Source: a virus (Duplodnaviria; Caudoviricetes). Taken from it: a stretch of DNA of 62,107 nucleotides. Shown piece after piece: positions 1-62,107 of this stretch (position 1 is the stretch's first letter; the number at the start of each line of letters is the position of its first letter). The position numbers and the translations under genes are program-made. The stretch spans positions 1 to 62,107 of the IMG/VR virus record IMGVR_UViG_3300029267_003445; one strand, given 5' to 3'. The notes beneath the pieces were generated by a model. That model did not search any database, was not told where the DNA came from, and saw nothing but the letters and a program-made list of their open reading frames with translations.

Positions 1-3
1 GCT

Positions 4-336
4 GTGATTTCGGTCATGGTGCGTGTTGCGGACGCGCAAAAGGCGAAGACGCAGTTGGACGCCGTGCGCCCGACGGATGTGGAGGAGTGTAGTAGAATTA
101 TTGCTCTACAGCGACAGGCCACCTATTTTCGGGAACGCCTTAAAACGTTGGAGGAGGCAATGAAGGAGGCGGCGGGTGAAAAGTTCACGGGGTTCCAAGC
201 AAAATACGATCAGGCGCAGACGCTACTCTCGGCGGAGTATTTGAAGAGGCAACGGGTGTTCGACGAGCATGGAATTTCTTTGCGGGAGCTGTTGCCGTGT
301 TTGGATGAATACCTACCCTTTAAGGAGGAGGATTAG
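4..336 (+). CDS. Hypothetical protein, possibly 5'-truncated by the window edge
   Basis: Helical, charged ORF. Its 3' end contains the AAGGAGGA RBS of csrA. Confidence 0.6.
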   Translation: MISVMVRVADAQKAKTQLDAVRPTDVEECSRIIALQRQATYFRERLKTLEEAMKEAAGEKFTGFQAKYDQAQTLLSAEYLKRQRVFDEHGISLRELLPCLDEYLPFKEED

Positions 337-337
337 C

Positions 338-514
338 ATGTTGGTCTTGTCACGAAAAAAGGATGAGGAGATTGTCATTGGGGATTGCGAAATTGTGATT
401 CGAGTAGTAGCGGTCCGCGGAGATAAAGTTCGCATCGGTATCGCGGCGGATAAGTCAGTCCCCGTACATCGTCGGGAGGTGTACGAGGCTATACAGCGCA
501 GGGGCAAGGAATGA
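338..514 (+). CDS. csrA: Carbon storage regulator CsrA/RsmA
   Basis: MLVLSRKKDEEIVIG...GDKVRIGIAA...VHRREVYEAI is the CsrA signature. ATG338 follows AAGGAGGAG. Confidence 0.95.
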   Translation: MLVLSRKKDEEIVIGDCEIVIRVVAVRGDKVRIGIAADKSVPVHRREVYEAIQRRGKE

Positions 515-540
515 AAATTTTGTGGTTGTGTTTAGGCGTC

Positions 541-568
541 TTGCAATTTCTTTGCGAGGCCGTATCTT
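541..568 (+). promoter_or_regulatory. Putative sigma70-type promoter
   Basis: TTGCAA-16 nt-TATCTT in an AT-rich gap before ORF 629. Confidence 0.4.
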
Positions 569-628
569 TTTTGTGTGACCACGCTGCGAAACGATTGGCG
601 GCGGGGCGAGAACGATTAATGAAAGGAC

Positions 629-1051
629 ATGGAAATGAGCGAGGTAAAGATTCCAACCCGGGAGCAAGTTGAAGCCAAGGTGGCGGAGCTGGGAAAGGAC
701 CGGGACGCGAAGCTGGTTGACATCAATAACGCACTGCGCGCCGCACGGGCGGAAGCTAAAAACGCGGCGGCGGTTGCTCTGCAAGAGACGAGGCGGAAAT
801 TGGGTGCCGCGGCGGCCGCGGACCGGGAAGAGGTGCGGAAGCAGTACCGGGCGGCGGTTGCTCGGTGGAACACGCTGCTCCGTGCGTTGGCGGCAGAGGC
901 CCCGGCAGAACCGGCAGAGGCCCCGGCCCCGGCAGAGGCCCCGGCCCCGGCAGAGGCCCCGGCCCCGGCAGAGGGTGCCGCGCCTCAAGAGCCGGGGGGT
1001 GAGCCCGGCAAGCGGGACGCGGCTGCGGATGCAATTGCGGCGGCGAAATAG
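629..1051 (+). CDS. Hypothetical coiled-coil protein with PAEAPA repeats
   Basis: AAAGGA RBS; Ala/Glu/Arg-rich helix followed by a Pro/Ala/Glu linker. Confidence 0.75.
   Translation: MEMSEVKIPTREQVEAKVAELGKDRDAKLVDINNALRAARAEAKNAAAVALQETRRKLGAAAAADREEVRKQYRAAVARWNTLLRALAAEAPAEPAEAPAPAEAPAPAEAPAPAEGAAPQEPGGEPGKRDAAADAIAAAK
911..973 (+). repeat. 18-bp coding tandem repeat (CCGGCAGAGGCCCCGGCC, about 3.5 copies)
   Basis: Directly visible; encodes PAEAPA. Confidence 0.9.
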
Positions 1052-1068
1052 GGGATCGGCCCCATGGG

Positions 1069-1105
1069 AGCCCGTGTGCCCCCGTATGCCGGGGGCGCGG
1101 GTTTT
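1069..1105 (+). terminator. GC-rich hairpin with short U tract, possible terminator
   Basis: AGCCCGTGTGCCCCC...GGGGGCGCGGGTTTT after the stop of ORF 629. Confidence 0.4.
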
Positions 1106-1204
1106 GGGCCAGATTGGAGCTGATCGGGCTCATACGGGCCGATCTGCGAGGATTTCGGGCGATTTGGCGGCAATCGAAGCTAAAGACGGTAAAAGGAGCT
1201 AAAA

Positions 1205-1582
1205 ATGCACGATATTTGGGATGCGGCGGCGGTTCAGGAGGCAACCCGGGGATTGACGGCGGCCCTACAAGAGGCGGAGCCAGATTTGCAATTGGCAGTC
1301 GGCCCCGGGGGCGCGGTGCACCCCCAATCGCTCGCGGAAAACTTGGTCGCAATCCGGGGGCGACTGATGGCGCAACAGCGGACCATCTTTGTCTTGATGG
1401 CAGTGGTGGACTCGCTGTTTCAACAGAGCGGCGCGGATGCGGATGCGGATGCGCCCGTGGCTGCGGCCGCGATTGAAGAGTTTGCGGAGGGCGTGCGTCA
1501 GGCGTCGGCGCAACGACCCAAAAAGTCACAAATTGTTGTTCCTACGGGTGCGCAGGTGCCGAAGGATATTCGTGGTGGTTGA
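1205..1582 (+). CDS. Hypothetical protein
   Basis: AAAGGAG RBS before ATG1205; plausible composition. Confidence 0.75.
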   Translation: MHDIWDAAAVQEATRGLTAALQEAEPDLQLAVGPGGAVHPQSLAENLVAIRGRLMAQQRTIFVLMAVVDSLFQQSGADADADAPVAAAAIEEFAEGVRQASAQRPKKSQIVVPTGAQVPKDIRGG

Positions 1583-2174
1583 TAGTCCTTTTGACATTGC
1601 GTTTGCAGAGAAGAGGCGGGTTGCCGTGCATAGTAAAAATATAGTCGTACTGGACGCATCTTCCCACCTTGGAGGTGACGTGGTGAGCACCTTGCGAGGG
1701 GGCGGGCATAGTGTGCATGCGGTTCAGCCCGAGCCTTGCCGGGTTGCGGGTGTCACGTGGTACCCCGCACGTCTGGAGGAGCCACATCATGCGACGGCTG
1801 CGATTGCGGAGTGGGTGGGAGATGGCCTCCTATTTGATGGAGTGTGCGCTTGTCCTACTTTTCAGGCCGCGGGCAGTCCCACGAAACTGACGTTTGCCGA
1901 TCTATCCACGCATGTGACCGCAAACGTGCTCACCCCCCTGTTGATGGTGTTGCATCTTGCGGAGTTTGAACTTCTCTATGAGGATGCGCGGGTCGTCTTT
2001 TGCGTGCCCCCTGATGAGGGTCCGGCTGTCTGCCGGGTATCCCGTGGAATGGTTGAACCGGCTGTACGGATTGCGATGGAGGCCATATCTTTTCCGTACG
2101 AGTGTCGGTTCTTCTCGGAGGTTGCACGCGCGTGCAAGTGCTTGACAGCGAATCTCGGGTGTGATAAAGTATGA
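1572..2174 (+). CDS. Degenerate short-chain dehydrogenase (Rossmann-fold)-like protein
   Basis: KNIVVLDASSHLGGDVVSTLRGGGHSV resembles the SDR N-terminal beta-alpha-beta; NVLTP and RVVF also fit. No YxxxK. Start uncertain (GTG 1572/1575 after AAGGA). Confidence 0.5.
   Translation: MVVDSPFDIAFAEKRRVAVHSKNIVVLDASSHLGGDVVSTLRGGGHSVHAVQPEPCRVAGVTWYPARLEEPHHATAAIAEWVGDGLLFDGVCACPTFQAAGSPTKLTFADLSTHVTANVLTPLLMVLHLAEFELLYEDARVVFCVPPDEGPAVCRVSRGMVEPAVRIAMEAISFPYECRFFSEVARACKCLTANLGCDKV
2122..2137. promoter_or_regulatory. Palindromic box copy 1 (TTGCACGCGCGTGCAA)
   Basis: Perfect 16-bp palindrome 4 nt upstream of a TTGACA. Confidence 0.8.
2142..2170 (+). promoter_or_regulatory. Promoter for the terminase operon
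   Basis: TTGACA-17 nt-TAAAGT with an extended -10 TGn, upstream of ATG2205. Confidence 0.65.
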
Positions 2175-2204
2175 GAATCATTTGCACCTTTACGAGATGT
2201 CCTT

Positions 2205-2879
2205 ATGTCAAAAAAAGACAAGCCATTGATGCCCCCCGTTCTCGCGGATATTCTCAAGGCGGCTGCGGAGGAGGAGAAAGAAGAGAAGGCGGCCCCGGCT
2301 GCGTGGCTGGAGGACCCCGCCGAAGACGTTTCGGTGGAGGAGCTTAAAAGGCGCGCTCGTATCTTGCACGCTCGGGGGCATTCTGTTTCTACGCTGTCGC
2401 GGGAGTTTAGCCGTTCCCAGGCTACCATCTATCGTTGGCTCCGGGAGGACCGTGAGGAGCTTGAGAAATTCATGGGCGGGGAGTCTCGTTTTTCCATCGC
2501 CATAGAGCGGTACTCTGCATTGATTCAGGAGATTGAATTTCTTACGCAGCAGATTGAGCTGATAAAGCCCGACGGGGTAATTCGATTCCGGGATGCCCGT
2601 GGAGAAAAAGAAGTGACGGCAAATAGTCCAGAGAAGTTTCTGGACTTGAAGGCGAAGCTGATAGAGTGCCGCCGTCGTTGTAAAGTGGACGCGATCAATT
2701 TGCTTATCAAGCTGGGAATCATTACGGACGACTCGGCACGGCAACGAGCGCCCGCGGGTGGGGAGCAGGGTACGGCGAAAGAACGCAAAGGGCCTCGTCG
2801 AACTAAGGAAGAAATCAGGGCAGAGATGAAGCGGTTGCAGGAGCAGATTCCCGGGCTGGAGGACGAAGACGATGAGTAA
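2205..2879 (+). CDS. Probable terminase small subunit (HTH)
   Basis: HTH-like GHSVSTLSREFSRSQATIYRWL; overlaps the start of the large terminase. Confidence 0.7.
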   Translation: MSKKDKPLMPPVLADILKAAAEEEKEEKAAPAAWLEDPAEDVSVEELKRRARILHARGHSVSTLSREFSRSQATIYRWLREDREELEKFMGGESRFSIAIERYSALIQEIEFLTQQIELIKPDGVIRFRDARGEKEVTANSPEKFLDLKAKLIECRRRCKVDAINLLIKLGIITDDSARQRAPAGGEQGTAKERKGPRRTKEEIRAEMKRLQEQIPGLEDEDDE

Positions 2880-4530
2880 GTGGGCAAGCGACGCGGAGAT
2901 GGTTGGGGTGAAGTTGCTGGAGGTGAAGAGCCAGCGATTAGATTTTGCTCGCAATGACCATATCAACACGCACGGGGATCGGTTGGACTTTTCTCGGTTT
3001 CCGCACATCAAGTCGCTTTACAGCTCCACCGCCCCGGTCATTGTTGTCCAGGGATCAACGCAGTGTCTAAAGTCGGAGTGGATGATTGTCGATCACTTGG
3101 CGATGGCGTACTCTGGCCTGTCGCTGTTTTTCGTTTTGCCGAAGTTTGAGCATCGCGGCACGTATGTCCAAAATAGAATCAATCGGTGCGTCCAGTCTGT
3201 GCCCCGGTACAAGACGGTCGTTGATGCGGGGTTCTTTGATAGCGTTGTGCTCAAGTCCTTTGGGCGCGGCGTAATTAAATATGTGGGCTCTAACGTGCTT
3301 GCCGATTTTCGGGAGCACCCGGCGGACGTGCTGTACGTGGACGAAGTGGACGAGTGCGATCAGGGAAACTTGATGTACGCTATTGACCGTCTGGGCGCTT
3401 CTCTCTACAAGTTCCAGCGATATATTGGAAATCCTACCCTGCCAAACAAGGGCATCAACGCACTTTTGAAGAAGTCGGACGGCCGGGAGTGGAACGTGCC
3501 GTGTCAGGATTGCGGGGAGGTGGCAGAGCTGGATTGGTTCCGTGTGGTAGTGGAAGACGTTACAGACGATGAGGGCACGGTTGTGTCCTATCAGTTGCGG
3601 GACAGCGAATGGGAGCCCGGATGCCGCCGCGATATTCGGTGCGTGTGTCCGCGGTGTGGAGGTACGTTGGTGAGGGATAGTCGGGATGGCGTGTGGATTG
3701 CGGCACGCCCGGAAGTGACTACGAGTGAGGGGTATCATATTTCAAAGCTATGTGCCACCATCAACCCGATTGCGGATATGTGGGTGAATTTCCAAGCGGC
3801 GCAGTCGGACCCCGGATTGCTTCAGCACTTTTTTACTTCGGAGTTGGGGCTCCCGTTTGCGGCGGTCGGTAACCGGGTGAACGAGCAGCTCTTGGATAGA
3901 TGTGTTGAGGATGGGTATAACGTTAAGATTCAACCCGACTGCGCGTTTATTGCTGCGGACCGTTCCAAGGAAGACTGTTCGATGGGCGTGGACGTGGGGG
4001 CTTCTTTTGACGTGCGTATTAGTCAGCCGGTTCGGGGTCGCCGTCGGATGCTCTTTGTCGGTAAAGTGCCCCCTCACTTGGACGCGTTGTGTGAGCTGGT
4101 AGAGCGATATAATGTGCAGAAGTGCGTCATTGACTCGATGCCCGAGACAATGGTTTCGCGGGAGTTCCAGGAGCTTGCCGGATGTGATGTGTGGATGTGT
4201 CGGTACCGCGGGGAGGGTACGGATAGGCGGCAGACGTACGATTTGAAAGACCGCATTATCAACGTAGACAGAACGGAGGCTATGGATCGCGCTTTCGCCC
4301 AATTGCGGAGGAAGAAAAATATACTGCCCGAGAACTATGCGAGCATTTTGAGCGGGCAGTGGGTGAAGGAGATGTGCGTCCCCGTTCGGCAGATTGTGGA
4401 GGATACGCGCGGGAATAGTAGGTACGAGTGGACGAAGGGTACGGACCACGCACGACATGCTGACCTATATGACATGTTGGCGGCGGATTTAATGGAAGAG
4501 TCGCTATTGGACGGTATTACAATCGCATGA
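2872..4530 (+). CDS. terL: Terminase large subunit, lambda GpA-like
   Basis: Walker A variant GSTQCLKSE, Walker B VLYVDEVDE, GNPT coupling motif, CQDC/CPRC Zn ribbon, GYHISKL, nuclease GVDVG and DH..HA. Confidence 0.92.
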   Translation: MSKWASDAEMVGVKLLEVKSQRLDFARNDHINTHGDRLDFSRFPHIKSLYSSTAPVIVVQGSTQCLKSEWMIVDHLAMAYSGLSLFFVLPKFEHRGTYVQNRINRCVQSVPRYKTVVDAGFFDSVVLKSFGRGVIKYVGSNVLADFREHPADVLYVDEVDECDQGNLMYAIDRLGASLYKFQRYIGNPTLPNKGINALLKKSDGREWNVPCQDCGEVAELDWFRVVVEDVTDDEGTVVSYQLRDSEWEPGCRRDIRCVCPRCGGTLVRDSRDGVWIAARPEVTTSEGYHISKLCATINPIADMWVNFQAAQSDPGLLQHFFTSELGLPFAAVGNRVNEQLLDRCVEDGYNVKIQPDCAFIAADRSKEDCSMGVDVGASFDVRISQPVRGRRRMLFVGKVPPHLDALCELVERYNVQKCVIDSMPETMVSREFQELAGCDVWMCRYRGEGTDRRQTYDLKDRIINVDRTEAMDRAFAQLRRKKNILPENYASILSGQWVKEMCVPVRQIVEDTRGNSRYEWTKGTDHARHADLYDMLAADLMEESLLDGITIA

Positions 4531-4549
4531 TTTTTTGAGGGAGTTGGTG

Positions 4550-6493
4550 ATGTCTCCTTTCGCAGGATACCCGGATTTTGACGCGTGTGTTGCTGACCAG
4601 AAACAGAAGGGCAAGAGTGACACGGCTGCCCGAAAGATTTGTGGGGCGCTTCAGGCGCGTGTGGAAAAGAGTGCGGAGGACGAGGAGGTACTAACGACCG
4701 GCCCCCTTGCGGACGCGCTGCGGGAGAGTGCCGTGCTCGACGGGGGCGAGGTGGTCATTTCGGAGGCGTTTATCACAGACGAGAATAAAGTGGTCAGCGC
4801 GGACGACGTGGTGCGGGCGGTGATGAAAAAATCGATGCGGGGCATCCCCTCGGATCGCGTTCATAAGGAGGCGAAGAATCTGGGGACGCTGGACGTTGCC
4901 AAAATGGTTGAAGGGTCTACGCAGAGCAAGGCGGAAATCGGTCGAAACGATTTGAAGCTGCACGAGGCGGAGTTTGTGGAGCCCCCGTACCCGCCTGAGT
5001 TGCTGAGCATGTTTTTGGAGGTGGACGAGACACATTATCGGGCATGCAAGGTCAAGGCAACGGACGCGGTAGGTCGCCCGTACACGCTGGAGCCTTCGGA
5101 GGCACCGGACGGCGGGGAATATGATCCGGCAAAGGCGGACGACAAGACGCGGAAGCTCGTGGCGGCTGAGACAAAAGTGATTCGGACATTCATTGAGGAG
5201 TGTAATGGAATCATCGGGTTTGAGGGGACATTAGCACGGGCTGCGATGGATAACGAGGCTGTCGGGTGGGCGGCGCTTGAGGTAATCCGAAATAAGAACA
5301 TGGTCGTGACGAAATTGGCACATATCCCCGCGGTACGCGTGCGCACGTTGCGGGGGTTTGTGGGGTGGGTTGAACTGGTCGGGCCGGAGAGGTACATCTA
5401 CTATCAGCCATTCGGTCACAAGGTACTGAGCAATCGAGACGCTACTCCCGGGCACAAAGACTATTACAATCCGCGGGAGGACGGGCCGTTGGATGCGAAG
5501 AAGTTGACGTGGAACATGGTGGACCGGGAAACAGGCAAGCCGACGCGGAATTTTGGTCGGGCTGCGAATGAAATTGTTTGGGTGCCCCGCCATCATGCGA
5601 ATACGATTTACTATGGTATGACGGACGCACTCCCGGCGATGGGGGACCTGCTGACAAAGGTGCACATCCGAGATTATATCCTACAATATTTTGAACATAA
5701 TACGGTTCCCCGGTACGTCGTGGTGATTGAGGGTGCTAAGCTGTCTGACTCAGTGAAGAAATTGATTTCGGAATATTTCCACACGCATGTGAAAGGCCGC
5801 GCGCACAAGACGCTGGTTGTGCCCATCCCGTCGATGAAGGGGGAGGTGAAGGTTCGGTTTGAAAAACTGGACGCGGAGCTAGAAACGTCTTCATACATGG
5901 CGACGCGGGAAACGAGCAGGGATGGAATTTTGACGGCGCACGGGGTCAGTCCCGCCATCTTGGGTATTGCTGAGAGCAGTGAGCTAGGGAGCGGCAAGGG
6001 GTTGTCGCAAGCTGAAATATACAAGGACCGTATCGTGGAGCCTTCTCAGAGGAGGTGGGCTGACGCGCTCAACCGACTATTTCGGTTGGGGCTTGGCGTG
6101 CGGGTTGTTTCGTTGAAGTTCGATCCCCTGGATATTCGGGATAGAAATATGGAGATGCTGACTCACGTTGGATACGTGGAGCATGCTATTGAAACGCTCA
6201 ACGAGGCGAGACGGGCTCTCGGCTTGGACCCGTATGAGGAGGGCGGGGACCGCGCGTTTATGCTGACCTCTTCGGGACCCATTTTTGTGGACGAGCTTAC
6301 GAAGGAGGCCAGTGCAGAGCGGCAGTCGTTGGAGGATGAAATTGACACGTTGCGTCGGGAGCAGGCGCAGTCCCGGTTGAACAGTATGCGACCCGCGGAT
6401 GCAAGTGGTAAACTACCGAAGACGCCCAAGACGCCCGCCAATCCGGTGACGCAGAAACAGACCCCCGGAAAGAAACAAGGGAAACAACAATGA
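4550..6493 (+). CDS. Portal protein with N- and C-terminal extensions
   Basis: Follows terL. IYYG.TD, YFEHNTVP, ILTAHGVSPAILG and TLNEARRALGLDP are portal-like. GAGGGAG RBS before ATG4550. Confidence 0.9.
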   Translation: MSPFAGYPDFDACVADQKQKGKSDTAARKICGALQARVEKSAEDEEVLTTGPLADALRESAVLDGGEVVISEAFITDENKVVSADDVVRAVMKKSMRGIPSDRVHKEAKNLGTLDVAKMVEGSTQSKAEIGRNDLKLHEAEFVEPPYPPELLSMFLEVDETHYRACKVKATDAVGRPYTLEPSEAPDGGEYDPAKADDKTRKLVAAETKVIRTFIEECNGIIGFEGTLARAAMDNEAVGWAALEVIRNKNMVVTKLAHIPAVRVRTLRGFVGWVELVGPERYIYYQPFGHKVLSNRDATPGHKDYYNPREDGPLDAKKLTWNMVDRETGKPTRNFGRAANEIVWVPRHHANTIYYGMTDALPAMGDLLTKVHIRDYILQYFEHNTVPRYVVVIEGAKLSDSVKKLISEYFHTHVKGRAHKTLVVPIPSMKGEVKVRFEKLDAELETSSYMATRETSRDGILTAHGVSPAILGIAESSELGSGKGLSQAEIYKDRIVEPSQRRWADALNRLFRLGLGVRVVSLKFDPLDIRDRNMEMLTHVGYVEHAIETLNEARRALGLDPYEEGGDRAFMLTSSGPIFVDELTKEASAERQSLEDEIDTLRREQAQSRLNSMRPADASGKLPKTPKTPANPVTQKQTPGKKQGKQQ

Positions 6494-7074
6494 AAGATAC
6501 AAGAAGAGAAGTAGTGGACACGGTGTTGCGTCTGGACACGTTGAAGGAGTTGCCCGGCAACGCAAATTTGCACAACGCAAGAAACAAGGCGGCAATCCGG
6601 TTCTCGCTCGAAAAGTTCGGACAGGTGGAGCCGCTCGTGGTGCAAAAGAGCACGCAACACGTTATCGGCGGCAACGGGCGTCTCGCGGTGATGCGCGAAA
6701 TGGGGTGGATCGACGCGGAGTGCAAGATTATCGACGTAGACGACGCCACGGCGCAGGCGCTAGCGCTGGCTCTAAATCGGACTAGTGAGCTGTCCGTGTG
6801 GGATAACGAACTGCTGAGCGAGACTATGTTTTCCTTGCGGGACGAGGGGTGGGACCTGACCGCGCTTGGCTGGGAGGAGCATGAGTACGAGCCTCTTTTG
6901 GCGGCGGAATGGTCCCCGCCCGAGATTGAGCCGTTGCCGGAGGCGGTGTCGGCCCCGACGAAACACGTGGTAGAGTTCACCCCGGAGCAATGGGCTGTCG
7001 TGGATTCCTATTTGCCGGGCACGGGCTCGGACGCGGAGCGAATCGTTGCCTTCTTTGGGGAGGGCGATAAGTGA
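6490..7074 (+). CDS. ParB/Srx N-terminal domain protein
   Basis: PGNANLH, SLEKFGQVEPLVV, VIGGNGRL, LALNRTSELSVWD. ATGA overlap with portal. Confidence 0.85.
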   Translation: MKDTRREVVDTVLRLDTLKELPGNANLHNARNKAAIRFSLEKFGQVEPLVVQKSTQHVIGGNGRLAVMREMGWIDAECKIIDVDDATAQALALALNRTSELSVWDNELLSETMFSLRDEGWDLTALGWEEHEYEPLLAAEWSPPEIEPLPEAVSAPTKHVVEFTPEQWAVVDSYLPGTGSDAERIVAFFGEGDK

Positions 7075-7802
7075 CCTCCATTCGTTTAGCGTACGGCGGA
7101 CCGCCCGAGGCGCTGGCGAAGGGGTTGACAGGAACACCTGAGCCCTCTTTGCTGGTGTCCTACGTTTATCTGGACATGTTTTTGAAGCAGAGGCATCGTT
7201 ATAATTTTCGTGATTGGGTGATGGACTCGGGTGCGTTCTCTGCGTTCAATAGTGGTACGGAAATCAAATTGCAAGACTATATTGACGTATGCAAGAAGTT
7301 GAAGGCCACGGACCCGAAGCTCACCCATGTTTTCAGCTTGGACGTGATTGGGGATTGGCGGGGCACGCTAAAGAATACGGAGGAGATGTGGCGACAGGGG
7401 GTGGAGGCGATTCCCACGTTTCATTTCGGAACCCCGGAAAAAGAGCTGTATAGTTTAGCGCGCGACTACCCTCGGATTGCGCTCGGCGGCATTTCTGGAA
7501 AGCACGGCAAGGAGTGGTATCGTTTTGTCGGGCAATGTTTCGCCCGGGTCTGGCCGAAGTGGATACACGGGTTCGGCGTTGGGGGAGAAAAGGAAGTCTT
7601 TTTCGTGCCCTGGTCTTCGGTGGATGCGACGAATTGGGAGTTGGGGCCGTGCAAGTTCGGCCGTTGGAAAACGTTTGGCGGGTTGTCGGTGCGCGGGGGC
7701 AAGCACAATCTTCGCGTGGAGGTGGAGTGGTGGTTGGACTTTGAGCGACGTGCTCAATACCGATGGCGTCGGGAAATGGAAACCGTGAGGAAACTGAAAT
7801 GA
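7071..7802 (+). CDS. dpdA: DpdA-like DNA 7-deazaguanine transglycosylase (TGT fold)
   Basis: MDSGAFSA, SLDVIGD, IPTFH, IALGG, IHGFG, SVDATNW. Short, lacks the tRNA-TGT Zn motif, and sits beside que genes. Confidence 0.85.
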   Translation: MTSIRLAYGGPPEALAKGLTGTPEPSLLVSYVYLDMFLKQRHRYNFRDWVMDSGAFSAFNSGTEIKLQDYIDVCKKLKATDPKLTHVFSLDVIGDWRGTLKNTEEMWRQGVEAIPTFHFGTPEKELYSLARDYPRIALGGISGKHGKEWYRFVGQCFARVWPKWIHGFGVGGEKEVFFVPWSSVDATNWELGPCKFGRWKTFGGLSVRGGKHNLRVEVEWWLDFERRAQYRWRREMETVRKLK

Positions 7803-8695
7803 CGATTGACCTAAATACACTCCCTTCGGGGGAGCGGTACGCGGATGAATACGGTGCGTGGCTGGAGGTCTGGCGGCAGATCGCTGAGGAACCCGGTGTT
7901 GTGGTGAAGAGCCCTCCGCATAGCTGGATTCCACTGGCGCGTTATTTGGGAGCAACCGTGCGGGGGAGCTTTGCGCATTTTTTGCAAGACTCGTACTATC
8001 GCAACGCGAACGAGATGTACGACCATGCGAAGGCCTACGGCCGTCAGCGGGAGTATGTGGAATCGGTGTGCACGGCTCGGCCGGAGCTGGTTGACGCGTT
8101 GTGGAAGAGCGACGTGCAATGGCAGACGGTTGATCGGGACCATACGTGGCAGCGGGAGTTCGTGTTGACGAACTATAACGGGTATTATCGACCCGAGATT
8201 TTGGAGTATATGAAAAAGCTAGAGGAGTACGTACCTCCCGCACGCGTGCGAAATTGCGTTGTGACCAGTTGTTCCGCGGATAAGCCATATCCGGCGGACG
8301 TGCATCGGGCGGTACTCGATATTCTGCCGGACGAGTCGTGGCATCTTGTTATCGCCACGGGCGTGCTCGGTGTCGTGCCTCAAGAACTCTGGGGTGTGAT
8401 GCCGTTGTACGATGCGGGCATCCCAAATAATTGGAGATGCTTTCAAAAGTGGTGTCGGTACGCGCAGCGGATAAAGTACGATAGGATTGTTGTGTACGCA
8501 GATTTTTATGCTCCCGCGGTGCACGCGGCGCTCTCCTCTGTACTGGCGGATACTGCGGTGTCCTATCCTTTACCCGTGGGCGGGCGGGCGGATTATTTGG
8601 ACCTTGCGGACGAGAGGTGGCTAAATCATTTACGGCGCGCGTTGGAGTGTAGTCCTGCGGATGCCGGTTCTTTTAAGTCGGGGATACTATTATGA
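7799..8695 (+). CDS. ArcS/DUF5591-like protein with an unassigned ~140-aa N-terminus
   Basis: [11 protein letters not shown]...H and [19 protein letters not shown] match the ArcS core (PCS.xKPY; LGxVPxEL..YD). ATGA-coupled to dpdA and queC. Confidence 0.72.
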
Positions 8696-9348
8696 AAATT
8701 GTGCTCATCTATTCCGGGGGGCTGGACTCCACGGTGTTGCTCTATTCCTATCTAGCTCAGGAGGCCGAAGTGAAGGCGCTGAGCATCAATTACGGGCAGC
8801 GACATCAGAAGGAGTTGCGCGCCGCGGGTCGCATTTGCCGGGACAACGGAGTGCCCTTTTCCATCGTGGACATTGGCGCTGTTGGCGCGTTATTGCAGTC
8901 AAGTTTGACGGATAGAAAAATAGATGTTCCCGACGGGCACTACGCGGAAGAGTCTATGAAACAGACTGTTGTGCCTAACAGAAATATGATTATGCTTTCG
9001 CTTGCAATCGGGCACGCGTGTTCTTTGAAGTACGATGCGGTCGCATACGCGGCGCACGCTGGGGATCACACAATATACCCCGATTGTCGCCCCGCATTCG
9101 TGGACGCGATGGCAGAGGCGGCGCGGTTGTGTGATTGGCACCCCGTTGAAATCGCCCGCCCGTTTATCACCAAGACAAAGGCAGACATTGCGGCGCTTGG
9201 ACATGCGCTGGACGTGCCCTTTGCGGATACGTGGTCTTGCTATAAAGGCGGGGAGCGTCATTGCGGCACGTGCGGCACGTGCGTGGAACGACGAGAGGCG
9301 TTTGAGTTGGCAAAAGTACCAGACCCAACGGAGTATGAAAATGAATAG
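8692..9348 (+). CDS. queC: 7-cyano-7-deazaguanine synthase
   Basis: SGGLDST, YGQRH, VPNRN, YPDCRP, TWSCY...HCGTCGTC. Confidence 0.98.
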
Positions 9349-9766
9349 CGTGACAGTGACAAAGCGTTTTGAGTTTGACGCGGCTCATCGATTGTATCAG
9401 CACGAGGGGGCGTGTCGGCACGTGCACGGGCATCACTACGTCGTGGAGGTAGAGGTGGCGGGGCCGTCGTTGAATTATCTTGGCATGCTCATTGATTTTG
9501 GGGAGTTGAAGCAGCGGGTGGGCGATTGGATACAAGAGCACTGGGACCACGCGACGCTTCTCAATAATGCGGACACGGTATTATTTGAGGCTTTGGAAGA
9601 GATGAATAGTACGCTTTATCTGTTTGATGGGAACCCCACGGCCGAGAAGATGGCGGTTGAGCTGTTTACACAAGTACGCGAATTGTTGAAACATACTCCC
9701 GTGGTCCCCCGGCGGGTGCGCGTGTGGGAGACACCGGACAGTTTCGCGGAGTATCGGGAGGGATAA
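9341..9766 (+). CDS. queD: 6-carboxytetrahydropterin synthase
   Basis: [32 protein letters not shown]. Start at 9335 or 9341. Confidence 0.97.
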
Positions 9767-9768
9767 TA

Positions 9769-10374
9769 GTGTCTAAAAAGTACGCCATCAGCGAGATTTT
9801 CTATTCCCTTCAGGGGGAGGGCGTACGCGCGGGAACTGCCTCGGTGTTTGTACGCTTCTCTGGATGCAATTTGCGATGTACCGTTGCGACGGAGGGGTTT
9901 GATTGTGATACGGACCACTCATGCAACCATGTCATGTCGGGGCGGGAAATTGCGGCCGAGTGCGCGAAATACATGTCGGAAGAGACGCCTCGGTGGGTGG
10001 TGTTCACGGGCGGGGAGCCTGCGATGCAGTTGGACGCGGACCTTGTTCATATCTTCCGCGCCCGGGGGTGGCATCTTGCCGTGGAAACGAATGGCTCGCT
10101 TCCGTTGCCGGAGGGGTTGGATTGGATCACCGTGAGCCCGCGGCGGCAAGCGATTCAAGTGCTCTCGGGGGTGAGTGAGGTGAAGTGCGTTGTGGGGGCG
10201 GAAGGGACACTGCCGGATGTTGGTAGATTGCGCCCGGGGTATCGTCTAATCAGTCCCGCATTCAACGGCCCGGACCCGGACCCGGCTGCGATTGCTCGAT
10301 GCGTTCAGTTAGTAAAGGAGAATCCAAAATGGCGGCTGTCAATACAGCTCCACAAGTTTCTTCACATCCAGTGA
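9769..10374 (+). CDS. queE: 7-carboxy-7-deazaguanine synthase (radical SAM)
   Basis: EIFYSLQGEG, FVRFSGCNLRC...CDT, TGGEP, ETNG, SIQLHK. Confidence 0.97.
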   Translation: MSKKYAISEIFYSLQGEGVRAGTASVFVRFSGCNLRCTVATEGFDCDTDHSCNHVMSGREIAAECAKYMSEETPRWVVFTGGEPAMQLDADLVHIFRARGWHLAVETNGSLPLPEGLDWITVSPRRQAIQVLSGVSEVKCVVGAEGTLPDVGRLRPGYRLISPAFNGPDPDPAAIARCVQLVKENPKWRLSIQLHKFLHIQ

Positions 10375-11252
10375 GGAGAATTACGTGGGCGGAGTTTACT
10401 AGAGACTGCGGTGGGCTGGTAGAGGAGATTCGCCGCGCCGGTTTGCGTGTTTCTGGTGTTTTTGGCGTACCGAGTGGGGGTTGTCACGTGGCGCAAATAG
10501 TTGCGCATGCTTTGGAGGTGCCCGTACTGGACGAGCCTGAGCGGGATTGTGTGGTAGTGGACGATTTGATTGATAGCGGGAAGACGATACAATCCTACTC
10601 GGCGCGCGGGCACATGTGCTTGACCTTATATCGCAAGCCGCATAGTCCGCCGGGTTATGGTATCCGTACGCTTTCGGGGTGGCTTCAGTTTCCATGGGAG
10701 CATTCGGGACGCCCGGAGGACGCGGTGACTCGATTGTTGGAGTTTATTGGGGAGGACCCCACCCGGGACGGTTTGATAAAGACGCCCGAACGTGTGTGCC
10801 GCGCGTTCGCGGAAATGACGGCCGGTTATGCGCAGACTGCGAAGGACATATTGGGTACGGTTTTCGAGACGGAGTATGACCAAGTTATCATGCTTCGGGA
10901 CATCCAGTTTTCAAGTCTGTGTGAGCATCACATGCTACCGTTCAGCGGGCTTGCGACGGTTGCCTATCTGCCGGGGACGGGTAAAGTGGTCGGTATTTCT
11001 AAACTCGCTCGGCTCGTGCAGATGCATGCGAAGCGGTTGCAGATACAGGAGCGTATGACTTCGGACATCGCGGATGACGTAATGAATATTTTGTCTGCGA
11101 AGGGCGCGGCCGTGATTATACGTGCAAAACATCTTTGCATGGGATGCCGGGGCATCAAAGACCCCGTTGCGAGCATGGTGACAAGTGAAATGCGTGGGCT
11201 GTTTCGGGAAGACGCAACGGCACGCGCTGAGCTTTTTTCTCTTGAGAAGTAA
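10371..11252 (+). CDS. folE: Fusion of a Gpt-like type I phosphoribosyltransferase and GTP cyclohydrolase I
   Basis: N-terminus ITW, GVPSGG, VVVDDLIDSGKT, WLQFPWE. C-terminus GEDPTRDGLIKTPERV, SLCEHHMLPF, SKLAR, RLQIQER, HLCM. One uninterrupted frame; GTGA overlap with queE. Confidence 0.93.
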   Translation: MRRITWAEFTRDCGGLVEEIRRAGLRVSGVFGVPSGGCHVAQIVAHALEVPVLDEPERDCVVVDDLIDSGKTIQSYSARGHMCLTLYRKPHSPPGYGIRTLSGWLQFPWEHSGRPEDAVTRLLEFIGEDPTRDGLIKTPERVCRAFAEMTAGYAQTAKDILGTVFETEYDQVIMLRDIQFSSLCEHHMLPFSGLATVAYLPGTGKVVGISKLARLVQMHAKRLQIQERMTSDIADDVMNILSAKGAAVIIRAKHLCMGCRGIKDPVASMVTSEMRGLFREDATARAELFSLEK

Positions 11253-11253
11253 T

Positions 11254-13131
11254 GTGGTCGCAATCCAAGACAAGCTAGAGCGTTCTTTCGCCCATGACGT
11301 GACGCGTTTTCTGCGGGCGCGTTTTGAGGAGATGGCGACGAAGTTGCGCCCCTATTTGCGGCGTGTGCGGCGGGATCGCCTCTCCGTTGTGGCGGGGTAT
11401 TCTCGCGGAGTAGATAGGCGGCGGGCTGCGGACGCTTACCTTTTCGATCTGTTGGCACCGCTTGCAGATACTTTGATTAGCGACGAGGCGCAAACGGTCT
11501 TTGAGTTGCTTATTTTTCGGCATTTGCGGGCGGCATACGAGGCCGGGGCGGTGGATGCGCTTCACCGCATGGGATTTGAGGCGTCCGTTGTCGATAATCG
11601 CCGCCGAACGGTTGCGAAAGCGGCTGCGGACCCCATTATTTTCGAGCTGTCGGACCCCGAAATTATTGCCGCACTTGAGGAGCGTGCTCGTATTGTAGGG
11701 GCGGGCCTCACTCCGGCAATGTTAGGCGACGCGCGGCGGCTTGTTCGGGATAAAATGGTGTTCGGGGACCTCGGTGCACACCAGACAGCGACGCAGATTG
11801 CGGCCGGGGCTGGGATTCCGCACTGGAGAGGCTTGAAAATCGCTAGAACGGAGGCCGGACAGGCGTTTAACGGCGCGACTTTCGAGCAGTATTATCGGTC
11901 CGGGGTAAGGATGAAGGCGTGGCACACCGTTGGGGATAACCGTGTGCGGGACGATCACACTATGAACGCGGCGGAGGGCTATATTCCAATCGGAAACGCC
12001 TTTGGAAATGGTGAAATGTATCCCGGGAGCGGCTCTATCAATTGCCGGTGCGCTTTGCTGGCAGATATGCGGGACCCGAAGCTGGTTTTAACCCCGTGGT
12101 CGGGTAACGCAGGGGCGTATCTCGGCCCGACGTTGCCGATAGCCCCGCTGCCCGCGCCGACAGCGAGCGGCATTTCTCCTCAAATGCTTGCGCGCTTGCG
12201 GGCGGTTTCGTCGCCCGTGTCTAAGCCGAAGTTTCTCGGGCCTCTCGGTAAGAAGGTGGGAACAATACAATCGCAAATTGATTTGATTAGGGATAAGCTG
12301 AAGGAGCACGCCGACGATGTGGCATATACTTCGCATCTAAAACGGCGGCTCACTAAGCTGGAAAAACGATTGGTAGATGTGCAACAGGGCACTCTGCCGG
12401 GCAAGGTCAAAGCGATTGAGCTTATCGAAATCAAAGGTAAGAGTCCCGTTTCCCCCGAGTTCAAGGCGAGAGTCGTGAAGCATTTAGACTCGTTGCCGCA
12501 GAAGGACTTGGCACGCATAAAGAAAGCCGGGATCAAAGTACGCCTCGGTCATCACATGGATGAGGCGTTGCCGCGGGTGAAGGGTATGACACCCCGGGGC
12601 TATCCAGCGGGGACTAAGTTTAACGAAATCGAGGGGTTGTTTTCGCCTACGGAGAATCGGATTGTCTTGACGGAGTATAAACAGGATTGGGCGTCTACGC
12701 GGCTCACGAAGGCATATCTAAGCCCCGGTCGGCTCTCTACCACGGTACGACATGAGGTAGGTCATGCAATAGATAAGGCGCTGACAATACGGCCGGAGGG
12801 CGGCGGTAGAATTATTGCTTCGCAGCAAGCGAAGTATTCGGCGCAGTATCGTCAGGAGTTCGTCAAAATCATAAAGGAGACTGGATCGGAGCTGACGGAG
12901 ACGGGGTATACGTTGCACGGCTCTGCGCGTATAATTTCTTATGAGCTTCAGCCAAATCCATCCGCGCTTAAGTGGGGCGGTTCGGGAGCGACAGACGCCG
13001 GTGCGTCTGAGATGTTTGCGGAGTTATATGCGCATCTCCGCGGTGGCGCAGCGAATCGAAGTGGGGGGCCTATTTACGCGGGCCGTTTTTCCAAGACGTT
13101 GGCAGTGGTGAAGGACATGATAGGGGGTTAA
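11254..13131 (+). CDS. MuF/SPP1 gp7-like minor head protein fused to a C-terminal HExxH metallopeptidase
   Basis: IARTE, KAWHTVGDNRVRDDH, PG...INCRC (MuF); HEVGHAID and EMFAE (zincin). Start approximate (GTG11254). Confidence 0.88.
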   Translation: MVAIQDKLERSFAHDVTRFLRARFEEMATKLRPYLRRVRRDRLSVVAGYSRGVDRRRAADAYLFDLLAPLADTLISDEAQTVFELLIFRHLRAAYEAGAVDALHRMGFEASVVDNRRRTVAKAAADPIIFELSDPEIIAALEERARIVGAGLTPAMLGDARRLVRDKMVFGDLGAHQTATQIAAGAGIPHWRGLKIARTEAGQAFNGATFEQYYRSGVRMKAWHTVGDNRVRDDHTMNAAEGYIPIGNAFGNGEMYPGSGSINCRCALLADMRDPKLVLTPWSGNAGAYLGPTLPIAPLPAPTASGISPQMLARLRAVSSPVSKPKFLGPLGKKVGTIQSQIDLIRDKLKEHADDVAYTSHLKRRLTKLEKRLVDVQQGTLPGKVKAIELIEIKGKSPVSPEFKARVVKHLDSLPQKDLARIKKAGIKVRLGHHMDEALPRVKGMTPRGYPAGTKFNEIEGLFSPTENRIVLTEYKQDWASTRLTKAYLSPGRLSTTVRHEVGHAIDKALTIRPEGGGRIIASQQAKYSAQYRQEFVKIIKETGSELTETGYTLHGSARIISYELQPNPSALKWGGSGATDAGASEMFAELYAHLRGGAANRSGGPIYAGRFSKTLAVVKDMIGG

Positions 13132-13137
13132 AGGACA

Positions 13138-13317
13138 ATGACATTATTTATTTCGCTTTATGAGAATATGGTGGGCGTGCGTTGTCCCAGTCCTGGTCCC
13201 ATCAAAGCGGACACGGAGTATGAGGTCCACCCGACGCAAGTTTTCCATGGGTACTCGTACGAAGAGCTGCGAGCAATGGGCGAAGGCATGTTTGAAGTAC
13301 CCGTGAGGGAGGGCTGA
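13138..13317 (+). CDS. 59-aa ORF, candidate immunity protein
   Basis: Hand-translated (MTLFISLYENMVG...EVPVREG); AAGGA RBS; below the ORF-track cutoff. Confidence 0.6.
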   Translation: MTLFISLYENMVGVRCPSPGPIKADTEYEVHPTQVFHGYSYEELRAMGEGMFEVPVREG

Positions 13318-13318
13318 T

Positions 13319-13444
13319 ATGTTTGACGGTATTGGGCGAGCAATGACCGCGCTCATGTGGATATGTGCTCTTGGCGTTCCGTTGGGATTGTGGAAGCTCG
13401 TTGAATTGATTATGTGGTGCTTTTCTCACATTCGCGTGGTCTAG
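13319..13444 (+). CDS. 41-aa small membrane protein
   Basis: Hand-translated MFDGIGRAMTALMWICALGVPLGLWKLVELIMWCFSHIRVV; GGGAGGG RBS. Confidence 0.6.
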   Translation: MFDGIGRAMTALMWICALGVPLGLWKLVELIMWCFSHIRVV

Positions 13445-13482
13445 TTCTGGCAAGCCACGCCTCCGCCTCCACTCTGGGGGGT

Positions 13483-13496
13483 TGCACGCGCGTGCA
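13483..13496. promoter_or_regulatory. Palindromic box copy 2
   Basis: TGCACGCGCGTGCA, 13 nt upstream of TTGACA. Confidence 0.8.
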
Positions 13497-13509
13497 GATG
13501 GTTCGCCTC

Positions 13510-13538
13510 TTGACACGATTTTTTGTAGGTGCGATAAT
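13510..13538 (+). promoter_or_regulatory. Promoter for the capsid operon
   Basis: TTGACA-17 nt-GATAAT with extended -10 TGC; AGGAGG RBS follows. Confidence 0.8.
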
Positions 13539-13562
13539 ACGTAGGATTCCGATAGGAGGGTT

Positions 13563-15128
13563 ATGATGGCGACCGCTTTAGATAAAAACGTGCGAGAGCT
13601 TCTGTCTCTAGTGTCCCCGGTCTATGCCGTGGTGGGACAAAGCGATGAAACCACGGTATCTATCAAGGGGTTTGCGAGTGTGGAAGTGATGGACCGCTCC
13701 GACGACGTTGTGCCCCCGGAGGAGTTTGACCTCGATCAGTTCATGGCGGCACCGACTCTGCTGGTCAATCACGATTACTGGACCGACACGATGGGGAATA
13801 AAGTGGCGGCCGGTCGCCCGGAAGAGGTGTACGTGGCGAAGCTGGTCCGCATCGAGGGGGATAAAGAAAATTGGGGCGTGTACGACGTAAAGAGGAAAGA
13901 AGTACGCAACACATACCCCCGCAATCGTGTACCTAATTTGAAGGCGGGCACACGGGGCCTCTTTATGGTCGCCAAAGTCACGCAACCCGAAGTCAAGCGC
14001 ATGGTTGAGACGGGAGAGCTTGCGGCCTTCAGTTGGCGGGGTCAAACACACGTTCATTATCGGGTGGCTCCCGACGGCACGACGGAGCGGGTCTTTAAGG
14101 GAATCGATCTCTGGGAAATCAGTCTCGTAAACGTGCCGGACCAGCCGGGTTCCACGTTTATCATCGGTAAAACGGCGGCGGGACAGCCGTTTGCGATGGA
14201 CGTGCCGAGCAACTCGCTATCGGTGCACCTTGTTCGATTGGACGGGGCACTGTTCTCGGGTACGTCCCAAGTATGCGAGACGCTCGAAAAATACAAAATG
14301 AAAAGTGACTCTTTGCGGCAGGAGGGGGACACGTACTTCGCCCTCCAAAGCAAAGGCGTCAATTTCGACTTGGATAATCTCGTAACCGTGCAGATTGCTC
14401 CGGGAGTGTCTGTCATTGCGGGGCCTGAAAAGGCCACTACGAGAAAGACTACTCTGGCTTGTGAGGCGTCCGCGCCAAGAGCCAAGGCGGCAGTCCCTAC
14501 GTCGGGGATTGCTTCGATTTTAGCACCGTTTCAATCAATGGAGACACGCAAGATGTCTGAAGAGAAAACGCCGGACGCCGGGGACAAGTCCGAAGAGGTT
14601 AAGGATGTGAACAAGGCCGCTGCGGAGGCCCTGAGTAAGCAAGTCGCCGTCGCGGTTGCGGCCGAGATGAAGCCCGTTATGGAAGGCATCTCGGAGACGC
14701 TGAAGACCGTGGGCGAGGGTTTTGCTCAAATTGCTGAAAAGGCCGCAACGGACGAAGCCGCTGAAAAAGAAAAGGCCGAGAAGGAAGCCGCCGAAAAGGC
14801 CGCAAAGGAAGCCGCTGAAAAAGAGGCCGCGGAGAAGGCCGCCGCTGAAAAAGAGGCTGCCGAAAAGGCCGCCGCTGAAAAAGAAGAGAAAGAGAAAGAC
14901 GCAGATTCGGAAGACGGAGACGGACCCGCGGAGAAAGCGGGCTTGGAAGAGGTGAAGAAGACGTTGGCAAGCTTGACCGATCAAATGGTTGCGGTTGCCA
15001 AGAGTGTCGAGGTTCTCGGGGAGGTTACTCCGCTGGAAACCGTGCGGGATGAGAAAGTCACCGCGAAAAAGGATGCTGACGCCGATCCGAATGAGTGTCT
15101 CGACACCTTGTTTCCCTTCACCGACTAG
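13563..15128 (+). CDS. HK97-type prohead protease fused to a scaffold
   Basis: IKGFASVEVMDRSDDVV, LLVNHD, FS, LWEISLVNVP; C-terminal EKEAAEKAA repeats; directly precedes the capsid gene. Confidence 0.88.
   Translation: MMATALDKNVRELLSLVSPVYAVVGQSDETTVSIKGFASVEVMDRSDDVVPPEEFDLDQFMAAPTLLVNHDYWTDTMGNKVAAGRPEEVYVAKLVRIEGDKENWGVYDVKRKEVRNTYPRNRVPNLKAGTRGLFMVAKVTQPEVKRMVETGELAAFSWRGQTHVHYRVAPDGTTERVFKGIDLWEISLVNVPDQPGSTFIIGKTAAGQPFAMDVPSNSLSVHLVRLDGALFSGTSQVCETLEKYKMKSDSLRQEGDTYFALQSKGVNFDLDNLVTVQIAPGVSVIAGPEKATTRKTTLACEASAPRAKAAVPTSGIASILAPFQSMETRKMSEEKTPDAGDKSEEVKDVNKAAAEALSKQVAVAVAAEMKPVMEGISETLKTVGEGFAQIAEKAATDEAAEKEKAEKEAAEKAAKEAAEKEAAEKAAAEKEAAEKAAAEKEEKEKDADSEDGDGPAEKAGLEEVKKTLASLTDQMVAVAKSVEVLGEVTPLETVRDEKVTAKKDADADPNECLDTLFPFTD
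14755..14885 (+). repeat. Imperfect coding repeats (AAEKE/AAEKA)
   Basis: Repeated GCCGCTGAAAAAGA-like units; bounds approximate. Confidence 0.75.
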
Positions 15129-15191
15129 TTAGGAGCCGCGCGTTGCGGTGTTTCCGTTTTTTCGTTTTTCGTTTCCTAAAAGGAGAGTATT

Positions 15192-16223
15192 GTGTCTCAG
15201 CACGTTGAAATCAAGCTTCCGATTGAGAAGCTTATCCAAAGCAAGAGCGCGATTGATTCGAGTTCTCTTCCCAACAGCGTTTTGAATCGGCAGCAGAGCG
15301 ACCGTTTCATTGATCTGGTTATCAATGAGTCGGTATTGCTGAAGCACTGTCGGGTCCAGCGCACTAACGCCAACAAAGGCGAGATCAATAAGCTTGATCT
15401 CGGTACCATCGTCACCGAAGGGGCGCATACCACGTCCATCGCTTCGACGCGGGTGCCGACCGAGAGCGTTGTCACGTATGACAACGAGAAGTATCGGTCC
15501 GCCTTTGACCTCAAAACCGACTTCCTGGAAGATAACCTGGAAGGCAAAGGCATCCGCGACACGCTGCTGACCATGTTCAGCAAGCGTATCAGTATCGATA
15601 CGGAGATGGCGGCAATCGAGGGCGACGACAGTCTGCCCACGGGCGACACGCAATCCGTGACGAACAACCTGCTCGGCGTTAACGATGGCTGGAGTGTTAT
15701 CCTCCAGGCGAACGTCCCCGCCGCTCAGCAGATCGACGCGGCCGGAGCAGCGCCGTCAAAGAAGCTGTATTACGACATGAAGCGTGCCATCCCGTCCCGG
15801 TACCGGGCCGCGAAGCCCGACTACGTGTGGATTGTTCCGTCGGGGCCGTCGGACAAGTGGCAGCTCGATTGGAGCGACCGGGAAACCTCGGGCGGCGACA
15901 ATCAACTCGGCACCGCGAACAGCCTGAAGTTCTGGGGCATGACGCGCCCGGGGCCGTGGGGTATCCCGATGCTTGAAGTTCCGCTGATGCCGGAAGACCT
16001 GACGTGGGGAACCGCGGGTACAGACGGTTCGGAAATCTGGCTCACCCCGTTGAAGAACCTTATCTACTTCGTCCAGCGCGACATCACGATTGAGTGGGAC
16101 CGTCGGCCGCGTCAGGACGTGTGGGAGGTGACCATCCACTTCCGCGTGGACTTCGAGGTGGAGAATTGCAACATGGTTGTTCTCGCGGAGAATGTGGCCA
16201 TGTCCGGCTCGGACTACACCTAG
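15192..16223 (+). CDS. Major capsid protein (HK97 fold)
   Basis: 343 aa after the protease; LNRQQSDRFID, FLEDNLEG, NDGW, IPSRYR, LTPLKNL; AAAAGGAG RBS; followed by a terminator. Confidence 0.9.
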   Translation: MSQHVEIKLPIEKLIQSKSAIDSSSLPNSVLNRQQSDRFIDLVINESVLLKHCRVQRTNANKGEINKLDLGTIVTEGAHTTSIASTRVPTESVVTYDNEKYRSAFDLKTDFLEDNLEGKGIRDTLLTMFSKRISIDTEMAAIEGDDSLPTGDTQSVTNNLLGVNDGWSVILQANVPAAQQIDAAGAAPSKKLYYDMKRAIPSRYRAAKPDYVWIVPSGPSDKWQLDWSDRETSGGDNQLGTANSLKFWGMTRPGPWGIPMLEVPLMPEDLTWGTAGTDGSEIWLTPLKNLIYFVQRDITIEWDRRPRQDVWEVTIHFRVDFEVENCNMVVLAENVAMSGSDYT

Positions 16224-16252
16224 TCCTTGCGGCGCTGGTGATTTGGGTTCAT

Positions 16253-16294
16253 AGCCGCCCTATCCCGGATTGGACCCGGATAGGGTGGCTTTTT
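16253..16294 (+). terminator. Intrinsic terminator
   Basis: Stem AGCCGCCCTATCC/GGATAGGGTGGCT followed by TTTT. Confidence 0.8.
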
Positions 16295-16310
16295 CCTTTG
16301 GAGGTGCCTC

Positions 16311-17474
16311 GTGGACGGATTTGAAGTGTTGGACGGGCTTGAAACTGCGGAGCCCTCGCTTGTTTTGCCCGAGGATTGGGAGGGGGCGCGGATATGCCTC
16401 CGGTTTTCTGGGGGCGTCGGGGACGTTGTGGTTGCGATAGGCGGCACGGCCGCGGCACTTGCTGCGAAGCAGTGTCATATCACGGCTGCGTCTTTGCCTC
16501 ATCAAATGCCTCTGCTGCGGCAAATGGTGGGGGTAGACGCGGCATGTTCGTCCACGGCTCTGAACGACCCAGCAAATCGGCTGAAATACGATGTACTATT
16601 GGAGTTTTCGCAGGTCTTTAACCGTTCCCGCACGTTGCGGCCGGGGAGCTATTACGGGCACGTCACAAAGAGGGTAGGTATCCCCGTTTCTCCCGGGCGG
16701 TTTCTGTTTGCCGGGTCGGTGCCCCCGGTTCCGAAGTTGGCGGTTGTCCACACGGGTTCGTCTAACCCTAATCGGAGATGGGCAGAGGCGAAATGGCGGG
16801 CGGTCATCACTGGTTTGTCGGCACACGGATACGCGGTGCGCTGTCTGGGCACGAAAGACGAGTGGGGAATACACGCGCCCGGGGACAATATTGAAAAGCT
16901 AAGTGAGCTGTCTGACGATCTGTTGTGGCAAGCGGAGCAGTGCGCGGCGGCGGAGTTATTTGTGGGTACGGACTCGGGGTTCGCTCATATTTGTGGCGTG
17001 TTGGGGGTACCGGGGGCGGTTGTGTTTACGAATACAGAACCGGCGGACGTGATTGGGGAGTACCCGTCATTGAAGGCCGTTCACGCCTATGATAGACTAG
17101 GAGTAAGACCGACCCGAAGCTTGCGCAAGGACGATCCTGACGCGATTACGTGTGGGGCGGCAATAGAACCCGAAGATGTGTTTGAGGTGTTGCGGTTGTC
17201 GAAGCCCGAGGTGGAGCCCGTGGCGGAGCAACCGATTACACGCCCCCGCATTCTCGTTCCCTCGGGGCGAGGCACGGCGGCGATACGAACAATTGAACGA
17301 ATGTGCGATGTGAGCTACGTTGGTCGAGAGGCCGAGTTTGATGCGGTTGTTTTTGTCTACAATAAAGGGACCCGGGCCGTTCGTACGGCGAGCCCGCCGC
17401 GCCTTTTGTTGGCATCTTGCACGGACCCGGATCAGGCGATGCGAGCGTTGCGTGAAATTCTAGCGGCGAGGTAA
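16311..17474 (+). CDS. Glycosyltransferase family 9 (heptosyltransferase-like)
   Basis: GGVGDVV, VHTGSSNPNRRW, FVGTDSGFAHICGVLGVP. Confidence 0.88.
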   Translation: MDGFEVLDGLETAEPSLVLPEDWEGARICLRFSGGVGDVVVAIGGTAAALAAKQCHITAASLPHQMPLLRQMVGVDAACSSTALNDPANRLKYDVLLEFSQVFNRSRTLRPGSYYGHVTKRVGIPVSPGRFLFAGSVPPVPKLAVVHTGSSNPNRRWAEAKWRAVITGLSAHGYAVRCLGTKDEWGIHAPGDNIEKLSELSDDLLWQAEQCAAAELFVGTDSGFAHICGVLGVPGAVVFTNTEPADVIGEYPSLKAVHAYDRLGVRPTRSLRKDDPDAITCGAAIEPEDVFEVLRLSKPEVEPVAEQPITRPRILVPSGRGTAAIRTIERMCDVSYVGREAEFDAVVFVYNKGTRAVRTASPPRLLLASCTDPDQAMRALREILAAR

Positions 17475-17478
17475 TACG

Positions 17479-19569
17479 ATGCCCATTCTTGGTGGATTTT
17501 GGGGAAACCCGATAGACACGACCGGGATTAATTTCCTCGGCACGTGGGACGCAAATGCAAACACCCCAACGATTGTGAGCAGCACTCATAGCGGGGACCC
17601 GGGGGATTTCTATATTGTTGGGACTGCCGGAACGACCAACATTGACGGAGAGGCAAGTTGGGCGGTTGGGGACTGGATTATCTGGGACGGAACGAAATGG
17701 AGGAAGCTGGACAATACGGACCTCGTGACCAGTGTGAACACTCAGACGGGTGCCGTTGTGCTCGGGGCCGGTGATGTGGGTGCGGACCCCGCGGGTACGG
17801 CGGCGGCGGGCGACGCTGCGCATCTTGCGGCATTCAATCACTCCCTAATTGCCACGGCGGTCCAGGCGAGCGTGCTTGAGGACCAGAAGGACCCGACCGG
17901 GTTCGTGAACCGTACGGACTCGTCGATTTCGTGGTCGGATGCCGGGCCGGGATACACGTTTACGATTGACAAGACGGGGGCGGGTTGGACGTTTTATATT
18001 GCGGGCGTCGCTTACACAAAGACGGCGGCTGAGTCGGTCCAGCTCAACCCGGCGTCAGAGGGTCTGCACTATATCTATTATGATGATTCTGGCGTGTTGC
18101 AAGAGACGAACGCGTGGTCCGATGCGTTGATTACGGATTATGCTCTTGTGGCGATGGTGTACTGGGATGCCACGAATAGTCTGGGCGAATTGATGGAGGA
18201 GCGGCATGGATGTAACATGTCGGGAACGACACATCATTATTTACATGACCAGATCGGAGCGGTGTGGGAAAGTGGCCTAGCTCTTGGCGATATATCGGCA
18301 GACCAGGATGGCAGCAATAACGCGCATGCGCAATTCTCCGTCGCCACGGGTGAGATTTACGATGAGGACGTGCCGCACACAATAAACGCAATTGCGTCTA
18401 ATGTAGGACTTGAAATTTGGTACTTGGACGGTGCTAATTGGCGAAAGACCACGAATGCCGGGTACTCTTTCATTACGGATGGCGTGACAAGTCGCATTGC
18501 CTATAACAACGCAGGGGCACAGACGGCTGTTGGGGATGGGAAGTATGTGCTCGTGCACGTATTTGCGACGAACTTCGCAGACGGTAATCCGATTGCAATT
18601 CAAGGGCAAGCACAATATGACAATATTTTAGCGGCTAGGGACGGGGCTGAAACGGAAATTGCGGCTCTTAATTTGAGCGGGTTGCCAAGTCCTGAGATGA
18701 AGGCGATTGGTACGGTTATCTTTCAAACGAAAGATTCTTATACTAACGCGGTGAATGCCCGCATCCGTTCCACGGACGGCGGTGACGACTATGTGGATTT
18801 CCGTGTCAACGCGGCGGGCCGTGGTGCTCCTGCGACGGACCATGGTTCTTTGGGCGGGCTTGCGGACAACGACCACCCGCAATATGTGATTCAGGGGTTG
18901 GACACTAACGACTATTCGATTCGGCCGACCGTAGATGGTGCAACTGCTGGTAATGCTCGGGGCGAGAGTTCAGTGGACTTGCAAACGTCGCGGACGGCTG
19001 CGACAATGGTTGCCTCTGGTGCGAACAGTGTTATCGTCGGCGGGGCTAACAATACGAACGACGTTGCGTACGGACAAATTCTTGGCGGCCTCGGCGCTAC
19101 CGTGTTGCGATACGGGGAGCGTGCGCAGGCAAGTGGACAGTTTGCGGCGGCGGGGGACGTACAGAACGGAGAGGCGTCGCTTCGGCGGTCTACAACGCAT
19201 AGTGATACGACGTGGTACACGCTTAATCCCGATGGGACGGCTGCGACAAATCTGATTACCATTCCCGAAGACTCAGTAATGGTTTTCGATGCATTGATTA
19301 GTGGTATTACGGCGGGCGCAGCGGAGTCTTTTGGATTCCAAATCCGGGGCGTGATCGAAAACGACGGGGGTACTACCTCGATGAAAGGCACGCCGGTCAT
19401 TGATATTTTGGACAGGGCGGACGACACGGATTTTGAAGTCCAGGCGATTGCCAGCGATGCGAATGACGCGCTGCTGATCCAAGTTCGGGATTCCGCGGGA
19501 GACTCTGGCCTGACCGTTCGTTGGGGCTGTAATGTTCGATGGCAGGCCACGATTTATCCGGCACCTTAA
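17479..19569 (+). CDS. Fibre-like virion protein
   Basis: Gly/Thr/Asp-rich mosaic: GTWDANANTPT, DHGSLGGLADNDHPQY, GNARGESSVDLQT, SVIVGGANN. Confidence 0.65.
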   Translation: MPILGGFWGNPIDTTGINFLGTWDANANTPTIVSSTHSGDPGDFYIVGTAGTTNIDGEASWAVGDWIIWDGTKWRKLDNTDLVTSVNTQTGAVVLGAGDVGADPAGTAAAGDAAHLAAFNHSLIATAVQASVLEDQKDPTGFVNRTDSSISWSDAGPGYTFTIDKTGAGWTFYIAGVAYTKTAAESVQLNPASEGLHYIYYDDSGVLQETNAWSDALITDYALVAMVYWDATNSLGELMEERHGCNMSGTTHHYLHDQIGAVWESGLALGDISADQDGSNNAHAQFSVATGEIYDEDVPHTINAIASNVGLEIWYLDGANWRKTTNAGYSFITDGVTSRIAYNNAGAQTAVGDGKYVLVHVFATNFADGNPIAIQGQAQYDNILAARDGAETEIAALNLSGLPSPEMKAIGTVIFQTKDSYTNAVNARIRSTDGGDDYVDFRVNAAGRGAPATDHGSLGGLADNDHPQYVIQGLDTNDYSIRPTVDGATAGNARGESSVDLQTSRTAATMVASGANSVIVGGANNTNDVAYGQILGGLGATVLRYGERAQASGQFAAAGDVQNGEASLRRSTTHSDTTWYTLNPDGTAATNLITIPEDSVMVFDALISGITAGAAESFGFQIRGVIENDGGTTSMKGTPVIDILDRADDTDFEVQAIASDANDALLIQVRDSAGDSGLTVRWGCNVRWQATIYPAP

Positions 19570-19585
19570 AATCGGGAGTTTGAAA

Positions 19586-19981
19586 ATGCAATTTGACCAC
19601 TCTGCGAAACTAATCGGTGAGGGTCTACTCAGCTCTTTGGTTGTGTTGTTTGACGGCGGCGGCAGTGCCATCACAACAGGGGTGAAGAGTTTTATCCAGA
19701 TGCCCTTCGCGTGTACTATCACAAAGGCCGTCCTCTTGGCGGACCAAAGCGGTAGTATCGTGATCGATATTTGGAACGATACGTACGCCAATCATCCACC
19801 CACGGACGCGGATTCAATCACGGCTTCAGCGCCGCCCACGTTGAGCACTGCGGTTAAGTCTTCGGACAGCACGTTGACCGGCTGGACAACGGCAATAGCG
19901 GTGGACGACATTCTGGCGTTTAATGTGGACTCGGCAACCACGGTCACGCTTGTGACCCTCATCCTTTCCCTGGAGCGATAA
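19586..19981 (+). CDS. Small beta-sandwich virion/fibre-associated protein
   Basis: DGGGSAITTG...SGSIVIDIW...DILAFNVDS; GGGAG RBS. Confidence 0.6.
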   Translation: MQFDHSAKLIGEGLLSSLVVLFDGGGSAITTGVKSFIQMPFACTITKAVLLADQSGSIVIDIWNDTYANHPPTDADSITASAPPTLSTAVKSSDSTLTGWTTAIAVDDILAFNVDSATTVTLVTLILSLER

Positions 19982-21075
19982 TGAGCGCGTTGGCAGACGC
20001 GGTTGCCTACCGCGAAAAATTAAGAGTCTTTCATAACGAGTCGTTGCCGAGCGGGGAAATCCGCGGTGCCGACAAGGAGTGGCGTCGTGATATTTGGCGT
20101 GAGAGTCAGCGTATGGCGACGCAGCAACTTCGGGAGGCTCGTAAGGTAATCAAGGCCAGAAAAGTAGACGCAGACCTTGAAAGTATTGTCGGCCTGGACA
20201 AGATGAAGTGGCCTGTCCATTGCAGTTCGTGGGAGGATCGGCTAGAGCGTATTTGCATGTTGCGAAACGTGTATCCCGAAGGGTACGAAAAACACGGTGT
20301 CGTGGATAATGAATACGTAAAGCTCAAGCAGTCGCCAGATGCTAAGCACCTCAGTAAGAGTGTGCCGTTGATCTGGAGAAAAGACCCGCCCCCGCCGGAC
20401 CCCTACGAGGACATTTATAACGATTACTCGCTCACGAATGTTGGCGTCTCCTATACGATAGACACTACGGATGGTCTATGGGTAAATGTCAGCAATCAAA
20501 ACAGAGCCGATGATTGGGTTATTTGGAAGGACCGTAACCCCGATTCGTTTTCTAATTTTGAGCACTTGTTCAAGTTCACGCCCGGCATTTCTGGGTCCGC
20601 AGATTGGGCAAGCTGTACGGCGTGGGGCGTGGTGAATACGTCTCCCGCAAAACACCGTCGAGACGGGTATGCTTGGATAGACAACAACGATGACGCTATG
20701 TTCGGTCGCCCGTATTCGAGCAATACCGGGCCGACGAATAAATACTATCTGTATTGTTGTTATGGGGCGGGAACCGACAACGATAACGGTGACCAGACAG
20801 AGGGCACTGCGTACTATCACACCGTCGAGCGTATCGGTGTTGATTTGCAGATGGAATATCGTACCGGAAGTCATTCGGGAACACTAATTGATACTCTGTC
20901 CGCAACGAATGACAGTGCGGTAACGACCTACAGATACAACGTTGCAGTCGCCGGATGGGACGAGGCGAATAGCTGTTGTGCAATGAGCTATAAATTTGAG
21001 GACTTTGATGTTCAGTGGGGGTACACTCCGGGCGGCGGAGGCCCTCGAACCTCGGCAGTGATTATGAGCCTATAA
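19981..21075 (+). CDS. Hypothetical protein (helical N-terminus, beta-rich C-terminus)
   Basis: TAATG coupling; aromatic/Asn/Thr-rich C-terminal domain. Confidence 0.65.
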   Translation: MSALADAVAYREKLRVFHNESLPSGEIRGADKEWRRDIWRESQRMATQQLREARKVIKARKVDADLESIVGLDKMKWPVHCSSWEDRLERICMLRNVYPEGYEKHGVVDNEYVKLKQSPDAKHLSKSVPLIWRKDPPPPDPYEDIYNDYSLTNVGVSYTIDTTDGLWVNVSNQNRADDWVIWKDRNPDSFSNFEHLFKFTPGISGSADWASCTAWGVVNTSPAKHRRDGYAWIDNNDDAMFGRPYSSNTGPTNKYYLYCCYGAGTDNDNGDQTEGTAYYHTVERIGVDLQMEYRTGSHSGTLIDTLSATNDSAVTTYRYNVAVAGWDEANSCCAMSYKFEDFDVQWGYTPGGGGPRTSAVIMSL

Positions 21076-21096
21076 CGTTTTTGAGAGGAGATAGAA

Positions 21097-21393
21097 ATGG
21101 CGTCAGCCGCATCAAACCAGACCATCACGGCCGCGGAAACGGTACTGTTCAATCAGGCTGCGGACGGGGGTCACTGCAATGAGTTCTTCGTGGGTGTTCG
21201 TTCTACCGCGGCGAACCCGTTGCAAGTGCACGTAGATGGATTGCACAAATCCGGGGAGTTCGTTGGCATGCCCGCGGGTTCGTCTTTGAGTTTCAAACAC
21301 AACATGCACGGTATCGGCAAGGTCCTCGCAAAAGGGGAAGGCGGGAACTGCGCCGGTGTTGACTATTGTGTAATCAGTCGCGTCGGTTTCTAA
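21097..21393 (+). CDS. Hypothetical small protein, probably structural
   Basis: GAGGAG RBS; position in the structural operon. Confidence 0.7.
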   Translation: MASAASNQTITAAETVLFNQAADGGHCNEFFVGVRSTAANPLQVHVDGLHKSGEFVGMPAGSSLSFKHNMHGIGKVLAKGEGGNCAGVDYCVISRVGF

Positions 21394-21403
21394 GGGGAAA
21401 GAA

Positions 21404-22048
21404 ATGTCCTACACGCCTCCCGGCGGCCCGGGTGCCGCTTACCAGATGGTTCGATTGTTCACGGTGTTTGATACCGCGGAACGTCGTAACCTATTGAACA
21501 ACAATCTAACGTCGATTGCGGATGCAATTACTTCGGACGCGGCGGACATTGCTGCGAATACCGTGGCCATCGCTGCGAATACCTCGGCCATCGGTGTGAA
21601 CACGCTGGCTATCGCTGCGAACGTGGCTGACATTGCCACTAACACGGCTGACATTGCCACTAACACGGGCGACATCGCTACTAACGCGTCCGGCATTTCC
21701 GATAACGTGACTGCGATAACTGCTTTACAGTTTCCCGCGCAGACAATCATTACCGATGCGTCCTATAACGTTGTGGTCGGGGATAACGCAACGGTGTTGA
21801 ACGCAAATCACGCCGTCGGCTGCGCGATTACAATACCCGCGGCGCTTGTTCCTACGGCGGGTTTTCAAGTATTGATTCGGCAGGTCGGCGCGGGCGCAAC
21901 TACTGTCTCGACTGGCGCGGGTGCGGACTTGAACGGGGTGGACGGTGGCACGTGCACCATTTCCGCGCAGTGGAAGTCTGTTTCTGTAACGTACGTCTCG
22001 GCCGCGATTGGTTGGGTCGTAGAGGGAGCCCACGGTGGAGTCGCCTAA
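21404..22048 (+). CDS. Trimeric coiled-coil fibre protein
   Basis: Heptads IAANTVA/IATNTAD with Asn in the core; C-terminal IRQVGAGATTV beta domain. Confidence 0.7.
   Translation: MSYTPPGGPGAAYQMVRLFTVFDTAERRNLLNNNLTSIADAITSDAADIAANTVAIAANTSAIGVNTLAIAANVADIATNTADIATNTGDIATNASGISDNVTAITALQFPAQTIITDASYNVVVGDNATVLNANHAVGCAITIPAALVPTAGFQVLIRQVGAGATTVSTGAGADLNGVDGGTCTISAQWKSVSVTYVSAAIGWVVEGAHGGVA
21626..21667 (+). repeat. 21-bp direct repeat (GCTGACATTGCCACTAACACG x2) encoding heptads
   Basis: Directly visible. Confidence 0.85.
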
Positions 22049-23052
22049 TGACTATTCGATTAAATACTATTGCGATGAATCAACAAGGTCTGACAGAGCC
22101 GGATTTTGCTACGGATGCATTGATCTGGCTGACGGAGGGCGGTCTAAATTTTGACGGCGGTTCGGGTGCTCTGACCTCTTGGGACAATAGCGGCAATGGT
22201 GGGTCGAATTATGATTTGGACACTGTAGGGGTTCCACTTGGTACTTCCGAGGTTACTAGAGAAGGACATTCTGGATTATTGATACAAGGAGGCAGCGACA
22301 TAACACCTTCTGCGGGGTATCAAGTATTACCGAATTTTAACGGTGATATTTTCATGGTGTTGAAGCCGGTTTCGGCCAATACTCAAATTTATTTGCCAGA
22401 TGCTTTCCCCGCCCCCACAACACCTCCGCCTTATCATTCGGCTGGTTTTCAGTTGAATTATGGTGCTTCCCCGACCTATATCCTGGGTCTAATTTGGATT
22501 GATACAACGTTGTACGCACAACCCTTCACTGGAGCGGCGAACAAGTACGCAGACTGTTCTATCTTTAACCCGAATGAAGGTATTTATACTCTCGCGGGCA
22601 CACACAACGGAGAGTCATATTGGTCAGGGGCGGGGGGTTATCATATTTGGTATAACGGGGGCGGGTTGTGGTACATGTCAACCACTGTTGGGGTTCCTCC
22701 TGCGACTGCGTGGTACGAGAAGTCCGGTAGTTCCGATCCAGATGGTGACTATGCGCCGAAAGGAATTGCGAGCGGTACGTTTACTGTCACAAGTGGTGTA
22801 GACCCGGCCCCGAATACTGCGTTCCTAGTGCACCTCAAGAAAAGCGATGTAAGTGGGAAACTGGAGTGGGAGATGGGTACGCTATCCGGCGATGAAAACA
22901 TGGGGGCGTCTAATTTTAGCTGGGCAAAGATAGGTAAGAATACTAACGCGGGGGACCTTGAGCTGTATGAGGTCGCCGTGTTCAATTCTGTGTTGTCGGA
23001 CAGCGATGAACAAGCCGTTATAGATTGGTTTGAATACAAGTGGAATCTTTAA
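22048..23052 (+). CDS. LamG/ConA-like lectin-fold protein
   Basis: LTSWDNSGNGG at the start and LYEVAVFNSVLSDSD...YKW at the end; visibly more AT-rich than its neighbours. Confidence 0.6.
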   Translation: MTIRLNTIAMNQQGLTEPDFATDALIWLTEGGLNFDGGSGALTSWDNSGNGGSNYDLDTVGVPLGTSEVTREGHSGLLIQGGSDITPSAGYQVLPNFNGDIFMVLKPVSANTQIYLPDAFPAPTTPPPYHSAGFQLNYGASPTYILGLIWIDTTLYAQPFTGAANKYADCSIFNPNEGIYTLAGTHNGESYWSGAGGYHIWYNGGGLWYMSTTVGVPPATAWYEKSGSSDPDGDYAPKGIASGTFTVTSGVDPAPNTAFLVHLKKSDVSGKLEWEMGTLSGDENMGASNFSWAKIGKNTNAGDLELYEVAVFNSVLSDSDEQAVIDWFEYKWNL

Positions 23053-23065
23053 CGCGGGAAGTACG

Positions 23066-23764
23066 ATGGGAAATTACACAACGACCGCCGCGGTTCGGGC
23101 ATTCAAGATCAACGGCGCAGTGGTGGACCTATCCGCCTACACAAACGATGAAATCGATGCAGAGATCACACTTGCGGAGGCGGCGATTGAGGCTATCTGC
23201 GGTGACATTTTCTACACGAAGGCGGAAACCAATCTGTTTGATGGCAACGGGCTCAGCACACTGTTCTTTCAGCCGGACCCGCCGTACCCTTTGCTCTCTA
23301 TTACCACGTGCAAGAACTTGGATATTGACGGAACAACCGTTCTGGATACGTATGTGGAAGGCGATGATTATGTTGCCTATGATTACTATATCCAAGTCGC
23401 GTTTGGGTGGAGTGATGATAGTCCGCGCAGGCGGATTGGACGTGGCGGCGTGTGGCCGAGAGGGCAGCAAAATATTCAGATTGTCGGGACGTGGGGCCGT
23501 GCAAGCACTCCGGCGGAGATCACGCGGGCTGCGATTCTAATGGTGTTGGAGCGGTTGAAGCCTGGAAGCACAAAAATGATTCTTGCGGGCGTGCAGAAGG
23601 TGACGTGGGATGATTTCGCCATAGAGTACGACGCGGGTTTTAAGTTTGGGCAACAGACCGGCATTCCCCTGGTCGATCAAATGCTCAGCCGGTACTTGAA
23701 CTTCAGTAGCATGTTTCAAGCGGTGCCGGATAAGAAGCAGACGTTTGACAATCCCCGCTGGTAG
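23066..23764 (+). CDS. Head-tail adaptor (gp15/gp6-like)
   Basis: YTT..VR, AEAAIEAICG, FDGNG, WPRGQQNIQIVGTWG, PAEITRA, TGIPLVDQML. Confidence 0.75.
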   Translation: MGNYTTTAAVRAFKINGAVVDLSAYTNDEIDAEITLAEAAIEAICGDIFYTKAETNLFDGNGLSTLFFQPDPPYPLLSITTCKNLDIDGTTVLDTYVEGDDYVAYDYYIQVAFGWSDDSPRRRIGRGGVWPRGQQNIQIVGTWGRASTPAEITRAAILMVLERLKPGSTKMILAGVQKVTWDDFAIEYDAGFKFGQQTGIPLVDQMLSRYLNFSSMFQAVPDKKQTFDNPRW

Positions 23765-23767
23765 GAG

Positions 23768-23783
23768 TTGCACGCACGTGCAA
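23768..23783. promoter_or_regulatory. Palindromic box copy 3 (TTGCACGCACGTGCAA)
   Basis: Fills most of a 26-nt intergenic gap. Confidence 0.8.
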
Positions 23784-23790
23784 GGGTACG

Positions 23791-24420
23791 ATGTCTCATC
23801 CTTTGCTTGGATTAGTACACACCGTTGATATTATTCGCAAGGCGGACGCGGATGACGGCGCGGGCGGCATCACGCCCGGGGGCGCTGAGACGGAGGTGTA
23901 CGCGTCGCGGGCGTGCCGATTGACGGTTGCCTCTATTGAGGAGCGGATACAGCGGTTCGGACAGGCGGGCAAGCGCGGGTGGAGCGTGCTCTTGGAGTAC
24001 TCCCCCAACATTGCAGAGGGCGATTTTGTGCGGGTGACGTACGGGGACCCCCCGAACAACACTCCGCCTATCCCGGCAACGTTGCCCACGTGGGGCACGG
24101 TTATGACCCCGGCAGACGTACAGACGCTAGACTCCGACCTAGCGACCCCTCCCACGTACACGGACGGCACGTATACGCTCGCTTTCGGGGGTCAATGGGT
24201 GTTTACATACCCCGGGGGCACCATTGCTCTAGGCGGCTCCGCAACGGATAATCCGTGGGCGCTGTCTGGGTGGCCAGACGCGGGGGACGCGGCGGGGTAT
24301 TGGGAGGTCACCTACGGGTGGGGGACTAAGGATTTTCGGGTACTGAGTGCTCGGGACCAGATTGATGAGGTGGGCGCGTACCACCACACATCCGTGATTA
24401 CGGAGTACGAGGGGGTCTAA
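23791..24420 (+). CDS. Head-closure (stopper)-like protein with an internal insertion
   Basis: HTVDIIR...DDGAGG, CRL, and terminal FRVLS...HH; gene order supports the call. Confidence 0.6.
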   Translation: MSHPLLGLVHTVDIIRKADADDGAGGITPGGAETEVYASRACRLTVASIEERIQRFGQAGKRGWSVLLEYSPNIAEGDFVRVTYGDPPNNTPPIPATLPTWGTVMTPADVQTLDSDLATPPTYTDGTYTLAFGGQWVFTYPGGTIALGGSATDNPWALSGWPDAGDAAGYWEVTYGWGTKDFRVLSARDQIDEVGAYHHTSVITEYEGV

Positions 24421-24421
24421 G

Positions 24422-24943
24422 ATGCATGTGGTCATGAGGCTGGAGGGAATGGAAAAAGTGCGGGCGCGGCTTGCGGGCGCAGCAAGCAAAATGCCCGCCG
24501 AAGCCGCGGCGGCGATGTACACGTCGGCGCAGCACATTCTTGTCCCCGCGATGCGTATGAAGCTGACTAAAAATCGCAGTATTTTTCGCGGGCAGCTCTT
24601 TCAGCGAATGGGTACGCGTTTCTCGGAGGGCGGTGTTTCCATCGAGGTGGGGGCGTTGGGGGTGCCCTACGGCTACCACGTGGAGCGCGGATGGAAGCCG
24701 GGCGAGGAGACGGTGGATTTTGGAAAGATTTTGCAGTACGTAAAGAAGAAGATGTTTGGAGGTCGCCGTATTGGCAAGAGCGGGCGGGCAAGCGCGGAGT
24801 CGCTTGCGTGGGCGATTTATGATACACTGGAAGAGAAGGGGGCGAAGCCGCATCCATTTGTCATTCCGGCGTGGGAAGAGCGTCAAGACGAGTGGTCGCT
24901 GGACGTGGTTCGGCGGTTGAAGACCCGGTTGGGAAAGATATAA
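24422..24943 (+). CDS. HK97 gp10-like neck/tail-completion protein
   Basis: LEGMEKV, GQL, VPYGYHVERG, GAKPHPFVIPAW. Confidence 0.75.
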   Translation: MHVVMRLEGMEKVRARLAGAASKMPAEAAAAMYTSAQHILVPAMRMKLTKNRSIFRGQLFQRMGTRFSEGGVSIEVGALGVPYGYHVERGWKPGEETVDFGKILQYVKKKMFGGRRIGKSGRASAESLAWAIYDTLEEKGAKPHPFVIPAWEERQDEWSLDVVRRLKTRLGKI

Positions 24944-25413
24944 TGGCGTGGGTGGGACAAGAAAAACTGAACAAGGCAATCGTCGCTGAGCTGGTATCGG
25001 ATGCTTCGTTGGTGACGTTGACGGAACATAGTGCGACCGTGTTGCACATAGGACGCGATACCCCGCTGGTGAAGGGTCGAACGCCCTTCCTCGGGGTGCG
25101 TGTGGCCTCCTCTGTTCCGCTGGTGGGTGTAGAGGTGACAAAGCTCCAGAATGCGACGGTGGAGTTTCGCGCTATTGGTGAGGGGGCGGCCGGGGAATTG
25201 ACAGCGATTAAAATAGCTGATAGACTTGAGGAGTTGCTCCACGCTGCGGACAATAATAGGAGCTATTGGGACCCGAGTGATACGGCTGTACGCTGTTATG
25301 GTTCCCGGTTTCTATCCCGCGCCGGACAGATGTATGATGAAGATACGGATACTTGGGAAGTGCTGGTCAGGGCGGCTTTGATTTGGATTGGGGTCCCCTG
25401 CCCGGTAGCATAG
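24943..25413 (+). CDS. Tail terminator-like protein
   Basis: Size and position before the tail tube; IADRLEELLH. Confidence 0.6.
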   Translation: MAWVGQEKLNKAIVAELVSDASLVTLTEHSATVLHIGRDTPLVKGRTPFLGVRVASSVPLVGVEVTKLQNATVEFRAIGEGAAGELTAIKIADRLEELLHAADNNRSYWDPSDTAVRCYGSRFLSRAGQMYDEDTDTWEVLVRAALIWIGVPCPVA

Positions 25414-25432
25414 TTTACGAGGTGCGGAAGAA

Positions 25433-25912
25433 ATGGCTAGTTCCGACAACATTCTTATCGGCGCTGCGCAAATTTCGCTCGACGGTGTAGACCTTGGATA
25501 TACGAAGGGCGGAACGATGCTTCGTTACGAGCCCACGTTTGTCGAGGTCGAAGCGGATCAAGCCGTTGGCGTGGTCAAACGAGGCCGCGCGAACGAACGG
25601 TTTTACATTGTGACGACCCTGTTGGAAATCACCTTGGAGAACCTCCGTATCGCGTTCATGCTTCCCTCCGCAAGTCTTAGCGGCTCAACGCTCACGCTCG
25701 GATATAACGATTCGTGTTGGGTTGATGAGCATGCCCTGGTCTTGGTAGGGGAGGCTCCTAGTTGTGCGACGAGGACGGTCACCATCACAAAGGCGATCAC
25801 GTTCAACAACAAAGAGTATAACATGCAACGCGATGAAGAGAGCGGAATCGAAGTCGAGTTCGAGTGTTTGAAAGACTCGAACGGCGAGTTCGGCACAATC
25901 GTTGACACCTAA
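25433..25912 (+). CDS. Major tail tube protein
   Basis: NILIGA, DLGYTKGG, EADQ, TLLEITLENL, EVEFECL, FGTIVD. Confidence 0.82.
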   Translation: MASSDNILIGAAQISLDGVDLGYTKGGTMLRYEPTFVEVEADQAVGVVKRGRANERFYIVTTLLEITLENLRIAFMLPSASLSGSTLTLGYNDSCWVDEHALVLVGEAPSCATRTVTITKAITFNNKEYNMQRDEESGIEVEFECLKDSNGEFGTIVDT

Positions 25913-25928
25913 TCCGGGAGGTTTTGCA

Positions 25929-26171
25929 ATGGCTTCAAGTGAACTCGGAAGCTACGTGGACACTACTCTTACGGCGCAGGGTATCAACACGGCCCCGGAG
26001 GTCAAGAACTTTCGGGTGCCGGGGGAGAGGCGAAACAACGCATACTCTCCCACGGCGGGTCAAATGTTCACGGCGCTTGCGGCAATCAATACCGCAAGAG
26101 GTACGCAGTGGACGAGCAGGAAGCGCGTGCGGCACGACGCGCTCCGACTGTTGCAAGAGGGTGCTCTATAG
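25929..26171 (+). CDS. Hypothetical protein
   Basis: GGGAGG RBS before ATG25929. Confidence 0.65.
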   Translation: MASSELGSYVDTTLTAQGINTAPEVKNFRVPGERRNNAYSPTAGQMFTALAAINTARGTQWTSRKRVRHDALRLLQEGAL

Positions 26172-26207
26172 AACGCGTGGTGTAGCGTGTTCGTTTTTCG
26201 TTTTTTT
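26171..26207 (+). terminator. Possible terminator or U-rich translation enhancer
   Basis: GAACGCG...CGTGTTC hairpin then GTTTTTCGTTTTTTT. A similar U-rich tract precedes the capsid RBS (~15155-15175). Confidence 0.4.
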
Positions 26208-26226
26208 AGAATAAGGAGATGGCCAG

Positions 26227-26601
26227 ATGGGTCATAGCTATGTTCAAGGGGGTGCGAGCAATAACATGGGCGACTTCACCGTTGTGAAGTCCAACCCTTC
26301 TGGCACGACGGTACGTTTCACGGTCACCGACACTGCCTATAAGCTCACGACCTCCAAAATGATTCGCATGGTGATTGGAGATGCGATTGACCAGTTTATC
26401 GCCGCGGAGCGCAGCGACCTGGACACGAACGGGGACACCGACGTGAAGGGTTCTGGCGACTACGAGGGCGTGGGCGACGGTTTCAAAAACGTCGTTTGGA
26501 ACTTCGCTGGGAAGTACGCTGAGCTAACGCTCACTTCGCTGACCAACATCGCCGCGACTGGTAACATCACCGTCAGCATTCCGTATGCCGACGTGATCTA
26601 A
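26227..26601 (+). CDS. Hypothetical protein, probably an abundant structural protein
   Basis: TAAGGAG RBS; C-ending codon bias like the capsid gene; hairpin downstream (26603-26629). Confidence 0.7.
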   Translation: MGHSYVQGGASNNMGDFTVVKSNPSGTTVRFTVTDTAYKLTTSKMIRMVIGDAIDQFIAAERSDLDTNGDTDVKGSGDYEGVGDGFKNVVWNFAGKYAELTLTSLTNIAATGNITVSIPYADVI

Positions 26602-26642
26602 AGCAATCGCCCCCGCCCGGGGGCGTTGCGGGAGATGAGTAG

Positions 26643-26990
26643 ATGCAAGACAGTGAATGTAAAAGTCGCAGCGCCCCGTTCGGTACAAAAGACCTGAACG
26701 AGGCTGCGTTTTTGTGGTGTCAGGAAGGTGTGAACTTGCTGCGCGTGGAGGCGGCCGGGGAGGGCCGGGGCATCACAATCTTCTTTGTTTTTTCTGTTGA
26801 TGCCACCGAGGAAGCACTACGACAGCTCATGTTCGACTATCGGAACGGGGCAACGACCGTAGAGCCTCAGCGATATGTGCAACAGCAGAACAATCTTCGG
26901 GATATGCTTCATAGTAGTTTGGCACGGACCAAACGGAAGCGACCCCACACCTACGAGACGATGAAAGATAAAGACAATGACACCGACTGA
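26643..26990 (+). CDS. DUF5659-like small phage protein
   Basis: TKDLNEAAFL...FFVF...YRNG...VEP pattern. Confidence 0.55.
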   Translation: MQDSECKSRSAPFGTKDLNEAAFLWCQEGVNLLRVEAAGEGRGITIFFVFSVDATEEALRQLMFDYRNGATTVEPQRYVQQQNNLRDMLHSSLARTKRKRPHTYETMKDKDNDTD

Positions 26991-27396
26991 ACGACTGGTG
27001 AACGTAGGCGTTCCTATTACGTTGAAAGCGATTGGGGACGTGCGTGTTCGGGAGCTGACCCTGGAGCAGATTGTTACCATTGCCGGAGACTTGGCAGTGG
27101 TGTTGAAAGGGTTGCCCTCCCTCGCGGATGAGACGGCTGACAAGGAGGCTGCGATAGCGTGGCTGTTGGAGGCCGTAAAGAGGCCGGAAGTATTGGCTGC
27201 GTTGCGACAGGTCGCCGCTTCGACGTGTGGCACGACGCCTACGATGTTTGAGAACATTGGAATTTCGGATTGGGTCAAGTGGTTGAACGCGGCGAAAAAG
27301 GCAGTTGATTGGGAGGAACTGCGCGACCTTTTTTCGGAGATGATCCCGCCGGGGATTTTGACCCCGAGCGAGCCGCCGATGACATCAGCGACTTGA
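26977..27396 (+). CDS. Tail assembly chaperone (G-like)
   Basis: VRVRELTL; lies between tail tube and tape measure. Confidence 0.75.
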   Translation: MTPTERLVNVGVPITLKAIGDVRVRELTLEQIVTIAGDLAVVLKGLPSLADETADKEAAIAWLLEAVKRPEVLAALRQVAASTCGTTPTMFENIGISDWVKWLNAAKKAVDWEELRDLFSEMIPPGILTPSEPPMTSAT

Positions 27397-27650
27397 TTGA
27401 CCAGTTCGCTTCGGAGTACGGGTGGGGAGATAGAGACACGTTGAAACACACGCTGTTTCAGCTTGAAAGCTATTCCGATTCCATTAGCATACGACGGGCG
27501 GAAGCTCGTGTAGAACTCGCGGAGACAATTCGAGCCGCGCAAGCCGAGGCCGGTGCGTACCGCCGATGGGTGACTCAGGTAGTCGGAGACAGCGGCGATG
27601 AGGACGGGGAGAGGCCGAGAGGGTTCGCGTATCAGAAAGAGGGTGACTGA
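27327..27650 (+). CDS. Tail chaperone T segment reached by -1 frameshift
   Basis: -1 frame ORF without a good start; LIDQFASEYGW; slippery CCTTTTTT at 27327-27334. Confidence 0.65.
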   Translation, partial: PFFGDDPAGDFDPERAADDISDLIDQFASEYGWGDRDTLKHTLFQLESYSDSISIRRAEARVELAETIRAAQAEAGAYRRWVTQVVGDSGDEDGERPRGFAYQKEGD

Positions 27651-30600
27651 TGAACCTTGGAGAGGCTGTTCTACGTATTAGCGCTCACGCGGGTGGTTTC
27701 ACAGCGACGACCAATAAGGTCATCACTAAACTGCGAACAATCGGCAAAACCGCGCAAGCCGTTGGCATGAAAATGCGAACGATGGGCATGCAAGCGAGTT
27801 TCATGGGCGCTGCAATTGTTGCTGCCCTTACTCCCGCAATCGTGGCGGGGGCCTCTTTTGAGAAGCAGATGTCCTCGGTTGTGGCCGTGGTGGACGAGCT
27901 GCGACCGTCTGCCGCGGGTGCCGCGGAGGCATTCGCTGGTTTTACGGAGCAGGTGCTTCACTTGGGAGCCACTACGGAATGGACGGCCCGGCAAGTGGCG
28001 GAGGCTGCGCATTTCTTGGGATTAGCGGGCTTCTCCTTGCAAGAGATACAAGAGGCTCTCCCTGCGACCCTTCAACTTGCCACGGCGGGCTCCCTTGATC
28101 TTGGACGGGCCGCGGAAATTGCGGCGGACACGCTGCGCGCTTTTGGGCTAGAGGCGCACGAGTTGGGTCGGGTGGTTGATGCTCTTGCGAAGGCTGCGAC
28201 CACGACGAATACAACCGTAGAAAAGCTCGGGGAGTCCATGCGATATGCCGCTCCCCTCTCAGCTTCTCTAGGGCAGACCGTGGAGCAGACGGCCGCGGCG
28301 CTCGGTCTGTTGGCAAATGCGGGCATCAAGGCGAGCCGGGGTGGTACCGTGCTCGCAAATATGCAAGCAATGCTAGTCAAGAATACGGAGAAGGCCGACA
28401 AAATAATGCGTCGGCACGGTATGACATTTCGGGACATTAATCCCGAGGTGCAAAAGCTCGCAACGGTGATTTTGAATTTGAAGGAGGCCAATCTTTCCGC
28501 GCTGGAGGTGCTTGAGATTTTCCGCTTGCGTGCGGGGCGTGGCGTGCTCGCGTTTATGACGCAATCAGAGGAGAAGATTCGCCAAGTATTTGCCGGGTTG
28601 GAAGATGCGGCAGGGGTGGCGAAGGAGATGCAGGAAATAAAATTGGACAACATTACCGGCGCTTTTGTGCTGTTGAAGTCCATATTGGAAGGCGTTGCAA
28701 TTGATATTTTCAATGCAATGAAGACGGACCTCGAAGAGCTACTCACTAGCGCCCGGGAGTGGGTGGCGGAGTTGAAGACCTGGATAGGGGCAAACGAGGA
28801 GCTGGTTGCGTCAATTGGCAAGTTCGCCGCGGGGCTGGGACTCGTGCTCATTACGGTGGGACCGCTGTTGATGATGCTCGGTATGCTTACGAGTGCGGTC
28901 GGTGGGCTGTATACGGCTTTTGCCGGGCTGGTGGGATTGCTGGCGACGAACCCGATTGCGCTGGGGGCGATGCTGATGGCGTTGCCCGTGCTCCTCGTTT
29001 TGTTCAAGGATTTGAAGGCCGCGCTGCGCGGGGTAAATACCGAGATGAGGCATGCTCGACAGGCAAGCGATAAAAAGATACTGATGGACAATCAACACAT
29101 GCGGTCCCTGGAGGCGCTTGCTGAGAAGGAGCAGCTTACGAACGAGGAGATGAAGGAGGCGACGCGGCTGATAGAGGGGCTGGAGAAAGATTACGGGGAC
29201 CTCGGTATTGAGGTGGACGAAACTACTAAGAGCATCACGGGGCTCGCGGCTGGACAGGAGCGGTATAATGCGGCGGTTCGACAACGGCGAATAACGGCGC
29301 TAAATAAAGAAATCCGTGAGTTGCGGGAGAATCTAACCGCCTCTGTAGACGCTGCGAAGCTCGGGGCCGGGTGGTGGCGATCTTTTCTCAACAAGGTGGC
29401 CGCGGGGTTGGAGCTGAATGAGGACCTAACGGAGCAGCAAAATAAGGCGCTCCAAAAACACCACGACCTATTGAATCAACTAATTGACAGTCAGGCGGAG
29501 TTGAACGCGTTGCAAGCGGGAGAGAACGTGCCGATTGCGGGGGGCGGGGACCCGGAAGCAATGGCGCGGGAGGCTCGTCGGATTGAAATGCAGGCGCGCA
29601 TTCTTGAGCAGGAGGCGGAGTTTGAGAAGCAGTTGAAAAAGGTCGCAAAGATAGAGGCTGAGATTTTTGAGGACGACCACGAGGGCCGCGCTGGTGCTAT
29701 ACGGGAACTGGAACAACAGGCGGAGGTACGTCAGAAGGTGTTGCAAGATGCGATTGACCTCGCGGAGAAGGGGCGGGTTGCGGCACGTGCCCAAGAGGAG
29801 GCCGCGGCGGCAGAGGTGAGGATGCTCCAAGAAAAGGGACAACTCGGGAGCGAATTACTTGCGCAGAAGCAAGTGGAAGAACAATTAGCGCGGGGGGTAG
29901 CGGAAGCGCGGGAGCAGGAACTTCAACGGCTCCAACATCTACGAGAACAGAACACCATCTTCTTGGAACAGCAGACGCAAAAGGAGCTTCTGGAGGAGAA
30001 GGAAGACCGGCTGAAGTTCATGGAGGACATGCGGATTGCTGAGTCGCGGTACGGTAAAGACAAAATAGAAACCGCCCGGCTGGAGGCGGAACAGCGGTTG
30101 CGGATAAAGAAGAAGGAGATTGAGGAGACGTTTGCTCTGTCTAAGGAGCTTAGCGACAAGGAAAGAAAGCTTGCCGAGCAGCAAAAGGCAGAGGCGTTGA
30201 AGCTTGCCGAGGCAGCCGCAAGGGCGCACGTTAAAAAGGCAATGGATGAGGAGGCTGAGAAAAAGAAGAAGACGACTAATATTGCGAAGCGGGAACTGGA
30301 GTTGGAGCGTAGCATTTCCGGGCAGCTCGTTAGGCGGGTTCGCTCGTTGCGGGACATTTTAATGCTCTATCAGGCTATCGCAATCGTACGGCAGATTCAG
30401 GAGAACCGGGCGAGAATTGCAGCGGATCAGGCAATCTTGGCGGAGGAGAAGCTCTCGCGGTTGTATGAGCGGCGCGCCCGGATGAAAGACGACTCGGCCG
30501 CGGCTGAGAGGCTGGATTTGCTAATTCGCCGTACGAAGACGCAGGCGGAAATGAGTCAACAAATCGCGGGTAAGCGTGCCGAGGAAGCGCAATTGCCCGG

Positions 30601-31144
30601 GGCGTCGGAAGCGAGTGCAATGTTGGTCGAGAGATTGGCGGTCCTTCAGGACGACGTGTTGACGCTTCACCACGGCATCGCCGCGGCATTTCAAAGCATA
30701 GCTAACGATTTTCAGACCGCGCCGGTCTTGTGGGTGGATGCTTTTGTGGGGGCGTGGCAGATTGAGGCGCAACGCATGGTGGACGCGGTACAATTCACGA
30801 TGCAACAGATCAAGGTAGAGCTAGACCCCGCTACTACGCACTCCCCCTCCTTGCTTCAGGTGATGGATATGAACGTGGCGGCGGTTGCGGGCGGTGTTGG
30901 AAAGGTGGTGGGCTCTCTGGAGCAGGCGTTGCCGCGGCTGCGTAGCATGTCTATCTCTCGTGCACTGGCGTCGCCGCCCGCGGGGCGTGTGGATACAGGT
31001 GGGGCGTTACAGCCTATGACGCAGACTTTGAACGATAACCGGCGCGTGGAAATGCAAGTGAACAACAATCTGGACTTGGATAGTGTTGAGCGTCGTATTG
31101 GCAACGCGCTTCAGCGGTCCGGCATGCAAGGCGGGGGAATGTAA
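27650..31144 (+). CDS. Tape measure protein (TP901-type core)
   Basis: FEKQMSSV, LGATTEWTA, LQLATAG, TTVEKLGESMRYAAP, hydrophobic segment, long coiled coil; 1164 aa. Confidence 0.95.
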   Translation: MNLGEAVLRISAHAGGFTATTNKVITKLRTIGKTAQAVGMKMRTMGMQASFMGAAIVAALTPAIVAGASFEKQMSSVVAVVDELRPSAAGAAEAFAGFTEQVLHLGATTEWTARQVAEAAHFLGLAGFSLQEIQEALPATLQLATAGSLDLGRAAEIAADTLRAFGLEAHELGRVVDALAKAATTTNTTVEKLGESMRYAAPLSASLGQTVEQTAAALGLLANAGIKASRGGTVLANMQAMLVKNTEKADKIMRRHGMTFRDINPEVQKLATVILNLKEANLSALEVLEIFRLRAGRGVLAFMTQSEEKIRQVFAGLEDAAGVAKEMQEIKLDNITGAFVLLKSILEGVAIDIFNAMKTDLEELLTSAREWVAELKTWIGANEELVASIGKFAAGLGLVLITVGPLLMMLGMLTSAVGGLYTAFAGLVGLLATNPIALGAMLMALPVLLVLFKDLKAALRGVNTEMRHARQASDKKILMDNQHMRSLEALAEKEQLTNEEMKEATRLIEGLEKDYGDLGIEVDETTKSITGLAAGQERYNAAVRQRRITALNKEIRELRENLTASVDAAKLGAGWWRSFLNKVAAGLELNEDLTEQQNKALQKHHDLLNQLIDSQAELNALQAGENVPIAGGGDPEAMAREARRIEMQARILEQEAEFEKQLKKVAKIEAEIFEDDHEGRAGAIRELEQQAEVRQKVLQDAIDLAEKGRVAARAQEEAAAAEVRMLQEKGQLGSELLAQKQVEEQLARGVAEAREQELQRLQHLREQNTIFLEQQTQKELLEEKEDRLKFMEDMRIAESRYGKDKIETARLEAEQRLRIKKKEIEETFALSKELSDKERKLAEQQKAEALKLAEAAARAHVKKAMDEEAEKKKKTTNIAKRELELERSISGQLVRRVRSLRDILMLYQAIAIVRQIQENRARIAADQAILAEEKLSRLYERRARMKDDSAAAERLDLLIRRTKTQAEMSQQIAGKRAEEAQLPGASEASAMLVERLAVLQDDVLTLHHGIAAAFQSIANDFQTAPVLWVDAFVGAWQIEAQRMVDAVQFTMQQIKVELDPATTHSPSLLQVMDMNVAAVAGGVGKVVGSLEQALPRLRSMSISRALASPPAGRVDTGGALQPMTQTLNDNRRVEMQVNNNLDLDSVERRIGNALQRSGMQGGGM

Positions 31145-31542
31145 TGGCGTATCCACCTAGAGCCTCCTTGGCAGGGGTTGACTTGCCGGTTCAGTTTAGC
31201 TATACTCCGTATGTCCCTCGTAAGCGGACCAATACGAGGGCGACGGCGAATGCGGTCGTGCATCAGTACGCAAAACCGGCGCAGATTGTGCACGGGGACA
31301 GCGGCCTCCCTTGGACTTGTCCCAAATGCACGCCCGTTGAGTGGCAACAGTTCTATACGTGGTACGCGGTTGACGTATCTACACTGTACGCCTTTGTCGG
31401 GTATTGGGGGGAGACGCTGAGCGTGCGTTTCATTGAGTTGGATGAGCCCTCTGTTCGCGGTCGCATGTTTGACGTTTCAGGCATGTTTCAAGTAGTATGC
31501 GTGACAGTAGCGATGAACGCGGTCTGCGAGCCGGTCATTTGA
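31144..31542 (+). CDS. Probable distal tail protein
   Basis: Coupled to the tape measure gene; ~130 aa, beta-rich. Confidence 0.55.
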   Translation: MAYPPRASLAGVDLPVQFSYTPYVPRKRTNTRATANAVVHQYAKPAQIVHGDSGLPWTCPKCTPVEWQQFYTWYAVDVSTLYAFVGYWGETLSVRFIELDEPSVRGRMFDVSGMFQVVCVTVAMNAVCEPVI

Positions 31543-31544
31543 CC

Positions 31545-31560
31545 TTGCACGCACGTGCAG
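31545..31560. promoter_or_regulatory. Palindromic box copy 4
   Basis: TTGCACGCACGTGCAG, intergenic. Confidence 0.8.
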
Positions 31561-31572
31561 ACGGAGTAGGAT

Positions 31573-32097
31573 ATGACAAAATGGTACCACGACATTCGCC
31601 CTTCGGGCGAGCACGCCCCGATTCATAGCTTCAGCCGAGTCTACGCGGCTCTCCTTGACAGATTGTGCCCTCCGCCCGGGCAGTCCTGGTCTGTTTTTGA
31701 GTGGGGGCCGGGGCTGAGTACCGACCTTGCGATTTCTGCGGGAGCAGCGGTCGTTAGTGTTGAGCACGATAGGCAATGGTTGCACCCACACGCACCGGGG
31801 TTGCTCCAGCTCTACGTATCGCCGGGCAGTGCGCGGTACGCCCGACTTGCGTGTGATAGAAAACACGATGTTTATTTCGTGGACGGGCGTCGTCGGGTGG
31901 CTTGTCTGCTTGCCGCGAAAATAAGTATTGGTCGGGGCGGTGACGGGGTTGCCGTCTTACACGACGCGCAGCGGCCGAGGTATTTGGAGGGCTTAGAACT
32001 TTTTGAGTATGGGGTCGCCTTTCCCGATGGCGTGGCGGCGGTTTGCCGTAACGCGGTAACGTGGGGCGCGCTCTGTGCGGAGAGAGACATACTATGA
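31573..32097 (+). CDS. Class I SAM-dependent methyltransferase (glycan O-methyltransferase-like)
   Basis: VFEWGPGLST, VSVEHDRQW, DVYFVDGRRRVAC, LHDAQRPRY. Confidence 0.75.
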   Translation: MTKWYHDIRPSGEHAPIHSFSRVYAALLDRLCPPPGQSWSVFEWGPGLSTDLAISAGAAVVSVEHDRQWLHPHAPGLLQLYVSPGSARYARLACDRKHDVYFVDGRRRVACLLAAKISIGRGGDGVAVLHDAQRPRYLEGLELFEYGVAFPDGVAAVCRNAVTWGALCAERDIL

Positions 32098-33686
32098 CGT
32101 GCGGGTATAACATATATCAGGGACTATACACGTATCCAGTATTTCCGCAATTGGATTGGAAGAGCGATGCGCACCTTGAGCCGCCCGTTCTCTTGTATCC
32201 AGGAGAGGGGCAGAACATCTGTACGGAGCCCTTCGACCAGGAGGGTAAAGAATACTTGGACGCGTCGGGGTGCAATCTACAGTGGGAGGCAGTGGACGGT
32301 GCCACACATTATATTGTTCAGTGGTGTAACGAATCGTCTTTTGCGGGACCCACGCTGCGCAGTTCGCAAACAACCGACACGAATTATCATCTTTTGTACC
32401 GCCGCGATATTCGTATGGGCGAGTCTCTGTATTGGCGGGTGATGGCGCACGACGGCGCGGGTGGTATCTCGCACAAGAGCGAGGCCCGAAGTTTCAAGTG
32501 GGACTGTCCCACGGGTCGCAAGGCCGAGCCGAAGTCCTCGGCGGGTACGAATGACGGGTATTGCGATCTCTTCAACGTGACCATGGAGTTGAACGGGCCG
32601 GGACCCCGGGTGCACTGTTGCACGCGGGAGCTATTCCATCTCAAGTTGACGTATGATTGTAAGGACGCGGACGGAAACGACTTGATTACGTTTGGCGGTA
32701 CGAGCTGGACTGTGATCCAAAATCCAGACGATGAGGGGGTGGTGATTGGGGGGAGCAATAACGGCTCTTGCATCGTGGACATTTTGTGCGAGGAGACAAG
32801 TCAGTTCTGGCTGTTGGCGTGTGCAAATTTCACCATCGTGGCAACGGGTGAGACGTTTCAGTGTTGCAAGGCGGAGGAGGTCACTATTGACTGCGACACT
32901 TCCTATCCGGGGTACTTGCCGGGCACGGGCGGCAAGCCGTGGTTGAAGATTGACCCCCGTGGGATGGGAGAGTCCACGTTTCTGTACCCCGACCCCGCAT
33001 ACCGTGGGACGGAGACGGCCGGGTACGCGGACCCCGGTAGCATTGCTGGAAAGGGTATTGTCGGAAAAGGGCGAATTGCCGTGGGGCCGGTTATTCAGAC
33101 ACGGCATGAGGTGTTGACAACGGCACCGCGGGAGGAGTGTAAAATCGACCCCGGGCGACCTATTTATACCGCTTGGGAGGCGCGGGTGCACTTGCCGGAG
33201 CGGTGGACTGCTGATGACATTTATTATGGGTACGGCCTCACCGCCTTCGGGAATTATTTGGGGGTCTACTACGGTTGCGGGCTTGCCCTGGACGATGTGG
33301 GGCGTCTCTATGTAGATTACGGCTGCGGACTTGTATGTGATGACGGCGTGCTCAGCGTGAATTACGGGGACGGCCTCCTATGCGAAGACGGTGAGCTGCG
33401 GGTGTACTATGGAGATTGTTTGGAGTTTGATGCGGGCAAGGTGCAAGTGAACACGGACGCGGAGTGCACGTTCCCGATATTTTCGGTGGACCCCGGCTCG
33501 GTATATTTATATACTGCAAACGCTCGCGTTTATTTTCAGATGTCCGGCACCCAATACGATTTCTCGAAAACGGAATGCGGCTTGTTGCTGGGGTCTTGCG
33601 ATGCGGCGGACACTTGGCAAGTTGCTTTGGATACTTTTGTGGGCCTCAGTTGCCACGATTGCCTGGAATACTATGGATTGATTTAG
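32094..33686 (+). CDS. Cys-rich virion protein with Fn3-like N-terminus and beta-spiral-like repeats
   Basis: LQWEAVDGATHYIVQ...YWRVMA (Fn3); five YGxGLxxxxGxLxV repeats. Confidence 0.6.
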   Translation: MTCGYNIYQGLYTYPVFPQLDWKSDAHLEPPVLLYPGEGQNICTEPFDQEGKEYLDASGCNLQWEAVDGATHYIVQWCNESSFAGPTLRSSQTTDTNYHLLYRRDIRMGESLYWRVMAHDGAGGISHKSEARSFKWDCPTGRKAEPKSSAGTNDGYCDLFNVTMELNGPGPRVHCCTRELFHLKLTYDCKDADGNDLITFGGTSWTVIQNPDDEGVVIGGSNNGSCIVDILCEETSQFWLLACANFTIVATGETFQCCKAEEVTIDCDTSYPGYLPGTGGKPWLKIDPRGMGESTFLYPDPAYRGTETAGYADPGSIAGKGIVGKGRIAVGPVIQTRHEVLTTAPREECKIDPGRPIYTAWEARVHLPERWTADDIYYGYGLTAFGNYLGVYYGCGLALDDVGRLYVDYGCGLVCDDGVLSVNYGDGLLCEDGELRVYYGDCLEFDAGKVQVNTDAECTFPIFSVDPGSVYLYTANARVYFQMSGTQYDFSKTECGLLLGSCDAADTWQVALDTFVGLSCHDCLEYYGLI

Positions 33687-33695
33687 GAGTAAGAT

Positions 33696-35126
33696 ATGTC
33701 AGAAACGTTGGACGAGCAGTGGGCGGAGGCAATCCAGAGGGAGCTTGCCACCTCCAGTCTTTATCGATATGCTCCGATGCGGAGTCAGCCCCGGGGCATG
33801 CGGTTGGAGGCGGAGGGGACCATTAGCATGGGTGGCTCTGCGGAGATGCGCAAGTGGCGCGTCGAGTTGAGGGAGGCCGGGCCGACTTTATTGTTGACCA
33901 ACGCAGAGGGGCATCCCACGGCGACGCTGACGCTGGACCCGGACGGGGTCTGGTGTGGGCGAGAAGCGAGCGGTGATAAGTGTCGGTTGACGTGTATCAG
34001 TAGCAGAAGGGGGAGCTGGAAGGCACTTGCCTCCCAGCGTACTTTTTCCAGGGCAGTCGCCATCGACCCCAACGACCCCGACTTCCGATACCTTGAACCG
34101 CTCGCCCGAGGACTCGATTGGTCCGCGCAGCGGTACGACATCTGCGAAACCGAAGCCTACCAAAAAGAAAGGATGCGGTTGCCGGAAGTGACGACGGCGG
34201 TTGCCGTTGTGGGGCACGACCGTCCGACCTATTTTTCGCAGACAGTGCGAGCCCTTGCCAAGAATGCTCGCATCCACGAACTGCCCGTCTTTGTGTTTTT
34301 GGACTATACTGAAAATCAAGACGCCACGGATGAGCAAGAGGAGTTGGCGAAGGACCTGTTGCCGGGGTGCGTGGTCACTCGGCGTCCTGTGAATTTTGGT
34401 TGCGGTCGAAATATCATCGACGCGCGGCGGCAGCTCTTTGATAATCTTGGGTACGCCCGGGTCTTTGTGTTTGAGGACGACATGGTACCGGGGTCGCAGT
34501 ATTTGTTCTTTTGTGAACGCCTCTTGGATTGGGCGATGCAGAATTACGCGAATGTTGGGGCGGTTCAGGGGTGGAATTTGTGTGTGATGGGACCCGCTAC
34601 GAAGCAGACTCATTTGGCAGAGGTGCGCGGGACGTTTGCGAACTGGTGGGGGTATTTGATGCATCGGCGGGCGTGGCGATCTTTTGCGCCGTGCTTATAC
34701 CGATACGAGGACCTGTTTCTTGGGGCGGTCCGCTACAACGACCGGCCCCATCGCTCTATTCTCGATTGGTTCAAGAGGCGGGACGCGGAACCACGTACCG
34801 AACGCAACCCCGGGTTTCCGGTGGACGCGGCGTGGCGGGCTTCTTTGGAGGCACACTGGAGAAGCCCCGCCACGGGACAAGACGCGGCGACCGAGCACCT
34901 ATTTCATGCCGCGGGGTGGGTGCGACTCGCCCCCGTTGTGAACCGCGGGTTGTATATTGGGCAACGCGGCATTCACATGTCGCCGCCTCAATTTGTGCGG
35001 GATGGGTTCAGTGCTATGCAGTTAGACGAGTTTGGGGAGACTCTCACGTTTGAGCCGGTTGAACCGGGAGGGTGCACGCACGTGCAACCCTCGCCCTATC
35101 CCGGATTTCGGTACGTGGAGGCGTAA
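33696..35126 (+). CDS. GT-A glycosyltransferase (GNT-I/GT13-like) with N-terminal extension
   Basis: HDRPTYFSQTVRAL, NFGCGRNI, VFVFEDDMVP, WWG, IGQRGIH. Confidence 0.75.
   Translation: MSETLDEQWAEAIQRELATSSLYRYAPMRSQPRGMRLEAEGTISMGGSAEMRKWRVELREAGPTLLLTNAEGHPTATLTLDPDGVWCGREASGDKCRLTCISSRRGSWKALASQRTFSRAVAIDPNDPDFRYLEPLARGLDWSAQRYDICETEAYQKERMRLPEVTTAVAVVGHDRPTYFSQTVRALAKNARIHELPVFVFLDYTENQDATDEQEELAKDLLPGCVVTRRPVNFGCGRNIIDARRQLFDNLGYARVFVFEDDMVPGSQYLFFCERLLDWAMQNYANVGAVQGWNLCVMGPATKQTHLAEVRGTFANWWGYLMHRRAWRSFAPCLYRYEDLFLGAVRYNDRPHRSILDWFKRRDAEPRTERNPGFPVDAAWRASLEAHWRSPATGQDAATEHLFHAAGWVRLAPVVNRGLYIGQRGIHMSPPQFVRDGFSAMQLDEFGETLTFEPVEPGGCTHVQPSPYPGFRYVEA
35073..35086. promoter_or_regulatory. 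Palindromic box copy 5
   Basis: TGCACGCACGTGCA near the 3' end of the GT gene. Confidence 0.75.
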
Positions 35127-35127
35127 T

Positions 35128-35403
35128 ATGTTTGTTAGTTTTGACTCGTTTACACGGACGCTCAACATGTTGCGGGCCGTGGTGTGTGGGGAGACGGTCA
35201 GTGAGGATCGGATGAAGGCGCGGCTCGTTATTTGTTCTACGTGCCCCCACGTCACGGAGTTGGGGGGCTCTATGAGTTGCGGGATTTGTGGGTGTAAGCT
35301 GAAGGGAGACAAGTCGCTCATTAATCTTGCAAAATACGAGGAGACGGCTGCGTACGGGTGCAAGGCTCCCGGGGGGTCAAAATGGAAAAAGATTGGAGTA
35401 TGA
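35128..35403 (+). CDS. Small Cys-rich protein (DUF6171-like)
   Basis: RLVICSTCPH...CGICGC...C...KW. Confidence 0.65.
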   Translation: MFVSFDSFTRTLNMLRAVVCGETVSEDRMKARLVICSTCPHVTELGGSMSCGICGCKLKGDKSLINLAKYEETAAYGCKAPGGSKWKKIGV

Positions 35404-35404
35404 C

Positions 35405-35785
35405 ATGAGAATTGCCGTTGACTTTGACGGAACCATAGTGGAGCACAAATTTCCTGACATAGGCAAGCCCGTCCCGGGAGCGTTTGAGTGGATGCGCCGG
35501 TGGCAGGAGCACGGGGCCACCCTTATTCTCTGGACGATGCGGAGCGGTCTTTACTTAGATGCCGCCGTGGAATATTGTACCCGCGCGGGAATCCAGTTTG
35601 ATGCCGTCAACGAAGGCGTGGGGGACAGGGCATGGACGGAGAGCCCGAAAGCGTACGCAAACATCTATATTGATGACGCTGCGTTTGGGTGCCCTTTGAT
35701 CGAGTCCCAGGAAATGGGTGCCCGCAAGATGGTGGATTGGGACGTTGTGGGACCCTCGGTTTTGGGGCTATTAAAAGGAGTATGA
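35405..35785 (+). CDS. HAD-superfamily phosphatase (capless, BT0820-like)
   Basis: IAVDFDGTI, ILWTMR, K..ANIYIDD. Confidence 0.9.
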   Translation: MRIAVDFDGTIVEHKFPDIGKPVPGAFEWMRRWQEHGATLILWTMRSGLYLDAAVEYCTRAGIQFDAVNEGVGDRAWTESPKAYANIYIDDAAFGCPLIESQEMGARKMVDWDVVGPSVLGLLKGV

Positions 35786-35786
35786 C

Positions 35787-37610
35787 ATGGCGAAAGTATT
35801 GTGGCTCTCGGAGTCTATGCAGATGCCGTCCGGGTTCGGGCAACAAACGAAACTCGTTTGCGAAGGATTGGCAAAGCAGGGGCATGATGTGACGGTAATA
35901 TGTCAGGCCGGGCCGAAGTTCAAGGGTAAGCTTCCGCCGAACTTGCGGGAGTGGCGTTTTGATTGTATCTATGACGTTGCACTTGTGGAGCGATTGGCGG
36001 AGAAGCTTCGCCCGGACGTAGTGGTGATTTTCTGGTGCCTGACCATCAATAACATGATGCTTCAAGTGCCGACCGTACCCGCGAACGCGGAATTGTGCGT
36101 GTGGATGCCGTGGGAAGGAACGTCCTTGCCCGAGGGGCACGAGGCGTTGAGTTGCGTGCCCCCTGGTCGGTTCGTGCACTTGTCTCAGTATTCGCAGAAG
36201 CTCTGGTCGCCGTCGGTGGAGTCGAATGTCATAATACCGCACGGGGTTGCGACGGATGAGTTTGAGTATATGTCACATAAACGGCGATCACAGGCGCGGA
36301 AAGAACTGAGAGCGGTGTGGGGACGCCGGTTGCGGCACTCTTTTTCGGAGAGCGATATAATCTTGTTGAACGTGGATCGTAACACCCATCACAAGATGTG
36401 GGACGCCACCTTTGACATCGCCCGCCGTGTAAAGCGGGAGGGACATGACGTGGTGCTAGTGGCACACACGCGCCGCGGGGCCGGGGCAACGATTGAGGGG
36501 CGTCGGTCAGGTGAGATTGGGTATGATTTACCCAAGATGGAGAAACTGTACGGCTTGGAGGGCGACGTATGCTACACCGATTTTGATTGGGGCAACGGCA
36601 TGACCCGCCGCGACCTCGCCGGGCTATACCACCTCTGTGATTTTCGCATCTCGACTTCGCTCGGGGAGGGTTTTGGCATTCCCACGGCGGAGGCGGCGGC
36701 GTGCGGTACCCCGCAGATTTTGAATGCCACCACCACCCTCCCCGAAGTGGTGGGCGACCCCGACTCCCCCTGGTTGGTGCCTCCGAGTACCCTAATCTCG
36801 CGGTCTAACGACCTTTGGGGCATGCCGGACGCGGCGGCAATGGCGCAGAGGCTCTTAGAGCTGGTAAATGCTCCGTCTCGCGTCGCTACGGCGGCTCAAA
36901 AGGCCAAGAGGCATTGTTGCGCCGAGTTTGCCGAGCCTCGCGTACAATCGCTCTGGGGGGCTTATATTCAAGAGCTGGCGAGCGGACGCGCCATCGGTAG
37001 GGCCGGGTTGGAGGGCAGCAAGAAAGGGTCCGACCTTTGGTACGCACATCGGCGGGGGTGGGGGTACCGGCAGAAGGCGCTCGCTACGTTGGCGGCGGCA
37101 GTGGAGACGGTGAAGCGGCTTGTGGGGCCGGGGACCGTGTTGGAGGTGGGGAGTTTCGACGGTGTGTTTTTGGAAATGGCGTTGGAGCACAATATCGACA
37201 TCACGGGCATCGAGCCTGATCCCCGGTCCCGGGAGCGTTGCACGGAGCGGGCGCGCACGTTTCTCGAATCTGCGTCAATCGGATATAATGATGTTTGGCC
37301 CGAGGCCGCTTGTGTTGTGGCGACGGATATTTGGGATTTGGTTACCTCTGCCGCGACTCAAAACGTGCTTGACCATATCGCAGCCTACGAGTGGGCGGTG
37401 TTGCGGTTTCAGCGGAGCGGCGTGTGGGGGCGGGGCCGGGTTTCGGCGGAGTTGTGTCGGGCGCGTTTGAAGGACCGCGGCATGACTCGTCGGGAAGACT
37501 TGGAGCGTATGATACGAAAGAATTTTGCCGAGCATTTAGAGCACGAAATTTGGATGCGCGGTTCCGATACATCTAATATCCCCGCTGGGGTACGCACGGG
37601 AGGAAAGTAA
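35787..37610 (+). CDS. GT4 glycosyltransferase fused to a SAM-methyltransferase-like domain
   Basis: PSGFG, IPHGV, VDRNTHHK, STSLGEGFGIPTAEAAACGTP; C-terminal VLEVGSFDG, GIEP. Confidence 0.85.
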   Translation: MAKVLWLSESMQMPSGFGQQTKLVCEGLAKQGHDVTVICQAGPKFKGKLPPNLREWRFDCIYDVALVERLAEKLRPDVVVIFWCLTINNMMLQVPTVPANAELCVWMPWEGTSLPEGHEALSCVPPGRFVHLSQYSQKLWSPSVESNVIIPHGVATDEFEYMSHKRRSQARKELRAVWGRRLRHSFSESDIILLNVDRNTHHKMWDATFDIARRVKREGHDVVLVAHTRRGAGATIEGRRSGEIGYDLPKMEKLYGLEGDVCYTDFDWGNGMTRRDLAGLYHLCDFRISTSLGEGFGIPTAEAAACGTPQILNATTTLPEVVGDPDSPWLVPPSTLISRSNDLWGMPDAAAMAQRLLELVNAPSRVATAAQKAKRHCCAEFAEPRVQSLWGAYIQELASGRAIGRAGLEGSKKGSDLWYAHRRGWGYRQKALATLAAAVETVKRLVGPGTVLEVGSFDGVFLEMALEHNIDITGIEPDPRSRERCTERARTFLESASIGYNDVWPEAACVVATDIWDLVTSAATQNVLDHIAAYEWAVLRFQRSGVWGRGRVSAELCRARLKDRGMTRREDLERMIRKNFAEHLEHEIWMRGSDTSNIPAGVRTGGK

Positions 37611-38200
37611 TGTCTACACGTGAGATTCTACAAGTCAATGGGACGCAACTGCTGTTCGCGGATGCTGTCGATTTTCCAAACGCGGGCGCGGGTCCACCGA
37701 CAACGGCGGCAAACGACATTCGCATCACATCTCCAGACACCCCCACGAAAGTTCAACTGGACTTGACGGGAATCGCGGCGGCTGCGGCGAGGCAGTCAAC
37801 GAAAACGGCGGACCTTGGTTCGGCGTGGGCGGCGGAGTGGCTGTTGGGGGCGTGCATTGAGTGGGAGGCGGCTCCAACGGCGGGTGGAACAGTTGACTTC
37901 TATTGGGCGGGCTCCCCGTCATCCACGGCTGCGACTGGTAACCCCGGCAACGCGTCGGGGGCGGATGCTGCGTTCACGGTAGCGGGGTTGACGCAATTGC
38001 TCCTCATCGGTTCTATGACCGTTCTCAATCAGGTGGTCAACATTGATACCGACATCGCGCGGTTTTGGATGCCGTACCGATACGGTTCCTTGGTTGTGGT
38101 AAACAGCACGGACGCAGCATTTCGATCTACGGCGACGGCAATGGACGAAACGCATATCACTCTTACACCACTCATCCCCGACATTCAGGCAGCGGCGTAA
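37610..38200 (+). CDS. Hypothetical beta-rich virion protein
   Basis: TAATG coupling, GGAGG RBS, Ala/Thr-rich. Confidence 0.7.
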   Translation: MSTREILQVNGTQLLFADAVDFPNAGAGPPTTAANDIRITSPDTPTKVQLDLTGIAAAAARQSTKTADLGSAWAAEWLLGACIEWEAAPTAGGTVDFYWAGSPSSTAATGNPGNASGADAAFTVAGLTQLLLIGSMTVLNQVVNIDTDIARFWMPYRYGSLVVVNSTDAAFRSTATAMDETHITLTPLIPDIQAAA

Positions 38201-38201
38201 G

Positions 38202-39755
38202 ATGAAACACGGTCTGGCGATACCTTCGTATAAAGGACGATTTGCGCCGCGGGACGGCTTGCCGCGGTATCCAAACCTCTGGCGAGGGCTTGTCGGGGCA
38301 TGGTATCCGACATTGGGACCGACCGGGTTGACATTGCGAGATTGGAGCGGGCGGGGCAATCACGGGACGCTGACAAATATGGCCCCGGCGACGGATTGGT
38401 TCGTCGGTCAGGTGGGCCACGGGCTCGACTTCGACGGTTCCGATGATCGCGTCAACTGCGGAAACAATACGCTTTTCAACTTTTCAGGTCCGTTTTCTTT
38501 TGTGGTATTGTTTGAGCACACCGAAGTCAACACCTTTGTTGGGCTTCTCTCAAAAGCGGACGCCGTAGACTGGGGCAACAATGCCGGGTGGCATTGTGGA
38601 ATAGGAGACGCGGGCGAGTGGTGGATGACACTAGGCGACGGCGCGGCTCGTAAGAAAATTGCGACGACCGCATGGGGATCGATGAGTGGCGAATTATGGT
38701 CTTATGCTGGGGTCTGGGACGGTCCCGGTCATAGCGGTCGGCTGTACCGCGACGGCGTTGAAGCGCCTACGTATAGCTACCAAGAAACATCCGCAAACCT
38801 CACAGCGGGGGCCGCCGACCTCATCATCGGTGGTTACTATGACCTAGCACCGCGGCGATGCATCGCTGCGAAAATATATGCCGTACTTCTTTATCCCCGG
38901 GTTCTCGCTCCCGCCGAGCTTCAACACCTCTACCGCGACCCGTTCGCACCGCTGCGATTAAGACAGCGGAGGTGGAGGGACCCGGACCGTATCTGGGGAG
39001 GAGGAACCGGCCCGGTCGATGGCTTGTTTGCGACGGGGATAAATTGGTCGGGGGACACTGCGCCGGGCGGGGATGACGAGGTGACTTTTGACGCTACGGA
39101 CGTGACCGATTGCGATGTAAACGCGGACGCCTCGGGTACCGCGGCGCTTGCAACGCTAGAGGCCGCGGCGGGGTACACGGGACACCTTGACGGTTCTTTG
39201 CATGACAAGGACGTGACCGTGTTAGGAGCTATGACGCTGGATTGTACGGAGTGGTCGGTGGGCGGCGGCGAGTGGAGAGTGGGCGGGGACTTTGACTGTG
39301 CTGACGTGGGCACGGTAAATCCCAATCGCGGAACAGTGACATTTGACGGGGCGGGAAATCAATCCGTTGATTTAGGTGCCCTCACATTGCCGAATCTTCG
39401 TAGTGAAAAAAGTGGCGGTGTCCTTACGTTCGTGGACGGGTGGACGGCGACGAGCTTTGTTGCCACGATAGGCGGCACGATAAATTTCAATCAACAGACC
39501 GTAGAGACAACCGGCCCGTTGTCCATTACACCTCCAGTACAAGTTTCGGGCGGGGGAGATTTAGACAGCGTGAGCATCACATGCGGTGGGTTGCTCACGC
39601 TTAAAGGGGCGGCGGGTGCTTTGCTCGATTTGGATGCGACGGGGACATGGACGCTAGATGCAAACGGTAGAACGGATGTAGCCTATGTAAGCGTGTCGGA
39701 GTGTGATGCGTCCGGTGGTAATACGATATACGCTCGCAACTCGGACAATAATTAG
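38202..39755 (+). CDS. LamG-domain protein with a beta-helix-like C-terminus
   Basis: GLVGAW...DWSGRGNHGTL, LDFDGSDDRV, LYRDG, LYPRVL; then G/T/D-rich repeats. Confidence 0.8.
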   Translation: MKHGLAIPSYKGRFAPRDGLPRYPNLWRGLVGAWYPTLGPTGLTLRDWSGRGNHGTLTNMAPATDWFVGQVGHGLDFDGSDDRVNCGNNTLFNFSGPFSFVVLFEHTEVNTFVGLLSKADAVDWGNNAGWHCGIGDAGEWWMTLGDGAARKKIATTAWGSMSGELWSYAGVWDGPGHSGRLYRDGVEAPTYSYQETSANLTAGAADLIIGGYYDLAPRRCIAAKIYAVLLYPRVLAPAELQHLYRDPFAPLRLRQRRWRDPDRIWGGGTGPVDGLFATGINWSGDTAPGGDDEVTFDATDVTDCDVNADASGTAALATLEAAAGYTGHLDGSLHDKDVTVLGAMTLDCTEWSVGGGEWRVGGDFDCADVGTVNPNRGTVTFDGAGNQSVDLGALTLPNLRSEKSGGVLTFVDGWTATSFVATIGGTINFNQQTVETTGPLSITPPVQVSGGGDLDSVSITCGGLLTLKGAAGALLDLDATGTWTLDANGRTDVAYVSVSECDASGGNTIYARNSDNN

Positions 39756-39765
39756 GGACCCCACG

Positions 39766-41757
39766 ATGCCAAATGTGAATTGGAATTTCTATGCCGACAT
39801 GTACGCGGATTTGACCGAGTGGCAAGTTTCTTGCTTCTTGCGGTCTAGTTATAGTGCGACCGTGCATTTTACGGATGAGGGGGACCAGTGGACCGATGAT
39901 GCAGTGCTTGGCAAACCGATAGAGGTGTGGTTGGAAGCGTCGGCGGACCTGTTGGGGAACGTTCCCGCGGGGTGTTGGGAGGGGGATGTTCGATGGGTGT
40001 ACGGTCTGGTCAGCAATCGGGAAGACAATAATGTGGTGTCGGACCACACTGTTTCGCTGCGGGTTGTTTCGTTTGCGTCCCGGCTCAGCAATAAGCCAGC
40101 GAATACTGAGCGGCTGTCCGGCACGTGTAAGGAAGCGCTGGAGCTATTGGCCTCCCGGTACGGGGGCCTCCCGGCTGCGATGTACGACTTCACGGATTGC
40201 GGGGCGAACCCGATGCATGAAATTGTTGCGGGGAGCGACCTGTTGGGAGAGATGGGCCGAATTGCGGCGGCGGGGCGGTGTGATTTGTGTGTGCAACGAG
40301 ACGGGGTGTTGACCGCGGTCGCATGGAAAGATGCAAGTTCCGCCGTTGATACCGTAATCCCGCCGCAAGCCGTGGAGCAGGCGCGCCGGGTAAGTGCGGT
40401 TGAGGGGGCTGCGGGCGGCGTGCCGACGCGTATTCGTGTGCGGGGCAAGTACCGAACCGATTATGATTGCGGGGAGGTGGACTTTACCAAATCGCAACTC
40501 CCGTCAACGAGCACTCCGGCAGGGGGCGGGAACCAGCCTACGCGGGGCGCTGCGCAAAAGTGCATCATGACCGGCAAGGGCACCCCGGCAATCATTGCAA
40601 AACAGGCAGCGGACGGCAACGGGGAGGACATTGATAATTCCGATGTACAGACCTCGTGGGGGTCCGCGAAACTGGTTGGGGAGGGGGGAGAGAGTTCGCC
40701 GCCCGGGTTCTTTCAAACACAAATCACCGGCCCTGATGATTACGTCCCCGCGGGAGAGCAGTCTGTTACCGTTGAGAGGCAGGGCAGAAAGCACCCGATG
40801 GCGGAGATAGAGGCGGCGGTCGCAAAATACGAGAGGCTCGCACAAGAGCGGGAGGCAGAGGCGCAGGGGCAAGAGAGCATGACGCGGCGGCTGGGAGCCA
40901 AGCCGGGCGGGCGGGGCGTTGGCGGCGTCTCAGGCGGCTTCGCGGGGTTCGCTCCATGGGGCGGCGGTAGTCCCGATCACAACACGGACGAGCCCGAGGC
41001 AACGCAGATTGAGCTGGTATTGGAGGACCCCGATTTGATGGCGTTGTACGGGGTGATTGACGAGGATATTTGGAACCCGTACGTGAGCAATCTGGATACG
41101 CTGTTTGAGATAGCGGTTCGGCGTTTCCAAGAAGCAAAAATGCTTGAGGACCAGTGGGACGTGCGGTGTGCATACCTGCCTTGTCTGCAACTGGGGGACG
41201 TGGTGACCTTTACGGTACCGCAAACACTGGAAGAGATTACGGGCGCGGTAACCGGCATCCGTCTAGGCTACGAGCCTTCGCCAAGTGCAACGATGGATTT
41301 GACGGTGGAGGCACTCACTTCGCTGGGGACTACGGAGTACGTGTCACCGAATTTGCTGGAGTGCTCTATTTTCCAAGGCGCGGCCGTGTCCACCGAGAAC
41401 GCGGTGTGGACTAAATCAGACAAGTGGTGTTGTCGGTGTGGAGACGGTCGCTTGAAGCTAGATGCGTCGTGCACAAATCCGGCCGACGCGTACGCGTATC
41501 AGGATATTTATTTGGGGGCTGGTGATTACGAGGCTCGCATTTTCAACGATAACGCGGGCGGCGGTGCGGCTGCGAAACTGATTCTCTACGATAGTAGTCT
41601 GGTTGAGATTGACAACGTGGATTTGCTCGGCGGGGAGTCGGAGGAGAAGGTGGAGTTCACACTAGTCGCCGCGGACACCGTGCGGTTTGAGATACGTGCA
41701 ACAATTGGCATCTGGTGGGTATGGAGGCCGACACTGGTGAAAGTCAAAACCGCTTAG
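39766..41757 (+). CDS. Tail hub/baseplate-like protein with C-terminal CBM-like domain; may be the continuation of the 38202 gene
   Basis: DLCVQRDGVL, RIRVRG, ALYGVI...NPYV, YLPCLQLGDVV (hub-like). Confidence 0.65.
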   Translation: MPNVNWNFYADMYADLTEWQVSCFLRSSYSATVHFTDEGDQWTDDAVLGKPIEVWLEASADLLGNVPAGCWEGDVRWVYGLVSNREDNNVVSDHTVSLRVVSFASRLSNKPANTERLSGTCKEALELLASRYGGLPAAMYDFTDCGANPMHEIVAGSDLLGEMGRIAAAGRCDLCVQRDGVLTAVAWKDASSAVDTVIPPQAVEQARRVSAVEGAAGGVPTRIRVRGKYRTDYDCGEVDFTKSQLPSTSTPAGGGNQPTRGAAQKCIMTGKGTPAIIAKQAADGNGEDIDNSDVQTSWGSAKLVGEGGESSPPGFFQTQITGPDDYVPAGEQSVTVERQGRKHPMAEIEAAVAKYERLAQEREAEAQGQESMTRRLGAKPGGRGVGGVSGGFAGFAPWGGGSPDHNTDEPEATQIELVLEDPDLMALYGVIDEDIWNPYVSNLDTLFEIAVRRFQEAKMLEDQWDVRCAYLPCLQLGDVVTFTVPQTLEEITGAVTGIRLGYEPSPSATMDLTVEALTSLGTTEYVSPNLLECSIFQGAAVSTENAVWTKSDKWCCRCGDGRLKLDASCTNPADAYAYQDIYLGAGDYEARIFNDNAGGGAAAKLILYDSSLVEIDNVDLLGGESEEKVEFTLVAADTVRFEIRATIGIWWVWRPTLVKVKTA

Positions 41758-41760
41758 CGC

Positions 41761-41789
41761 TTGCTCTTGGGCGAACCTTTTGCTATACT
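41761..41789 (+). promoter_or_regulatory. Promoter for the replication module
   Basis: TTGCTC-17 nt-TATACT with extended -10 TGC; AAGGAG RBS downstream. Confidence 0.75.
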
Positions 41790-41825
41790 TGGTGAAAAAT
41801 ATGCGCTTTTATCAAGGAGACTAAA

Positions 41826-42290
41826 ATGGATAACAGATGGCGGAGTGGTAACACAAATACAGTGGAGGTCGTTCCATCAGCGCCGATTGACCCCGGGACG
41901 CTCGTGTATTTATCTCGCGGTCAGGCGTGGCCGATGCAAGTGGACATGCAAGGGGCTCGCGGGGAGTGGGATTTGCAGAATGCGTGTCTTCTCACACATG
42001 AGCGGCTTCGGGCTTTCTTGGGGGTGGTAATGGCGACCACTCCCCGCAACATGCTTCGGGTGGCGACCACGGGCGTGTTCGAGTTCGATTGTATTGCCCT
42101 GAAGAAACGGCAAGCCGTGCGGGGCGGTGTGTTTGAGGTGGGGGATACTCTCGGTATAATTGGGGACCATACGTTGTGCTATTCGCCTCTTATTGAAACG
42201 GCGATTGCCCGGGTCGCGGTACGTTGCCCGTCACCGTCTCCCGCTGTTCACGCAAGTATTCGTAGTCGTGTCATGGGGTATTCCGTATGA
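41826..42290 (+). CDS. Capsid-cement/decoration-like protein (DUF2190-like), divergent
   Basis: RWRSGNTN.V, FLGV, RVATTGVFEFDC, FEVGD, AIARVA. Confidence 0.6.
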   Translation: MDNRWRSGNTNTVEVVPSAPIDPGTLVYLSRGQAWPMQVDMQGARGEWDLQNACLLTHERLRAFLGVVMATTPRNMLRVATTGVFEFDCIALKKRQAVRGGVFEVGDTLGIIGDHTLCYSPLIETAIARVAVRCPSPSPAVHASIRSRVMGYSV

Positions 42291-43123
42291 ACCGGGACCT
42301 TGCAAAAGTATTTCATAGCGAGCAGGCCAAATCCCTATCGCCTACCTCTATCCTCGTGTATTGCCTGATGCTCACAGATGTATTTGCGCAATACTCCCCC
42401 GGTGCACGTGCGTGCAAGGGCTCGGGAATGCTTATCTCCGATATTGGGCGGCGGGAGCTGGAGATGCGGTGTGGCGGCGGGGAAGGGACCAGGAGGTTAC
42501 CGTATGCCCTCCGCGCATTGATTGAGGCGGGGTGGATAAAAGAGGTTTCCGGGGGTCGGTATTCTTTGGGGGAGACGAAAGACGGGTTGCAATGGTATGC
42601 TCTGGGGGAGAAGAAAACACCGCGGACTGCCGGAGCCGAGAAGGTACTTGCGGCGGCTCGTCGGGGAGCGGAGAGGCTCGCTAAGGAGGCGAAAGAAGCG
42701 CGGAAGCGGCGAGCGGCGTGGCCGCGGCGGCGAGCGGCGCGGGAGGAGTTGAAAACCCCGGCCCTTTCCGTGTTTCTGAGTCATCGTTTCCGGGAGCTGT
42801 TCGGGGCAACGTTCAAAACAACTCCCAGCGACCTACCGACTCGCAAGATGCAGAATATTTACATGCATCAATTCTCAAAATACTTGGATGAAAACGAGGA
42901 GGAGTGCGAGGCGTTCCTTGTGTGGTTCTTCACGCGATGGGACGACATCTGTACGGCATGGGGGATAGTCGGGCATCGCCCCCGGATGCGATTGCTTGCG
43001 AGTAAAAGGATGGTTCAGCAATTGCAAAAGTGGCGAACGTCTGGTTTTAAGGCGCGGGAGTCCGTTGTGGCTGATCGGGCGGATGCGGAAAAGATTACGG
43101 CGGCAAAGGACAGGGGGTGGTGA
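42287..43123 (+). CDS. Putative replication initiator (winged-helix N-terminus)
   Basis: LSPTSILVY...ALRALIEAGWIKE; upstream of DnaC-like and DnaB genes. Confidence 0.55.
   Translation: MNRDLAKVFHSEQAKSLSPTSILVYCLMLTDVFAQYSPGARACKGSGMLISDIGRRELEMRCGGGEGTRRLPYALRALIEAGWIKEVSGGRYSLGETKDGLQWYALGEKKTPRTAGAEKVLAAARRGAERLAKEAKEARKRRAAWPRRRAAREELKTPALSVFLSHRFRELFGATFKTTPSDLPTRKMQNIYMHQFSKYLDENEEECEAFLVWFFTRWDDICTAWGIVGHRPRMRLLASKRMVQQLQKWRTSGFKARESVVADRADAEKITAAKDRGW
42403..42416. promoter_or_regulatory. Palindromic box copy 6 (intragenic)
   Basis: TGCACGTGCGTGCA. Confidence 0.75.
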
Positions 43124-43851
43124 TGGCGGTATGGTATGCATCCCCTTATTTTTGTGAGGAGGCGCTAGTCCGGGCGCGGCATCTGTATCTAGGTGAGGCG
43201 GTGTCTGTTTTCGTGTGGGGCGAGAGTGACGTGACCACGCAAGGGGACCCAAATCCTTACCATTTTCCCGAGAGCGAAAAAGAAGCTAACGTGCTGACGT
43301 TGCGGGTGCCCCAAATCAGCGAGGACCCGCGGGAGCAGGAGGACCTGACATTTCAAACGTGGGCGACGTATGTTGCCGCGCAGTGTCAGGATGAGGACTT
43401 GATAATTTTATCGGACGCGGACGAGCTGATTCGCCGGGAGGCAATAACGCAAGCGAACGAGCAGTGCGTGACTTATTTGACCCTCCAACAATATTATTTT
43501 TGTTACCATCCCTCCTATCTACGGCAAGTGAGTTGGAGGTGCGCTAAAGTCTTTCGGGGCCGTTTTTTAAAATCGCTCCTCCGGCAGGGGGTTCTTCTGC
43601 ACGTGTTTCGACACCTGAAATACGAACACCCGTTGCGGGATGCGGGGTGGCACTTGACAAATTTCGGCGGCTCGGAAATGGTGGCGGTAAAGCATCGCAG
43701 TTTTCGGCACGCGAAGGAAAACCGGCTGTCCTATGAGGAGGGGATGCGCACGATGAAGACCCCGGCGGGGCATCCGCTTGTTCGTGTAAATCCGCTGGAT
43801 TATTTCCCCTCGAACCTATTAGACCTGTTGGAGGTGGGGTATGCTCACTGA
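43117..43851 (+). CDS. GT17 (MGAT3-like) glycosyltransferase
   Basis: ESDVTTQG, DLIILSDADELI, AGWHLTNFGG. Confidence 0.75.
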   Translation: MVMAVWYASPYFCEEALVRARHLYLGEAVSVFVWGESDVTTQGDPNPYHFPESEKEANVLTLRVPQISEDPREQEDLTFQTWATYVAAQCQDEDLIILSDADELIRREAITQANEQCVTYLTLQQYYFCYHPSYLRQVSWRCAKVFRGRFLKSLLRQGVLLHVFRHLKYEHPLRDAGWHLTNFGGSEMVAVKHRSFRHAKENRLSYEEGMRTMKTPAGHPLVRVNPLDYFPSNLLDLLEVGYAH

Positions 43852-44401
43852 GGCACATCTTCAGTATATGGGAATCCCTCAAGCGCACTGGCGTGCAACG
43901 TTGGCACAGATTCCTGTCCATTGTGCGCACGCGGACTTCTTTGCGGAGTACGTTGACAACATTGTAGCGAATGTGAAAAAGCCGCGGGGGTTGTATTTGT
44001 TTGGATTTTGCAGCATGGGAAAAAGCGCATGCGCGGCGATTGCGTTGAAGGCCGCGGCGGCGCATGAGGTGTATGGATTTTGGATAAACGCGAAGACTGT
44101 TGCCTCGCATGTTATTCAGGAAACGGAATGGCGGGATGGGCGTACGACATACGATTTCTGTTTGCAGTCCCCGTTACTGGTGATTGATGAGGTCCAATTG
44201 CGCGGGGACTCCCGTTTCACTGAAACTATTATTGAGGATTTGGTTCGGTCACGGGTGGACGATATGCTATGCACAATTATCACAAGTAATCATACGCCCG
44301 AAGTGCTGAAAGAAAGATATGCGTCGCTTGGCTCCGTTCTTATGGAGGCGGTCTTGCCGCTAAAAGTAGATGGGCACAATTTTCGGGAGGGCATGGTGTG
44401 A
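43841..44401 (+). CDS. DnaC/IstB-like helicase loader ATPase
   Basis: GIP, GLYLFGFCSMGKS, LLVIDEV, TIITSN, VDGHNFR. Confidence 0.85.
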   Translation: MLTEAHLQYMGIPQAHWRATLAQIPVHCAHADFFAEYVDNIVANVKKPRGLYLFGFCSMGKSACAAIALKAAAAHEVYGFWINAKTVASHVIQETEWRDGRTTYDFCLQSPLLVIDEVQLRGDSRFTETIIEDLVRSRVDDMLCTIITSNHTPEVLKERYASLGSVLMEAVLPLKVDGHNFREGMV

Positions 44402-45678
44402 GTTCGCTTGGCAAAAGACTGGTCCGTTCGTTGCTGGAACACCGTACCCCCGAGGTGCTTGCGGAACACGGTATTTCTGCGATGGATTTGAAGGACGATG
44501 CGCGGGAAGCTTACTCGTGGGTGTTGGGGTATTATGAGGCACACGGGAGCTATCCGACCCCGAAAATGCTTGAGGAGAGCACGGGAATAGGGTTGCCCGA
44601 GGAACCCGACCCGCTCGCGTATATCTGCGATCACGTGCGGCGGCGCAGTCTTTCTATGTCCCTCGGGGAGATACTGCCGAAGGCGGCGGTAGCTCTGGAC
44701 GACAGCGACCCGGACACCGCCGTGCGATTGTTGCGGGAGCGGTTGGGTTCGTTGGCGGCCGTGGGAAAGAAAGGGCTGTTTAGCTTTCGGGAATCTGGCA
44801 AGGCGCGGACGGCATTTTATGCGGAAGTGAAAAAGACGGGCGGTTTGTTGGGGATGCGTACGCCGTGGCCGACACTTGACTCGCATATTCTTGGGTGGGT
44901 GAACGGTAGCCTCCATGTGGTTGCCGCGATGTTGAAGACGGGAAAGACTTGGTTTTCTTGCATCATTGCAGAGGATGCGTTGCGTCGGGGCCTCAAGGTA
45001 CTGTTCATCACGTTGGAGATGAGCGGGGAGCGAATTGGGCGGCGGGTTGCCTCGGTACGGTATAGGATACCGTGGCGGGAAATGGTCCGGGCGGAAATGG
45101 ATTCGTTATCGGAGGCGGCGTGGGCAAAGGCGGCGGAAGCGGATACGGAGGGGACGGGAGATATTGTAATCGCAGACAAGCATCGGGTGAGGACCGTGGC
45201 GGACGCGTTGGCACTGGCGCAATCGTTGAGCCCCGACATCGTTGTGGTGGACGGGGGCTACCGCTTTCAGCCGAGCGGGAAAACGGGCGGCAATTGGGAG
45301 AGCACGGTAGACATCGTGGCGGCGTTACAGCATGCGGCGGAGGCAACGGATGTTCCGTGGGTTGTGACGACGCAAATGGGGGACTCGAAGACCTCGGGCG
45401 GCGAGAAAAAGGAGGGCCGTAAGATGCGGGCGTGGGGCGTGCGGTACGGCAAGGAGTGGGTTATCAATCCTGACGTTGTGATTGGGCTCAGCCAAACGGA
45501 GCTAGAGCGTATGGATAAGGTGATGGAGGTGCATTTTATGGCCGAGCGGGACCCCGTGGGGGACCTGAGCAAGCCATTTTTCCGCCTAAATTGGAACTTT
45601 GAAACGATGGATTTTACGGAAAAAAAGGTAGAAGAGGAGGAGGGCGAAGAAAAAACGGAAATTGGGGTTGCCTTTTGA
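44398..45678 (+). CDS. dnaB: DnaB-like replicative helicase
   Basis: TPWPTLD, AMLKTGKT, FITLEM, IVVVDG, VVTTQ. Confidence 0.9.
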   Translation: MSSLGKRLVRSLLEHRTPEVLAEHGISAMDLKDDAREAYSWVLGYYEAHGSYPTPKMLEESTGIGLPEEPDPLAYICDHVRRRSLSMSLGEILPKAAVALDDSDPDTAVRLLRERLGSLAAVGKKGLFSFRESGKARTAFYAEVKKTGGLLGMRTPWPTLDSHILGWVNGSLHVVAAMLKTGKTWFSCIIAEDALRRGLKVLFITLEMSGERIGRRVASVRYRIPWREMVRAEMDSLSEAAWAKAAEADTEGTGDIVIADKHRVRTVADALALAQSLSPDIVVVDGGYRFQPSGKTGGNWESTVDIVAALQHAAEATDVPWVVTTQMGDSKTSGGEKKEGRKMRAWGVRYGKEWVINPDVVIGLSQTELERMDKVMEVHFMAERDPVGDLSKPFFRLNWNFETMDFTEKKVEEEEGEEKTEIGVAF

Positions 45679-45696
45679 TTGGAAATGTGGTAGCGT
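45656..45696 (+). promoter_or_regulatory. Putative promoter overlapping the dnaB 3' end
   Basis: CGGAAATTGGGGTTGC is identical to 58883-58898; TTGCCT-17 nt-TAGCGT with TGn. Confidence 0.5.
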
Positions 45697-45738
45697 GTGC
45701 AAAATTCCAATGTCCCAACCTCTAAAAGGAGAAAAGCG

Positions 45739-46194
45739 ATGGACGCGATGGATTTGCTGGAACGAGTGAAGATGAAGATTGCGGAAGTAAAAACACCACG
45801 CCCCCGGCCGGTTCTCGATAAGTTCCGTGCCACCACGCCCCCGCCCGCTCAGGGCAACACGTTCGTCCCCTTTTCACAGGCGGCAGTTCGGGGCCGTTTC
45901 TATGTGGAGATGGCGGCGCGATTGGAGGCCGTTGAGGGGGAGGCTCCGGGCGAGGGGTTTGTGTTTGAGGGCGAGGAGTATACGTGGTCCCGCGCAATCA
46001 ATACGCTTGTTCGGCTGGACCGTCAGTTCGGTGACGATTTGCGGAGTCAATACCTTGCCGGGCGGCGGGCGTTTGACCGCGGCGTGCCGGAAAAGGACAA
46101 TCCGTGGAACGCGACGAAAGATTATTGGCAGAATTTACGCTGGTACGGCGGATGGCATTGGGGTCGCCGCGACAAGTACCGATTGGATGATTGA
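45739..46194 (+). CDS. Hypothetical protein
   Basis: AAGGAG RBS; C-terminal YLAGRRAF...NPW...WYGGW loosely resembles ribosome-modulation-factor-like motifs. Confidence 0.65.
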   Translation: MDAMDLLERVKMKIAEVKTPRPRPVLDKFRATTPPPAQGNTFVPFSQAAVRGRFYVEMAARLEAVEGEAPGEGFVFEGEEYTWSRAINTLVRLDRQFGDDLRSQYLAGRRAFDRGVPEKDNPWNATKDYWQNLRWYGGWHWGRRDKYRLDD

Positions 46195-47195
46195 TGACGT
46201 GGGAACACCTTTGCTCTGTATTGACGGCCCTCGGGGTCGATACTTCCCATCTGGTCCCCTCGTCCAACGGGCGTGTCATGGTGCCGTGCCCCCTCGCTTC
46301 CCATTTTCACTCGGGGGGAGAGGACACACGGCCCTCGCTCTGCATCTGGTACGACGAGACGCCCGTTCGGTGGAAGTGCTATGCTTGCCATGAGAAGGGC
46401 CGGTTGTGGGAGCTGGCTCAATCGTACGCGGACCTGAATGATAGTGAGAGCGTGCGTCGGCTTGCCACACAATTAGTAGACGAAGATAAGCTCTCTTGCG
46501 CACAACAGGTCGAAGCACGTGTCCGCCGTGTAATGGATGCGGATAAGTGGTTCCGGGCTGCGGAGCCGTCGGGTGCGTCGTTGGCGGAGGACGCGATAGA
46601 GAGATACCCGCCCGTATGGGAGTCCGCCCGGGCCGTGCGGTACTTGCGGACCCGGGTTTCTTACCGGGAGACAATAGACCGTTTTGACTTGCGGTATGAT
46701 TCGGACCGGGACCGGGTGGTGTTCCCCGTGCGTCGGCCGGACGGGACGCTCGCGGGAGCCGTGGGACGCGTCTGCGTAAAGGAGCTGGACGCCGGTGTGT
46801 TGCCCTATTTGAATTACTACGGGTTCCAGGGGGTGACATGTTTGGGCGGGGCGAATCACATGGAGGCGGCGTCGTCGATTATTGTTGTGGAGGGATTTTG
46901 TGACATGCTGCGAATAGACAAGTGGGCACGGGACCGGAGCGCCGCGGTTGTGTGTACGTGGACCTCCCAACTCTCGGCTGAGCACGCGCATCAATTGGTG
47001 GCTCGGAATTTACGCGTGTCTATTTGGTACGATAATGACGACGCGGGGAATAAAGGATACTATGAGGCGCGGAAGCGTTTGAGTGGTCGGGTTGCACGCA
47101 TCACCCGGGGCGTGTTACAATACAAGAGTGATCCAGGGGACCTCACAGAAGGTCAGTTTGATCGAGTTTACTCTAATGCAATGAGGTGTTTGTGA
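46191..47195 (+). CDS. DNA primase (Zn finger + TOPRIM)
   Basis: CPL...H...DTRPS...CYAC; VVFPV; VVEGFCD; YDNDDAG; DPGD. Confidence 0.9.
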   Translation: MMTWEHLCSVLTALGVDTSHLVPSSNGRVMVPCPLASHFHSGGEDTRPSLCIWYDETPVRWKCYACHEKGRLWELAQSYADLNDSESVRRLATQLVDEDKLSCAQQVEARVRRVMDADKWFRAAEPSGASLAEDAIERYPPVWESARAVRYLRTRVSYRETIDRFDLRYDSDRDRVVFPVRRPDGTLAGAVGRVCVKELDAGVLPYLNYYGFQGVTCLGGANHMEAASSIIVVEGFCDMLRIDKWARDRSAAVVCTWTSQLSAEHAHQLVARNLRVSIWYDNDDAGNKGYYEARKRLSGRVARITRGVLQYKSDPGDLTEGQFDRVYSNAMRCL

Positions 47196-47872
47196 TGAGT
47201 GAGATACCTGAATGGGCTGTTGGAACTGGCGTAGACACGGACATGAAAGGCGACCCCCGGCCGGGGGCGCAGGCGGGGACTCGTTTTTGGATGCCCCGCG
47301 CGACCAGTAAAAAGATCGTTTTCCTCACGGAGGGCACCGAAGCCCTCGGGTTGTGGGAACATCAGTTTCGCATGGGTGGCAAGTATACGAACTGGCTCTC
47401 TTGCCTGGAGCCGATGCGGCTGAAGTGTCATTTGTGCGAGTGGGCGGCGGCTCACGAAGGGCAGTTTTCCCGCGGGAAAATTCTCGTCTTTTCCATTATC
47501 GACTGCGAAGAGTTTACAACCCGCGCTGGGGAGACGAAGGCTAACGTTGTCAAGCTCTTGTGCGCTAAGTCACAGACGGCAGAGCTTCTCAAACGAAAAT
47601 ACTTGTCTCAGCTTGAGGAAGGGCGGGGGCTGAAAGGCGCGATGTTCCAAGTGTATCGGAGTAACGAGCCCACGTCTCCGAGTGTGGGCAACGACTACGA
47701 ATACAAGAAACACGTTGACCTGGACACGTTCCCGGATGCCACGCCGTTGGACGCGGCGAAGCTCTTGGCTCCCGACCCGGATGCCGTGTTGGCAGCGATC
47801 CGCAGAATCGCCGCGGAGGCGGGTGAGGGTCCGGCTTCGGAGGCTTCCACGGACGTGGATGTGGACTACTAG
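47195..47872 (+). CDS. Single-stranded DNA-binding protein (gp32-like)
   Basis: RFWM, EH, C...CHLC, acidic C-terminal tail; follows the primase. Confidence 0.75.
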   Translation: MSEIPEWAVGTGVDTDMKGDPRPGAQAGTRFWMPRATSKKIVFLTEGTEALGLWEHQFRMGGKYTNWLSCLEPMRLKCHLCEWAAAHEGQFSRGKILVFSIIDCEEFTTRAGETKANVVKLLCAKSQTAELLKRKYLSQLEEGRGLKGAMFQVYRSNEPTSPSVGNDYEYKKHVDLDTFPDATPLDAAKLLAPDPDAVLAAIRRIAAEAGEGPASEASTDVDVDY

Positions 47873-47896
47873 TACATCAAATGTCTCCTGATGTGG

Positions 47897-47936
47897 GGCG
47901 GTGTGCGTCGTATGGGGCGCACATCGCCTTTCTTTT
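47897..47936 (+). terminator. Intrinsic terminator
   Basis: GGCGGTGTGCGTC/GGCGCACATCGCC stem followed by TTTCTTTT. Confidence 0.75.
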
Positions 47937-47937
47937 C

Positions 47938-47951
47938 TGCAAGCGCGTGCA
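47938..47951. promoter_or_regulatory. Palindromic box, one-mismatch copy
   Basis: TGCAAGCGCGTGCA between the terminator and the MTase RBS. Confidence 0.6.
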
Positions 47952-47965
47952 ACCCGGAGGATACC

Positions 47966-48766
47966 ATGTCTACGACGGTAGTGGTGGGTGATTTTAGAGA
48001 GAAGAAAGATCGGCTCGCTGATGGAGTGGCGCAGCTCGTATTCACGGACCCGCCCTTTAATATTGGGCACCCGTATGTCGGGTTCAGCGATGTTATGGAG
48101 GGGCGGGAATACCGTACTCTTATTTCAAACATCGTCCAGGAGGCGTGGCGATGTCTCACCCCGGGCGGGCGTTTTTGTATGCACGTGCCTGACGAGGTGG
48201 TGTTGCCCGTGTTGGAGGACGCACGTTTTTGGGGGATGTTGCCATCGGACTGGATTGTGTGGCACTATCGTTTCGGGCAGTGTGGAAAAACAAAATACAT
48301 CAACAGCAAGTGCCACCTCTTAACGTTCTTGAAACCGGGCGGTGTCCCCGTGTGGAACCCGGACGATGTGCTAGTGGCAAGTGACCGGGCCTCCACGTAT
48401 GAAGACCCGCGAACAAAAGAGACGGCGACCCCCGGCAAGCGCGTTCCGTTGGACGTTTGGGGGATTCCCAGCGACGGGCCGTATTGGGGCCGGGTTCAAG
48501 GTAACTCGAAGGAGCGTCGCAGCGTGAAAAACGGGGCTCTCGTCGATCACCCCAATCAGTTGCCCGAGGTGTACTTAGAGCGAGTGATACGGGGTTGGAC
48601 AAACCCCGGCGATTTGGTTGTGGACTTTTGCGGCGGTTCGGGAACGACGGCCGTGGTTGCCAAGGCTCTCGGGCGTGCATCTTGTACGTTTGAGATTTCT
48701 TCTGATAATGCGGCAAGTATTATGCAACGATTGGAAAAAGGAGCGGTCCGTGTCCCTAGTTACTGA
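47966..48766 (+). CDS. N4-cytosine/N6-adenine DNA methyltransferase (beta class)
   Basis: FTDPPFN before HPNQLP and VVDFCGGSGTT; GGAGG RBS. Confidence 0.93.
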   Translation: MSTTVVVGDFREKKDRLADGVAQLVFTDPPFNIGHPYVGFSDVMEGREYRTLISNIVQEAWRCLTPGGRFCMHVPDEVVLPVLEDARFWGMLPSDWIVWHYRFGQCGKTKYINSKCHLLTFLKPGGVPVWNPDDVLVASDRASTYEDPRTKETATPGKRVPLDVWGIPSDGPYWGRVQGNSKERRSVKNGALVDHPNQLPEVYLERVIRGWTNPGDLVVDFCGGSGTTAVVAKALGRASCTFEISSDNAASIMQRLEKGAVRVPSY

Positions 48767-50624
48767 TTTCGCAAAGGCGGCAAAGGCGGCGGGGGGCTTT
48801 TCCTTTGATGTGGAAAATCCGCCGGAGTTGCGCCCCCATCAGCCCGATTTTCGATTGGCCGGATGTAATTTTGGCACAGACGATGATTTCAATATTTACT
48901 TGACGAACCGAGCGGAAGTGCGGGAGTTATGCGGCCTCTTGTTTGCCGAACCTTTGGACGCGGTTGCGTATAATGCGAAATACGATTTGCGGGTATTGCG
49001 AGCCGTTGACTGTTTGCCCACGGGGTACCCTGTTCGTCTTTGTGATCCGATGGTAGCGGTAAACTTGCTGGATGACAACAGGCGTCCCAATCAGCTCGGG
49101 TTGAAACAGGTCATGCGGGATTTGTTTGATGAGCGGATGGTGGACTTTATGGCGGCGTGGGCGTGTGGGGAGGATAGTGAGGAGTTTCGTAGGTATGCTC
49201 TCAACGATGCGCGGCAGGAATGGCGGTTGTGGCAGTGGGCGGCACCTCAACTTGAGAATGAGGGGCTCGCTAAGCTATTCCACAAGATTTTAATGCCGAT
49301 GACGCTGGTATTTGCGGACATGGAAGCTACGGGGTGTCGGTGGAGTTTGTCGCACGCGCGGCGATTACTGCGTTCATTTCAGACGGCGCGGCGGGAGCTG
49401 GAGGCGCAGATTAAATCAACAATAGGGACGCTGAACATAGGTAGCGATGCGCAGCTCGCCGCTCGTTTGTTTGATGAGCTGGGGTACTCTACCCGGGGGA
49501 TTGCGTGGCTAGAGAAGTCCGGCCGCTTCACCGTGGATCGGGCGGCGATGGATAAGCTTGCCAAGAAATACCCGGTGTGTGATTTGATTCGGCAGTACCG
49601 TACGGCCCGTAAAATGATTTCTACCTATTTAGAGCCGCTATCTCGACAGGCCATGGAGGACCCTGACAGCCGGGTGCACCCGACATTCTGGATTACATCT
49701 TCCACGGGACGAACGAGGTGCTCCAATCCCAATTTCCAAAACATCCCGGTCCTATTGCCCGGGCGGCTCAAAGACTTGCGGATACGGGACGGCATTGAGG
49801 CGCAACCCGGGTATAAGCTTATCGTGTTTGACCTCTCACAAATAGAACTTCGGATGTGTGCGCACGTGACCGGGGACGCTAAGTTCACCGCGGCATATAC
49901 CGATTGGGTATGCACCCTTTGCGGCAGTGCGGGCACGGAATCGCGGCACGTGTTGCGGGAGTGTCCCTCGTGCGGCTCGCCTGAGAACGAAGAGGCGTTG
50001 GCGAGAAAGGTTCCGGGGTTCTGGCACGGCAAAGATATTCACACAGAAACGAGCAACAATATCAAGGCGTTGGGAGGGGATAGGAAGAAAGGCAAAATCG
50101 CTAATTTTTCGTTGATCTACAATATCACCGCTTTTGAGTTGAACCGGCGGATGCCGGACTGGTCGAAAGCGAAGTGGCAAGCAGTCATTGATGAGTATTT
50201 TAACGAGGACAATTATATCGGCGTTCGTACGTGGCATCACCGTATGGAGCGACAGTTGTGGGAGACGGGAGAGGTTCGGGACGTGTTTGGGCGCAAGCGC
50301 CGTATTCGGCGGCGGGATTTGGAGAGAAGTCCAAAGCATGCGATGAATCAGTTTGTCAATTTTCCGATGCAGTGCGCGGCGTGTAATTTATTCATGCTCG
50401 GTCTGGGCAAATTGCGGACGCGTTTTATGGAGCGGGGCGAGTGGCTGAGGGAGGTGTTGCCCACTAACATGGTCCATGATGAGGGCGTGTTTGAGGTCCG
50501 AGAAGATAAGGTGGGAGAGGCTAAAGAAACAATTATTGACGTGATTGAAAACAGTGTTTCTTTTCGGGTGCCCATTCGGCTGGACGTGCTAGTGGTGGAT
50601 CGTTGGGGAGAGGCAAAGGCATGA
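48750..50624 (+). CDS. polA: Family A DNA polymerase with 3'-5' exonuclease
   Basis: FDVE, YNAKYD, YALND; TGR..CSNPNFQNIP; DLSQIELR; RKKGKIANFSLIY; VHDE. Confidence 0.95.
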   Translation: MSLVTDFAKAAKAAGGFSFDVENPPELRPHQPDFRLAGCNFGTDDDFNIYLTNRAEVRELCGLLFAEPLDAVAYNAKYDLRVLRAVDCLPTGYPVRLCDPMVAVNLLDDNRRPNQLGLKQVMRDLFDERMVDFMAAWACGEDSEEFRRYALNDARQEWRLWQWAAPQLENEGLAKLFHKILMPMTLVFADMEATGCRWSLSHARRLLRSFQTARRELEAQIKSTIGTLNIGSDAQLAARLFDELGYSTRGIAWLEKSGRFTVDRAAMDKLAKKYPVCDLIRQYRTARKMISTYLEPLSRQAMEDPDSRVHPTFWITSSTGRTRCSNPNFQNIPVLLPGRLKDLRIRDGIEAQPGYKLIVFDLSQIELRMCAHVTGDAKFTAAYTDWVCTLCGSAGTESRHVLRECPSCGSPENEEALARKVPGFWHGKDIHTETSNNIKALGGDRKKGKIANFSLIYNITAFELNRRMPDWSKAKWQAVIDEYFNEDNYIGVRTWHHRMERQLWETGEVRDVFGRKRRIRRRDLERSPKHAMNQFVNFPMQCAACNLFMLGLGKLRTRFMERGEWLREVLPTNMVHDEGVFEVREDKVGEAKETIIDVIENSVSFRVPIRLDVLVVDRWGEAKA

Positions 50625-51955
50625 GCGAATATAAAATGGATCGCTTGTTGTGGATGCCGAGGGAAGAGTGGTGCTCCGAGTATCAAGAGGCACTCACGCG
50701 GGTGGTGACGCCATACGTAGGGGAGCCGTACGAGGTGCGTTGCTGGGAGGAGGACGGGGAGTGGGTCGGCGTACCGCGGGTGTTCGGGAAGCTAGTGCCG
50801 CCGTGGTGGGCGTCGTCGGTGCCGGAGCCTGAGAAAATACCCGCGCCCCCTGTCACAATTTCGTGGCGGCGGGGGCAGAAGCCCGCTGTTGAGAAGATGC
50901 TCACTGCGTTTGCGTCGGGCGTGTCCGGGGTACGGCTGGAGGCACCCCCGGCGAGCGGAAAGACCTTGATGGCGCTTGCCGTGGCCTTTGATCGGGAGGC
51001 TCCGACGCTCGTGGTTGTGCACAAGACCGACCTCGCAAAGCAGTGGCAGGACACGGCCCGAAAGTTCTTTGGTGAGGAGGCCGGGCACGTGCAAGGAAGC
51101 AAGTGGGATTGGAAGGGGCGGCGATTTACGACGGCGCTGGCGCAGACGTTGTATTCGCGGCGGGATAAACTGCCGGAGGGGTTTCGAGAGGCGTTCGGTC
51201 TGGTGGTGTACGACGAAGGGCACCACTATCCGAGCGAGTCTTTTTCTACCGTGCTCAGCATGTTCCCGGCGCGTCGTTTGGCGGTGTCCGCGACATGGCG
51301 GCGAGCTGACGGGCTTGCCGATTTGTGGGAGTGGCATGTCGGGCGGACCGTGGTGGTGGCGGAGACAGAAAGACTGACAGGAGAGTTTGTCCATGTCCCG
51401 TGGCGGACGCCGTTCAACGATATGTGGTATACTCACGGAGGCCGGGTGAACCGTGCGCGGTTGTTGACGCTGATAGAAAAAAATGAGGCGTTTTCGACGT
51501 GGCTGGCGGAGCAATGTATCAAAGGGGTGAACGCGGGGCGGCGGGTGTTGCTGGTAAGTGATCGAATTGCGCAGCTCGCCGCGATTCATGGGCGGGCGGT
51601 GGAGCGGGGGCACTTGCCGGGTCTTTACTGTCGAAGTTTTCCGCAGAAGGGAGAAAAGAAACGGAGGCGTATCACCGAGGCGGAGTTGGCGGCCGCACGG
51701 GAACATCAAATCATACTGGCCACCTACACATTAATGATGGAGGGTACGGATGTTCCCGCATTAGATACGCTCATTTTTGGTACGCCTCGGGCGGATGTGG
51801 AGCAAGTGGTGGGGCGCATACAACGTCCATCCGCTGAGAAAAAATCACTCTTGGTCGTGGACCCCGTTTTTCAGACGCGGTACTGTAGAGCGCTTGCGGG
51901 GAAGCGGGAGGAGCAATTACTAAATCTGGGCTTTACGAAAAGGGTAAAAAGATGA
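50621..51955 (+). CDS. Superfamily 2 helicase
   Basis: APPASGKT, DEGHH, SAT, EGTDVPALD, QVVGRIQR. Confidence 0.92.
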   Translation: MSEYKMDRLLWMPREEWCSEYQEALTRVVTPYVGEPYEVRCWEEDGEWVGVPRVFGKLVPPWWASSVPEPEKIPAPPVTISWRRGQKPAVEKMLTAFASGVSGVRLEAPPASGKTLMALAVAFDREAPTLVVVHKTDLAKQWQDTARKFFGEEAGHVQGSKWDWKGRRFTTALAQTLYSRRDKLPEGFREAFGLVVYDEGHHYPSESFSTVLSMFPARRLAVSATWRRADGLADLWEWHVGRTVVVAETERLTGEFVHVPWRTPFNDMWYTHGGRVNRARLLTLIEKNEAFSTWLAEQCIKGVNAGRRVLLVSDRIAQLAAIHGRAVERGHLPGLYCRSFPQKGEKKRRRITEAELAAAREHQIILATYTLMMEGTDVPALDTLIFGTPRADVEQVVGRIQRPSAEKKSLLVVDPVFQTRYCRALAGKREEQLLNLGFTKRVKR

Positions 51956-52278
51956 GCGATACGAGTAAAGAATCTTCCGGGTGGTGTCAGGTTTCGCGGC
52001 TCTGGAAAGAGAGCGGCGTGGTTGCGCGGGAAGAGGCGGACGAGGAGTTGATTGAGGTTCCCATGGTGGTGGAGGGTGCAATGGTTGCAAACGTATCTTT
52101 CGGCAACCGCTTGACTCTCAATATGGGAAATTACGAGTCCTGTCAACTCTCGGTCGCCGTGACTATACCGTGCTATTTACCGGAACTGAATACGGCATAC
52201 AAAGCGGCAAAATCCTTTGTTGATATGAAGATGGCGGCGGAGTCCCGGGCGTTGAAAGAGTACCGTTCGTCGAAATAA
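51952..52278 (+). CDS. Hypothetical phage protein
   Basis: TLNMGNYES motif; ATGA coupling. Confidence 0.7.
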   Translation: MSDTSKESSGWCQVSRLWKESGVVAREEADEELIEVPMVVEGAMVANVSFGNRLTLNMGNYESCQLSVAVTIPCYLPELNTAYKAAKSFVDMKMAAESRALKEYRSSK

Positions 52279-52300
52279 TTCCCCCTTTGAGGAGCCTATT

Positions 52301-53407
52301 ATGGCTGATGATGTCCTTCGAGAATTTATTGCGAAAATCAATGCCGCCTATAAAGGCGAGATCGTAGAAGTCGGGGGCCGGTTTGGCGCGTTGACGCTGG
52401 GACGCTTCTCGTCGGGCATCCTCTCCTTGGACTGCGCGCTCGGCGGGGGCTTTCCTTTTTCGCGGGTCATGGTGGTGGCTGGAAACGAGTCGTCTGGTAA
52501 GACTCTGATGGCGCTGAAGGCGGTGGAGCAGATCAAGAACTATGACCACCATACGCATCTTCATCGGGACTTTTGTGACCCGAAGACGTTTCTACCCGGG
52601 CGGTGTTTGTTTGTGGACTTGGAGGGTACGTTCGATCTGGCGTGGGCGAAGGCGGTTGCGAATTGGGATACAGAGTGGCACGCTGTCGCTCGACCGGAAT
52701 ACGCGGAGCAGGCGATTGATATTGTTGGGTCTGCCATGGAGGAAAACGTGTTTGACCTGATCGTGGTGGACAGTATTGCGCAGATGACGCCCACGAAAGA
52801 GATTGAATGTAGTGCCGAGGATTGGCAGCAAGGACTCGCCGCCCGGTTGATGAACAAGGCGATGCGAAAGTGGGTTGCCCGGTTAAATAAAATCAGTCAA
52901 GGTAACCCGGCGGGCGGTCCGGCGATCATGTGTTTGAATCAATTTCGTGTGACCATGGGTGTGATGTACGGCGACCCCCGGGTGATGCCGGGCGGCAAGG
53001 GACAGGTCTTTGCTAGTTCCATCATAATTTATAATCGGTCGCAAAAGGTGTCGGACGGGGCAGACAAGGAAACGTCTTCGGTGGAGCTGGGGGGCGTGAC
53101 AATGAAGAATAAGACGTACGTACCGAAGCTCAATTTCACTTACAATATGGGCCTTCGGGACGGGGAAAAACTGGCCAAAGGGGAGGTAGATAATCTAAAA
53201 CAGCTCTACACGTTGGGAAGCAAGTACGGCATTATCGAACACGCAAAGACGGGGGACGATTGGTACGTTGGCAAGCGGTCATGGAAGACAAAGAAAGCGC
53301 TGTTGGCGGATATGGAGGACGATACGGCACTGTACCGGCTCTTGTGGCGCAGCGTGGTAGCAGCGGCGACTGAAAAGGTGGAGGTGGCTGATGTCAGTGC
53401 CGAGTGA
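52301..53407 (+). CDS. recA: RecA-like recombinase
   Basis: SSGILSLDCALGGG, GNESSGKT, VVDSIA, ARLM, NQFR, PGG. Confidence 0.93.
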   Translation: MADDVLREFIAKINAAYKGEIVEVGGRFGALTLGRFSSGILSLDCALGGGFPFSRVMVVAGNESSGKTLMALKAVEQIKNYDHHTHLHRDFCDPKTFLPGRCLFVDLEGTFDLAWAKAVANWDTEWHAVARPEYAEQAIDIVGSAMEENVFDLIVVDSIAQMTPTKEIECSAEDWQQGLAARLMNKAMRKWVARLNKISQGNPAGGPAIMCLNQFRVTMGVMYGDPRVMPGGKGQVFASSIIIYNRSQKVSDGADKETSSVELGGVTMKNKTYVPKLNFTYNMGLRDGEKLAKGEVDNLKQLYTLGSKYGIIEHAKTGDDWYVGKRSWKTKKALLADMEDDTALYRLLWRSVVAAATEKVEVADVSAE

Positions 53408-53780
53408 GCCTAAGAAACCGGGCGGCACCCCGCTCGGTTCGCAAAAGACGAACAAGGAACGTATCAACAAGCACGAGCGTTCTATTGCGGAGCAATTGCC
53501 GGGAGGACAGGCGCAGCCGAACTCTGGGGCACCCCCTGGGAAGAAGGGCGATGTATTGCTTGAACATTTTTTATTGGATAGCAAAGAAACAAAAGGGGAG
53601 CACATTAGTGTCACCCGCCGTGATCTGACTAAAATCAATAGGGAGGCGGGGGAGGCCGGGCGTGTGCCGGGACTGGTGATTACGTTGAAGACTCCGCCCG
53701 TGGTGCCGTCGGAGTGGGTGGTGTTGCCGTTGGAGGTGTTTGCGCAAATGCTAGAAGCCGGGCAGGACAAGGAGATATAG
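53391..53780 (+). CDS. PD-(D/E)XK nuclease, Holliday junction resolvase-like
   Basis: HE..IA, PNSGA...KGDV, LLDSKET. Confidence 0.75.
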   Translation: MSVPSEPKKPGGTPLGSQKTNKERINKHERSIAEQLPGGQAQPNSGAPPGKKGDVLLEHFLLDSKETKGEHISVTRRDLTKINREAGEAGRVPGLVITLKTPPVVPSEWVVLPLEVFAQMLEAGQDKEI

Positions 53781-53782
53781 GG

Positions 53783-54700
53783 ATGGGATTGTTGGATGCT
53801 TTCTTAGAGGGTCGGGAGGAGGGGAAGAAGGAGGTTTCGCCACCGGACGCCGGGCGCAAGATGCGAAAGTTTATTGCGGACACCCCCGCGATGGGCGTGC
53901 ATTTCGCTACTTCTATCCGGGCAAGCGAGGCTCACTCTGTTTGTCCAAGACAATTTGTGCTGGATTACTGGTGCCCTGGTCCGGGCGGGTTGCCCGGGTT
54001 CAACTCCCTGTTGTATATGGGTGCCGGGCACTTCTTCCATGCTTTTCTTCAAGACGTGGTACTCGGTCCGATGCGGGTGTTGTGGGGCGATTGGGTGAAC
54101 ACTAATGACGGCTCCGTGGTAGAGGGTTTCCACCCGTGCCCGGAGTTGTCCTTGCGGGAGACTGCGAAAGAGCATCCGCTGACGTGGCGTTATCGGGAGC
54201 CGTCTTGTTGGAACGAGGAGTATCGTATTTCGGGGCATGCGGACGGGCGGGTAAACGTACGGTTGGTCCCTGAAGACCCTCCTGACGCAGTGTTGGAAAT
54301 AAAGTCAACAGGGGCGTACGGGTTCGGTAAAATTACGGACGCGGCTTCCATCAGCGAGGCGTATCGGACGCAAGCTACTCTGTATCAGTGGCTCCTTGGA
54401 TACTCGCAAACGGTATTCCTGTTTCTAAATCGCAATAATATGCAAGTAAAGACATTGATATATGCCGGAGAACCCGGTCTGTTGCGGGACGTGCAACATA
54501 AAGCGAAAAAAATCTGGAACGCCATTCGGTGTCGTACGCTTCCCGACGGTCTGTTACCATGCCGGGACCCGCGGGATACTCGGGCGAAGCAGTGCGGACA
54601 GCGGGAGCGGTGTTGGTCCACGCTACCCGCTTCTTTTGATGGGGCGGTGAACTTTGAAGAGTGGACGCACTTGTGTGAGGAGCGGAAAGATGCAACCTAA
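53783..54700 (+). CDS. Cas4-like PD-(D/E)XK exonuclease with Fe-S cysteines
   Basis: CPR, G..FH, ISGHADG, LEIKS, Q..LY, C...C...C. Confidence 0.85.
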
Positions 54701-54989
54701 TGATTTACCGAACGCCACTACATCGACCCGCGAATCGCAAAACAACCGTCGGCCGTCGACTACTTGCCGCCCCTCGACTTGTTGTCGAAAAAGTAGCGGG
54801 ACGCCGGGCGCGAACCGGACGGAGCCCTTTTGTCGGAACGGATTCCGCGCGATGGTAATCCCCCCGACGCAAAAGCAGTTAAAGCGGATGAAAGTGAAAC
54901 GGAACGACCCTTGCCCTTGTGGCAGCGGGAAAAAATTCAAGAAGTGCCACATGAGAGGCGCACAAAACACCGGACGACGGCAACGGTGA
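54690..54989 (+). CDS. SEC-C motif protein
   Basis: [20 protein letters not shown]; start uncertain. Confidence 0.75.
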
Positions 54990-55001
54990 TGGAGGGAGCA
55001 A

Positions 55002-55214
55002 GTGAACCAACGAGAAGCAACCCGAATCGCTCACGGGATGGTGTATCAGGTAATCGACAATCTGCTAACCAATTGTGAGCGGGAAGACCTGCCGCCCGAC
55101 GATGTGGTCCGAATTGACCGAGCGCTGGACCGTATGGCCCAATCTCACTTTGAACTATCGAACCTGATCGAGCGCACACCGATCAGTTTATCCGGTAGTG
55201 GAGGGGAAGCATGA
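55002..55214 (+). CDS. Hypothetical protein
   Basis: GGAGGGAG RBS before the GTG start. Confidence 0.6.
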   Translation: MNQREATRIAHGMVYQVIDNLLTNCEREDLPPDDVVRIDRALDRMAQSHFELSNLIERTPISLSGSGGEA

Positions 55215-55342
55215 AAAACCTCGATAACGACAACCGATTGTTTAGGCTGAAAGGTGCGCGCCTATCGCGTTGTGTTTTTGGCCGCGAACTTGTCGTCGCG
55301 CACTTTCATCCCGCCAACCCACGAAGGACCCCAGGCCCATGA
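55211..55342 (+). CDS. 43-aa ORF
   Basis: Hand-translated MKNLDNDNRLFRLKG...; GGAGG RBS; ATGA overlaps at both ends. Confidence 0.45.
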   Translation: MKNLDNDNRLFRLKGARLSRCVFGRELVVAHFHPANPRRTPGP

Positions 55343-56076
55343 ACGACTACACAATCGAACCCGACTACGACCACCACGGCAACCCTGACGGTTTCGTTTT
55401 ACTGTCGCTACCGCGTTCCGGGACACACATGCTCCGCACGGCATTGAACGCGCACCCTCATGTCTGGTGTTGCCATGAGGTATTCAACCGTGATGTATAC
55501 GGCAAGTTGAAACGGCGGGGCGTGGGCGTGGGCGGCAGAGACGCGCCGTGGGATGGCGAGCCGGTTGCTGTCTATTTTCATAGATTGCAGCGCGTTGGTC
55601 AGGATCGCTTCGGCGTGTGCGTGCAACCCCATCATTTTCAAAAGCGCCGGGCCGGGTTTGAGGAAATGCTGGCGATGGAGTTGCCCACTATTTTGCTGTA
55701 TCGTCTCAATACGCTTCGCCAGTACGTGTCGAGGCTGCAAGCGCGTGCAAGGGGAAAATGGGAAGCGTATCAAGGGGACCCACCCCCGCAACCGATAAAA
55801 GTAGCGGTGGAGCATGCTGCGTACGAGCAGTTTCATTACGAGCAGCGGGAGGCCGTGGCAACCCTTGCGGCGAGGTGCCCGCGGCTGATTGCTCTCACCT
55901 ACGAGGAGCTGATAGCCGATTGGGCGGGCGGTATGCGGCGGGTGTTTGCGGGCATTGGAGTCGCTCCCTGTAAAGTGGCACCGCAGACGATTAAAGTGGG
56001 TGCCGGTTTCCTGGAAAATGCCGTAGATAATTGGGCGGAAGTGGTCAAATGGGCACAACCGGGCGAGAAAATCTAA
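55339..56076 (+). CDS. Stf0-like sulfotransferase
   Basis: PAPS loop LPRSGTHML, HEVFN, LYRLNTLRQYVS, LTYEEL. Confidence 0.85.
   Translation: MNDYTIEPDYDHHGNPDGFVLLSLPRSGTHMLRTALNAHPHVWCCHEVFNRDVYGKLKRRGVGVGGRDAPWDGEPVAVYFHRLQRVGQDRFGVCVQPHHFQKRRAGFEEMLAMELPTILLYRLNTLRQYVSRLQARARGKWEAYQGDPPPQPIKVAVEHAAYEQFHYEQREAVATLAARCPRLIALTYEELIADWAGGMRRVFAGIGVAPCKVAPQTIKVGAGFLENAVDNWAEVVKWAQPGEKI
55736..55749. promoter_or_regulatory. Palindromic box, one-mismatch copy (intragenic)
   Basis: TGCAAGCGCGTGCA, same variant as at 47938. Confidence 0.55.
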
Positions 56077-56145
56077 AAAAATTCCCCTCCTATTTCCCGG
56101 GAAACTCGGGTCTTTTCGGATTATTTTTGAGAAATCTTTGGATTC

Positions 56146-56181
56146 GGGGTTGCGGCGGTGCCGAGATGGTGTATACTTGGA
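56146..56181 (+). promoter_or_regulatory. Early-type promoter
   Basis: GGGGTTGCGG-16 nt-TATACTTGGA with an AT-rich upstream region. Confidence 0.7.
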
Positions 56182-56221
56182 ACCATGCAAACCACCACCA
56201 CCACAACACAAGGAGCCAAAG

Positions 56222-56497
56222 ATGAGTATGCAACGCGAGTGTGGAATAGTTGAGTTGGAGCCCGGCCGTTGGTTTTGTTTGGTCGCTGATCGGGAGTACG
56301 GGGAGCTGGACGAGGGGTGCACCGCATACGGTCCCAAATCCACGGCGGAGGGTGCGTGGGAGGCCATGGCCGATTGCGAATCCAATCCCGGGGGGCACTG
56401 GACTTACACGTGGGACTCGATGGATGCGGCGACTCGGCGGGAGTATGCGGCCGTTGTCAAGGCCAATCGGGTTCGTCCTATGCATCGCCTTTGGTAA
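56222..56497 (+). CDS. Hypothetical protein
   Basis: AAGGAG RBS; first gene after the promoter. Confidence 0.75.
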   Translation: MSMQRECGIVELEPGRWFCLVADREYGELDEGCTAYGPKSTAEGAWEAMADCESNPGGHWTYTWDSMDAATRREYAAVVKANRVRPMHRLW

Positions 56498-56499
56498 AA

Positions 56500-56645
56500 A
56501 GGAGGAGAGGATTTACTGCCGCTTGACCGTCCGTGGCGGGCATAGCCGGTGGAACAAGCGAACGGGGATAAATAGCCGGAACAACCGGACCACCCCCAAA
56601 CGGTCGCAACCTCACACGAGGGGGCGGCAGTAAATCCTTTCACCT
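56500..56645 (+). ncRNA. Candidate structured RNA, family unknown
   Basis: Perfect 15-bp closing stem 56508-56522/56624-56638, extendable through a G-U pair, enclosing several inner stems. Confidence 0.55.
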
Positions 56646-56677
56646 ACCACAACCACCACAACACGCGAGGAGAAAAA

Positions 56678-57052
56678 ATGGCATACGCGACGAGGAAGAT
56701 TGCGGACTACGGGCGGCGATGTGTATTCGGGGCCGGGCCTCGCCGTGGGGCATCTCGGCAGTACGAGCTTCATTGCAACCGTTTGGGGCAATATTTGCTT
56801 GTCTCGGTACTTACCTCCCCCGAGGGTAAAGTACGCCGGGAGCCGTGCGATGGCGGGGACGTGTATACCGTCTTTACGAAAGACGCGAAGTGCGGCCGTG
56901 GGGAGTACGTAGAGGAGTTGGACATCCTAATCGGCCGCGATGTGCGGCACCCCCGGGCAATGGTTCGCAAGATTGCGGAGGCCGCAATCGCCGCAGAGTA
57001 CGAGGCCGGTTTGCGGGTGAGCAAAATGGTCGCCCGTTTTGGCCGTTTTTAG
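56678..57052 (+). CDS. Hypothetical protein
   Basis: GAGGAG RBS. Confidence 0.75.
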   Translation: MAYATRKIADYGRRCVFGAGPRRGASRQYELHCNRLGQYLLVSVLTSPEGKVRREPCDGGDVYTVFTKDAKCGRGEYVEELDILIGRDVRHPRAMVRKIAEAAIAAEYEAGLRVSKMVARFGRF

Positions 57053-57065
57053 TCAACGAGTTTCA

Positions 57066-57114
57066 ACAACCCTATCGCCCCAAATGGGGCACAACCCTAG
57101 ACGCCCCAACGGGC
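57066..57114 (+). repeat. Two tandem ACAACCCTA + GCCC hairpin units
   Basis: Directly visible, abutting the AAGGAG RBS. Confidence 0.7.
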
Positions 57115-57126
57115 AAGGAGTTTCAG

Positions 57127-57996
57127 ATGGTAGACGTAGCGACAACAGCGGAGCCGGAGGTTATCCCGGGGGCGTTGGTGATCCCCGAGGGCCGTGCGTT
57201 GGATATGTGGTCGGGGGTGGACTCCACGTTCGTCCCGGCCTTGCAAAAGGAAATGACGCCCGATGAGAGGCGGGAGACGGTTCGCCGGGTTGCGGTTACC
57301 GCGCAGCTCGCTGACGATACCTTGGATTTGGTATTGGGCGAGCTGCTGTACGAGGTCAACCGCAACAATTACTGGACCGACTGGGACACGCCCGGCGAAG
57401 ACGGGCCTCGCAAGTACAAAGATTTCCACGAGTATGCGGAGCTGGAACTTGGCATGAAGCGGTCCACCGCTCGCTATCGCATCCAAGTGTACGAAAAGTT
57501 CGTCATTGAACTGGACTTGGACAAGGACATATTGCGGAGCCTGGACTGGTCCAAAGGCCGATTGTTGCTGCCCGTGATCGACAAGGCAAATGCCGACGGG
57601 TTGCTCAAGAAGCTGAAGGAAATGACCTACCGCGAGGTCGCGGCAATGGTGAAAGAGATGCGGGGCCTCTCCAAGGACACGGACAGCGATGGGCTCGCTA
57701 CGCTGGTTTTCAAACTGTACCCCGAGCAATTGGAGAACGTGGAGAACGCGATCAACATTGCGAAGGGGATGGCGAAGTCCGAGAAGCCCGGGCATGCTTT
57801 GGACATGATTTGCGCCGATTTTGTTGGGTCCGCCGTGGGCTCCACCCCGGACGGTGCCCTGGTCAGTCTCGGTGTGCTGATTAAGAACATCGAGCGGGCT
57901 TACGGGGTGTCGCTGGAGGTCAAGGCGGTGGACGAGGATCGTTACGCGGAAATGCGCGAAAAGGCCGAGGGAGAAGAGGAGGGAAAAGAGGAGTAG
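57127..57996 (+). CDS. Putative HTH DNA-binding protein
   Basis: LGELLYEV...YW...YKDFHEYAELELGMKRSTARYRIQVY; strong codon bias suggests high expression. Confidence 0.6.
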   Translation: MVDVATTAEPEVIPGALVIPEGRALDMWSGVDSTFVPALQKEMTPDERRETVRRVAVTAQLADDTLDLVLGELLYEVNRNNYWTDWDTPGEDGPRKYKDFHEYAELELGMKRSTARYRIQVYEKFVIELDLDKDILRSLDWSKGRLLLPVIDKANADGLLKKLKEMTYREVAAMVKEMRGLSKDTDSDGLATLVFKLYPEQLENVENAINIAKGMAKSEKPGHALDMICADFVGSAVGSTPDGALVSLGVLIKNIERAYGVSLEVKAVDEDRYAEMREKAEGEEEGKEE

Positions 57997-58013
57997 GGGT
58001 GTTGGGGGTTGTG

Positions 58014-58045
58014 GGTCCGGGGGCTGCCCGCCCCCGGGCCTTTTT
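58014..58045 (+). terminator. Intrinsic terminator
   Basis: GGTCCGGGGGC/GCCCCCGGGCC followed by TTTTT. Confidence 0.8.
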
Positions 58046-58059
58046 GCACGCACGTGCAA
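58044..58059. promoter_or_regulatory. Palindromic box copy 7 (TTGCACGCACGTGCAA)
   Basis: Lies between the terminator and the next RBS. Confidence 0.8.
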
Positions 58060-58075
58060 CCATAGGAGAACGACG

Positions 58076-58405
58076 ATGAAACTCTTGGAGCGCAGATTTA
58101 CATATCGTCTAGACGCAGATTGCTGGCGCAATCGCAACCACCCGCCGCTCGTATCGCACTGGATGCGAGACGCTTGGGACATCCCACTATCCGCCCGAGA
58201 ACTATGGTTGTCGCTACACACCACGCCCGCTCGGAATCGAGTACGAGCCCGCATTGTGCGTGGTGATACGGATTATTACCCGGAAATCCAATGTGATGAT
58301 GAGGAGGTGTGTCCGGGTTGCGGTAGATACGGGAGTGTAGGGCTGGACAAGTACCTGGAAGAACTGATTGGCACAACCGTGTGGATCGAGGCGAGCTACC
58401 GATAA
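58076..58405 (+). CDS. Hypothetical protein
   Basis: AGGAG RBS; CPGC motif. Confidence 0.7.
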   Translation: MKLLERRFTYRLDADCWRNRNHPPLVSHWMRDAWDIPLSARELWLSLHTTPARNRVRARIVRGDTDYYPEIQCDDEEVCPGCGRYGSVGLDKYLEELIGTTVWIEASYR

Positions 58406-58419
58406 GGAGCGCTGCAAAA

Positions 58420-58911
58420 ATGCATGCGTATAGTACCATCAAAACAATTGGGCGGCTGGTAGGGTGGCCAGTGTACGCTCTTCATGGGAGGGAGTGGGTG
58501 GAGAAGCACACACGGCGCGGAGGGGCGTTCCGCTTCCTCTTGGGGCCGGGTCAGTGCACGTGTCTCGGTTGGATGCGGTTCGGGCAGTGCAAGCATCTTC
58601 AAATGGCGGCGGGTGACGCGGCGTGGGTGCCGGGCGAGGACGGTTGGAGCGGGGAAATGGTACGTGATTATATAGGTACGCTGGAGCCGTTGTGCCCCGG
58701 CGCGGTGGAACGGTGGACGGCGGCATGGACGGCGGGACAGCGATGCTACGGGGAGCACACTGTAAAACAGGTCACTCTAGCCGTACCGGAGGCGATGGCG
58801 GGTGAATATACCTTCTTAATCGCGGCTCGGGTGGAACGGAAACGAGGGCTATGTATACGCTTCAAAAAAATCGGAGAAAATTCGGAAATTGGGGTTGCGG
58901 CGTCGCCGTGA
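58420..58911 (+). CDS. SWIM zinc-finger protein
   Basis: CTCLGWMRFGQCKHL. Confidence 0.75.
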   Translation: MHAYSTIKTIGRLVGWPVYALHGREWVEKHTRRGGAFRFLLGPGQCTCLGWMRFGQCKHLQMAAGDAAWVPGEDGWSGEMVRDYIGTLEPLCPGAVERWTAAWTAGQRCYGEHTVKQVTLAVPEAMAGEYTFLIAARVERKRGLCIRFKKIGENSEIGVAASP

Positions 58912-58926
58912 TCTGGTATACTTGGA
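58883..58926 (+). promoter_or_regulatory. Early-type promoter
   Basis: GGGGTTGCGG-16 nt-TATACTTGGA, same architecture as 56146. Confidence 0.7.
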
Positions 58927-58981
58927 GAATGCGGGTTGCATAGTGCAATCCGGGAGCCACCTAAATACGGAGGAGCCACCC

Positions 58982-60403
58982 ATGGCAGCGACGAAGATCA
59001 AAGAGATGCGGAACCCTGTCCAATTGGGGTTCAAGGTGGGCGCGGGCGAGTACCGCTTCTATCAAATTGTAGGCTGGAAGGCCCGGGCCGAGTATAAAGT
59101 TTCCCGCGGTGACGAAGGGCGGCTAGCATGCGATTGTGTTCGGTTCAAAATCGAAAGCAAGTGCGAGCATGCGACGGCGGTGCTGAAACGGGGCTTCAAG
59201 CGCAGCGACCTGACTCGTAGCGGCTCGTGGGGCGAGCCGCTCGAAAACGTGTACCTCGTCTCGGCGGCGGTGAGTGGCATGGTACGGCACGGCACGGGCG
59301 ACATTTCGCTCAGCCATCTTTGCGAGTTGTGTAACGGTGCCGAAACCCCCGAGGGCGAAGCCCCCGAGGGTGCCCTAAATCCCGCCCGCCTCTATGCGGA
59401 GTGCCAACTCAGTGAGGCTTCGCAGATTAGCGTTGACCACCCGGATGTGAGGGCCGCGGGCGAACGGGCGGCGGCGAAGTCGAAGGGGGCGGGGCCGTCC
59501 AAGCCGAAGGCGAAGGACAAGCCGAAGCCGAAGGAGAAGCCGAAGGTCAAGCCGAAGGCACCGTGGCAGACAGTCACTCCGCCCCCCGAGGACGAGTTTT
59601 ACATCGCCCCCGAAACGTGGGAGGCCATCCAGTACGGCATCGCCGCGGGCGAAAACGTGTTGCTCATTGGCCCTTCGGGCAGTGGAAAATCCGAGGTGGC
59701 GTACCTCGCAGCAAAGGCGGCAAGCGAGCCTATTGACGCCTTCAATTTCGGTGCCACTAGCGAGCCGCGGCTGACGCTAATTGGGGCAACGCACTTCAAC
59801 AAGGAAGAGGGCACTTGGTTTGCCGAGAGCCGCTTCGTAAAAGCCATTCGCCGCGACCATGGCGTTGTGTTGCTGGACGAGATTACCCGGGCGAGCTTGG
59901 ACGCCGGGAACATCTTGCTGCCCTTGTTGGATCGACAGGGGTATCTCCCCCTGGATGAGGGCGAGGGTTCGCCCGTAATCCACCGCGGGAAGAAATGTGC
60001 GATGCTTGCCACGGCGAACGTGGGCATGACGTACACGGGCACCACGGCGATGGACACGGCACTGAAACAGCGGTTCCAGACCATCATTGCCATGGATTAC
60101 CCGCCCCCGAAACAGGAGAAGGACATCTTGCTCGGGCGTTGCCAAGGACTCTCAAAGACCGCTGCCGATGGTCTGGTCAAGGTGGCCACTAATCAGCGGC
60201 AATTGGCTCGGGCGGATGAGCAGTTCCAGGAGGAGATTTCCACTCGGATGTTGCTCGCCGCGGGCGAGAAGATGGGAGCGGGGATGGATTACAAATTTGC
60301 ATGCCAGACAAGCATCGTCAATTTCTTCAGCAACGATGGCGGGGAGATGAGCGAGCGGGCGCAGGTGATGCAGATTTTGCAAAAGTACGACCTTTTTAAG
60401 TAG
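58982..60403 (+). CDS. MoxR-family AAA+ ATPase (CbbQ/NorQ/CobS-like) with N-terminal SWIM finger
   Basis: CDC...CEH; GPSGSGKS; VLLDEI; ATAN; DTALKQRF; ISTR. Confidence 0.9.
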   Translation: MAATKIKEMRNPVQLGFKVGAGEYRFYQIVGWKARAEYKVSRGDEGRLACDCVRFKIESKCEHATAVLKRGFKRSDLTRSGSWGEPLENVYLVSAAVSGMVRHGTGDISLSHLCELCNGAETPEGEAPEGALNPARLYAECQLSEASQISVDHPDVRAAGERAAAKSKGAGPSKPKAKDKPKPKEKPKVKPKAPWQTVTPPPEDEFYIAPETWEAIQYGIAAGENVLLIGPSGSGKSEVAYLAAKAASEPIDAFNFGATSEPRLTLIGATHFNKEEGTWFAESRFVKAIRRDHGVVLLDEITRASLDAGNILLPLLDRQGYLPLDEGEGSPVIHRGKKCAMLATANVGMTYTGTTAMDTALKQRFQTIIAMDYPPPKQEKDILLGRCQGLSKTAADGLVKVATNQRQLARADEQFQEEISTRMLLAAGEKMGAGMDYKFACQTSIVNFFSNDGGEMSERAQVMQILQKYDLFK

Positions 60404-60412
60404 GAGCCACAC

Positions 60413-62107
60413 ATGACCAAGAAAAGAAATTTACTGGAGCGCATGCCACGCACTTTTTCGGCAGTGCGAGGCCGGGATTATTTCGCGGAGACGGTGGGCA
60501 TGGTTGCCCGGGAGGACGCGGTTGCCCGGGGGAGCTGGATGAGTTCCATGTGGGCACCCTTTCGGACCAAGAAAGTGGAGGCGCAGGAGGTGGCGTGGGC
60601 ACTGATGCGGGTCCAGGGGTGCGTTCGCAATTTCCTTAGAATTCATGGGGTGCCAAAGAATACACAGATTTCGCTGGCGACCGTGGGTTGTGGTGCAAAG
60701 GGCGCTGCCGGATTCGGTAGCGTTGACCGAGGTAGTACCACCACCTTCAGCAAGCCGTATATCCTGCTGGACAAAAGTATCTACGAGGAGGCCAAAGAGG
60801 GTGAAATGCTGGACCTTTATCTGGGCGCAGCGTTGCACGAGGCCGGGCATCTGAACAACACGCGGTCGCTCTTTACTATGCTTGCACGTGGGGAGCTTCC
60901 AGAGAACTTGCGGATGTGGGTCAACTTGTTTGAGGACGAGCGGGTAGAGGATTTGGAAAAGAAGCGGTCGCCCGGGTACGCCCCCTATCTGCACGCGTTG
61001 AAGCGTGCCCTGTTCGAGAAGAAAGAGTTTGGATTTGCTTTGCAGAACTGGACAGAACTGCCGGACATGGATAAGGTGGCAATACTTGCATTCGCCTTTA
61101 TCCGGGCTCCCCACACGCTGACCCATGTCCACAAGGAGTGGAAGTCCGTTGGCGGTACGTGTGTCTTTGAGGAGCTGCGAAAGTGCGTGGGTGCCCGGGT
61201 AGTTACAGAGGCGGATGTGTTGCGGGCAGCGAAGGCCGTTGATTCCCTGCTCGCCCGAATCCGGCGGGAGTACCCAGAAGCCCCCGGCGCTCCGGGTGGC
61301 GGTGCGGGTGAGAGTGCGGACAAGAGCGACGGCAGCGCGGGTAAGAGTGCGGGCAAAGGGAAGGGCGGCGAGGAAGGTGCCGCGGGCGGCGAGGAAGGGG
61401 CAGAGGCCGGGGGAGAGGTGGCTGATCGCCGGGAGGCGCAAGCAAAAGCAGACGCCCGCGATGCGGCGGACAAGAAACGCCTCCGCTCCGCTGATGGTGA
61501 TGTTCGGCGGGCGGGTGAGTCGTTGACGGGTACGGGTAACGCAAAAGAAATGTCAACCACGATGGAGCGGGGTAGAGATGACAAGGCACTAGAAAAAGCG
61601 GCGGATGCCCTAGAGGATGCCCGGGCGGAGAGAGATAGTGTTTTTGACGACCGCAAAGGCCGATTTTCTCCGATGGATATGGAGCGTATGCTGGAGCGGC
61701 TCGGCGGGCTCAGCAAGCCGCTGGACCTGGAAGAGTCCAAGGAGTACGCAAAGGCCACGGAAGACAAGATTACGTTTGGTGACGAGTGGTGCGAAGGCAC
61801 GAGGAAAGGGCATATGGCCATAACGCGGCGTACGGTTATCATACACCCGAAGGGCACGCCCGCATCGAAGAGGCGGTACAAGCAGGCTTACAAATCCGTT
61901 CAGAAGATGATCGCCCGGACCCGTAGTTTGTTTCACTTCCGTCTGGGCAAGCGTACGTATGTCCAACGCGAGCGGACTGAAGGACGATTGGACCGGAGCC
62001 GCTTAGCGTCGGCCATGAGCACAGACCGCATCTTTCGCACGTCGTATACCCGGGAGGATAAAGGGATTGCGGTGTGCCTCCTGTTGGACGAAAGTGGGAG
62101 CATGGGG
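60413..62107 (+). CDS. CobT/NorD-like VWA partner with HExxH domain, 3'-truncated and absent from the ORF track
   Basis: Hand translation gives LHEAGH, NLFEDERVE, GRLDRSRL and the MIDAS LLLDESGSM in the same frame at the window end. Confidence 0.88.
   Translation, partial: MTKKRNLLERMPRTFSAVRGRDYFAETVGMVAREDAVARGSWMSSMWAPFRTKKVEAQEVAWALMRVQGCVRNFLRIHGVPKNTQISLATVGCGAKGAAGFGSVDRGSTTTFSKPYILLDKSIYEEAKEGEMLDLYLGAALHEAGHLNNTRSLFTMLARGELPENLRMWVNLFEDERVEDLEKKRSPGYAPYLHALKRALFEKKEFGFALQNWTELPDMDKVAILAFAFIRAPHTLTHVHKEWKSVGGTCVFEELRKCVGARVVTEADVLRAAKAVDSLLARIRREYPEAPGAPGGGAGESADKSDGSAGKSAGKGKGGEEGAAGGEEGAEAGGEVADRREAQAKADARDAADKKRLRSADGDVRRAGESLTGTGNAKEMSTTMERGRDDKALEKAADALEDARAERDSVFDDRKGRFSPMDMERMLERLGGLSKPLDLEESKEYAKATEDKITFGDEWCEGTRKGHMAITRRTVIIHPKGTPASKRRYKQAYKSVQKMIARTRSLFHFRLGKRTYVQRERTEGRLDRSRLASAMSTDRIFRTSYTREDKGIAVCLLLDESGSMG

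Follow-up and report, generated by a model that had tools for sequence, protein, structure and literature searches.

A dispersed palindrome in a clade of uncultured siphophages and a candidate ParB-like protein that may bind it

What is a short palindrome that recurs beside promoters, in gene junctions and inside genes doing in a phage genome? The question is raised by a 62,107-nt stretch of uncultured siphophage DNA, hereafter the window, along which TGCACG-NN-CGTGCA is found once per 2-11 kb. The palindrome is real, under DNA-level selection, clade-wide and phage-specific, and it co-varies with gp57127, a protein encoded next to one of its copies.

Nine copies in the window

A motif search of the window returned seven exact copies, starting at 2123, 13483, 23769, 31546, 35073, 42403 and 58045, and nine when one mismatch was allowed, the additional ones (47938 and 55736) both reading TGCAAG..CGTGCA; all nine coordinates given by an earlier, sequence-only reading of this DNA are thus correct. 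The enrichment is strong, 100 dinucleotide shuffles yielding on average 0.01 exact copies and 0.22 copies with at most one mismatch, and the observed seven and nine, respectively, being reached in 0/100. The 48 places with up to three mismatches comprise 7 with none, 2 with one, 4 with two and 35 with three, and a clean gap separates the copies with 0-1 mismatches from poorer matches. In addition, TGCA-N6-TGCA occurs nine times in the window, in 9/9 cases as a palindrome copy. The central pair is CG in four copies, CA in four and TG in one. The palindrome is one base longer on each side (T...A), giving 16 bp.

Sites 1 (2123..2136) and 2 (13483..13496), both TGCACGCGCGTGCA, lie just upstream of TTGACA promoters, in agreement with the sequence-only reading. 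Site 1 precedes the TerS start by 68 nt and the -35 hexamer of a sigma-70-like promoter on the + strand (2142..2170, TTGACA-17-TAAAGT with a TG, 10/12) by 5 nt; site 2 precedes ORF 13563 by 66 nt and the -35 hexamer of a second such promoter, also on the + strand (13510..13538, TTGACA-17-GATAAT with a TG, 11/12), by 13 nt. Promoter control is not the whole function, because only two of the seven strongest promoter-like sites of the window adjoin a palindrome. Sites 3 (23769..23782) and 4 (31546..31559), both TGCACGCACGTGCA, occupy short intergenic gaps, as previously described, the former filling 26 nt between the head-tail adaptor gene and ORF 23791, the latter 30 nt between ORFs 31144-31542 and 31573-32097. 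Two other copies were correctly placed right behind terminators. A terminator-like hairpin of 15 pairs with a T-run (47895..47930, + strand) ends 7 nt before site 7 (47938..47951, one-mismatch TGCAAGCGCGTGCA), which stands 14 nt before a likely methylase start at 47966, and a terminator-like GC hairpin with a T-run (58026..58039, + strand) ends 5 nt before site 9 (58045..58058, TGCACGCACGTGCA), located 48 nt past the gp57127 stop codon and 17 nt before ORF 58076.

The description of three copies as lying deep in coding sequence was overstated. Only site 8 (55736..55749, one-mismatch TGCAAGCGCGTGCA) is within a called ORF in this sense (55339-56076), with a Shine-Dalgarno sequence and an ATG following 8 nt on, at 55758, whereas sites 5 and 6 are near gene edges. 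Site 5 (35073..35086, TGCACGCACGTGCA) falls within the final 54 nt of ORF 33696-35126, with the stop codon 40 nt and the next start (35128) 41 nt on. Site 6 (42403..42416, TGCACGTGCGTGCA) lies at the 5′ end of the first replication-module gene or upstream of that gene, and precedes the start picked by a crude gene caller (42464).

A clade-wide element maintained at the DNA level

The window palindrome is the local version of a clade-wide element present in related uncultured siphophage genomes, whose capsid proteins are 60-74% identical to that of the window. Records of these relatives contain 5-50 copies each with the same 5-N4-5 layout, mostly as TGCAAACGTTTGCA. Copies of TGCAA-N4-TTGCA number 15 in G003, 16 in G004, 21 in G007, 50 in G009, 9 in G010 and 10 in G011, 5 and 7 in two 10-11-kb contigs, and 24, 27 and 6 in the more distant records G006, G008 and G013; G019 and G020 carry 38 and 21 palindromes. 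The motif is unchanged across genomes of 43-57% GC. Half-sites come in four versions, TGCAA, TGCAC, CGCAC and TCCAA, several switches having taken place within the clade. The flanks in the logo are symmetric (TT...AA), with no one-sided extension, and copies that are not self-complementary show no strand bias in G019 (18:18) and G003 (7:8). By our own count, the asymmetric copies of G020 all point one way (11 TGCAA....GTGCA, 0 reverse), and those of the window are 6:1, which is unexpected for a simple symmetric homodimer.

The copies are spaced more evenly than chance predicts in 7/7 genomes tested (coefficient of variation 0.44-0.70 vs 0.91-0.98 for random placement), and random placements matched or exceeded this evenness in a fraction of 0.0000-0.055 across these genomes and 0.010 for the window; relatives have one site per 2-5 kb. 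Although non-coding DNA makes up 9.0%, 99/196 copies are fully intergenic, and 87/196 have a start codon within 100 nt downstream, as opposed to 15% of random positions. Conserved genes contain 23 of the copies, a count that includes near-duplicate genomes, and by our reading of the alignments 21 of these are aligned to homologue residues rather than to a gap. In-gene copies use all three reading frames (CKRLH, VQTxA, xANVCx) and arose through point substitutions. Even spacing and in-gene copies fit the earlier proposal of genome organisation or roadblocks rather than a simple operator.

Conservation extends in part to orthologous positions. Cross-genome pairs of sites projecting within 15 nt of each other number 29 vs 2.7 expected (0/1000 permutations reach 29), and for five of the nine window sites a site of some relative falls no more than 60 nt away (P 0.002). 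The slot of site 2 is also occupied in G009 and G020, that of site 3 is orthologous in G009, G011 and G007, and that of site 9 is common to G009, G004, G006, G019 and G003. G009 projects onto the slot of site 6, and, judging by homologous-ORF position in our own reading, site 220 of G018 and site 10053 of G010 belong there as well. Site 7 and the site in the SSB-PolA gap of G019 project about 8 nt apart, as extrapolated 231 nt beyond the nearest alignment. Three slots carry different motif versions at one place; one of them is the 5′ end of PolA, with sites in G010, G018 and G020.

The candidate binder and its rivals

Among the three binders suggested by the sequence-only reading, gp57127 (57127..57996, + strand, 289 aa) is the best candidate with regard to fold, dimer prediction, presence, nearby site and helix co-variation. 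Its predicted ParB/Spo0J/Noc/KorB-like DNA-binding domain spans approximately residues 42-182 and is accompanied by a helical part at the C-terminus. The AlphaFold2 model has a mean pLDDT of 69, with blocks in 41-180 at 77-92. Each of the first 12 Foldseek hits is a ParB, Noc or Spo0J structure (E 0.03-0.17). VIA-align matched the model to Spo0J-parS (4umk_D) with Z 10.4 and rmsd 3.0 over 114 residues, and its top 15 rows consist of 12 ParB/Spo0J/Noc chains and 3 of Raf1, the next row having Z 4.0. In a search independent of Foldseek, nine of 48,161 chains reached Z 5: four Raf1, ParB, Spo0J, two KorB and one unrelated. Raf1, which is no DNA-binding protein, scores as high as ParB, and for helical domains a Z near 10 can reflect a common arrangement. 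The evidence for ParB likeness is a structure prediction of intermediate confidence; neither Pfam nor PDB gave a sequence match, even with a 38-sequence profile, and Pfam detected no ParB N-terminal CTPase domain.

A gp57127 homodimer was predicted with a score of 0.76 vs 0.00 for the best control (the mark is reached by 20/30 solved one-chain pairs and 1/23 solved single chains), although this may partly reflect the ParB likeness, because ParB dimers have already been solved. At least 69% of contacts are common to the runs, and partner pLDDT is 70 or higher. The gp57127 profile finds a homologue in all nine clade records covering the region (G000, G003, G004, G006, G008 with E 8e-10, G009, G018, G019 and G020). 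In 8/9 of these genomes the gene has a palindrome no more than about 460 nt away, and in the ninth, G020, the distance is 347 nt; in G008 and G018 the palindrome is 18 and 11 nt upstream of the -35 hexamer preceding the gene.

Each half-site version, G020 excepted, seems to pair with its own predicted recognition helices. TGCAA accompanies ..RKAxY[LMF]..WSKAKE.. in G003, G004, G006, G009, G019, L256 and L259. TGCACG accompanies RSTARYR..WSKGRLL in the window and in L253, a 1.8-kb contig that holds TGCACGCGCGTGCA and encodes a protein 76% identical to gp57127. CGCAC goes with RRKAEYLI..WTKAREL in G018 and L255, and TCCAA with KS[TK]AHYLKKIY in L258 (4 copies) and L257 (1 copy). The helix classes do not fully predict the motif, because the helices of G020 are of the TGCAA class whereas its half-site is mixed, with either A or C in position 5. 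Moreover, the co-variation follows phylogeny, amounts to about 3-4 events, and would be displayed by any gene of these genomes.

At the DNA level, the sites behave as the sequence-only reading supposed, as sites for a dimeric phage-encoded protein, with gp57127 as the candidate. We consider it moderately probable that the nine sites are binding sites of a phage homodimeric protein, most likely gp57127, in a KorB/Noc-like array; both the binding of gp57127 and its effects are what we infer. One dimer would occupy each 16-bp palindrome, with one helix-turn-helix per half-site (T)TGCACG, and the sites together would form an evenly spaced genome-wide array. At promoter-abutting sites the bound dimer might set promoter activity, with the TerS operon, the head operon and, in relatives, the promoter of the gp57127 gene itself as possible targets. 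Sites at gene junctions and within genes, by analogy with KorB operators and Noc sites spread over replicons, may serve as anchors bridging or organising phage DNA, or as roadblocks.

It is possible, if doubtful, that a different phage protein binds the sites and gp57127 is a bystander co-varying through shared ancestry only. Candidates are TerS (2205-2879, HTH), a ParB_N protein like those beside TerS of relatives, the conserved small protein 51952-52278, or a regulator in the remaining 40%, as the window covers about 60% of the genome and DNA-binding proteins encoded elsewhere fall outside view. TerS has weak HTH matches and site 1 upstream of its gene, but G006 and G008 carry the motif while being outside the GpA-type TerL and TerS clusters of the clade. 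ParB_N proteins adjoin TerS in G001, G002, G003, G006 and G009, but neither the ParB_N profile nor a Pfam scan found one in G008 (89% complete, 104 ORFs in the Pfam scan) or in G007 (24 ORFs). The early region of G009 encodes at least three further HTH proteins absent from the window. Five exact canonical cores occur in each of two phages that share hardly any genes with the clade, the Anaerolineales prophage G005 and G012, and no gp57127 homologue was detectable in either, which counts against gp57127 as the binder. Protein 51952-52278 is modelled as four strands plus a single helix, with no DNA-binding match. The ParB-like protein 6490 of the window is of another subfamily and belongs to a window-specific ParB-like/DpdA/QueCDE/FolE block (6490-11252), which is missing from 13 other records with the motif, among them 9 clear relatives, and from 3 further relatives, one relative having only about 290 nt at this position, between portal and MuF. 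This island has no site in or beside it and lies within the longest site-free stretch (2123-13483), which speaks against the earlier suggestion that the sites load the ParB-DpdA machinery. No other family is present throughout and also has both a DNA-binding fold and a palindrome close to the gene that encodes it.

We find it unlikely that these phages use the palindrome to recruit a host protein, for instance an SOS repressor or a global regulator, with versions tracking hosts. The 14-bp core is indeed found in G005, in G012 and in the main clade, although these phages have hardly any genes in common, and the Fibrobacter LexA-box consensus has the 5-N4-5 layout and fits the window version; a string search of the literature for this match found no paper. 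However, flanks vary by phage group (ATC..GAT vs TTT..AAA), and the motif versions track the helices of a phage protein. In the one host chromosome checked, an Anaerolineales MAG of about 8 Mb carrying a motif version other than that of the window, all five copies with at most one mismatch are on a single 87.9-kb prophage-bearing contig, four within the called provirus and one about 900 nt beyond its called end, beside an integrase. A host regulator is disfavoured because chromosomal targets would be expected, and this MAG has none outside the prophage contig. Three other Anaerolineae/Ardenticatenia MAGs have 1, 4 and 1 one-mismatch copies, compared to 1, 2 and 0 for reversed-pattern controls.

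Action in RNA, as a gene-junction hairpin controlling mRNA processing, stability or translation, is very unlikely. Exact copies do fold, with 6-bp stems and 4-nt loops (-6.6 to -15.2 kcal/mol with 6-nt flanks), and many are 0-6 nt past a stop codon and 8-20 nt ahead of a start, consistent with the excess of downstream starts described above. Nevertheless, the stem sequence is invariant among copies rather than co-varying, about half of the copies are within genes in all three frames, the canonical version (-4.8) and the one-mismatch copies (-3.0 and -3.8) fold weakly, the flanks are symmetric, the even spacing is independent of gene borders, and Rfam has no match in the window. Finally, a small mobile palindromic insert (REP- or MITE-like), suggested by an element that is short, dispersed, palindromic and frequent at gene ends, or a by-product of base composition is hardly credible, given that coding copies are substitutions in aligned columns rather than insertions, and that the shuffle counts and the constancy of the motif over the GC range argue against composition.

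Comparison with known dispersed-site systems

KorB of the IncP plasmid RK2 has a ParB-family DNA-binding domain, as predicted for gp57127, which in KorB recognises a short palindrome, OB; the operators on RK2 comprise 12 sites falling into classes. The KorB domain with its operator (1r71_A) aligns to the gp57127 model with Z 6.7 and rmsd 3.3 over 107 residues, and no relation was found at the sequence level. KorB is described as a global repressor with operators scattered along the roughly 60 kb of its replicon, both next to promoters and far from any; it has a CTP-binding N-terminal domain, forms a sliding clamp and is assisted by KorA (PMC11790492). In contrast, gp57127 has no CTP-binding N-terminal domain by Pfam, no ParA or KorA-like partner was found among the 68 window ORFs scanned, and the replicon here is that of a phage rather than a plasmid. 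Noc, the nucleoid occlusion protein of Bacillus, likewise combines a ParB-fold domain with a palindrome of about 14-16 bp, tens of which are spread over the chromosome, and its domain bound to the site (6y93_B) aligns with Z 8.6 and rmsd 3.0 over 112 residues. Noc requires a CTPase domain and a membrane-binding N-terminus, neither of which is seen in gp57127, and is a host chromosomal system.

Among phages, the stoperators of Cluster A mycobacteriophages (L5) and the conserved inverted repeats of phiC31 provide many repressor sites spread through the genome, mostly in short intergenic gaps, beyond a classical operator. The phages of both systems are temperate and their repressors are known; the window and G009 yielded neither an integrase nor a repressor. 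A stoperator is asymmetric and always follows the direction of transcription, whereas the element studied here is palindromic, orientation-unbiased in G019 and G003, and in-gene in half of its copies. The Cluster O mycobacteriophages (Corndog and relatives) have a dispersed 17-bp palindrome, 5′-TGTTCGGNNNCCGAACA, in more than 30 invariant copies in siphophage genomes of about 70 kb, with 14 of the 34 Corndog copies between ORFs, 10 near 5′ ends and 10 within genes (PMC4351075). Their positions are mostly conserved in relatives, the repeat is missing from the host genome, and the authors suggest sites for a dimeric protein, considering promoter control unlikely (PMC4351075). That repeat is 7-N3-7 rather than 5-N4-5 and differs in sequence, and the hosts and phages are unrelated. 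While the paper's account of the repeat presents one motif version and names no binder (PMC4351075), the palindrome described here comes with a candidate binder and with several motif versions at shared positions.

Distribution of the palindrome in the window and in related phages

The sequence-only reading had reported a palindrome, TGCACG-NN-CGTGCA, recurring throughout the window, and both its seven exact copies and their positions were confirmed (starts at 2123, 13483, 23769, 31546, 35073, 42403 and 58045; sites 1-6 and 9 by position). The two further copies, at 47938 and 55736 (sites 7 and 8), both read TGCAAG..CGTGCA. Compared with 100 dinucleotide-preserving shuffles of the window, the enrichment is clear: seven exact copies stand against a shuffle mean of 0.01 and nine copies with at most one mismatch against 0.22, with 0/100 shuffles reaching seven or nine, respectively. 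The signal breaks off sharply, because the 48 places with up to three mismatches comprise seven with none, two with one, four with two and 35 with three. All nine occurrences of TGCA-N6-TGCA in the window belong to this motif, for which the site duplex is TTGCACGCGCGTGCAA. A preceding T and a following A extend the palindrome to 16 bp, and the central pair is CG in four copies, CA in four and TG in one.

According to crude gene calls, six of the nine window sites are intergenic. Site 1 ends 5 nt before the −35 element of a strong promoter-like site (2142-2170), and site 2 ends 13 nt before that of another promoter-like site (13510-13538). Sites 3 and 4 occupy intergenic gaps of 26 and 30 nt; site 5 is followed by a stop codon 40 nt on and the next start 41 nt on; site 6 lies upstream of the start at 42464 chosen by the crude gene caller, and site 8 lies within a called ORF. 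Sites 7 and 9 come after terminator-like hairpins, with start codons 14 and 17 nt further on. The motif itself can be dismissed as an intrinsic terminator, since there is no T-run behind it and the hairpins followed by the copies at 47938 and 58045 are separate structures. By our own reading of plausible starts, every window site has a start codon 8-68 nt downstream.

None of three records found through the window's TerL and PolA contains the window pattern at up to two mismatches. Elsewhere in IMG/VR the exact window version is at background level: it occurs in 63 stretches, 60 of them with a single copy and three with two close copies. A 1.8-kb metagenome contig, L253, contains TGCACGCGCGTGCA, which is the window's version. 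A blind palindrome scan revealed that contigs found through TerL and PolA are rich in TGCAA-N4-TTGCA, hereafter the canonical version, and scanning IMG/VR with this form of the relatives (TGCAAACGTTTGCA) retrieved many contigs with several copies. Counting TGCA-N6-TGCA in whole fetched records (handles G001-G020 denote the genomes and records compared with the window), we found nine copies in the window (62 kb), 15 in G003 (62 kb), 16 in G004 (46 kb), 24 in G006 (98 kb), 21 in G007 (66 kb), 27 in G008 (85 kb), 50 in G009 (102 kb), nine in G010 (22 kb) and ten in G011 (27 kb). Further records have five (G001, 10 kb), seven (G002, 11 kb), four (G005, 58 kb), six (G012, 40 kb) and six (G013, 37 kb). 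The reversed, non-complemented control pattern occurs 0-2 times per record. By tblastn, G001-G004, G007 and G009-G011 are clear relatives, their capsid proteins being 60-74% and TerL 45-59% identical to those of the window, and G006, G008 and G013 are distant (capsid 21-26% identical). Genomes with the same motif range from 43 to 57% GC, so that the motif is not a by-product of composition.

Motif logos extend symmetrically (TT...AA), with nothing one-sided. Based on crude gene calls, 99 of 196 copies are fully intergenic, non-coding DNA making up 9.0%, and in 87 of 196 a start codon follows within 100 nt, compared to 15% of random positions. A mobile palindromic element of the REP or MITE kind would be expected to arise by insertion. 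By our reading, 21 of 23 copies examined within conserved genes (near-duplicate genomes counted in) align with residues of homologues rather than with gaps, which excludes an inserted mobile element. The coding copies use all three reading frames, indicating that the protein sequence has been bent to carry the site.

In each of the seven genomes tested, the sites are spaced more evenly than expected by chance: the coefficient of variation is 0.44-0.70, whereas random placement gives 0.91-0.98. Random placements matched or exceeded this evenness in a fraction of 0.0000-0.055 across these genomes and of 0.010 for the window. Site positions are also shared. When the sites of relatives were projected onto window coordinates via protein alignments, 29 cross-genome pairs lay within 15 nt of each other against 2.7 expected (0/1000 permutations reach 29), an excess somewhat overstated because the permutation has no intergenic preference. 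A relative's site is found within 60 nt of five of the nine window sites (P 0.002), and several common slots fall within genes.

Some of the compared genomes display features of their own. G004 (L144-L146) and G007 (L140-L143) coincide in their sites at both ends and are apparently overlapping parts of a single ~84-kb phage genome; G007 also encodes a sigma-70-family protein (L142:12102-12590). The TerL ORF of G009 (L125:16143-18752; 869 aa) carries at its N-terminus a long stretch that no homologue has, perhaps an intein or a fused domain, and one palindrome copy lies in this stretch.

The window phage, its genes and probable hosts

All phages of the clade are uncultured. We found no cultured relative of the window phage; a DNA search with its first 20 kb retrieved nothing, and its capsid protein is less than 28% identical to that of any phage record. 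The window, an entire IMG/VR virus record, was judged to be ~60% complete as a genome. The sequence of its own gp57127, the candidate binder discussed below, is recorded on six contigs, the longest of 98,020 bp, so that the full genome probably measures close to 98 kb. All called genes are on the + strand, and GC skew is positive along the whole window.

Pfam and PHROGs searches with 68 window ORFs identified, all on the + strand, TerS (2205), a GpA-type TerL (2872), portal (4535), a ParB-like nuclease-domain protein (6490), a DpdA-like pair (7071 and 7763), QueC, QueD, QueE and FolE (8692-11252), a MuF-like protein (11185-13131), capsid (15192), tape measure (27650) and an AAA5 ATPase (58889). 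The replication genes code for a DnaC-like loader, DnaB, primase, PolA, SF2 helicase, RecA, resolvase and Cas4-like exonuclease. The C-terminal part of the MuF-like protein weakly matches a lethal-factor-type Pfam domain, below threshold (E 1.3e−4; 22.2 bits compared to a cut-off of 27.4). The window also carries several glycosyltransferases, a phosphoheptose isomerase and a sulfotransferase-like ORF (16311-17474, 35405-37610, 43117-43851 and 55270-56076), one glycosyltransferase gene lying immediately 3′ of the capsid gene; relatives additionally carry epimerase, aminotransferase and APS kinase genes.

The replication module holds further peculiarities. An N6/N4 DNA methylase gene (47966-48766, +, with 47966 the likely start), found among the compared phages in the window only, is inserted between an SSB-like gene and PolA, and its probable start lies 14 nt beyond the one-mismatch palindrome copy of site 7; a weak match to the methylase is present in the unrelated prophage G005. 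The SSB-like gene (47195-47872) and its homologues encode a conserved 225-aa protein that combines a CxxC...C pattern with an acidic tail, the last residue being Y or F. By eye it resembles the gp32 kind of phage single-strand-binding protein. As a binder of the palindrome it was rejected, also by eye, because of this Zn-finger pattern and the acidic tail with its terminal aromatic residue. A small protein (51952-52278), encoded between the helicase and RecA genes and conserved in every replication module, has a confident model (pLDDT 82) with four long strands and one long helix, for which no meaningful match was found in the PDB.

The stretch 6490-11252, from the ParB-like nuclease-domain protein through the DpdA-like pair to QueC, QueD, QueE and FolE, is a 7-deazaguanine DNA modification block located between the portal and MuF genes. 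The suggestion in the sequence-only reading that the palindrome might load a ParB-DpdA machinery did not hold: tblastn found no counterpart of the island in the 13 other motif-bearing records and G018-G020 (16 records), and the island contains no palindrome copy. Given this absence, the ~290 nt that G019 has between portal and MuF where the window has the island, and the location of the island within the longest site-free stretch, we consider it a recent insertion unconnected with the array.

The host was approached through the provirus G005, whose TerL matches part of an Anaerolineales MAG at 100% identity. In this ~8-Mb MAG, all five copies of the canonical version at up to one mismatch are on a single 87.9-kb prophage contig, and outside that contig there is no copy at this threshold. 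Four of the five are within the called provirus and the fifth, ~900 nt past its called end, lies between a 225-aa ORF, for which no usable Atlas match was found, and a serine integrase. Judging by the canonical version in this one host MAG, the element appears to belong to phages and not to the host; a host regulator box, such as an SOS box, would be expected upstream of genes in the host chromosome. The hosts of the clade phages are probably Chloroflexota, on the basis of one unrelated prophage with the same core motif. The palindrome copies of this prophage are extended to 20-22 bp. The prophage (G014:C30, L170-L173) ends beside rpmG-secE-nusG and carries, in addition to the serine integrase, an FtsK-like ATPase, two DNA methylases, and prokaryotic ubiquitin-like, E2-like and JAB proteins.

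Motif versions and the candidate binder gp57127

Clustering of the ORFs of 14 records revealed a conserved replication core, among which the family of gp57127 (window 57127-57996, +; 289 aa) stood out; in PHROGs it corresponds to phrog_17202, of function unknown. Searches with gp57127, including a profile of six closer sequences, led to three further relatives, G018-G020. A profile of the family finds a member in all nine clade records covering the region, namely the window, G003, G004, G006, G009, G008 (E 8e−10), G018, G019 and G020.

The new relatives differ in their version of the palindrome. G019 has 38 copies of the TGCAAWCGWTTGCA type, G020 has 21 copies of a mixed version with A or C at position 5, and G018 has seven exact copies of CCGCACACGTGTGCGG, with no TGCA-N6-TGCA and no copies at one or two mismatches. 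G018 is the closest long relative, its replication proteins being 46-67% identical to those of the window. A slot at the 5′ end of PolA is common to G010, G018 and G020, which have three versions in it. Versions likewise differ within the slot in the exonuclease gene (G003, G009, G019 and G018), that in the AAA5/vWA gap (G018, G009 and G020) and that in the gap behind the adaptor gene (the window, G009, G011 and G007). Site positions have stayed while the sequence of the motif changed. Both one-mismatch copies of the window have A in one half-site, at the position where G020 allows A or C; we infer that this A is ancestral and that the window copies and G020 look like intermediates. G018 (L243-L244) has, beside its main motif, a second repeated palindrome, AGCCGATACCGGCT, present three times in the 20.8-kb locus L263.

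All nine genomes with the gp57127 family have a site near the gene. It follows the stop codon by 48 nt in the window and the gene of the homologue by 21 nt in G006, 185 nt in G004 and 222 nt in G003. G009 has sites 42 nt before and 28 nt after the gene, and G019 has them 15 nt before and 230 nt after it. In the remaining three genomes the site precedes the gene, by about 110 nt (G008), up to 460 nt (G018) and 347 nt (G020); in G008 and G018 a −35 hexamer follows the site at a distance of 18 and 11 nt, respectively.

We aligned the predicted helix-turn-helix (HTH) and the following helix of family members and compared them with the motifs of the same contigs. In the window protein the two helix segments span residues ~108-122 and 141-147. 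The TGCAA half-site goes with ..RKAxY[LMF]..WSKAKE.. in G003, G004, G006, G009, G019 and the contigs L256 (two copies in 2.1 kb) and L259 (five in 7 kb). RSTARYR..WSKGRLL accompanies the TGCACG half-site in the window and in L253, which encodes a gp57127-type protein 76% identical to that of the window. The CGCAC half-site is found with RRKAEYLI..WTKAREL in G018 and L255 (one copy with an extra central base), and the TCCAA half-site with KS[TK]AHYLKKIY in L258 (four copies in 6.5 kb) and L257 (one copy, directly before the gene). Such joint change of motif and helix is the pattern that a specificity determinant should show, although the co-variation follows phylogeny and so represents no more than three or four events. 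In G020, exceptionally, TGCAA-class helices occur with a mixed half-site.

By eye, the middle part of gp57127 reads like a ParB-type HTH. Its AlphaFold2 model has a mean pLDDT of 69, with blocks of residues 41-180 at 77-92; residues 1-41 are modelled with low confidence, and the N-termini of homologues are unrelated and of low complexity. Ranks 1-12 in a Foldseek search with the model are all ParB, Noc or Spo0J (E 0.03-0.17). VIA-align gave Z 10.4 for Spo0J-parS (4umk_D; rmsd 3.0, 114 aligned), followed by Caulobacter ParB (9.2), Thermus Spo0J (8.7) and Noc with its site (8.6); the top 15 consist of 12 ParB/Spo0J/Noc structures and three Raf1 (Z 7.4-8.5), the next unrelated row being at Z 4.0. 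In a search independent of Foldseek, nine of 48,161 chains reached Z of at least 5: four Raf1, ParB, Spo0J, two KorB and one unrelated, with KorB bound to operator DNA (1r71_A) at Z 6.7. Raf1 ties with ParB in these fold searches. From the predicted fold, gp57127 appears to have an HTH domain with a ParB-type helical extension. No homology to the ParB/Spo0J/Noc/KorB family was found at the sequence level, even with a 38-sequence profile, which gave no Pfam family above noise and no PDB match at E ≤ 10. The CTP-binding ParB_N domain (ParB/Srx-type) has no match at E ≤ 1 in gp57127 or in any of the 38 family members, and among 37 database homologues none has a ParB-related Pfam domain (36 have no domain at all and one has PF14528 only).

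The homodimer prediction for gp57127 scores 0.76 (best control 0.00), a mark reached by 20 of 30 proteins solved as one-chain pairs and by one of 23 solved as single chains. The score may partly reflect likeness to the ParB dimers already solved. Runs agree in at least 69% of contacts, with partner pLDDT of at least 70.

TerS, one of the binders suggested in the sequence-only reading, is a further candidate. ParB_N proteins adjoin TerS in five relatives; in G007 and G008 none was found either with the family profile or by a Pfam scan of 104 G008 and 24 G007 ORFs. G005 and G012 have five exact canonical cores each and share almost nothing else with the clade. BLASTP, phmmer, two HMMs and hhalign detected neither a gp57127 homologue nor any common binder in G005, G012 and G013. 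Either G005 and G012 have an undetected analogue, or they use the protein of other phages, or the binder is something other than gp57127.

Proposed role and comparison with known systems

The element is selected, symmetric, apparently phage-specific and evenly spaced, and it co-varies with gp57127. Very probably, the palindrome is the site of a phage-encoded dimeric protein, and the balance tilts slightly towards gp57127 as this binder. Dimers of gp57127 would occupy the sites; at promoter-proximal ones they might adjust transcription of three operons, those of TerS, of the head genes and of gp57127 itself, and the other sites might serve as anchors or roadblocks organising or silencing the genome.

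The stoperators of Cluster A mycobacteriophages such as L5 and the inverted repeats of phiC31 are other known phage systems; the element does not fit a stoperator-type repressor array. Stoperators are asymmetric, have a fixed orientation relative to transcription and belong to temperate phages, whereas the site described here is palindromic. Orientation of imperfect copies is balanced in G019 (18:18) and G003 (7:8), and neither the window nor G009 yielded an integrase. In the window, however, the ratio is 6:1, and in G020 (L245-L249) we counted 11 asymmetric copies (TGCAA on one side and GTGCA on the other) in a single direction and none in the other, which hints at a polar function in some lineages, with none in G019 and G003. 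A ParABS partition system is contradicted by the sites being evenly dispersed rather than clustered in a centromere and by the lack of a ParA-type partner, no ParA/CbiA-type family having been detected in 68 ORFs of the ~60% complete window or in 150 ORFs of G009.

Taking gp57127 as the binder, a bolder and rather improbable reading is that a CTPase-less ParB-fold protein and its evenly spaced genome-wide sites form a phage 'chromosome-marking' system, with the recognition code rewritten in concert at least three or four times and the slots kept. Within this reading, the switch of the window lineage to a G/C-rich half-site coincides with the DpdA island, and the protein may therefore have re-adapted to modified DNA. 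Instead of regulating promoters, the array might then label phage DNA as self or arrange it for replication or packaging.

A search of article texts for the motif strings returned one unrelated match and otherwise none. The case combines a candidate binder, dozens of genomes and several natural 'specificity swaps' at conserved positions, so that two open questions become testable: what role such arrays have in lytic phages, and how a DNA-binding protein co-evolves with tens of its sites while function is kept. It may also extend the ParB/KorB/Noc theme of a replicon-wide palindrome array to a predicted binder without the CTP switch.

A few phage groups, such as Cluster O mycobacteriophages (PMC4351075), are known to carry invariant palindromes scattered over the genome, and the 17-bp palindrome of the latter is the closest published phenomenon in the literature drawn on here. 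As in our clade, its copies lie both between and within genes, their positions are conserved and they are absent from the host; neither binder nor function is reported for it. The closest mechanism is that of KorB with its operators (PMC11790492). The proposed gp57127 array would resemble KorB operators or Noc sites, except that no CTP-driven clamp would be involved.

Follow-up and report, generated by a model that had tools for sequence, protein, structure and literature searches.

A truncated, stand-alone ArcS homologue in a putative phage DNA-modification operon, with 2'-deoxyarchaeosine as its predicted product

What does the catalytic core of an archaeosine synthase (ArcS) do in a phage, and which base would it leave in phage DNA? 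[quoted passage not shown] The gene (7799-8695) lies in a linear IMG/VR virus record with a CheckV completeness of about 60%; "the window" below is the whole stretch of DNA that was analysed, 62,107 nucleotides. An earlier note on this DNA took the product for an ArcS core with an unknown N-terminal domain and no visible radical SAM partner, possibly the maker of a new base. The reading developed below, given somewhat better than an even chance and leaning on analogy with Vibrio phage nt-1, is that it is a truncated, stand-alone archaeosine synthase homologue of the "ArcS2" kind, which would make 2'-deoxyarchaeosine (dG+) in a phage DNA-modification operon; most likely it is a further member of an enzyme kind already described in phages.

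The gene cluster

The putative operon runs in the order ParB, DpdA1, ArcS2-like, QueC, QueD, QueE, FolE:

6490..7074, + strand: ParB-like protein (phrog_620, 4.4e-31), directly upstream of DpdA
7071..7802, + strand: DpdA1-type DNA guanine transglycosylase, 243 aa (phrog_887, 2e-28)
7763-8695, + strand: open reading frame containing the ArcS2-like gene, with an in-frame ATG at 7799
7799..8695, + strand: ArcS2-like protein, 298 aa
7799..8200, + strand: its residues 1-134, a probable vestige of the C-terminal segment of the ArcS TGT-like (Nt) domain, without the Cys-rich Zn stretch
8201..8695, + strand: its residues 135-298, the C1/DUF5591 catalytic core, with C158-x3-K162-P163-Y164 ... H169
8692..9348, + strand: QueC (preQ0 synthase), 218 aa (PF06508, 218.7 bits; TIGR00364, 199.2 bits, cut-off 150.3)
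9341..9766, + strand: QueD (6-carboxytetrahydropterin synthase; PF01242, 118.7 bits, in the C-terminal 136 residues of ORF 9035-9766)
9724..10374, + strand: QueE (7-carboxy-7-deazaguanine synthase; TIGR04508, 154 bits, below its cut-off of 240; PF04055 and Fer4_12 matches; phrog_2076, 2.9e-28)
10299..11252, + strand: FolE (GTP cyclohydrolase I; PF01227, 229.8 bits, residues 140-315)

The ArcS2-like gene is tightly built into this series: GAGGA stands 7 nt before its ATG at 7799, its start overlaps the stop of DpdA as ATGA, and its stop overlaps the start of QueC in the same way (8692-8695). The QueD start was placed at the in-frame ATG 9341 (or 9335), after GGAG; the true QueE start may be a few codons downstream of 9724; FolE carries an N-terminal extension of ~139 residues. 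With a PF17884 match and with DpdA, QueC, QueD, QueE and FolE adjoining, the gene stands as a homologue of the ArcS core placed among 7-deazaguanine genes. An identical 298-aa protein is present in the protein collection (P0002), where it comes from a contig of 98,020 bases. None of the PHROG families matches it, and a megablast search of the phage collection with the whole cluster (window 6490-11252) returned nothing.

In tblastn the window DpdA matches 228 phage records that bear the annotation queuine tRNA-ribosyltransferase/DpdA. It is 31% identical (E 1e-21) to the DpdA of the 9g-like phage JenP1, although shorter (243 aa against 317), and an alignment of 10 relatives shows no variation at D52, S53, G54, D91, H166, D185 and W189; among PDB sequences it finds no match at E<=1. 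The ParB-DpdA order recurs in two related loci (L023 and L029, by tblastn) and, by annotation, in Mycobacterium phage Quesadilla. Might the upstream TGT-like gene of 243 codons and the ArcS2-like gene be the halves of one split ArcS or DpdA? This was considered and discarded: the upstream gene is a complete short DpdA1, and the two genes occur apart or in other orders in related loci. A complex prediction for the two proteins, with a score of 0.00 and a mark of 0.32, counts neither way on whether they bind.

An ArcS core and a remnant in front of it

The observation of ArcS/DUF5591-like motifs after ~140 residues was borne out: Pfam DUF5591 (PF17884) matches residues 135-233 at 33.9 bits (E 3.3e-8), above its curated gathering cut-off of 26 bits, and scores 35.3 bits in a six-frame search of the record. 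The AF2 model of the protein has a pLDDT of 95.1; its core superimposes on 2q07_A (AF0587) in VIA-align with Z 14.3 and rmsd 2.7 over 132 aligned residues, and 2q07 is also found by PDB profile search (E 2e-5) and by Foldseek (E 4.6e-4). Among the 32 positions invariant in 7 ArcS-type proteins, 21 are kept here (13 in nt-1 ArcS2), R84, E88, P95, D105, R131, C158, K162, P163, Y164, H169, Y204 and D205 among them. The canonical C1 motif, PC-X3-KPY-X2-S-X2-H as given in PMC10516641, is matched in part: the protein retains C158, K162, P163, Y164 and H169, has S in place of the leading P that 39 of 46 family members show, the His stands one residue nearer to KPY, and both ArcS-invariant serines (S339, S341) are replaced, one by the family-invariant P165 and the other, in this protein, by A166. 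Over the 46 family sequences 26 columns are invariant, catalytic-motif residues included, and the C/KPY/H core is invariant or nearly so; changes relative to ArcS that are themselves family-invariant are P165, G188, V189, W198, P209, N210 and Y233.

What stands in front of the core? The description of the first ~140 residues as unassigned holds for Pfam (~134 residues); the NCBIfam ArcS model aligns already from residue 81 and hhalign from residue 77. The latter comparison, of the 46-member family with the 7 ArcS-type proteins (4 of which pass the NF040592 ArcS cut-off), pairs residues 77-287 with canonical ArcS 249-465 at a probability of 99.6% (E 7.5e-25). At ArcS-invariant positions in this stretch, R84, E88, P95 and R131 are the same throughout the family, and D105 occurs in 45/46 members. 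Residues 8-70 align weakly with ArcS 115-199 (probability 31%). Residues 1-134 were modelled by AF2 at a pLDDT of 87.6, and when residues 1-118 are folded alone the best VIA-align match among 48,161 chains is ArcTGT, 1iq8_A (Z 5.0, the next 3.2; rmsd 3.0, 102 aligned), over chain residues 192-380, the C-terminal part of the TGT barrel. It is a partial segment of the TGT superfamily (β/α)8 barrel with its catalytic Asp and Zn site: the position of ArcS-invariant D173 holds T and the Cys-rich stretch is absent. The ArcS homology of residues 77-134 and the 1iq8 match of residues 1-118, one an alignment and the other a model, thus indicate that the N-terminal region is a remnant of an ArcS/TGT-like domain and no added module, and the suggestion of a novel domain that sets specificity falls with them. 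Profile comparison and structure prediction of the two halves, as the earlier note had proposed, lead to ArcS and 1iq8 for the N-terminal part and to 2q07 for the core. No PUA domain was matched in the Pfam and NCBIfam scans; the protein is ArcS minus its first ~110 residues, the Zn-cluster stretch, C2 and PUA. Such a TGT-barrel remnant would record how ArcS was cut down to the viral enzymes.

By sequence comparison the protein belongs to a subfamily of ~290 aa that is separate from nt-1 ArcS2 and comprises 101 clusters at 50% identity (E<=1e-30). Among 25 related viral loci, 24 have QueC next to the homologue, all 25 have one or more genes of the preQ0 pathway, and 12 have a DpdA detectable with the window DpdA. 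Two carriers are cultured, Vibrio phages vB_VcorM_GR11A and GR7B, in both of which the homologue is annotated "hypothetical"; the main text of PMC10516641 mentions neither GR11A nor GR7B nor vB_VcorM.

Absent partners and possible products

Canonical ArcS works with RaSEA. Is there a counterpart here? QueE (9724-10374) is, as the earlier note held, the only radical SAM enzyme among the window ORFs scanned (16 + 43 with Pfam, 6 + 51 with NCBIfam). These counts are from ORF-by-ORF hmmscan, a six-frame PF04055 search of the record having proved too insensitive to return even QueE. QueF was not found in ORF scans or by PF14489 over six frames, and QueC is the plain form without a glutamine amidotransferase (GATase) domain (Pfam); the absence of QueF, QueF-L and Gat-QueC from the window is likewise upheld. 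Since the record is only ~60% complete, these negatives hold for the window and not for the whole phage, and a partner gene could lie outside it. The related loci tell a similar story: among 182 ORFs that surround the homologue, taken from 20 non-redundant loci, Pfam finds no QueF or GATase, and the radical SAM proteins are four of QueE size and one of the KamA family. The KamA-family gene lies ~5-6 kb downstream of the homologue in GR11A and in one metagenomic locus (L024), the only one of the 20 to have it, and is absent from the present window; as a stand-in for RaSEA it was set aside as an aminomutase-family protein (TIGR00238 over cut-off).

That a radical SAM partner is missing from the window is thus correct, but as a sign of novelty it does not hold up. 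Vibrio phage nt-1 ArcS2 (VPFG_00169), a core-only protein of 226 aa, yields dG+ in E. coli when expressed with nt-1 DpdA2, and DpdA2 alone yields dPreQ0 (Cui, Hutinet et al. 2023, PMC10516641, main text and Table 3). Because this core-only enzyme needs no RaSEA, its absence would, by analogy, be normal for the ArcS2 kind. In the same published test dPreQ0 falls from 926-1607 to 0-11 per 10^6 nt on co-expression of ArcS2 and dG+ amounts to only 4-7, so that on these tabulated values most of the deazaguanine is unaccounted for and dG+ may be a minor product. The virion DNA of nt-1 contains dG+ (PMC6884629).

On their family assignments, FolE, QueD, QueE and QueC would supply preQ0 from GTP, and DpdA, by family membership, would exchange guanine in phage DNA for it. 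The ArcS2-like enzyme would then add a nitrogen nucleophile, most likely ammonia or amide-derived NH3, to the nitrile carbon of preQ0 in a pocket formed by C158, K162-P163-Y164 and H169, giving the formamidine dG+ without RaSEA, as nt-1 ArcS2 appears to do; the phage DNA would thereby be shielded from host restriction. The substrate is most likely DNA-borne dPreQ0 and not the free base. Action after insertion is supported by T. kodakarensis ArcS, which is active on the preQ0 nucleoside and nucleotide, the nucleoside 5'-monophosphate included, and not on the free base (PMC11298593). Counted against dG+ as the product are the 21% identity to nt-1 ArcS2, the incomplete C1 motif, the dCDG of virus STSV2 and the existence of lysine-using ArcS.

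Which nucleophile does an ArcS core take? The M. jannaschii enzyme takes NH4+, Asn or Gln and forms G+ directly; the ArcS of three archaea uses lysine and none of these three (PMC11298593). An enzyme confined to the first half-reaction of euryarchaeal ArcS could join lysine or some other amine to preQ0 as a stable amidine, uncleaved for lack of RaSEA, and hence give a new DNA base. This is unlikely: the family retains more of the ArcS-invariant positions than nt-1 ArcS2 does, including K162 (R in nt-1), RaSEA is found neither in the window nor near the homologue in the 20 loci, and the near-complete loss of dPreQ0 with little dG+ in the nt-1 test would fit a product outside a quantification table that covers dPreQ0 and dG+ (PMC10516641, main text). 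Yet nt-1 ArcS2 did make some dG+ in E. coli, which is without RaSEA (same text); free T. kodakarensis ArcS without RaSEA is inactive and transfers no lysine (PMC11298593); the family-invariant substitutions show that the pocket differs from the one in ArcS enzymes that use lysine; and no such adduct is reported for any phage DNA in the literature found. Should the subfamily nevertheless leave such an adduct in phage DNA, to which a small chance is given, it would be a 7-deazaguanine hypermodification not described before, bulky and charged, and would explain why most dPreQ0 disappears with little dG+ when a phage ArcS2 and DpdA are co-expressed. Between the products foreseen in the earlier note, dG+ leads on the strength of nt-1, and a conjugated or new base becomes a minority reading.

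Rather improbable is hydration or hydrolysis of the nitrile to the amide (dADG) or acid (dCDG), a DpdC-like activity in place of an amidinotransferase. Since nt-1 DNA contains dADG as well, Hutinet et al. brought up an amidohydrolase function for the phage enzyme, but by the same authors' account dADG may come from spontaneous oxidation of dPreQ0 (PMC6884629). The loss of the ArcS-invariant Ser pair would suit a hydrolase; the C/KPY/H core, common to amidine-forming ArcS and so well kept in the family, would not. STSV2, with DpdA and an ArcS-core gene, has no dG+ but dCDG, for which its investigators judge further unidentified STSV2 proteins to be required; a phage ArcS2 has been put to a direct test once, with dG+ as the outcome (both PMC10516641). 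Very improbable indeed is a role outside phage DNA, whether on host tRNA or free nucleotides, as a non-catalytic partner of DpdA or as a decaying remnant. The protein has lost C2, PUA and the greater part of the Nt domain, and acceptance of the nucleoside 5'-monophosphate by T. kodakarensis ArcS (PMC11298593) could point to free nucleotides; against this, the family is large and constrained (the 101 clusters and 26 invariant columns above), the gene is always within phage preQ0/DpdA clusters in the related loci, and loss of PUA leaves no recognisable tRNA-binding module.

Comparison with known archaeosine-forming systems

Canonical euryarchaeal ArcS (alpha subunit, NF040592) has about 575-620 aa arranged as Nt (TGT-like), C1, C2 and PUA, against 298 aa here; the protein scores 62.2 bits with NF040592 (cut-off 440) over profile positions 223-361 of 575, a partial match and not a full-length one. 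Like canonical ArcS it is expected, from its sequence, to add to the preQ0 nitrile; unlike it, it has no RaSEA nearby in the window, and its presumed substrate is DNA instead of tRNA position 15. The only solved structure that it matches clearly is Archaeoglobus fulgidus AF0587 (PDB 2q07), a split-type DUF5591 + PUA protein with the PUA after the core and no N-terminal TGT-like remnant, which aligns only to model residues 135-285. Gat-QueC and QueF-L are interchangeable with ArcS for G+ in archaea and phages (PMC6884629 and the main text of PMC10516641); Gat-QueC (phage 9g) and QueF-L (Crenarchaeota) have unrelated folds for the same predicted step from preQ0 to G+, and both are absent from the window.

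The closest counterpart in kind is nt-1 ArcS2, likewise a DUF5591 core that stands alone, encoded beside a DpdA among the deazaguanine genes of a phage and lacking a RaSEA partner, and the present protein has what characterizes a viral ArcS2: a C1 core without C2 or PUA, DpdA and preQ0 genes around it, and homology to nt-1 ArcS2. The two are 21% identical (pairwise BLASTP E 4e-7), and the nt-1 model R9TEI9 is matched by Foldseek against BFVD (E 7.8e-6, probability 1.00); a database-scale tblastn search at E<=10 did not connect the two. They have in common W198 and P209, at positions where E and T are invariant in canonical ArcS. They differ in that the present protein has ~98 additional N-terminal residues, the remnant that nt-1 ArcS2 is without, keeps the K of KPY (R in nt-1) as well as H169, R131 and T187, which are missing in nt-1, and is paired with a DpdA1-type transglycosylase instead of a DpdA2-type one. 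ArcS2 is the least understood step, with one enzyme tested at tiny yields and one virus with an unexpected product. To it is now added a widespread, well-defined sister subfamily, nearer to canonical ArcS and paired with the more efficient DpdA1 type, in which this protein is a better-conserved candidate for studying RaSEA-free action by a core-only ArcS, its nitrogen donor, and dG+ as its end product.

A compact deazaguanine gene block

The window, a linear IMG/VR virus record with a length of 62,107 bases, has an estimated completeness of about 60%. Nearly all of its genes are on the plus strand. The gene content includes terminase, portal, a MuF-like protein, capsid and tail proteins, as well as a replication module. 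The deazaguanine genes lie in a compact block flanked by the portal gene on one side and the MuF-like gene on the other:

6490-7074, plus strand: ParB-like protein
7071-7802, plus strand: TGT-like protein (DpdA), phrog_887
7799-8695, plus strand: ArcS2-like protein, Pfam DUF5591
8692-9348, plus strand: QueC
about 9341-9766, plus strand: QueD
9724-10374, plus strand: QueE, a radical SAM protein
10299-11252, plus strand: FolE, with a GTP cyclohydrolase I domain

The ATG of the ArcS2-like gene (at 7799, with GAGGA 7 nt upstream) overlaps the preceding stop as ATGA, and its stop and the ATG of QueC overlap in the same way; DpdA, the ArcS2-like gene and QueC are thus interpreted as one translationally coupled unit. 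A 298-aa protein identical to the ArcS2-like product is on record (P0002 of the protein collection).

The TGT-like protein matches phrog_887 (2e-28) and, by tblastn, 228 phage records, mostly annotated as queuine tRNA-ribosyltransferase or DpdA and including 9g-like Nonagviruses, Pseudomonas Queuovirinae-type phages and Rosebush-like mycobacteriophages. Its identity to the DpdA of phage JenP1 (317 aa) is 31%, and D52-S53-G54, D91, H166, D185 and W189 are invariant across it and nine relatives, all of which marks it as a short enzyme of the DpdA1 type. This family match and these residues rule out the upstream gene as one half of a split ArcS.

The earlier note had QueE as the sole radical SAM enzyme, with QueF and Gat-QueC missing, and this is borne out within the scanned ORFs of the window: Pfam finds no GATase domain in QueC; the QueF family has no match in ORF scans or in a six-frame search; and there is no radical SAM protein besides QueE among the window ORFs scanned (Pfam, 16 + 43; NCBIfam, 6 + 51). 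Because the record is incomplete, the absences of QueF and of a second radical SAM protein apply to the window only.

(Other features of the window: FolE has a ~139-residue N-terminal extension, which seems to be conserved, since the FolE genes of two related viral loci, L007 and L010, are of similar length (302-314 aa); its residues 82-98 give a weak, sub-threshold phosphoribosyltransferase-like match. A small CsrA-like (carbon storage regulator) ORF lies at 269-514 (NF002469, 70.7 bits; cut-off 73). The C-terminal region of the MuF-like head protein (11185-13131) is probably a metalloprotease-like cargo domain (Pfam ATLF, 22.2 bits against a cut-off of 27.4; weak phrog_4415 peptidase match). 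Dispersed sugar-related genes (16311-17474, 35327-35785, 35787-37610, 43117-43851) comprise a GT9 heptosyltransferase-like gene that immediately follows the capsid gene, a BT0820-type HAD phosphatase, a GT4 and a GT17-like glycosyltransferase; they might act on glycans of the virion or the host surface, or on DNA. An N6/N4 DNA methyltransferase in the replication module (47891-48766; PF01555, 98.9 bits) means that the phage DNA may be modified in a second way as well.)

The ArcS core and its N-terminal region

ArcS2 is the name given to the viral core-only homologue of archaeosine synthase (PMC10516641). The gene at 7799-8695 is of this already known phage kind, and its subfamily is uncharacterised. 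Its homology, architecture and context can be read directly from the present analysis. Pfam DUF5591 matches residues 135-233 (33.9 bits; cut-off 26), leaving ~134 residues without a Pfam assignment, much as the earlier note had described. A word-indexed search finds 95 relatives, nearly all of them 280-310 aa long, with alignments that cover over 90% of the query; an exhaustive profile search of representatives finds 504 at E<=1e-3, 196 at E<=1e-10 and 101 at E<=1e-30. The only carriers in a collection of 50,697 phage records are Vibrio phages vB_VcorM_GR11A and GR7B, with members ~40% identical to the window protein and annotated as hypothetical; no PHROGs family is matched.

Is the N-terminal half an unknown domain that sets specificity, as the earlier note proposed? 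Profiles and structures sustain the ArcS core and leave that second part of the proposal unsupported. When the family is compared profile to profile with seven ArcS-type proteins, residues 77-287 align with ArcS 249-465 (probability 99.6%, E 7.5e-25). The NCBIfam ArcS model places residues 81-212 at profile positions 223-361 (62 bits; equivalog cut-off 440) and the ArcTGT model places residues 81-206 at 321-437; in the exhaustive search, residues ~235-430 of full-length proteins (599-621 aa), four of which pass the ArcS cut-off, match the query from ~63-77 to 238. Residues 1-80 align weakly and collinearly with ArcS 1-255: 8-70 fall on ArcS 115-199 (probability 31%), pairing the family's W..PLL.YLG with AIL.YLG.D.FD. 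The AF2 model of the full-length protein (pLDDT 95.1) has a core similar to AF0587 (2q07; Z 14.3). For residues 1-134 folded alone (pLDDT 87.6) the best of 48,161 chains is archaeosine tRNA-guanine transglycosylase (1iq8_A, chain residues 192-380; rmsd 3.0 A over 102 residues), with a Z of 5.0 that is modest in absolute terms, but whole-domain, well separated from the runner-up (Z 3.2) and collinear with the sequence evidence. A canonical ArcS (P0216) has a Cys-rich stretch between these segments; here it is missing. On our reading of alignments and models, the protein would correspond to ArcS ~115 to ~465 minus the Zn stretch, C2 and PUA. A 46-sequence family alignment has 26 invariant columns, and many fall in the N-terminal region (Y14, Y18, P40, W43, R84, E88 and R94-P95-E96 among them), which is accordingly under constraint and integral to the protein.

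Seven ArcS-type proteins share 32 invariant positions within the aligned region. The window protein retains 21 (among them R84, E88, P95, D105, R131, C158, A160, K162, P163, Y164, H169, T187, G191, P194, P202, Y204, D205 and W212), the family 17 at a frequency of at least 90%, and the ArcS2 of Vibrio phage nt-1 13. The ArcS motif PC-X3-KPY-X2-S-X2-H (PMC10516641) is partly present, with both Ser replaced and His one residue nearer. Family-invariant departures from ArcS include P165, G188, V189, W198, P209, N210 and Y233; W198 and P209 are common to nt-1 ArcS2, which hints that these two may be virus-type features.

(In BFVD, model m3d70c73b0bd4 shows a weak structural resemblance to DUF6884 proteins from Mycobacterium phage Mendokysei (E 6.3e-3) and Halobacterium phage ChaoS9 (E 0.26); the DUF5591 core and DUF6884 may be distantly related.)

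Gene neighbourhoods in related viruses

A relative is encoded in 25 viral loci. All 25 contain one or more preQ0-pathway genes and 24 have QueC near the homologue; DpdA is detectable with the window DpdA as query in 12, and phrog_887 confirms it in L007, L010, L011, L015, L016, L017 and L018. With near-duplicates excluded (L008, L019, L020, L022, L026), 20 loci were kept, and 182 ORFs within ~4 kb of the homologue were scanned (180 of 215 listed and 2 more chosen manually; the 35 omitted are short, and most of them lie on the minus strand). Neither QueF nor GATase is found among these 182, and radical SAM matches comprise four QueE-sized proteins and one KamA-family protein (L024). The missing RaSEA, radical SAM partner of canonical ArcS, is thus the rule for the family.

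The neighbourhoods have further peculiarities. In L013 (4825-7833), L030 (3925-6903) and L031 (1218-4411), QueC, a Methyltransf_11 methyltransferase and the ArcS2-like gene are followed, in that order, by a divergent QueC paralogue (PF06508 at just 78-86 bits); such a paralogue also lies directly after or near the ArcS2-like gene in L024, L027 and GR11A, an arrangement that may point to yet another deazaguanine derivative. Two large phages, GR11A (L001; 14856-16476, followed by a GNAT acetyltransferase) and L024 (15037-16170), encode a KamA-family radical SAM aminomutase ~5-6 kb beyond the ArcS2-like gene, on its downstream side (TIGR00238, 236 and 280 bits, respectively; cut-off 199); through lysine, this would be an intriguing putative connection to the chemistry of ArcS. 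A second, divergent PTPS/QueD-like gene often adjoins the ArcS2-like gene (L007, 11557-12060; L014, 10870-11367; L017, 2513-2959; L023, 4967-5407); in nt-1 (L006, 7487-8419) the gene immediately before ArcS2 encodes a PTPS-like protein of 310 aa, and its stop overlaps the ArcS2 start. L015 has an intein-split FolE (13335-14672; Pfam Intein_splicing between two GTP_cyclohydroI halves).

Candidate chemistry and the nt-1 system

The most likely mechanism is a RaSEA-independent amination in which the ArcS2-like protein would convert DNA-borne dPreQ0 to dG+; we hold this whole chain to be somewhat better than an even bet, and its substrate form, nitrogen donor and product are what we infer for the protein. 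M. jannaschii ArcS can use NH4+, Asn or Gln to form G+ directly; three others transfer lysine and require RaSEA; T. kodakarensis ArcS accepts the preQ0 nucleoside and 5'-nucleotide, refuses the free base and in its free form is inactive (PMC11298593).

The only published ArcS2 test concerns nt-1 (PMC10516641, Table 3): in E. coli plasmid DNA, nt-1 DpdA2 alone yields 926-1607 dPreQ0 per 10^6 nt, and adding ArcS lowers dPreQ0 to 0-11 with 4-7 dG+ per 10^6 nt. ArcS2 thus removes ~1000 dPreQ0 per 10^6 nt, and the fate of the remainder is not discussed in the portions of that paper used here. This poor mass balance, combined with the use of lysine by most ArcS enzymes (PMC11298593), is why a stable amidine adduct as product keeps some weight, unlikely as we judge it. 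A hydrolytic product is more improbable still. The DNA of nt-1 contains dG+, dPreQ0 and dADG, and an amidohydrolase activity has been raised as possible (PMC6884629); STSV2, with DpdA and an ArcS-core gene, has dCDG in its DNA and not dG+ (PMC10516641). Literature searches (ArcS2; 7-deazaguanine, DpdA and phage from 2024 on) returned no later work on the ArcS2 mechanism.

How does the dG+-forming candidate compare with nt-1 ArcS2 (VPFG_00169, 226 aa)? The latter is missed by tblastn with the window protein at E<=10, aligns with its residues 99-292 at 21% identity (pairwise E 4e-7), and is, as a predicted structure, the second-best viral match to its model (E 7.8e-6). This distant but detectable likeness in sequence and structure places the window protein in a sister subfamily: it is longer and closer to ArcS than nt-1 ArcS2, and its partner is a DpdA1 rather than a DpdA2.
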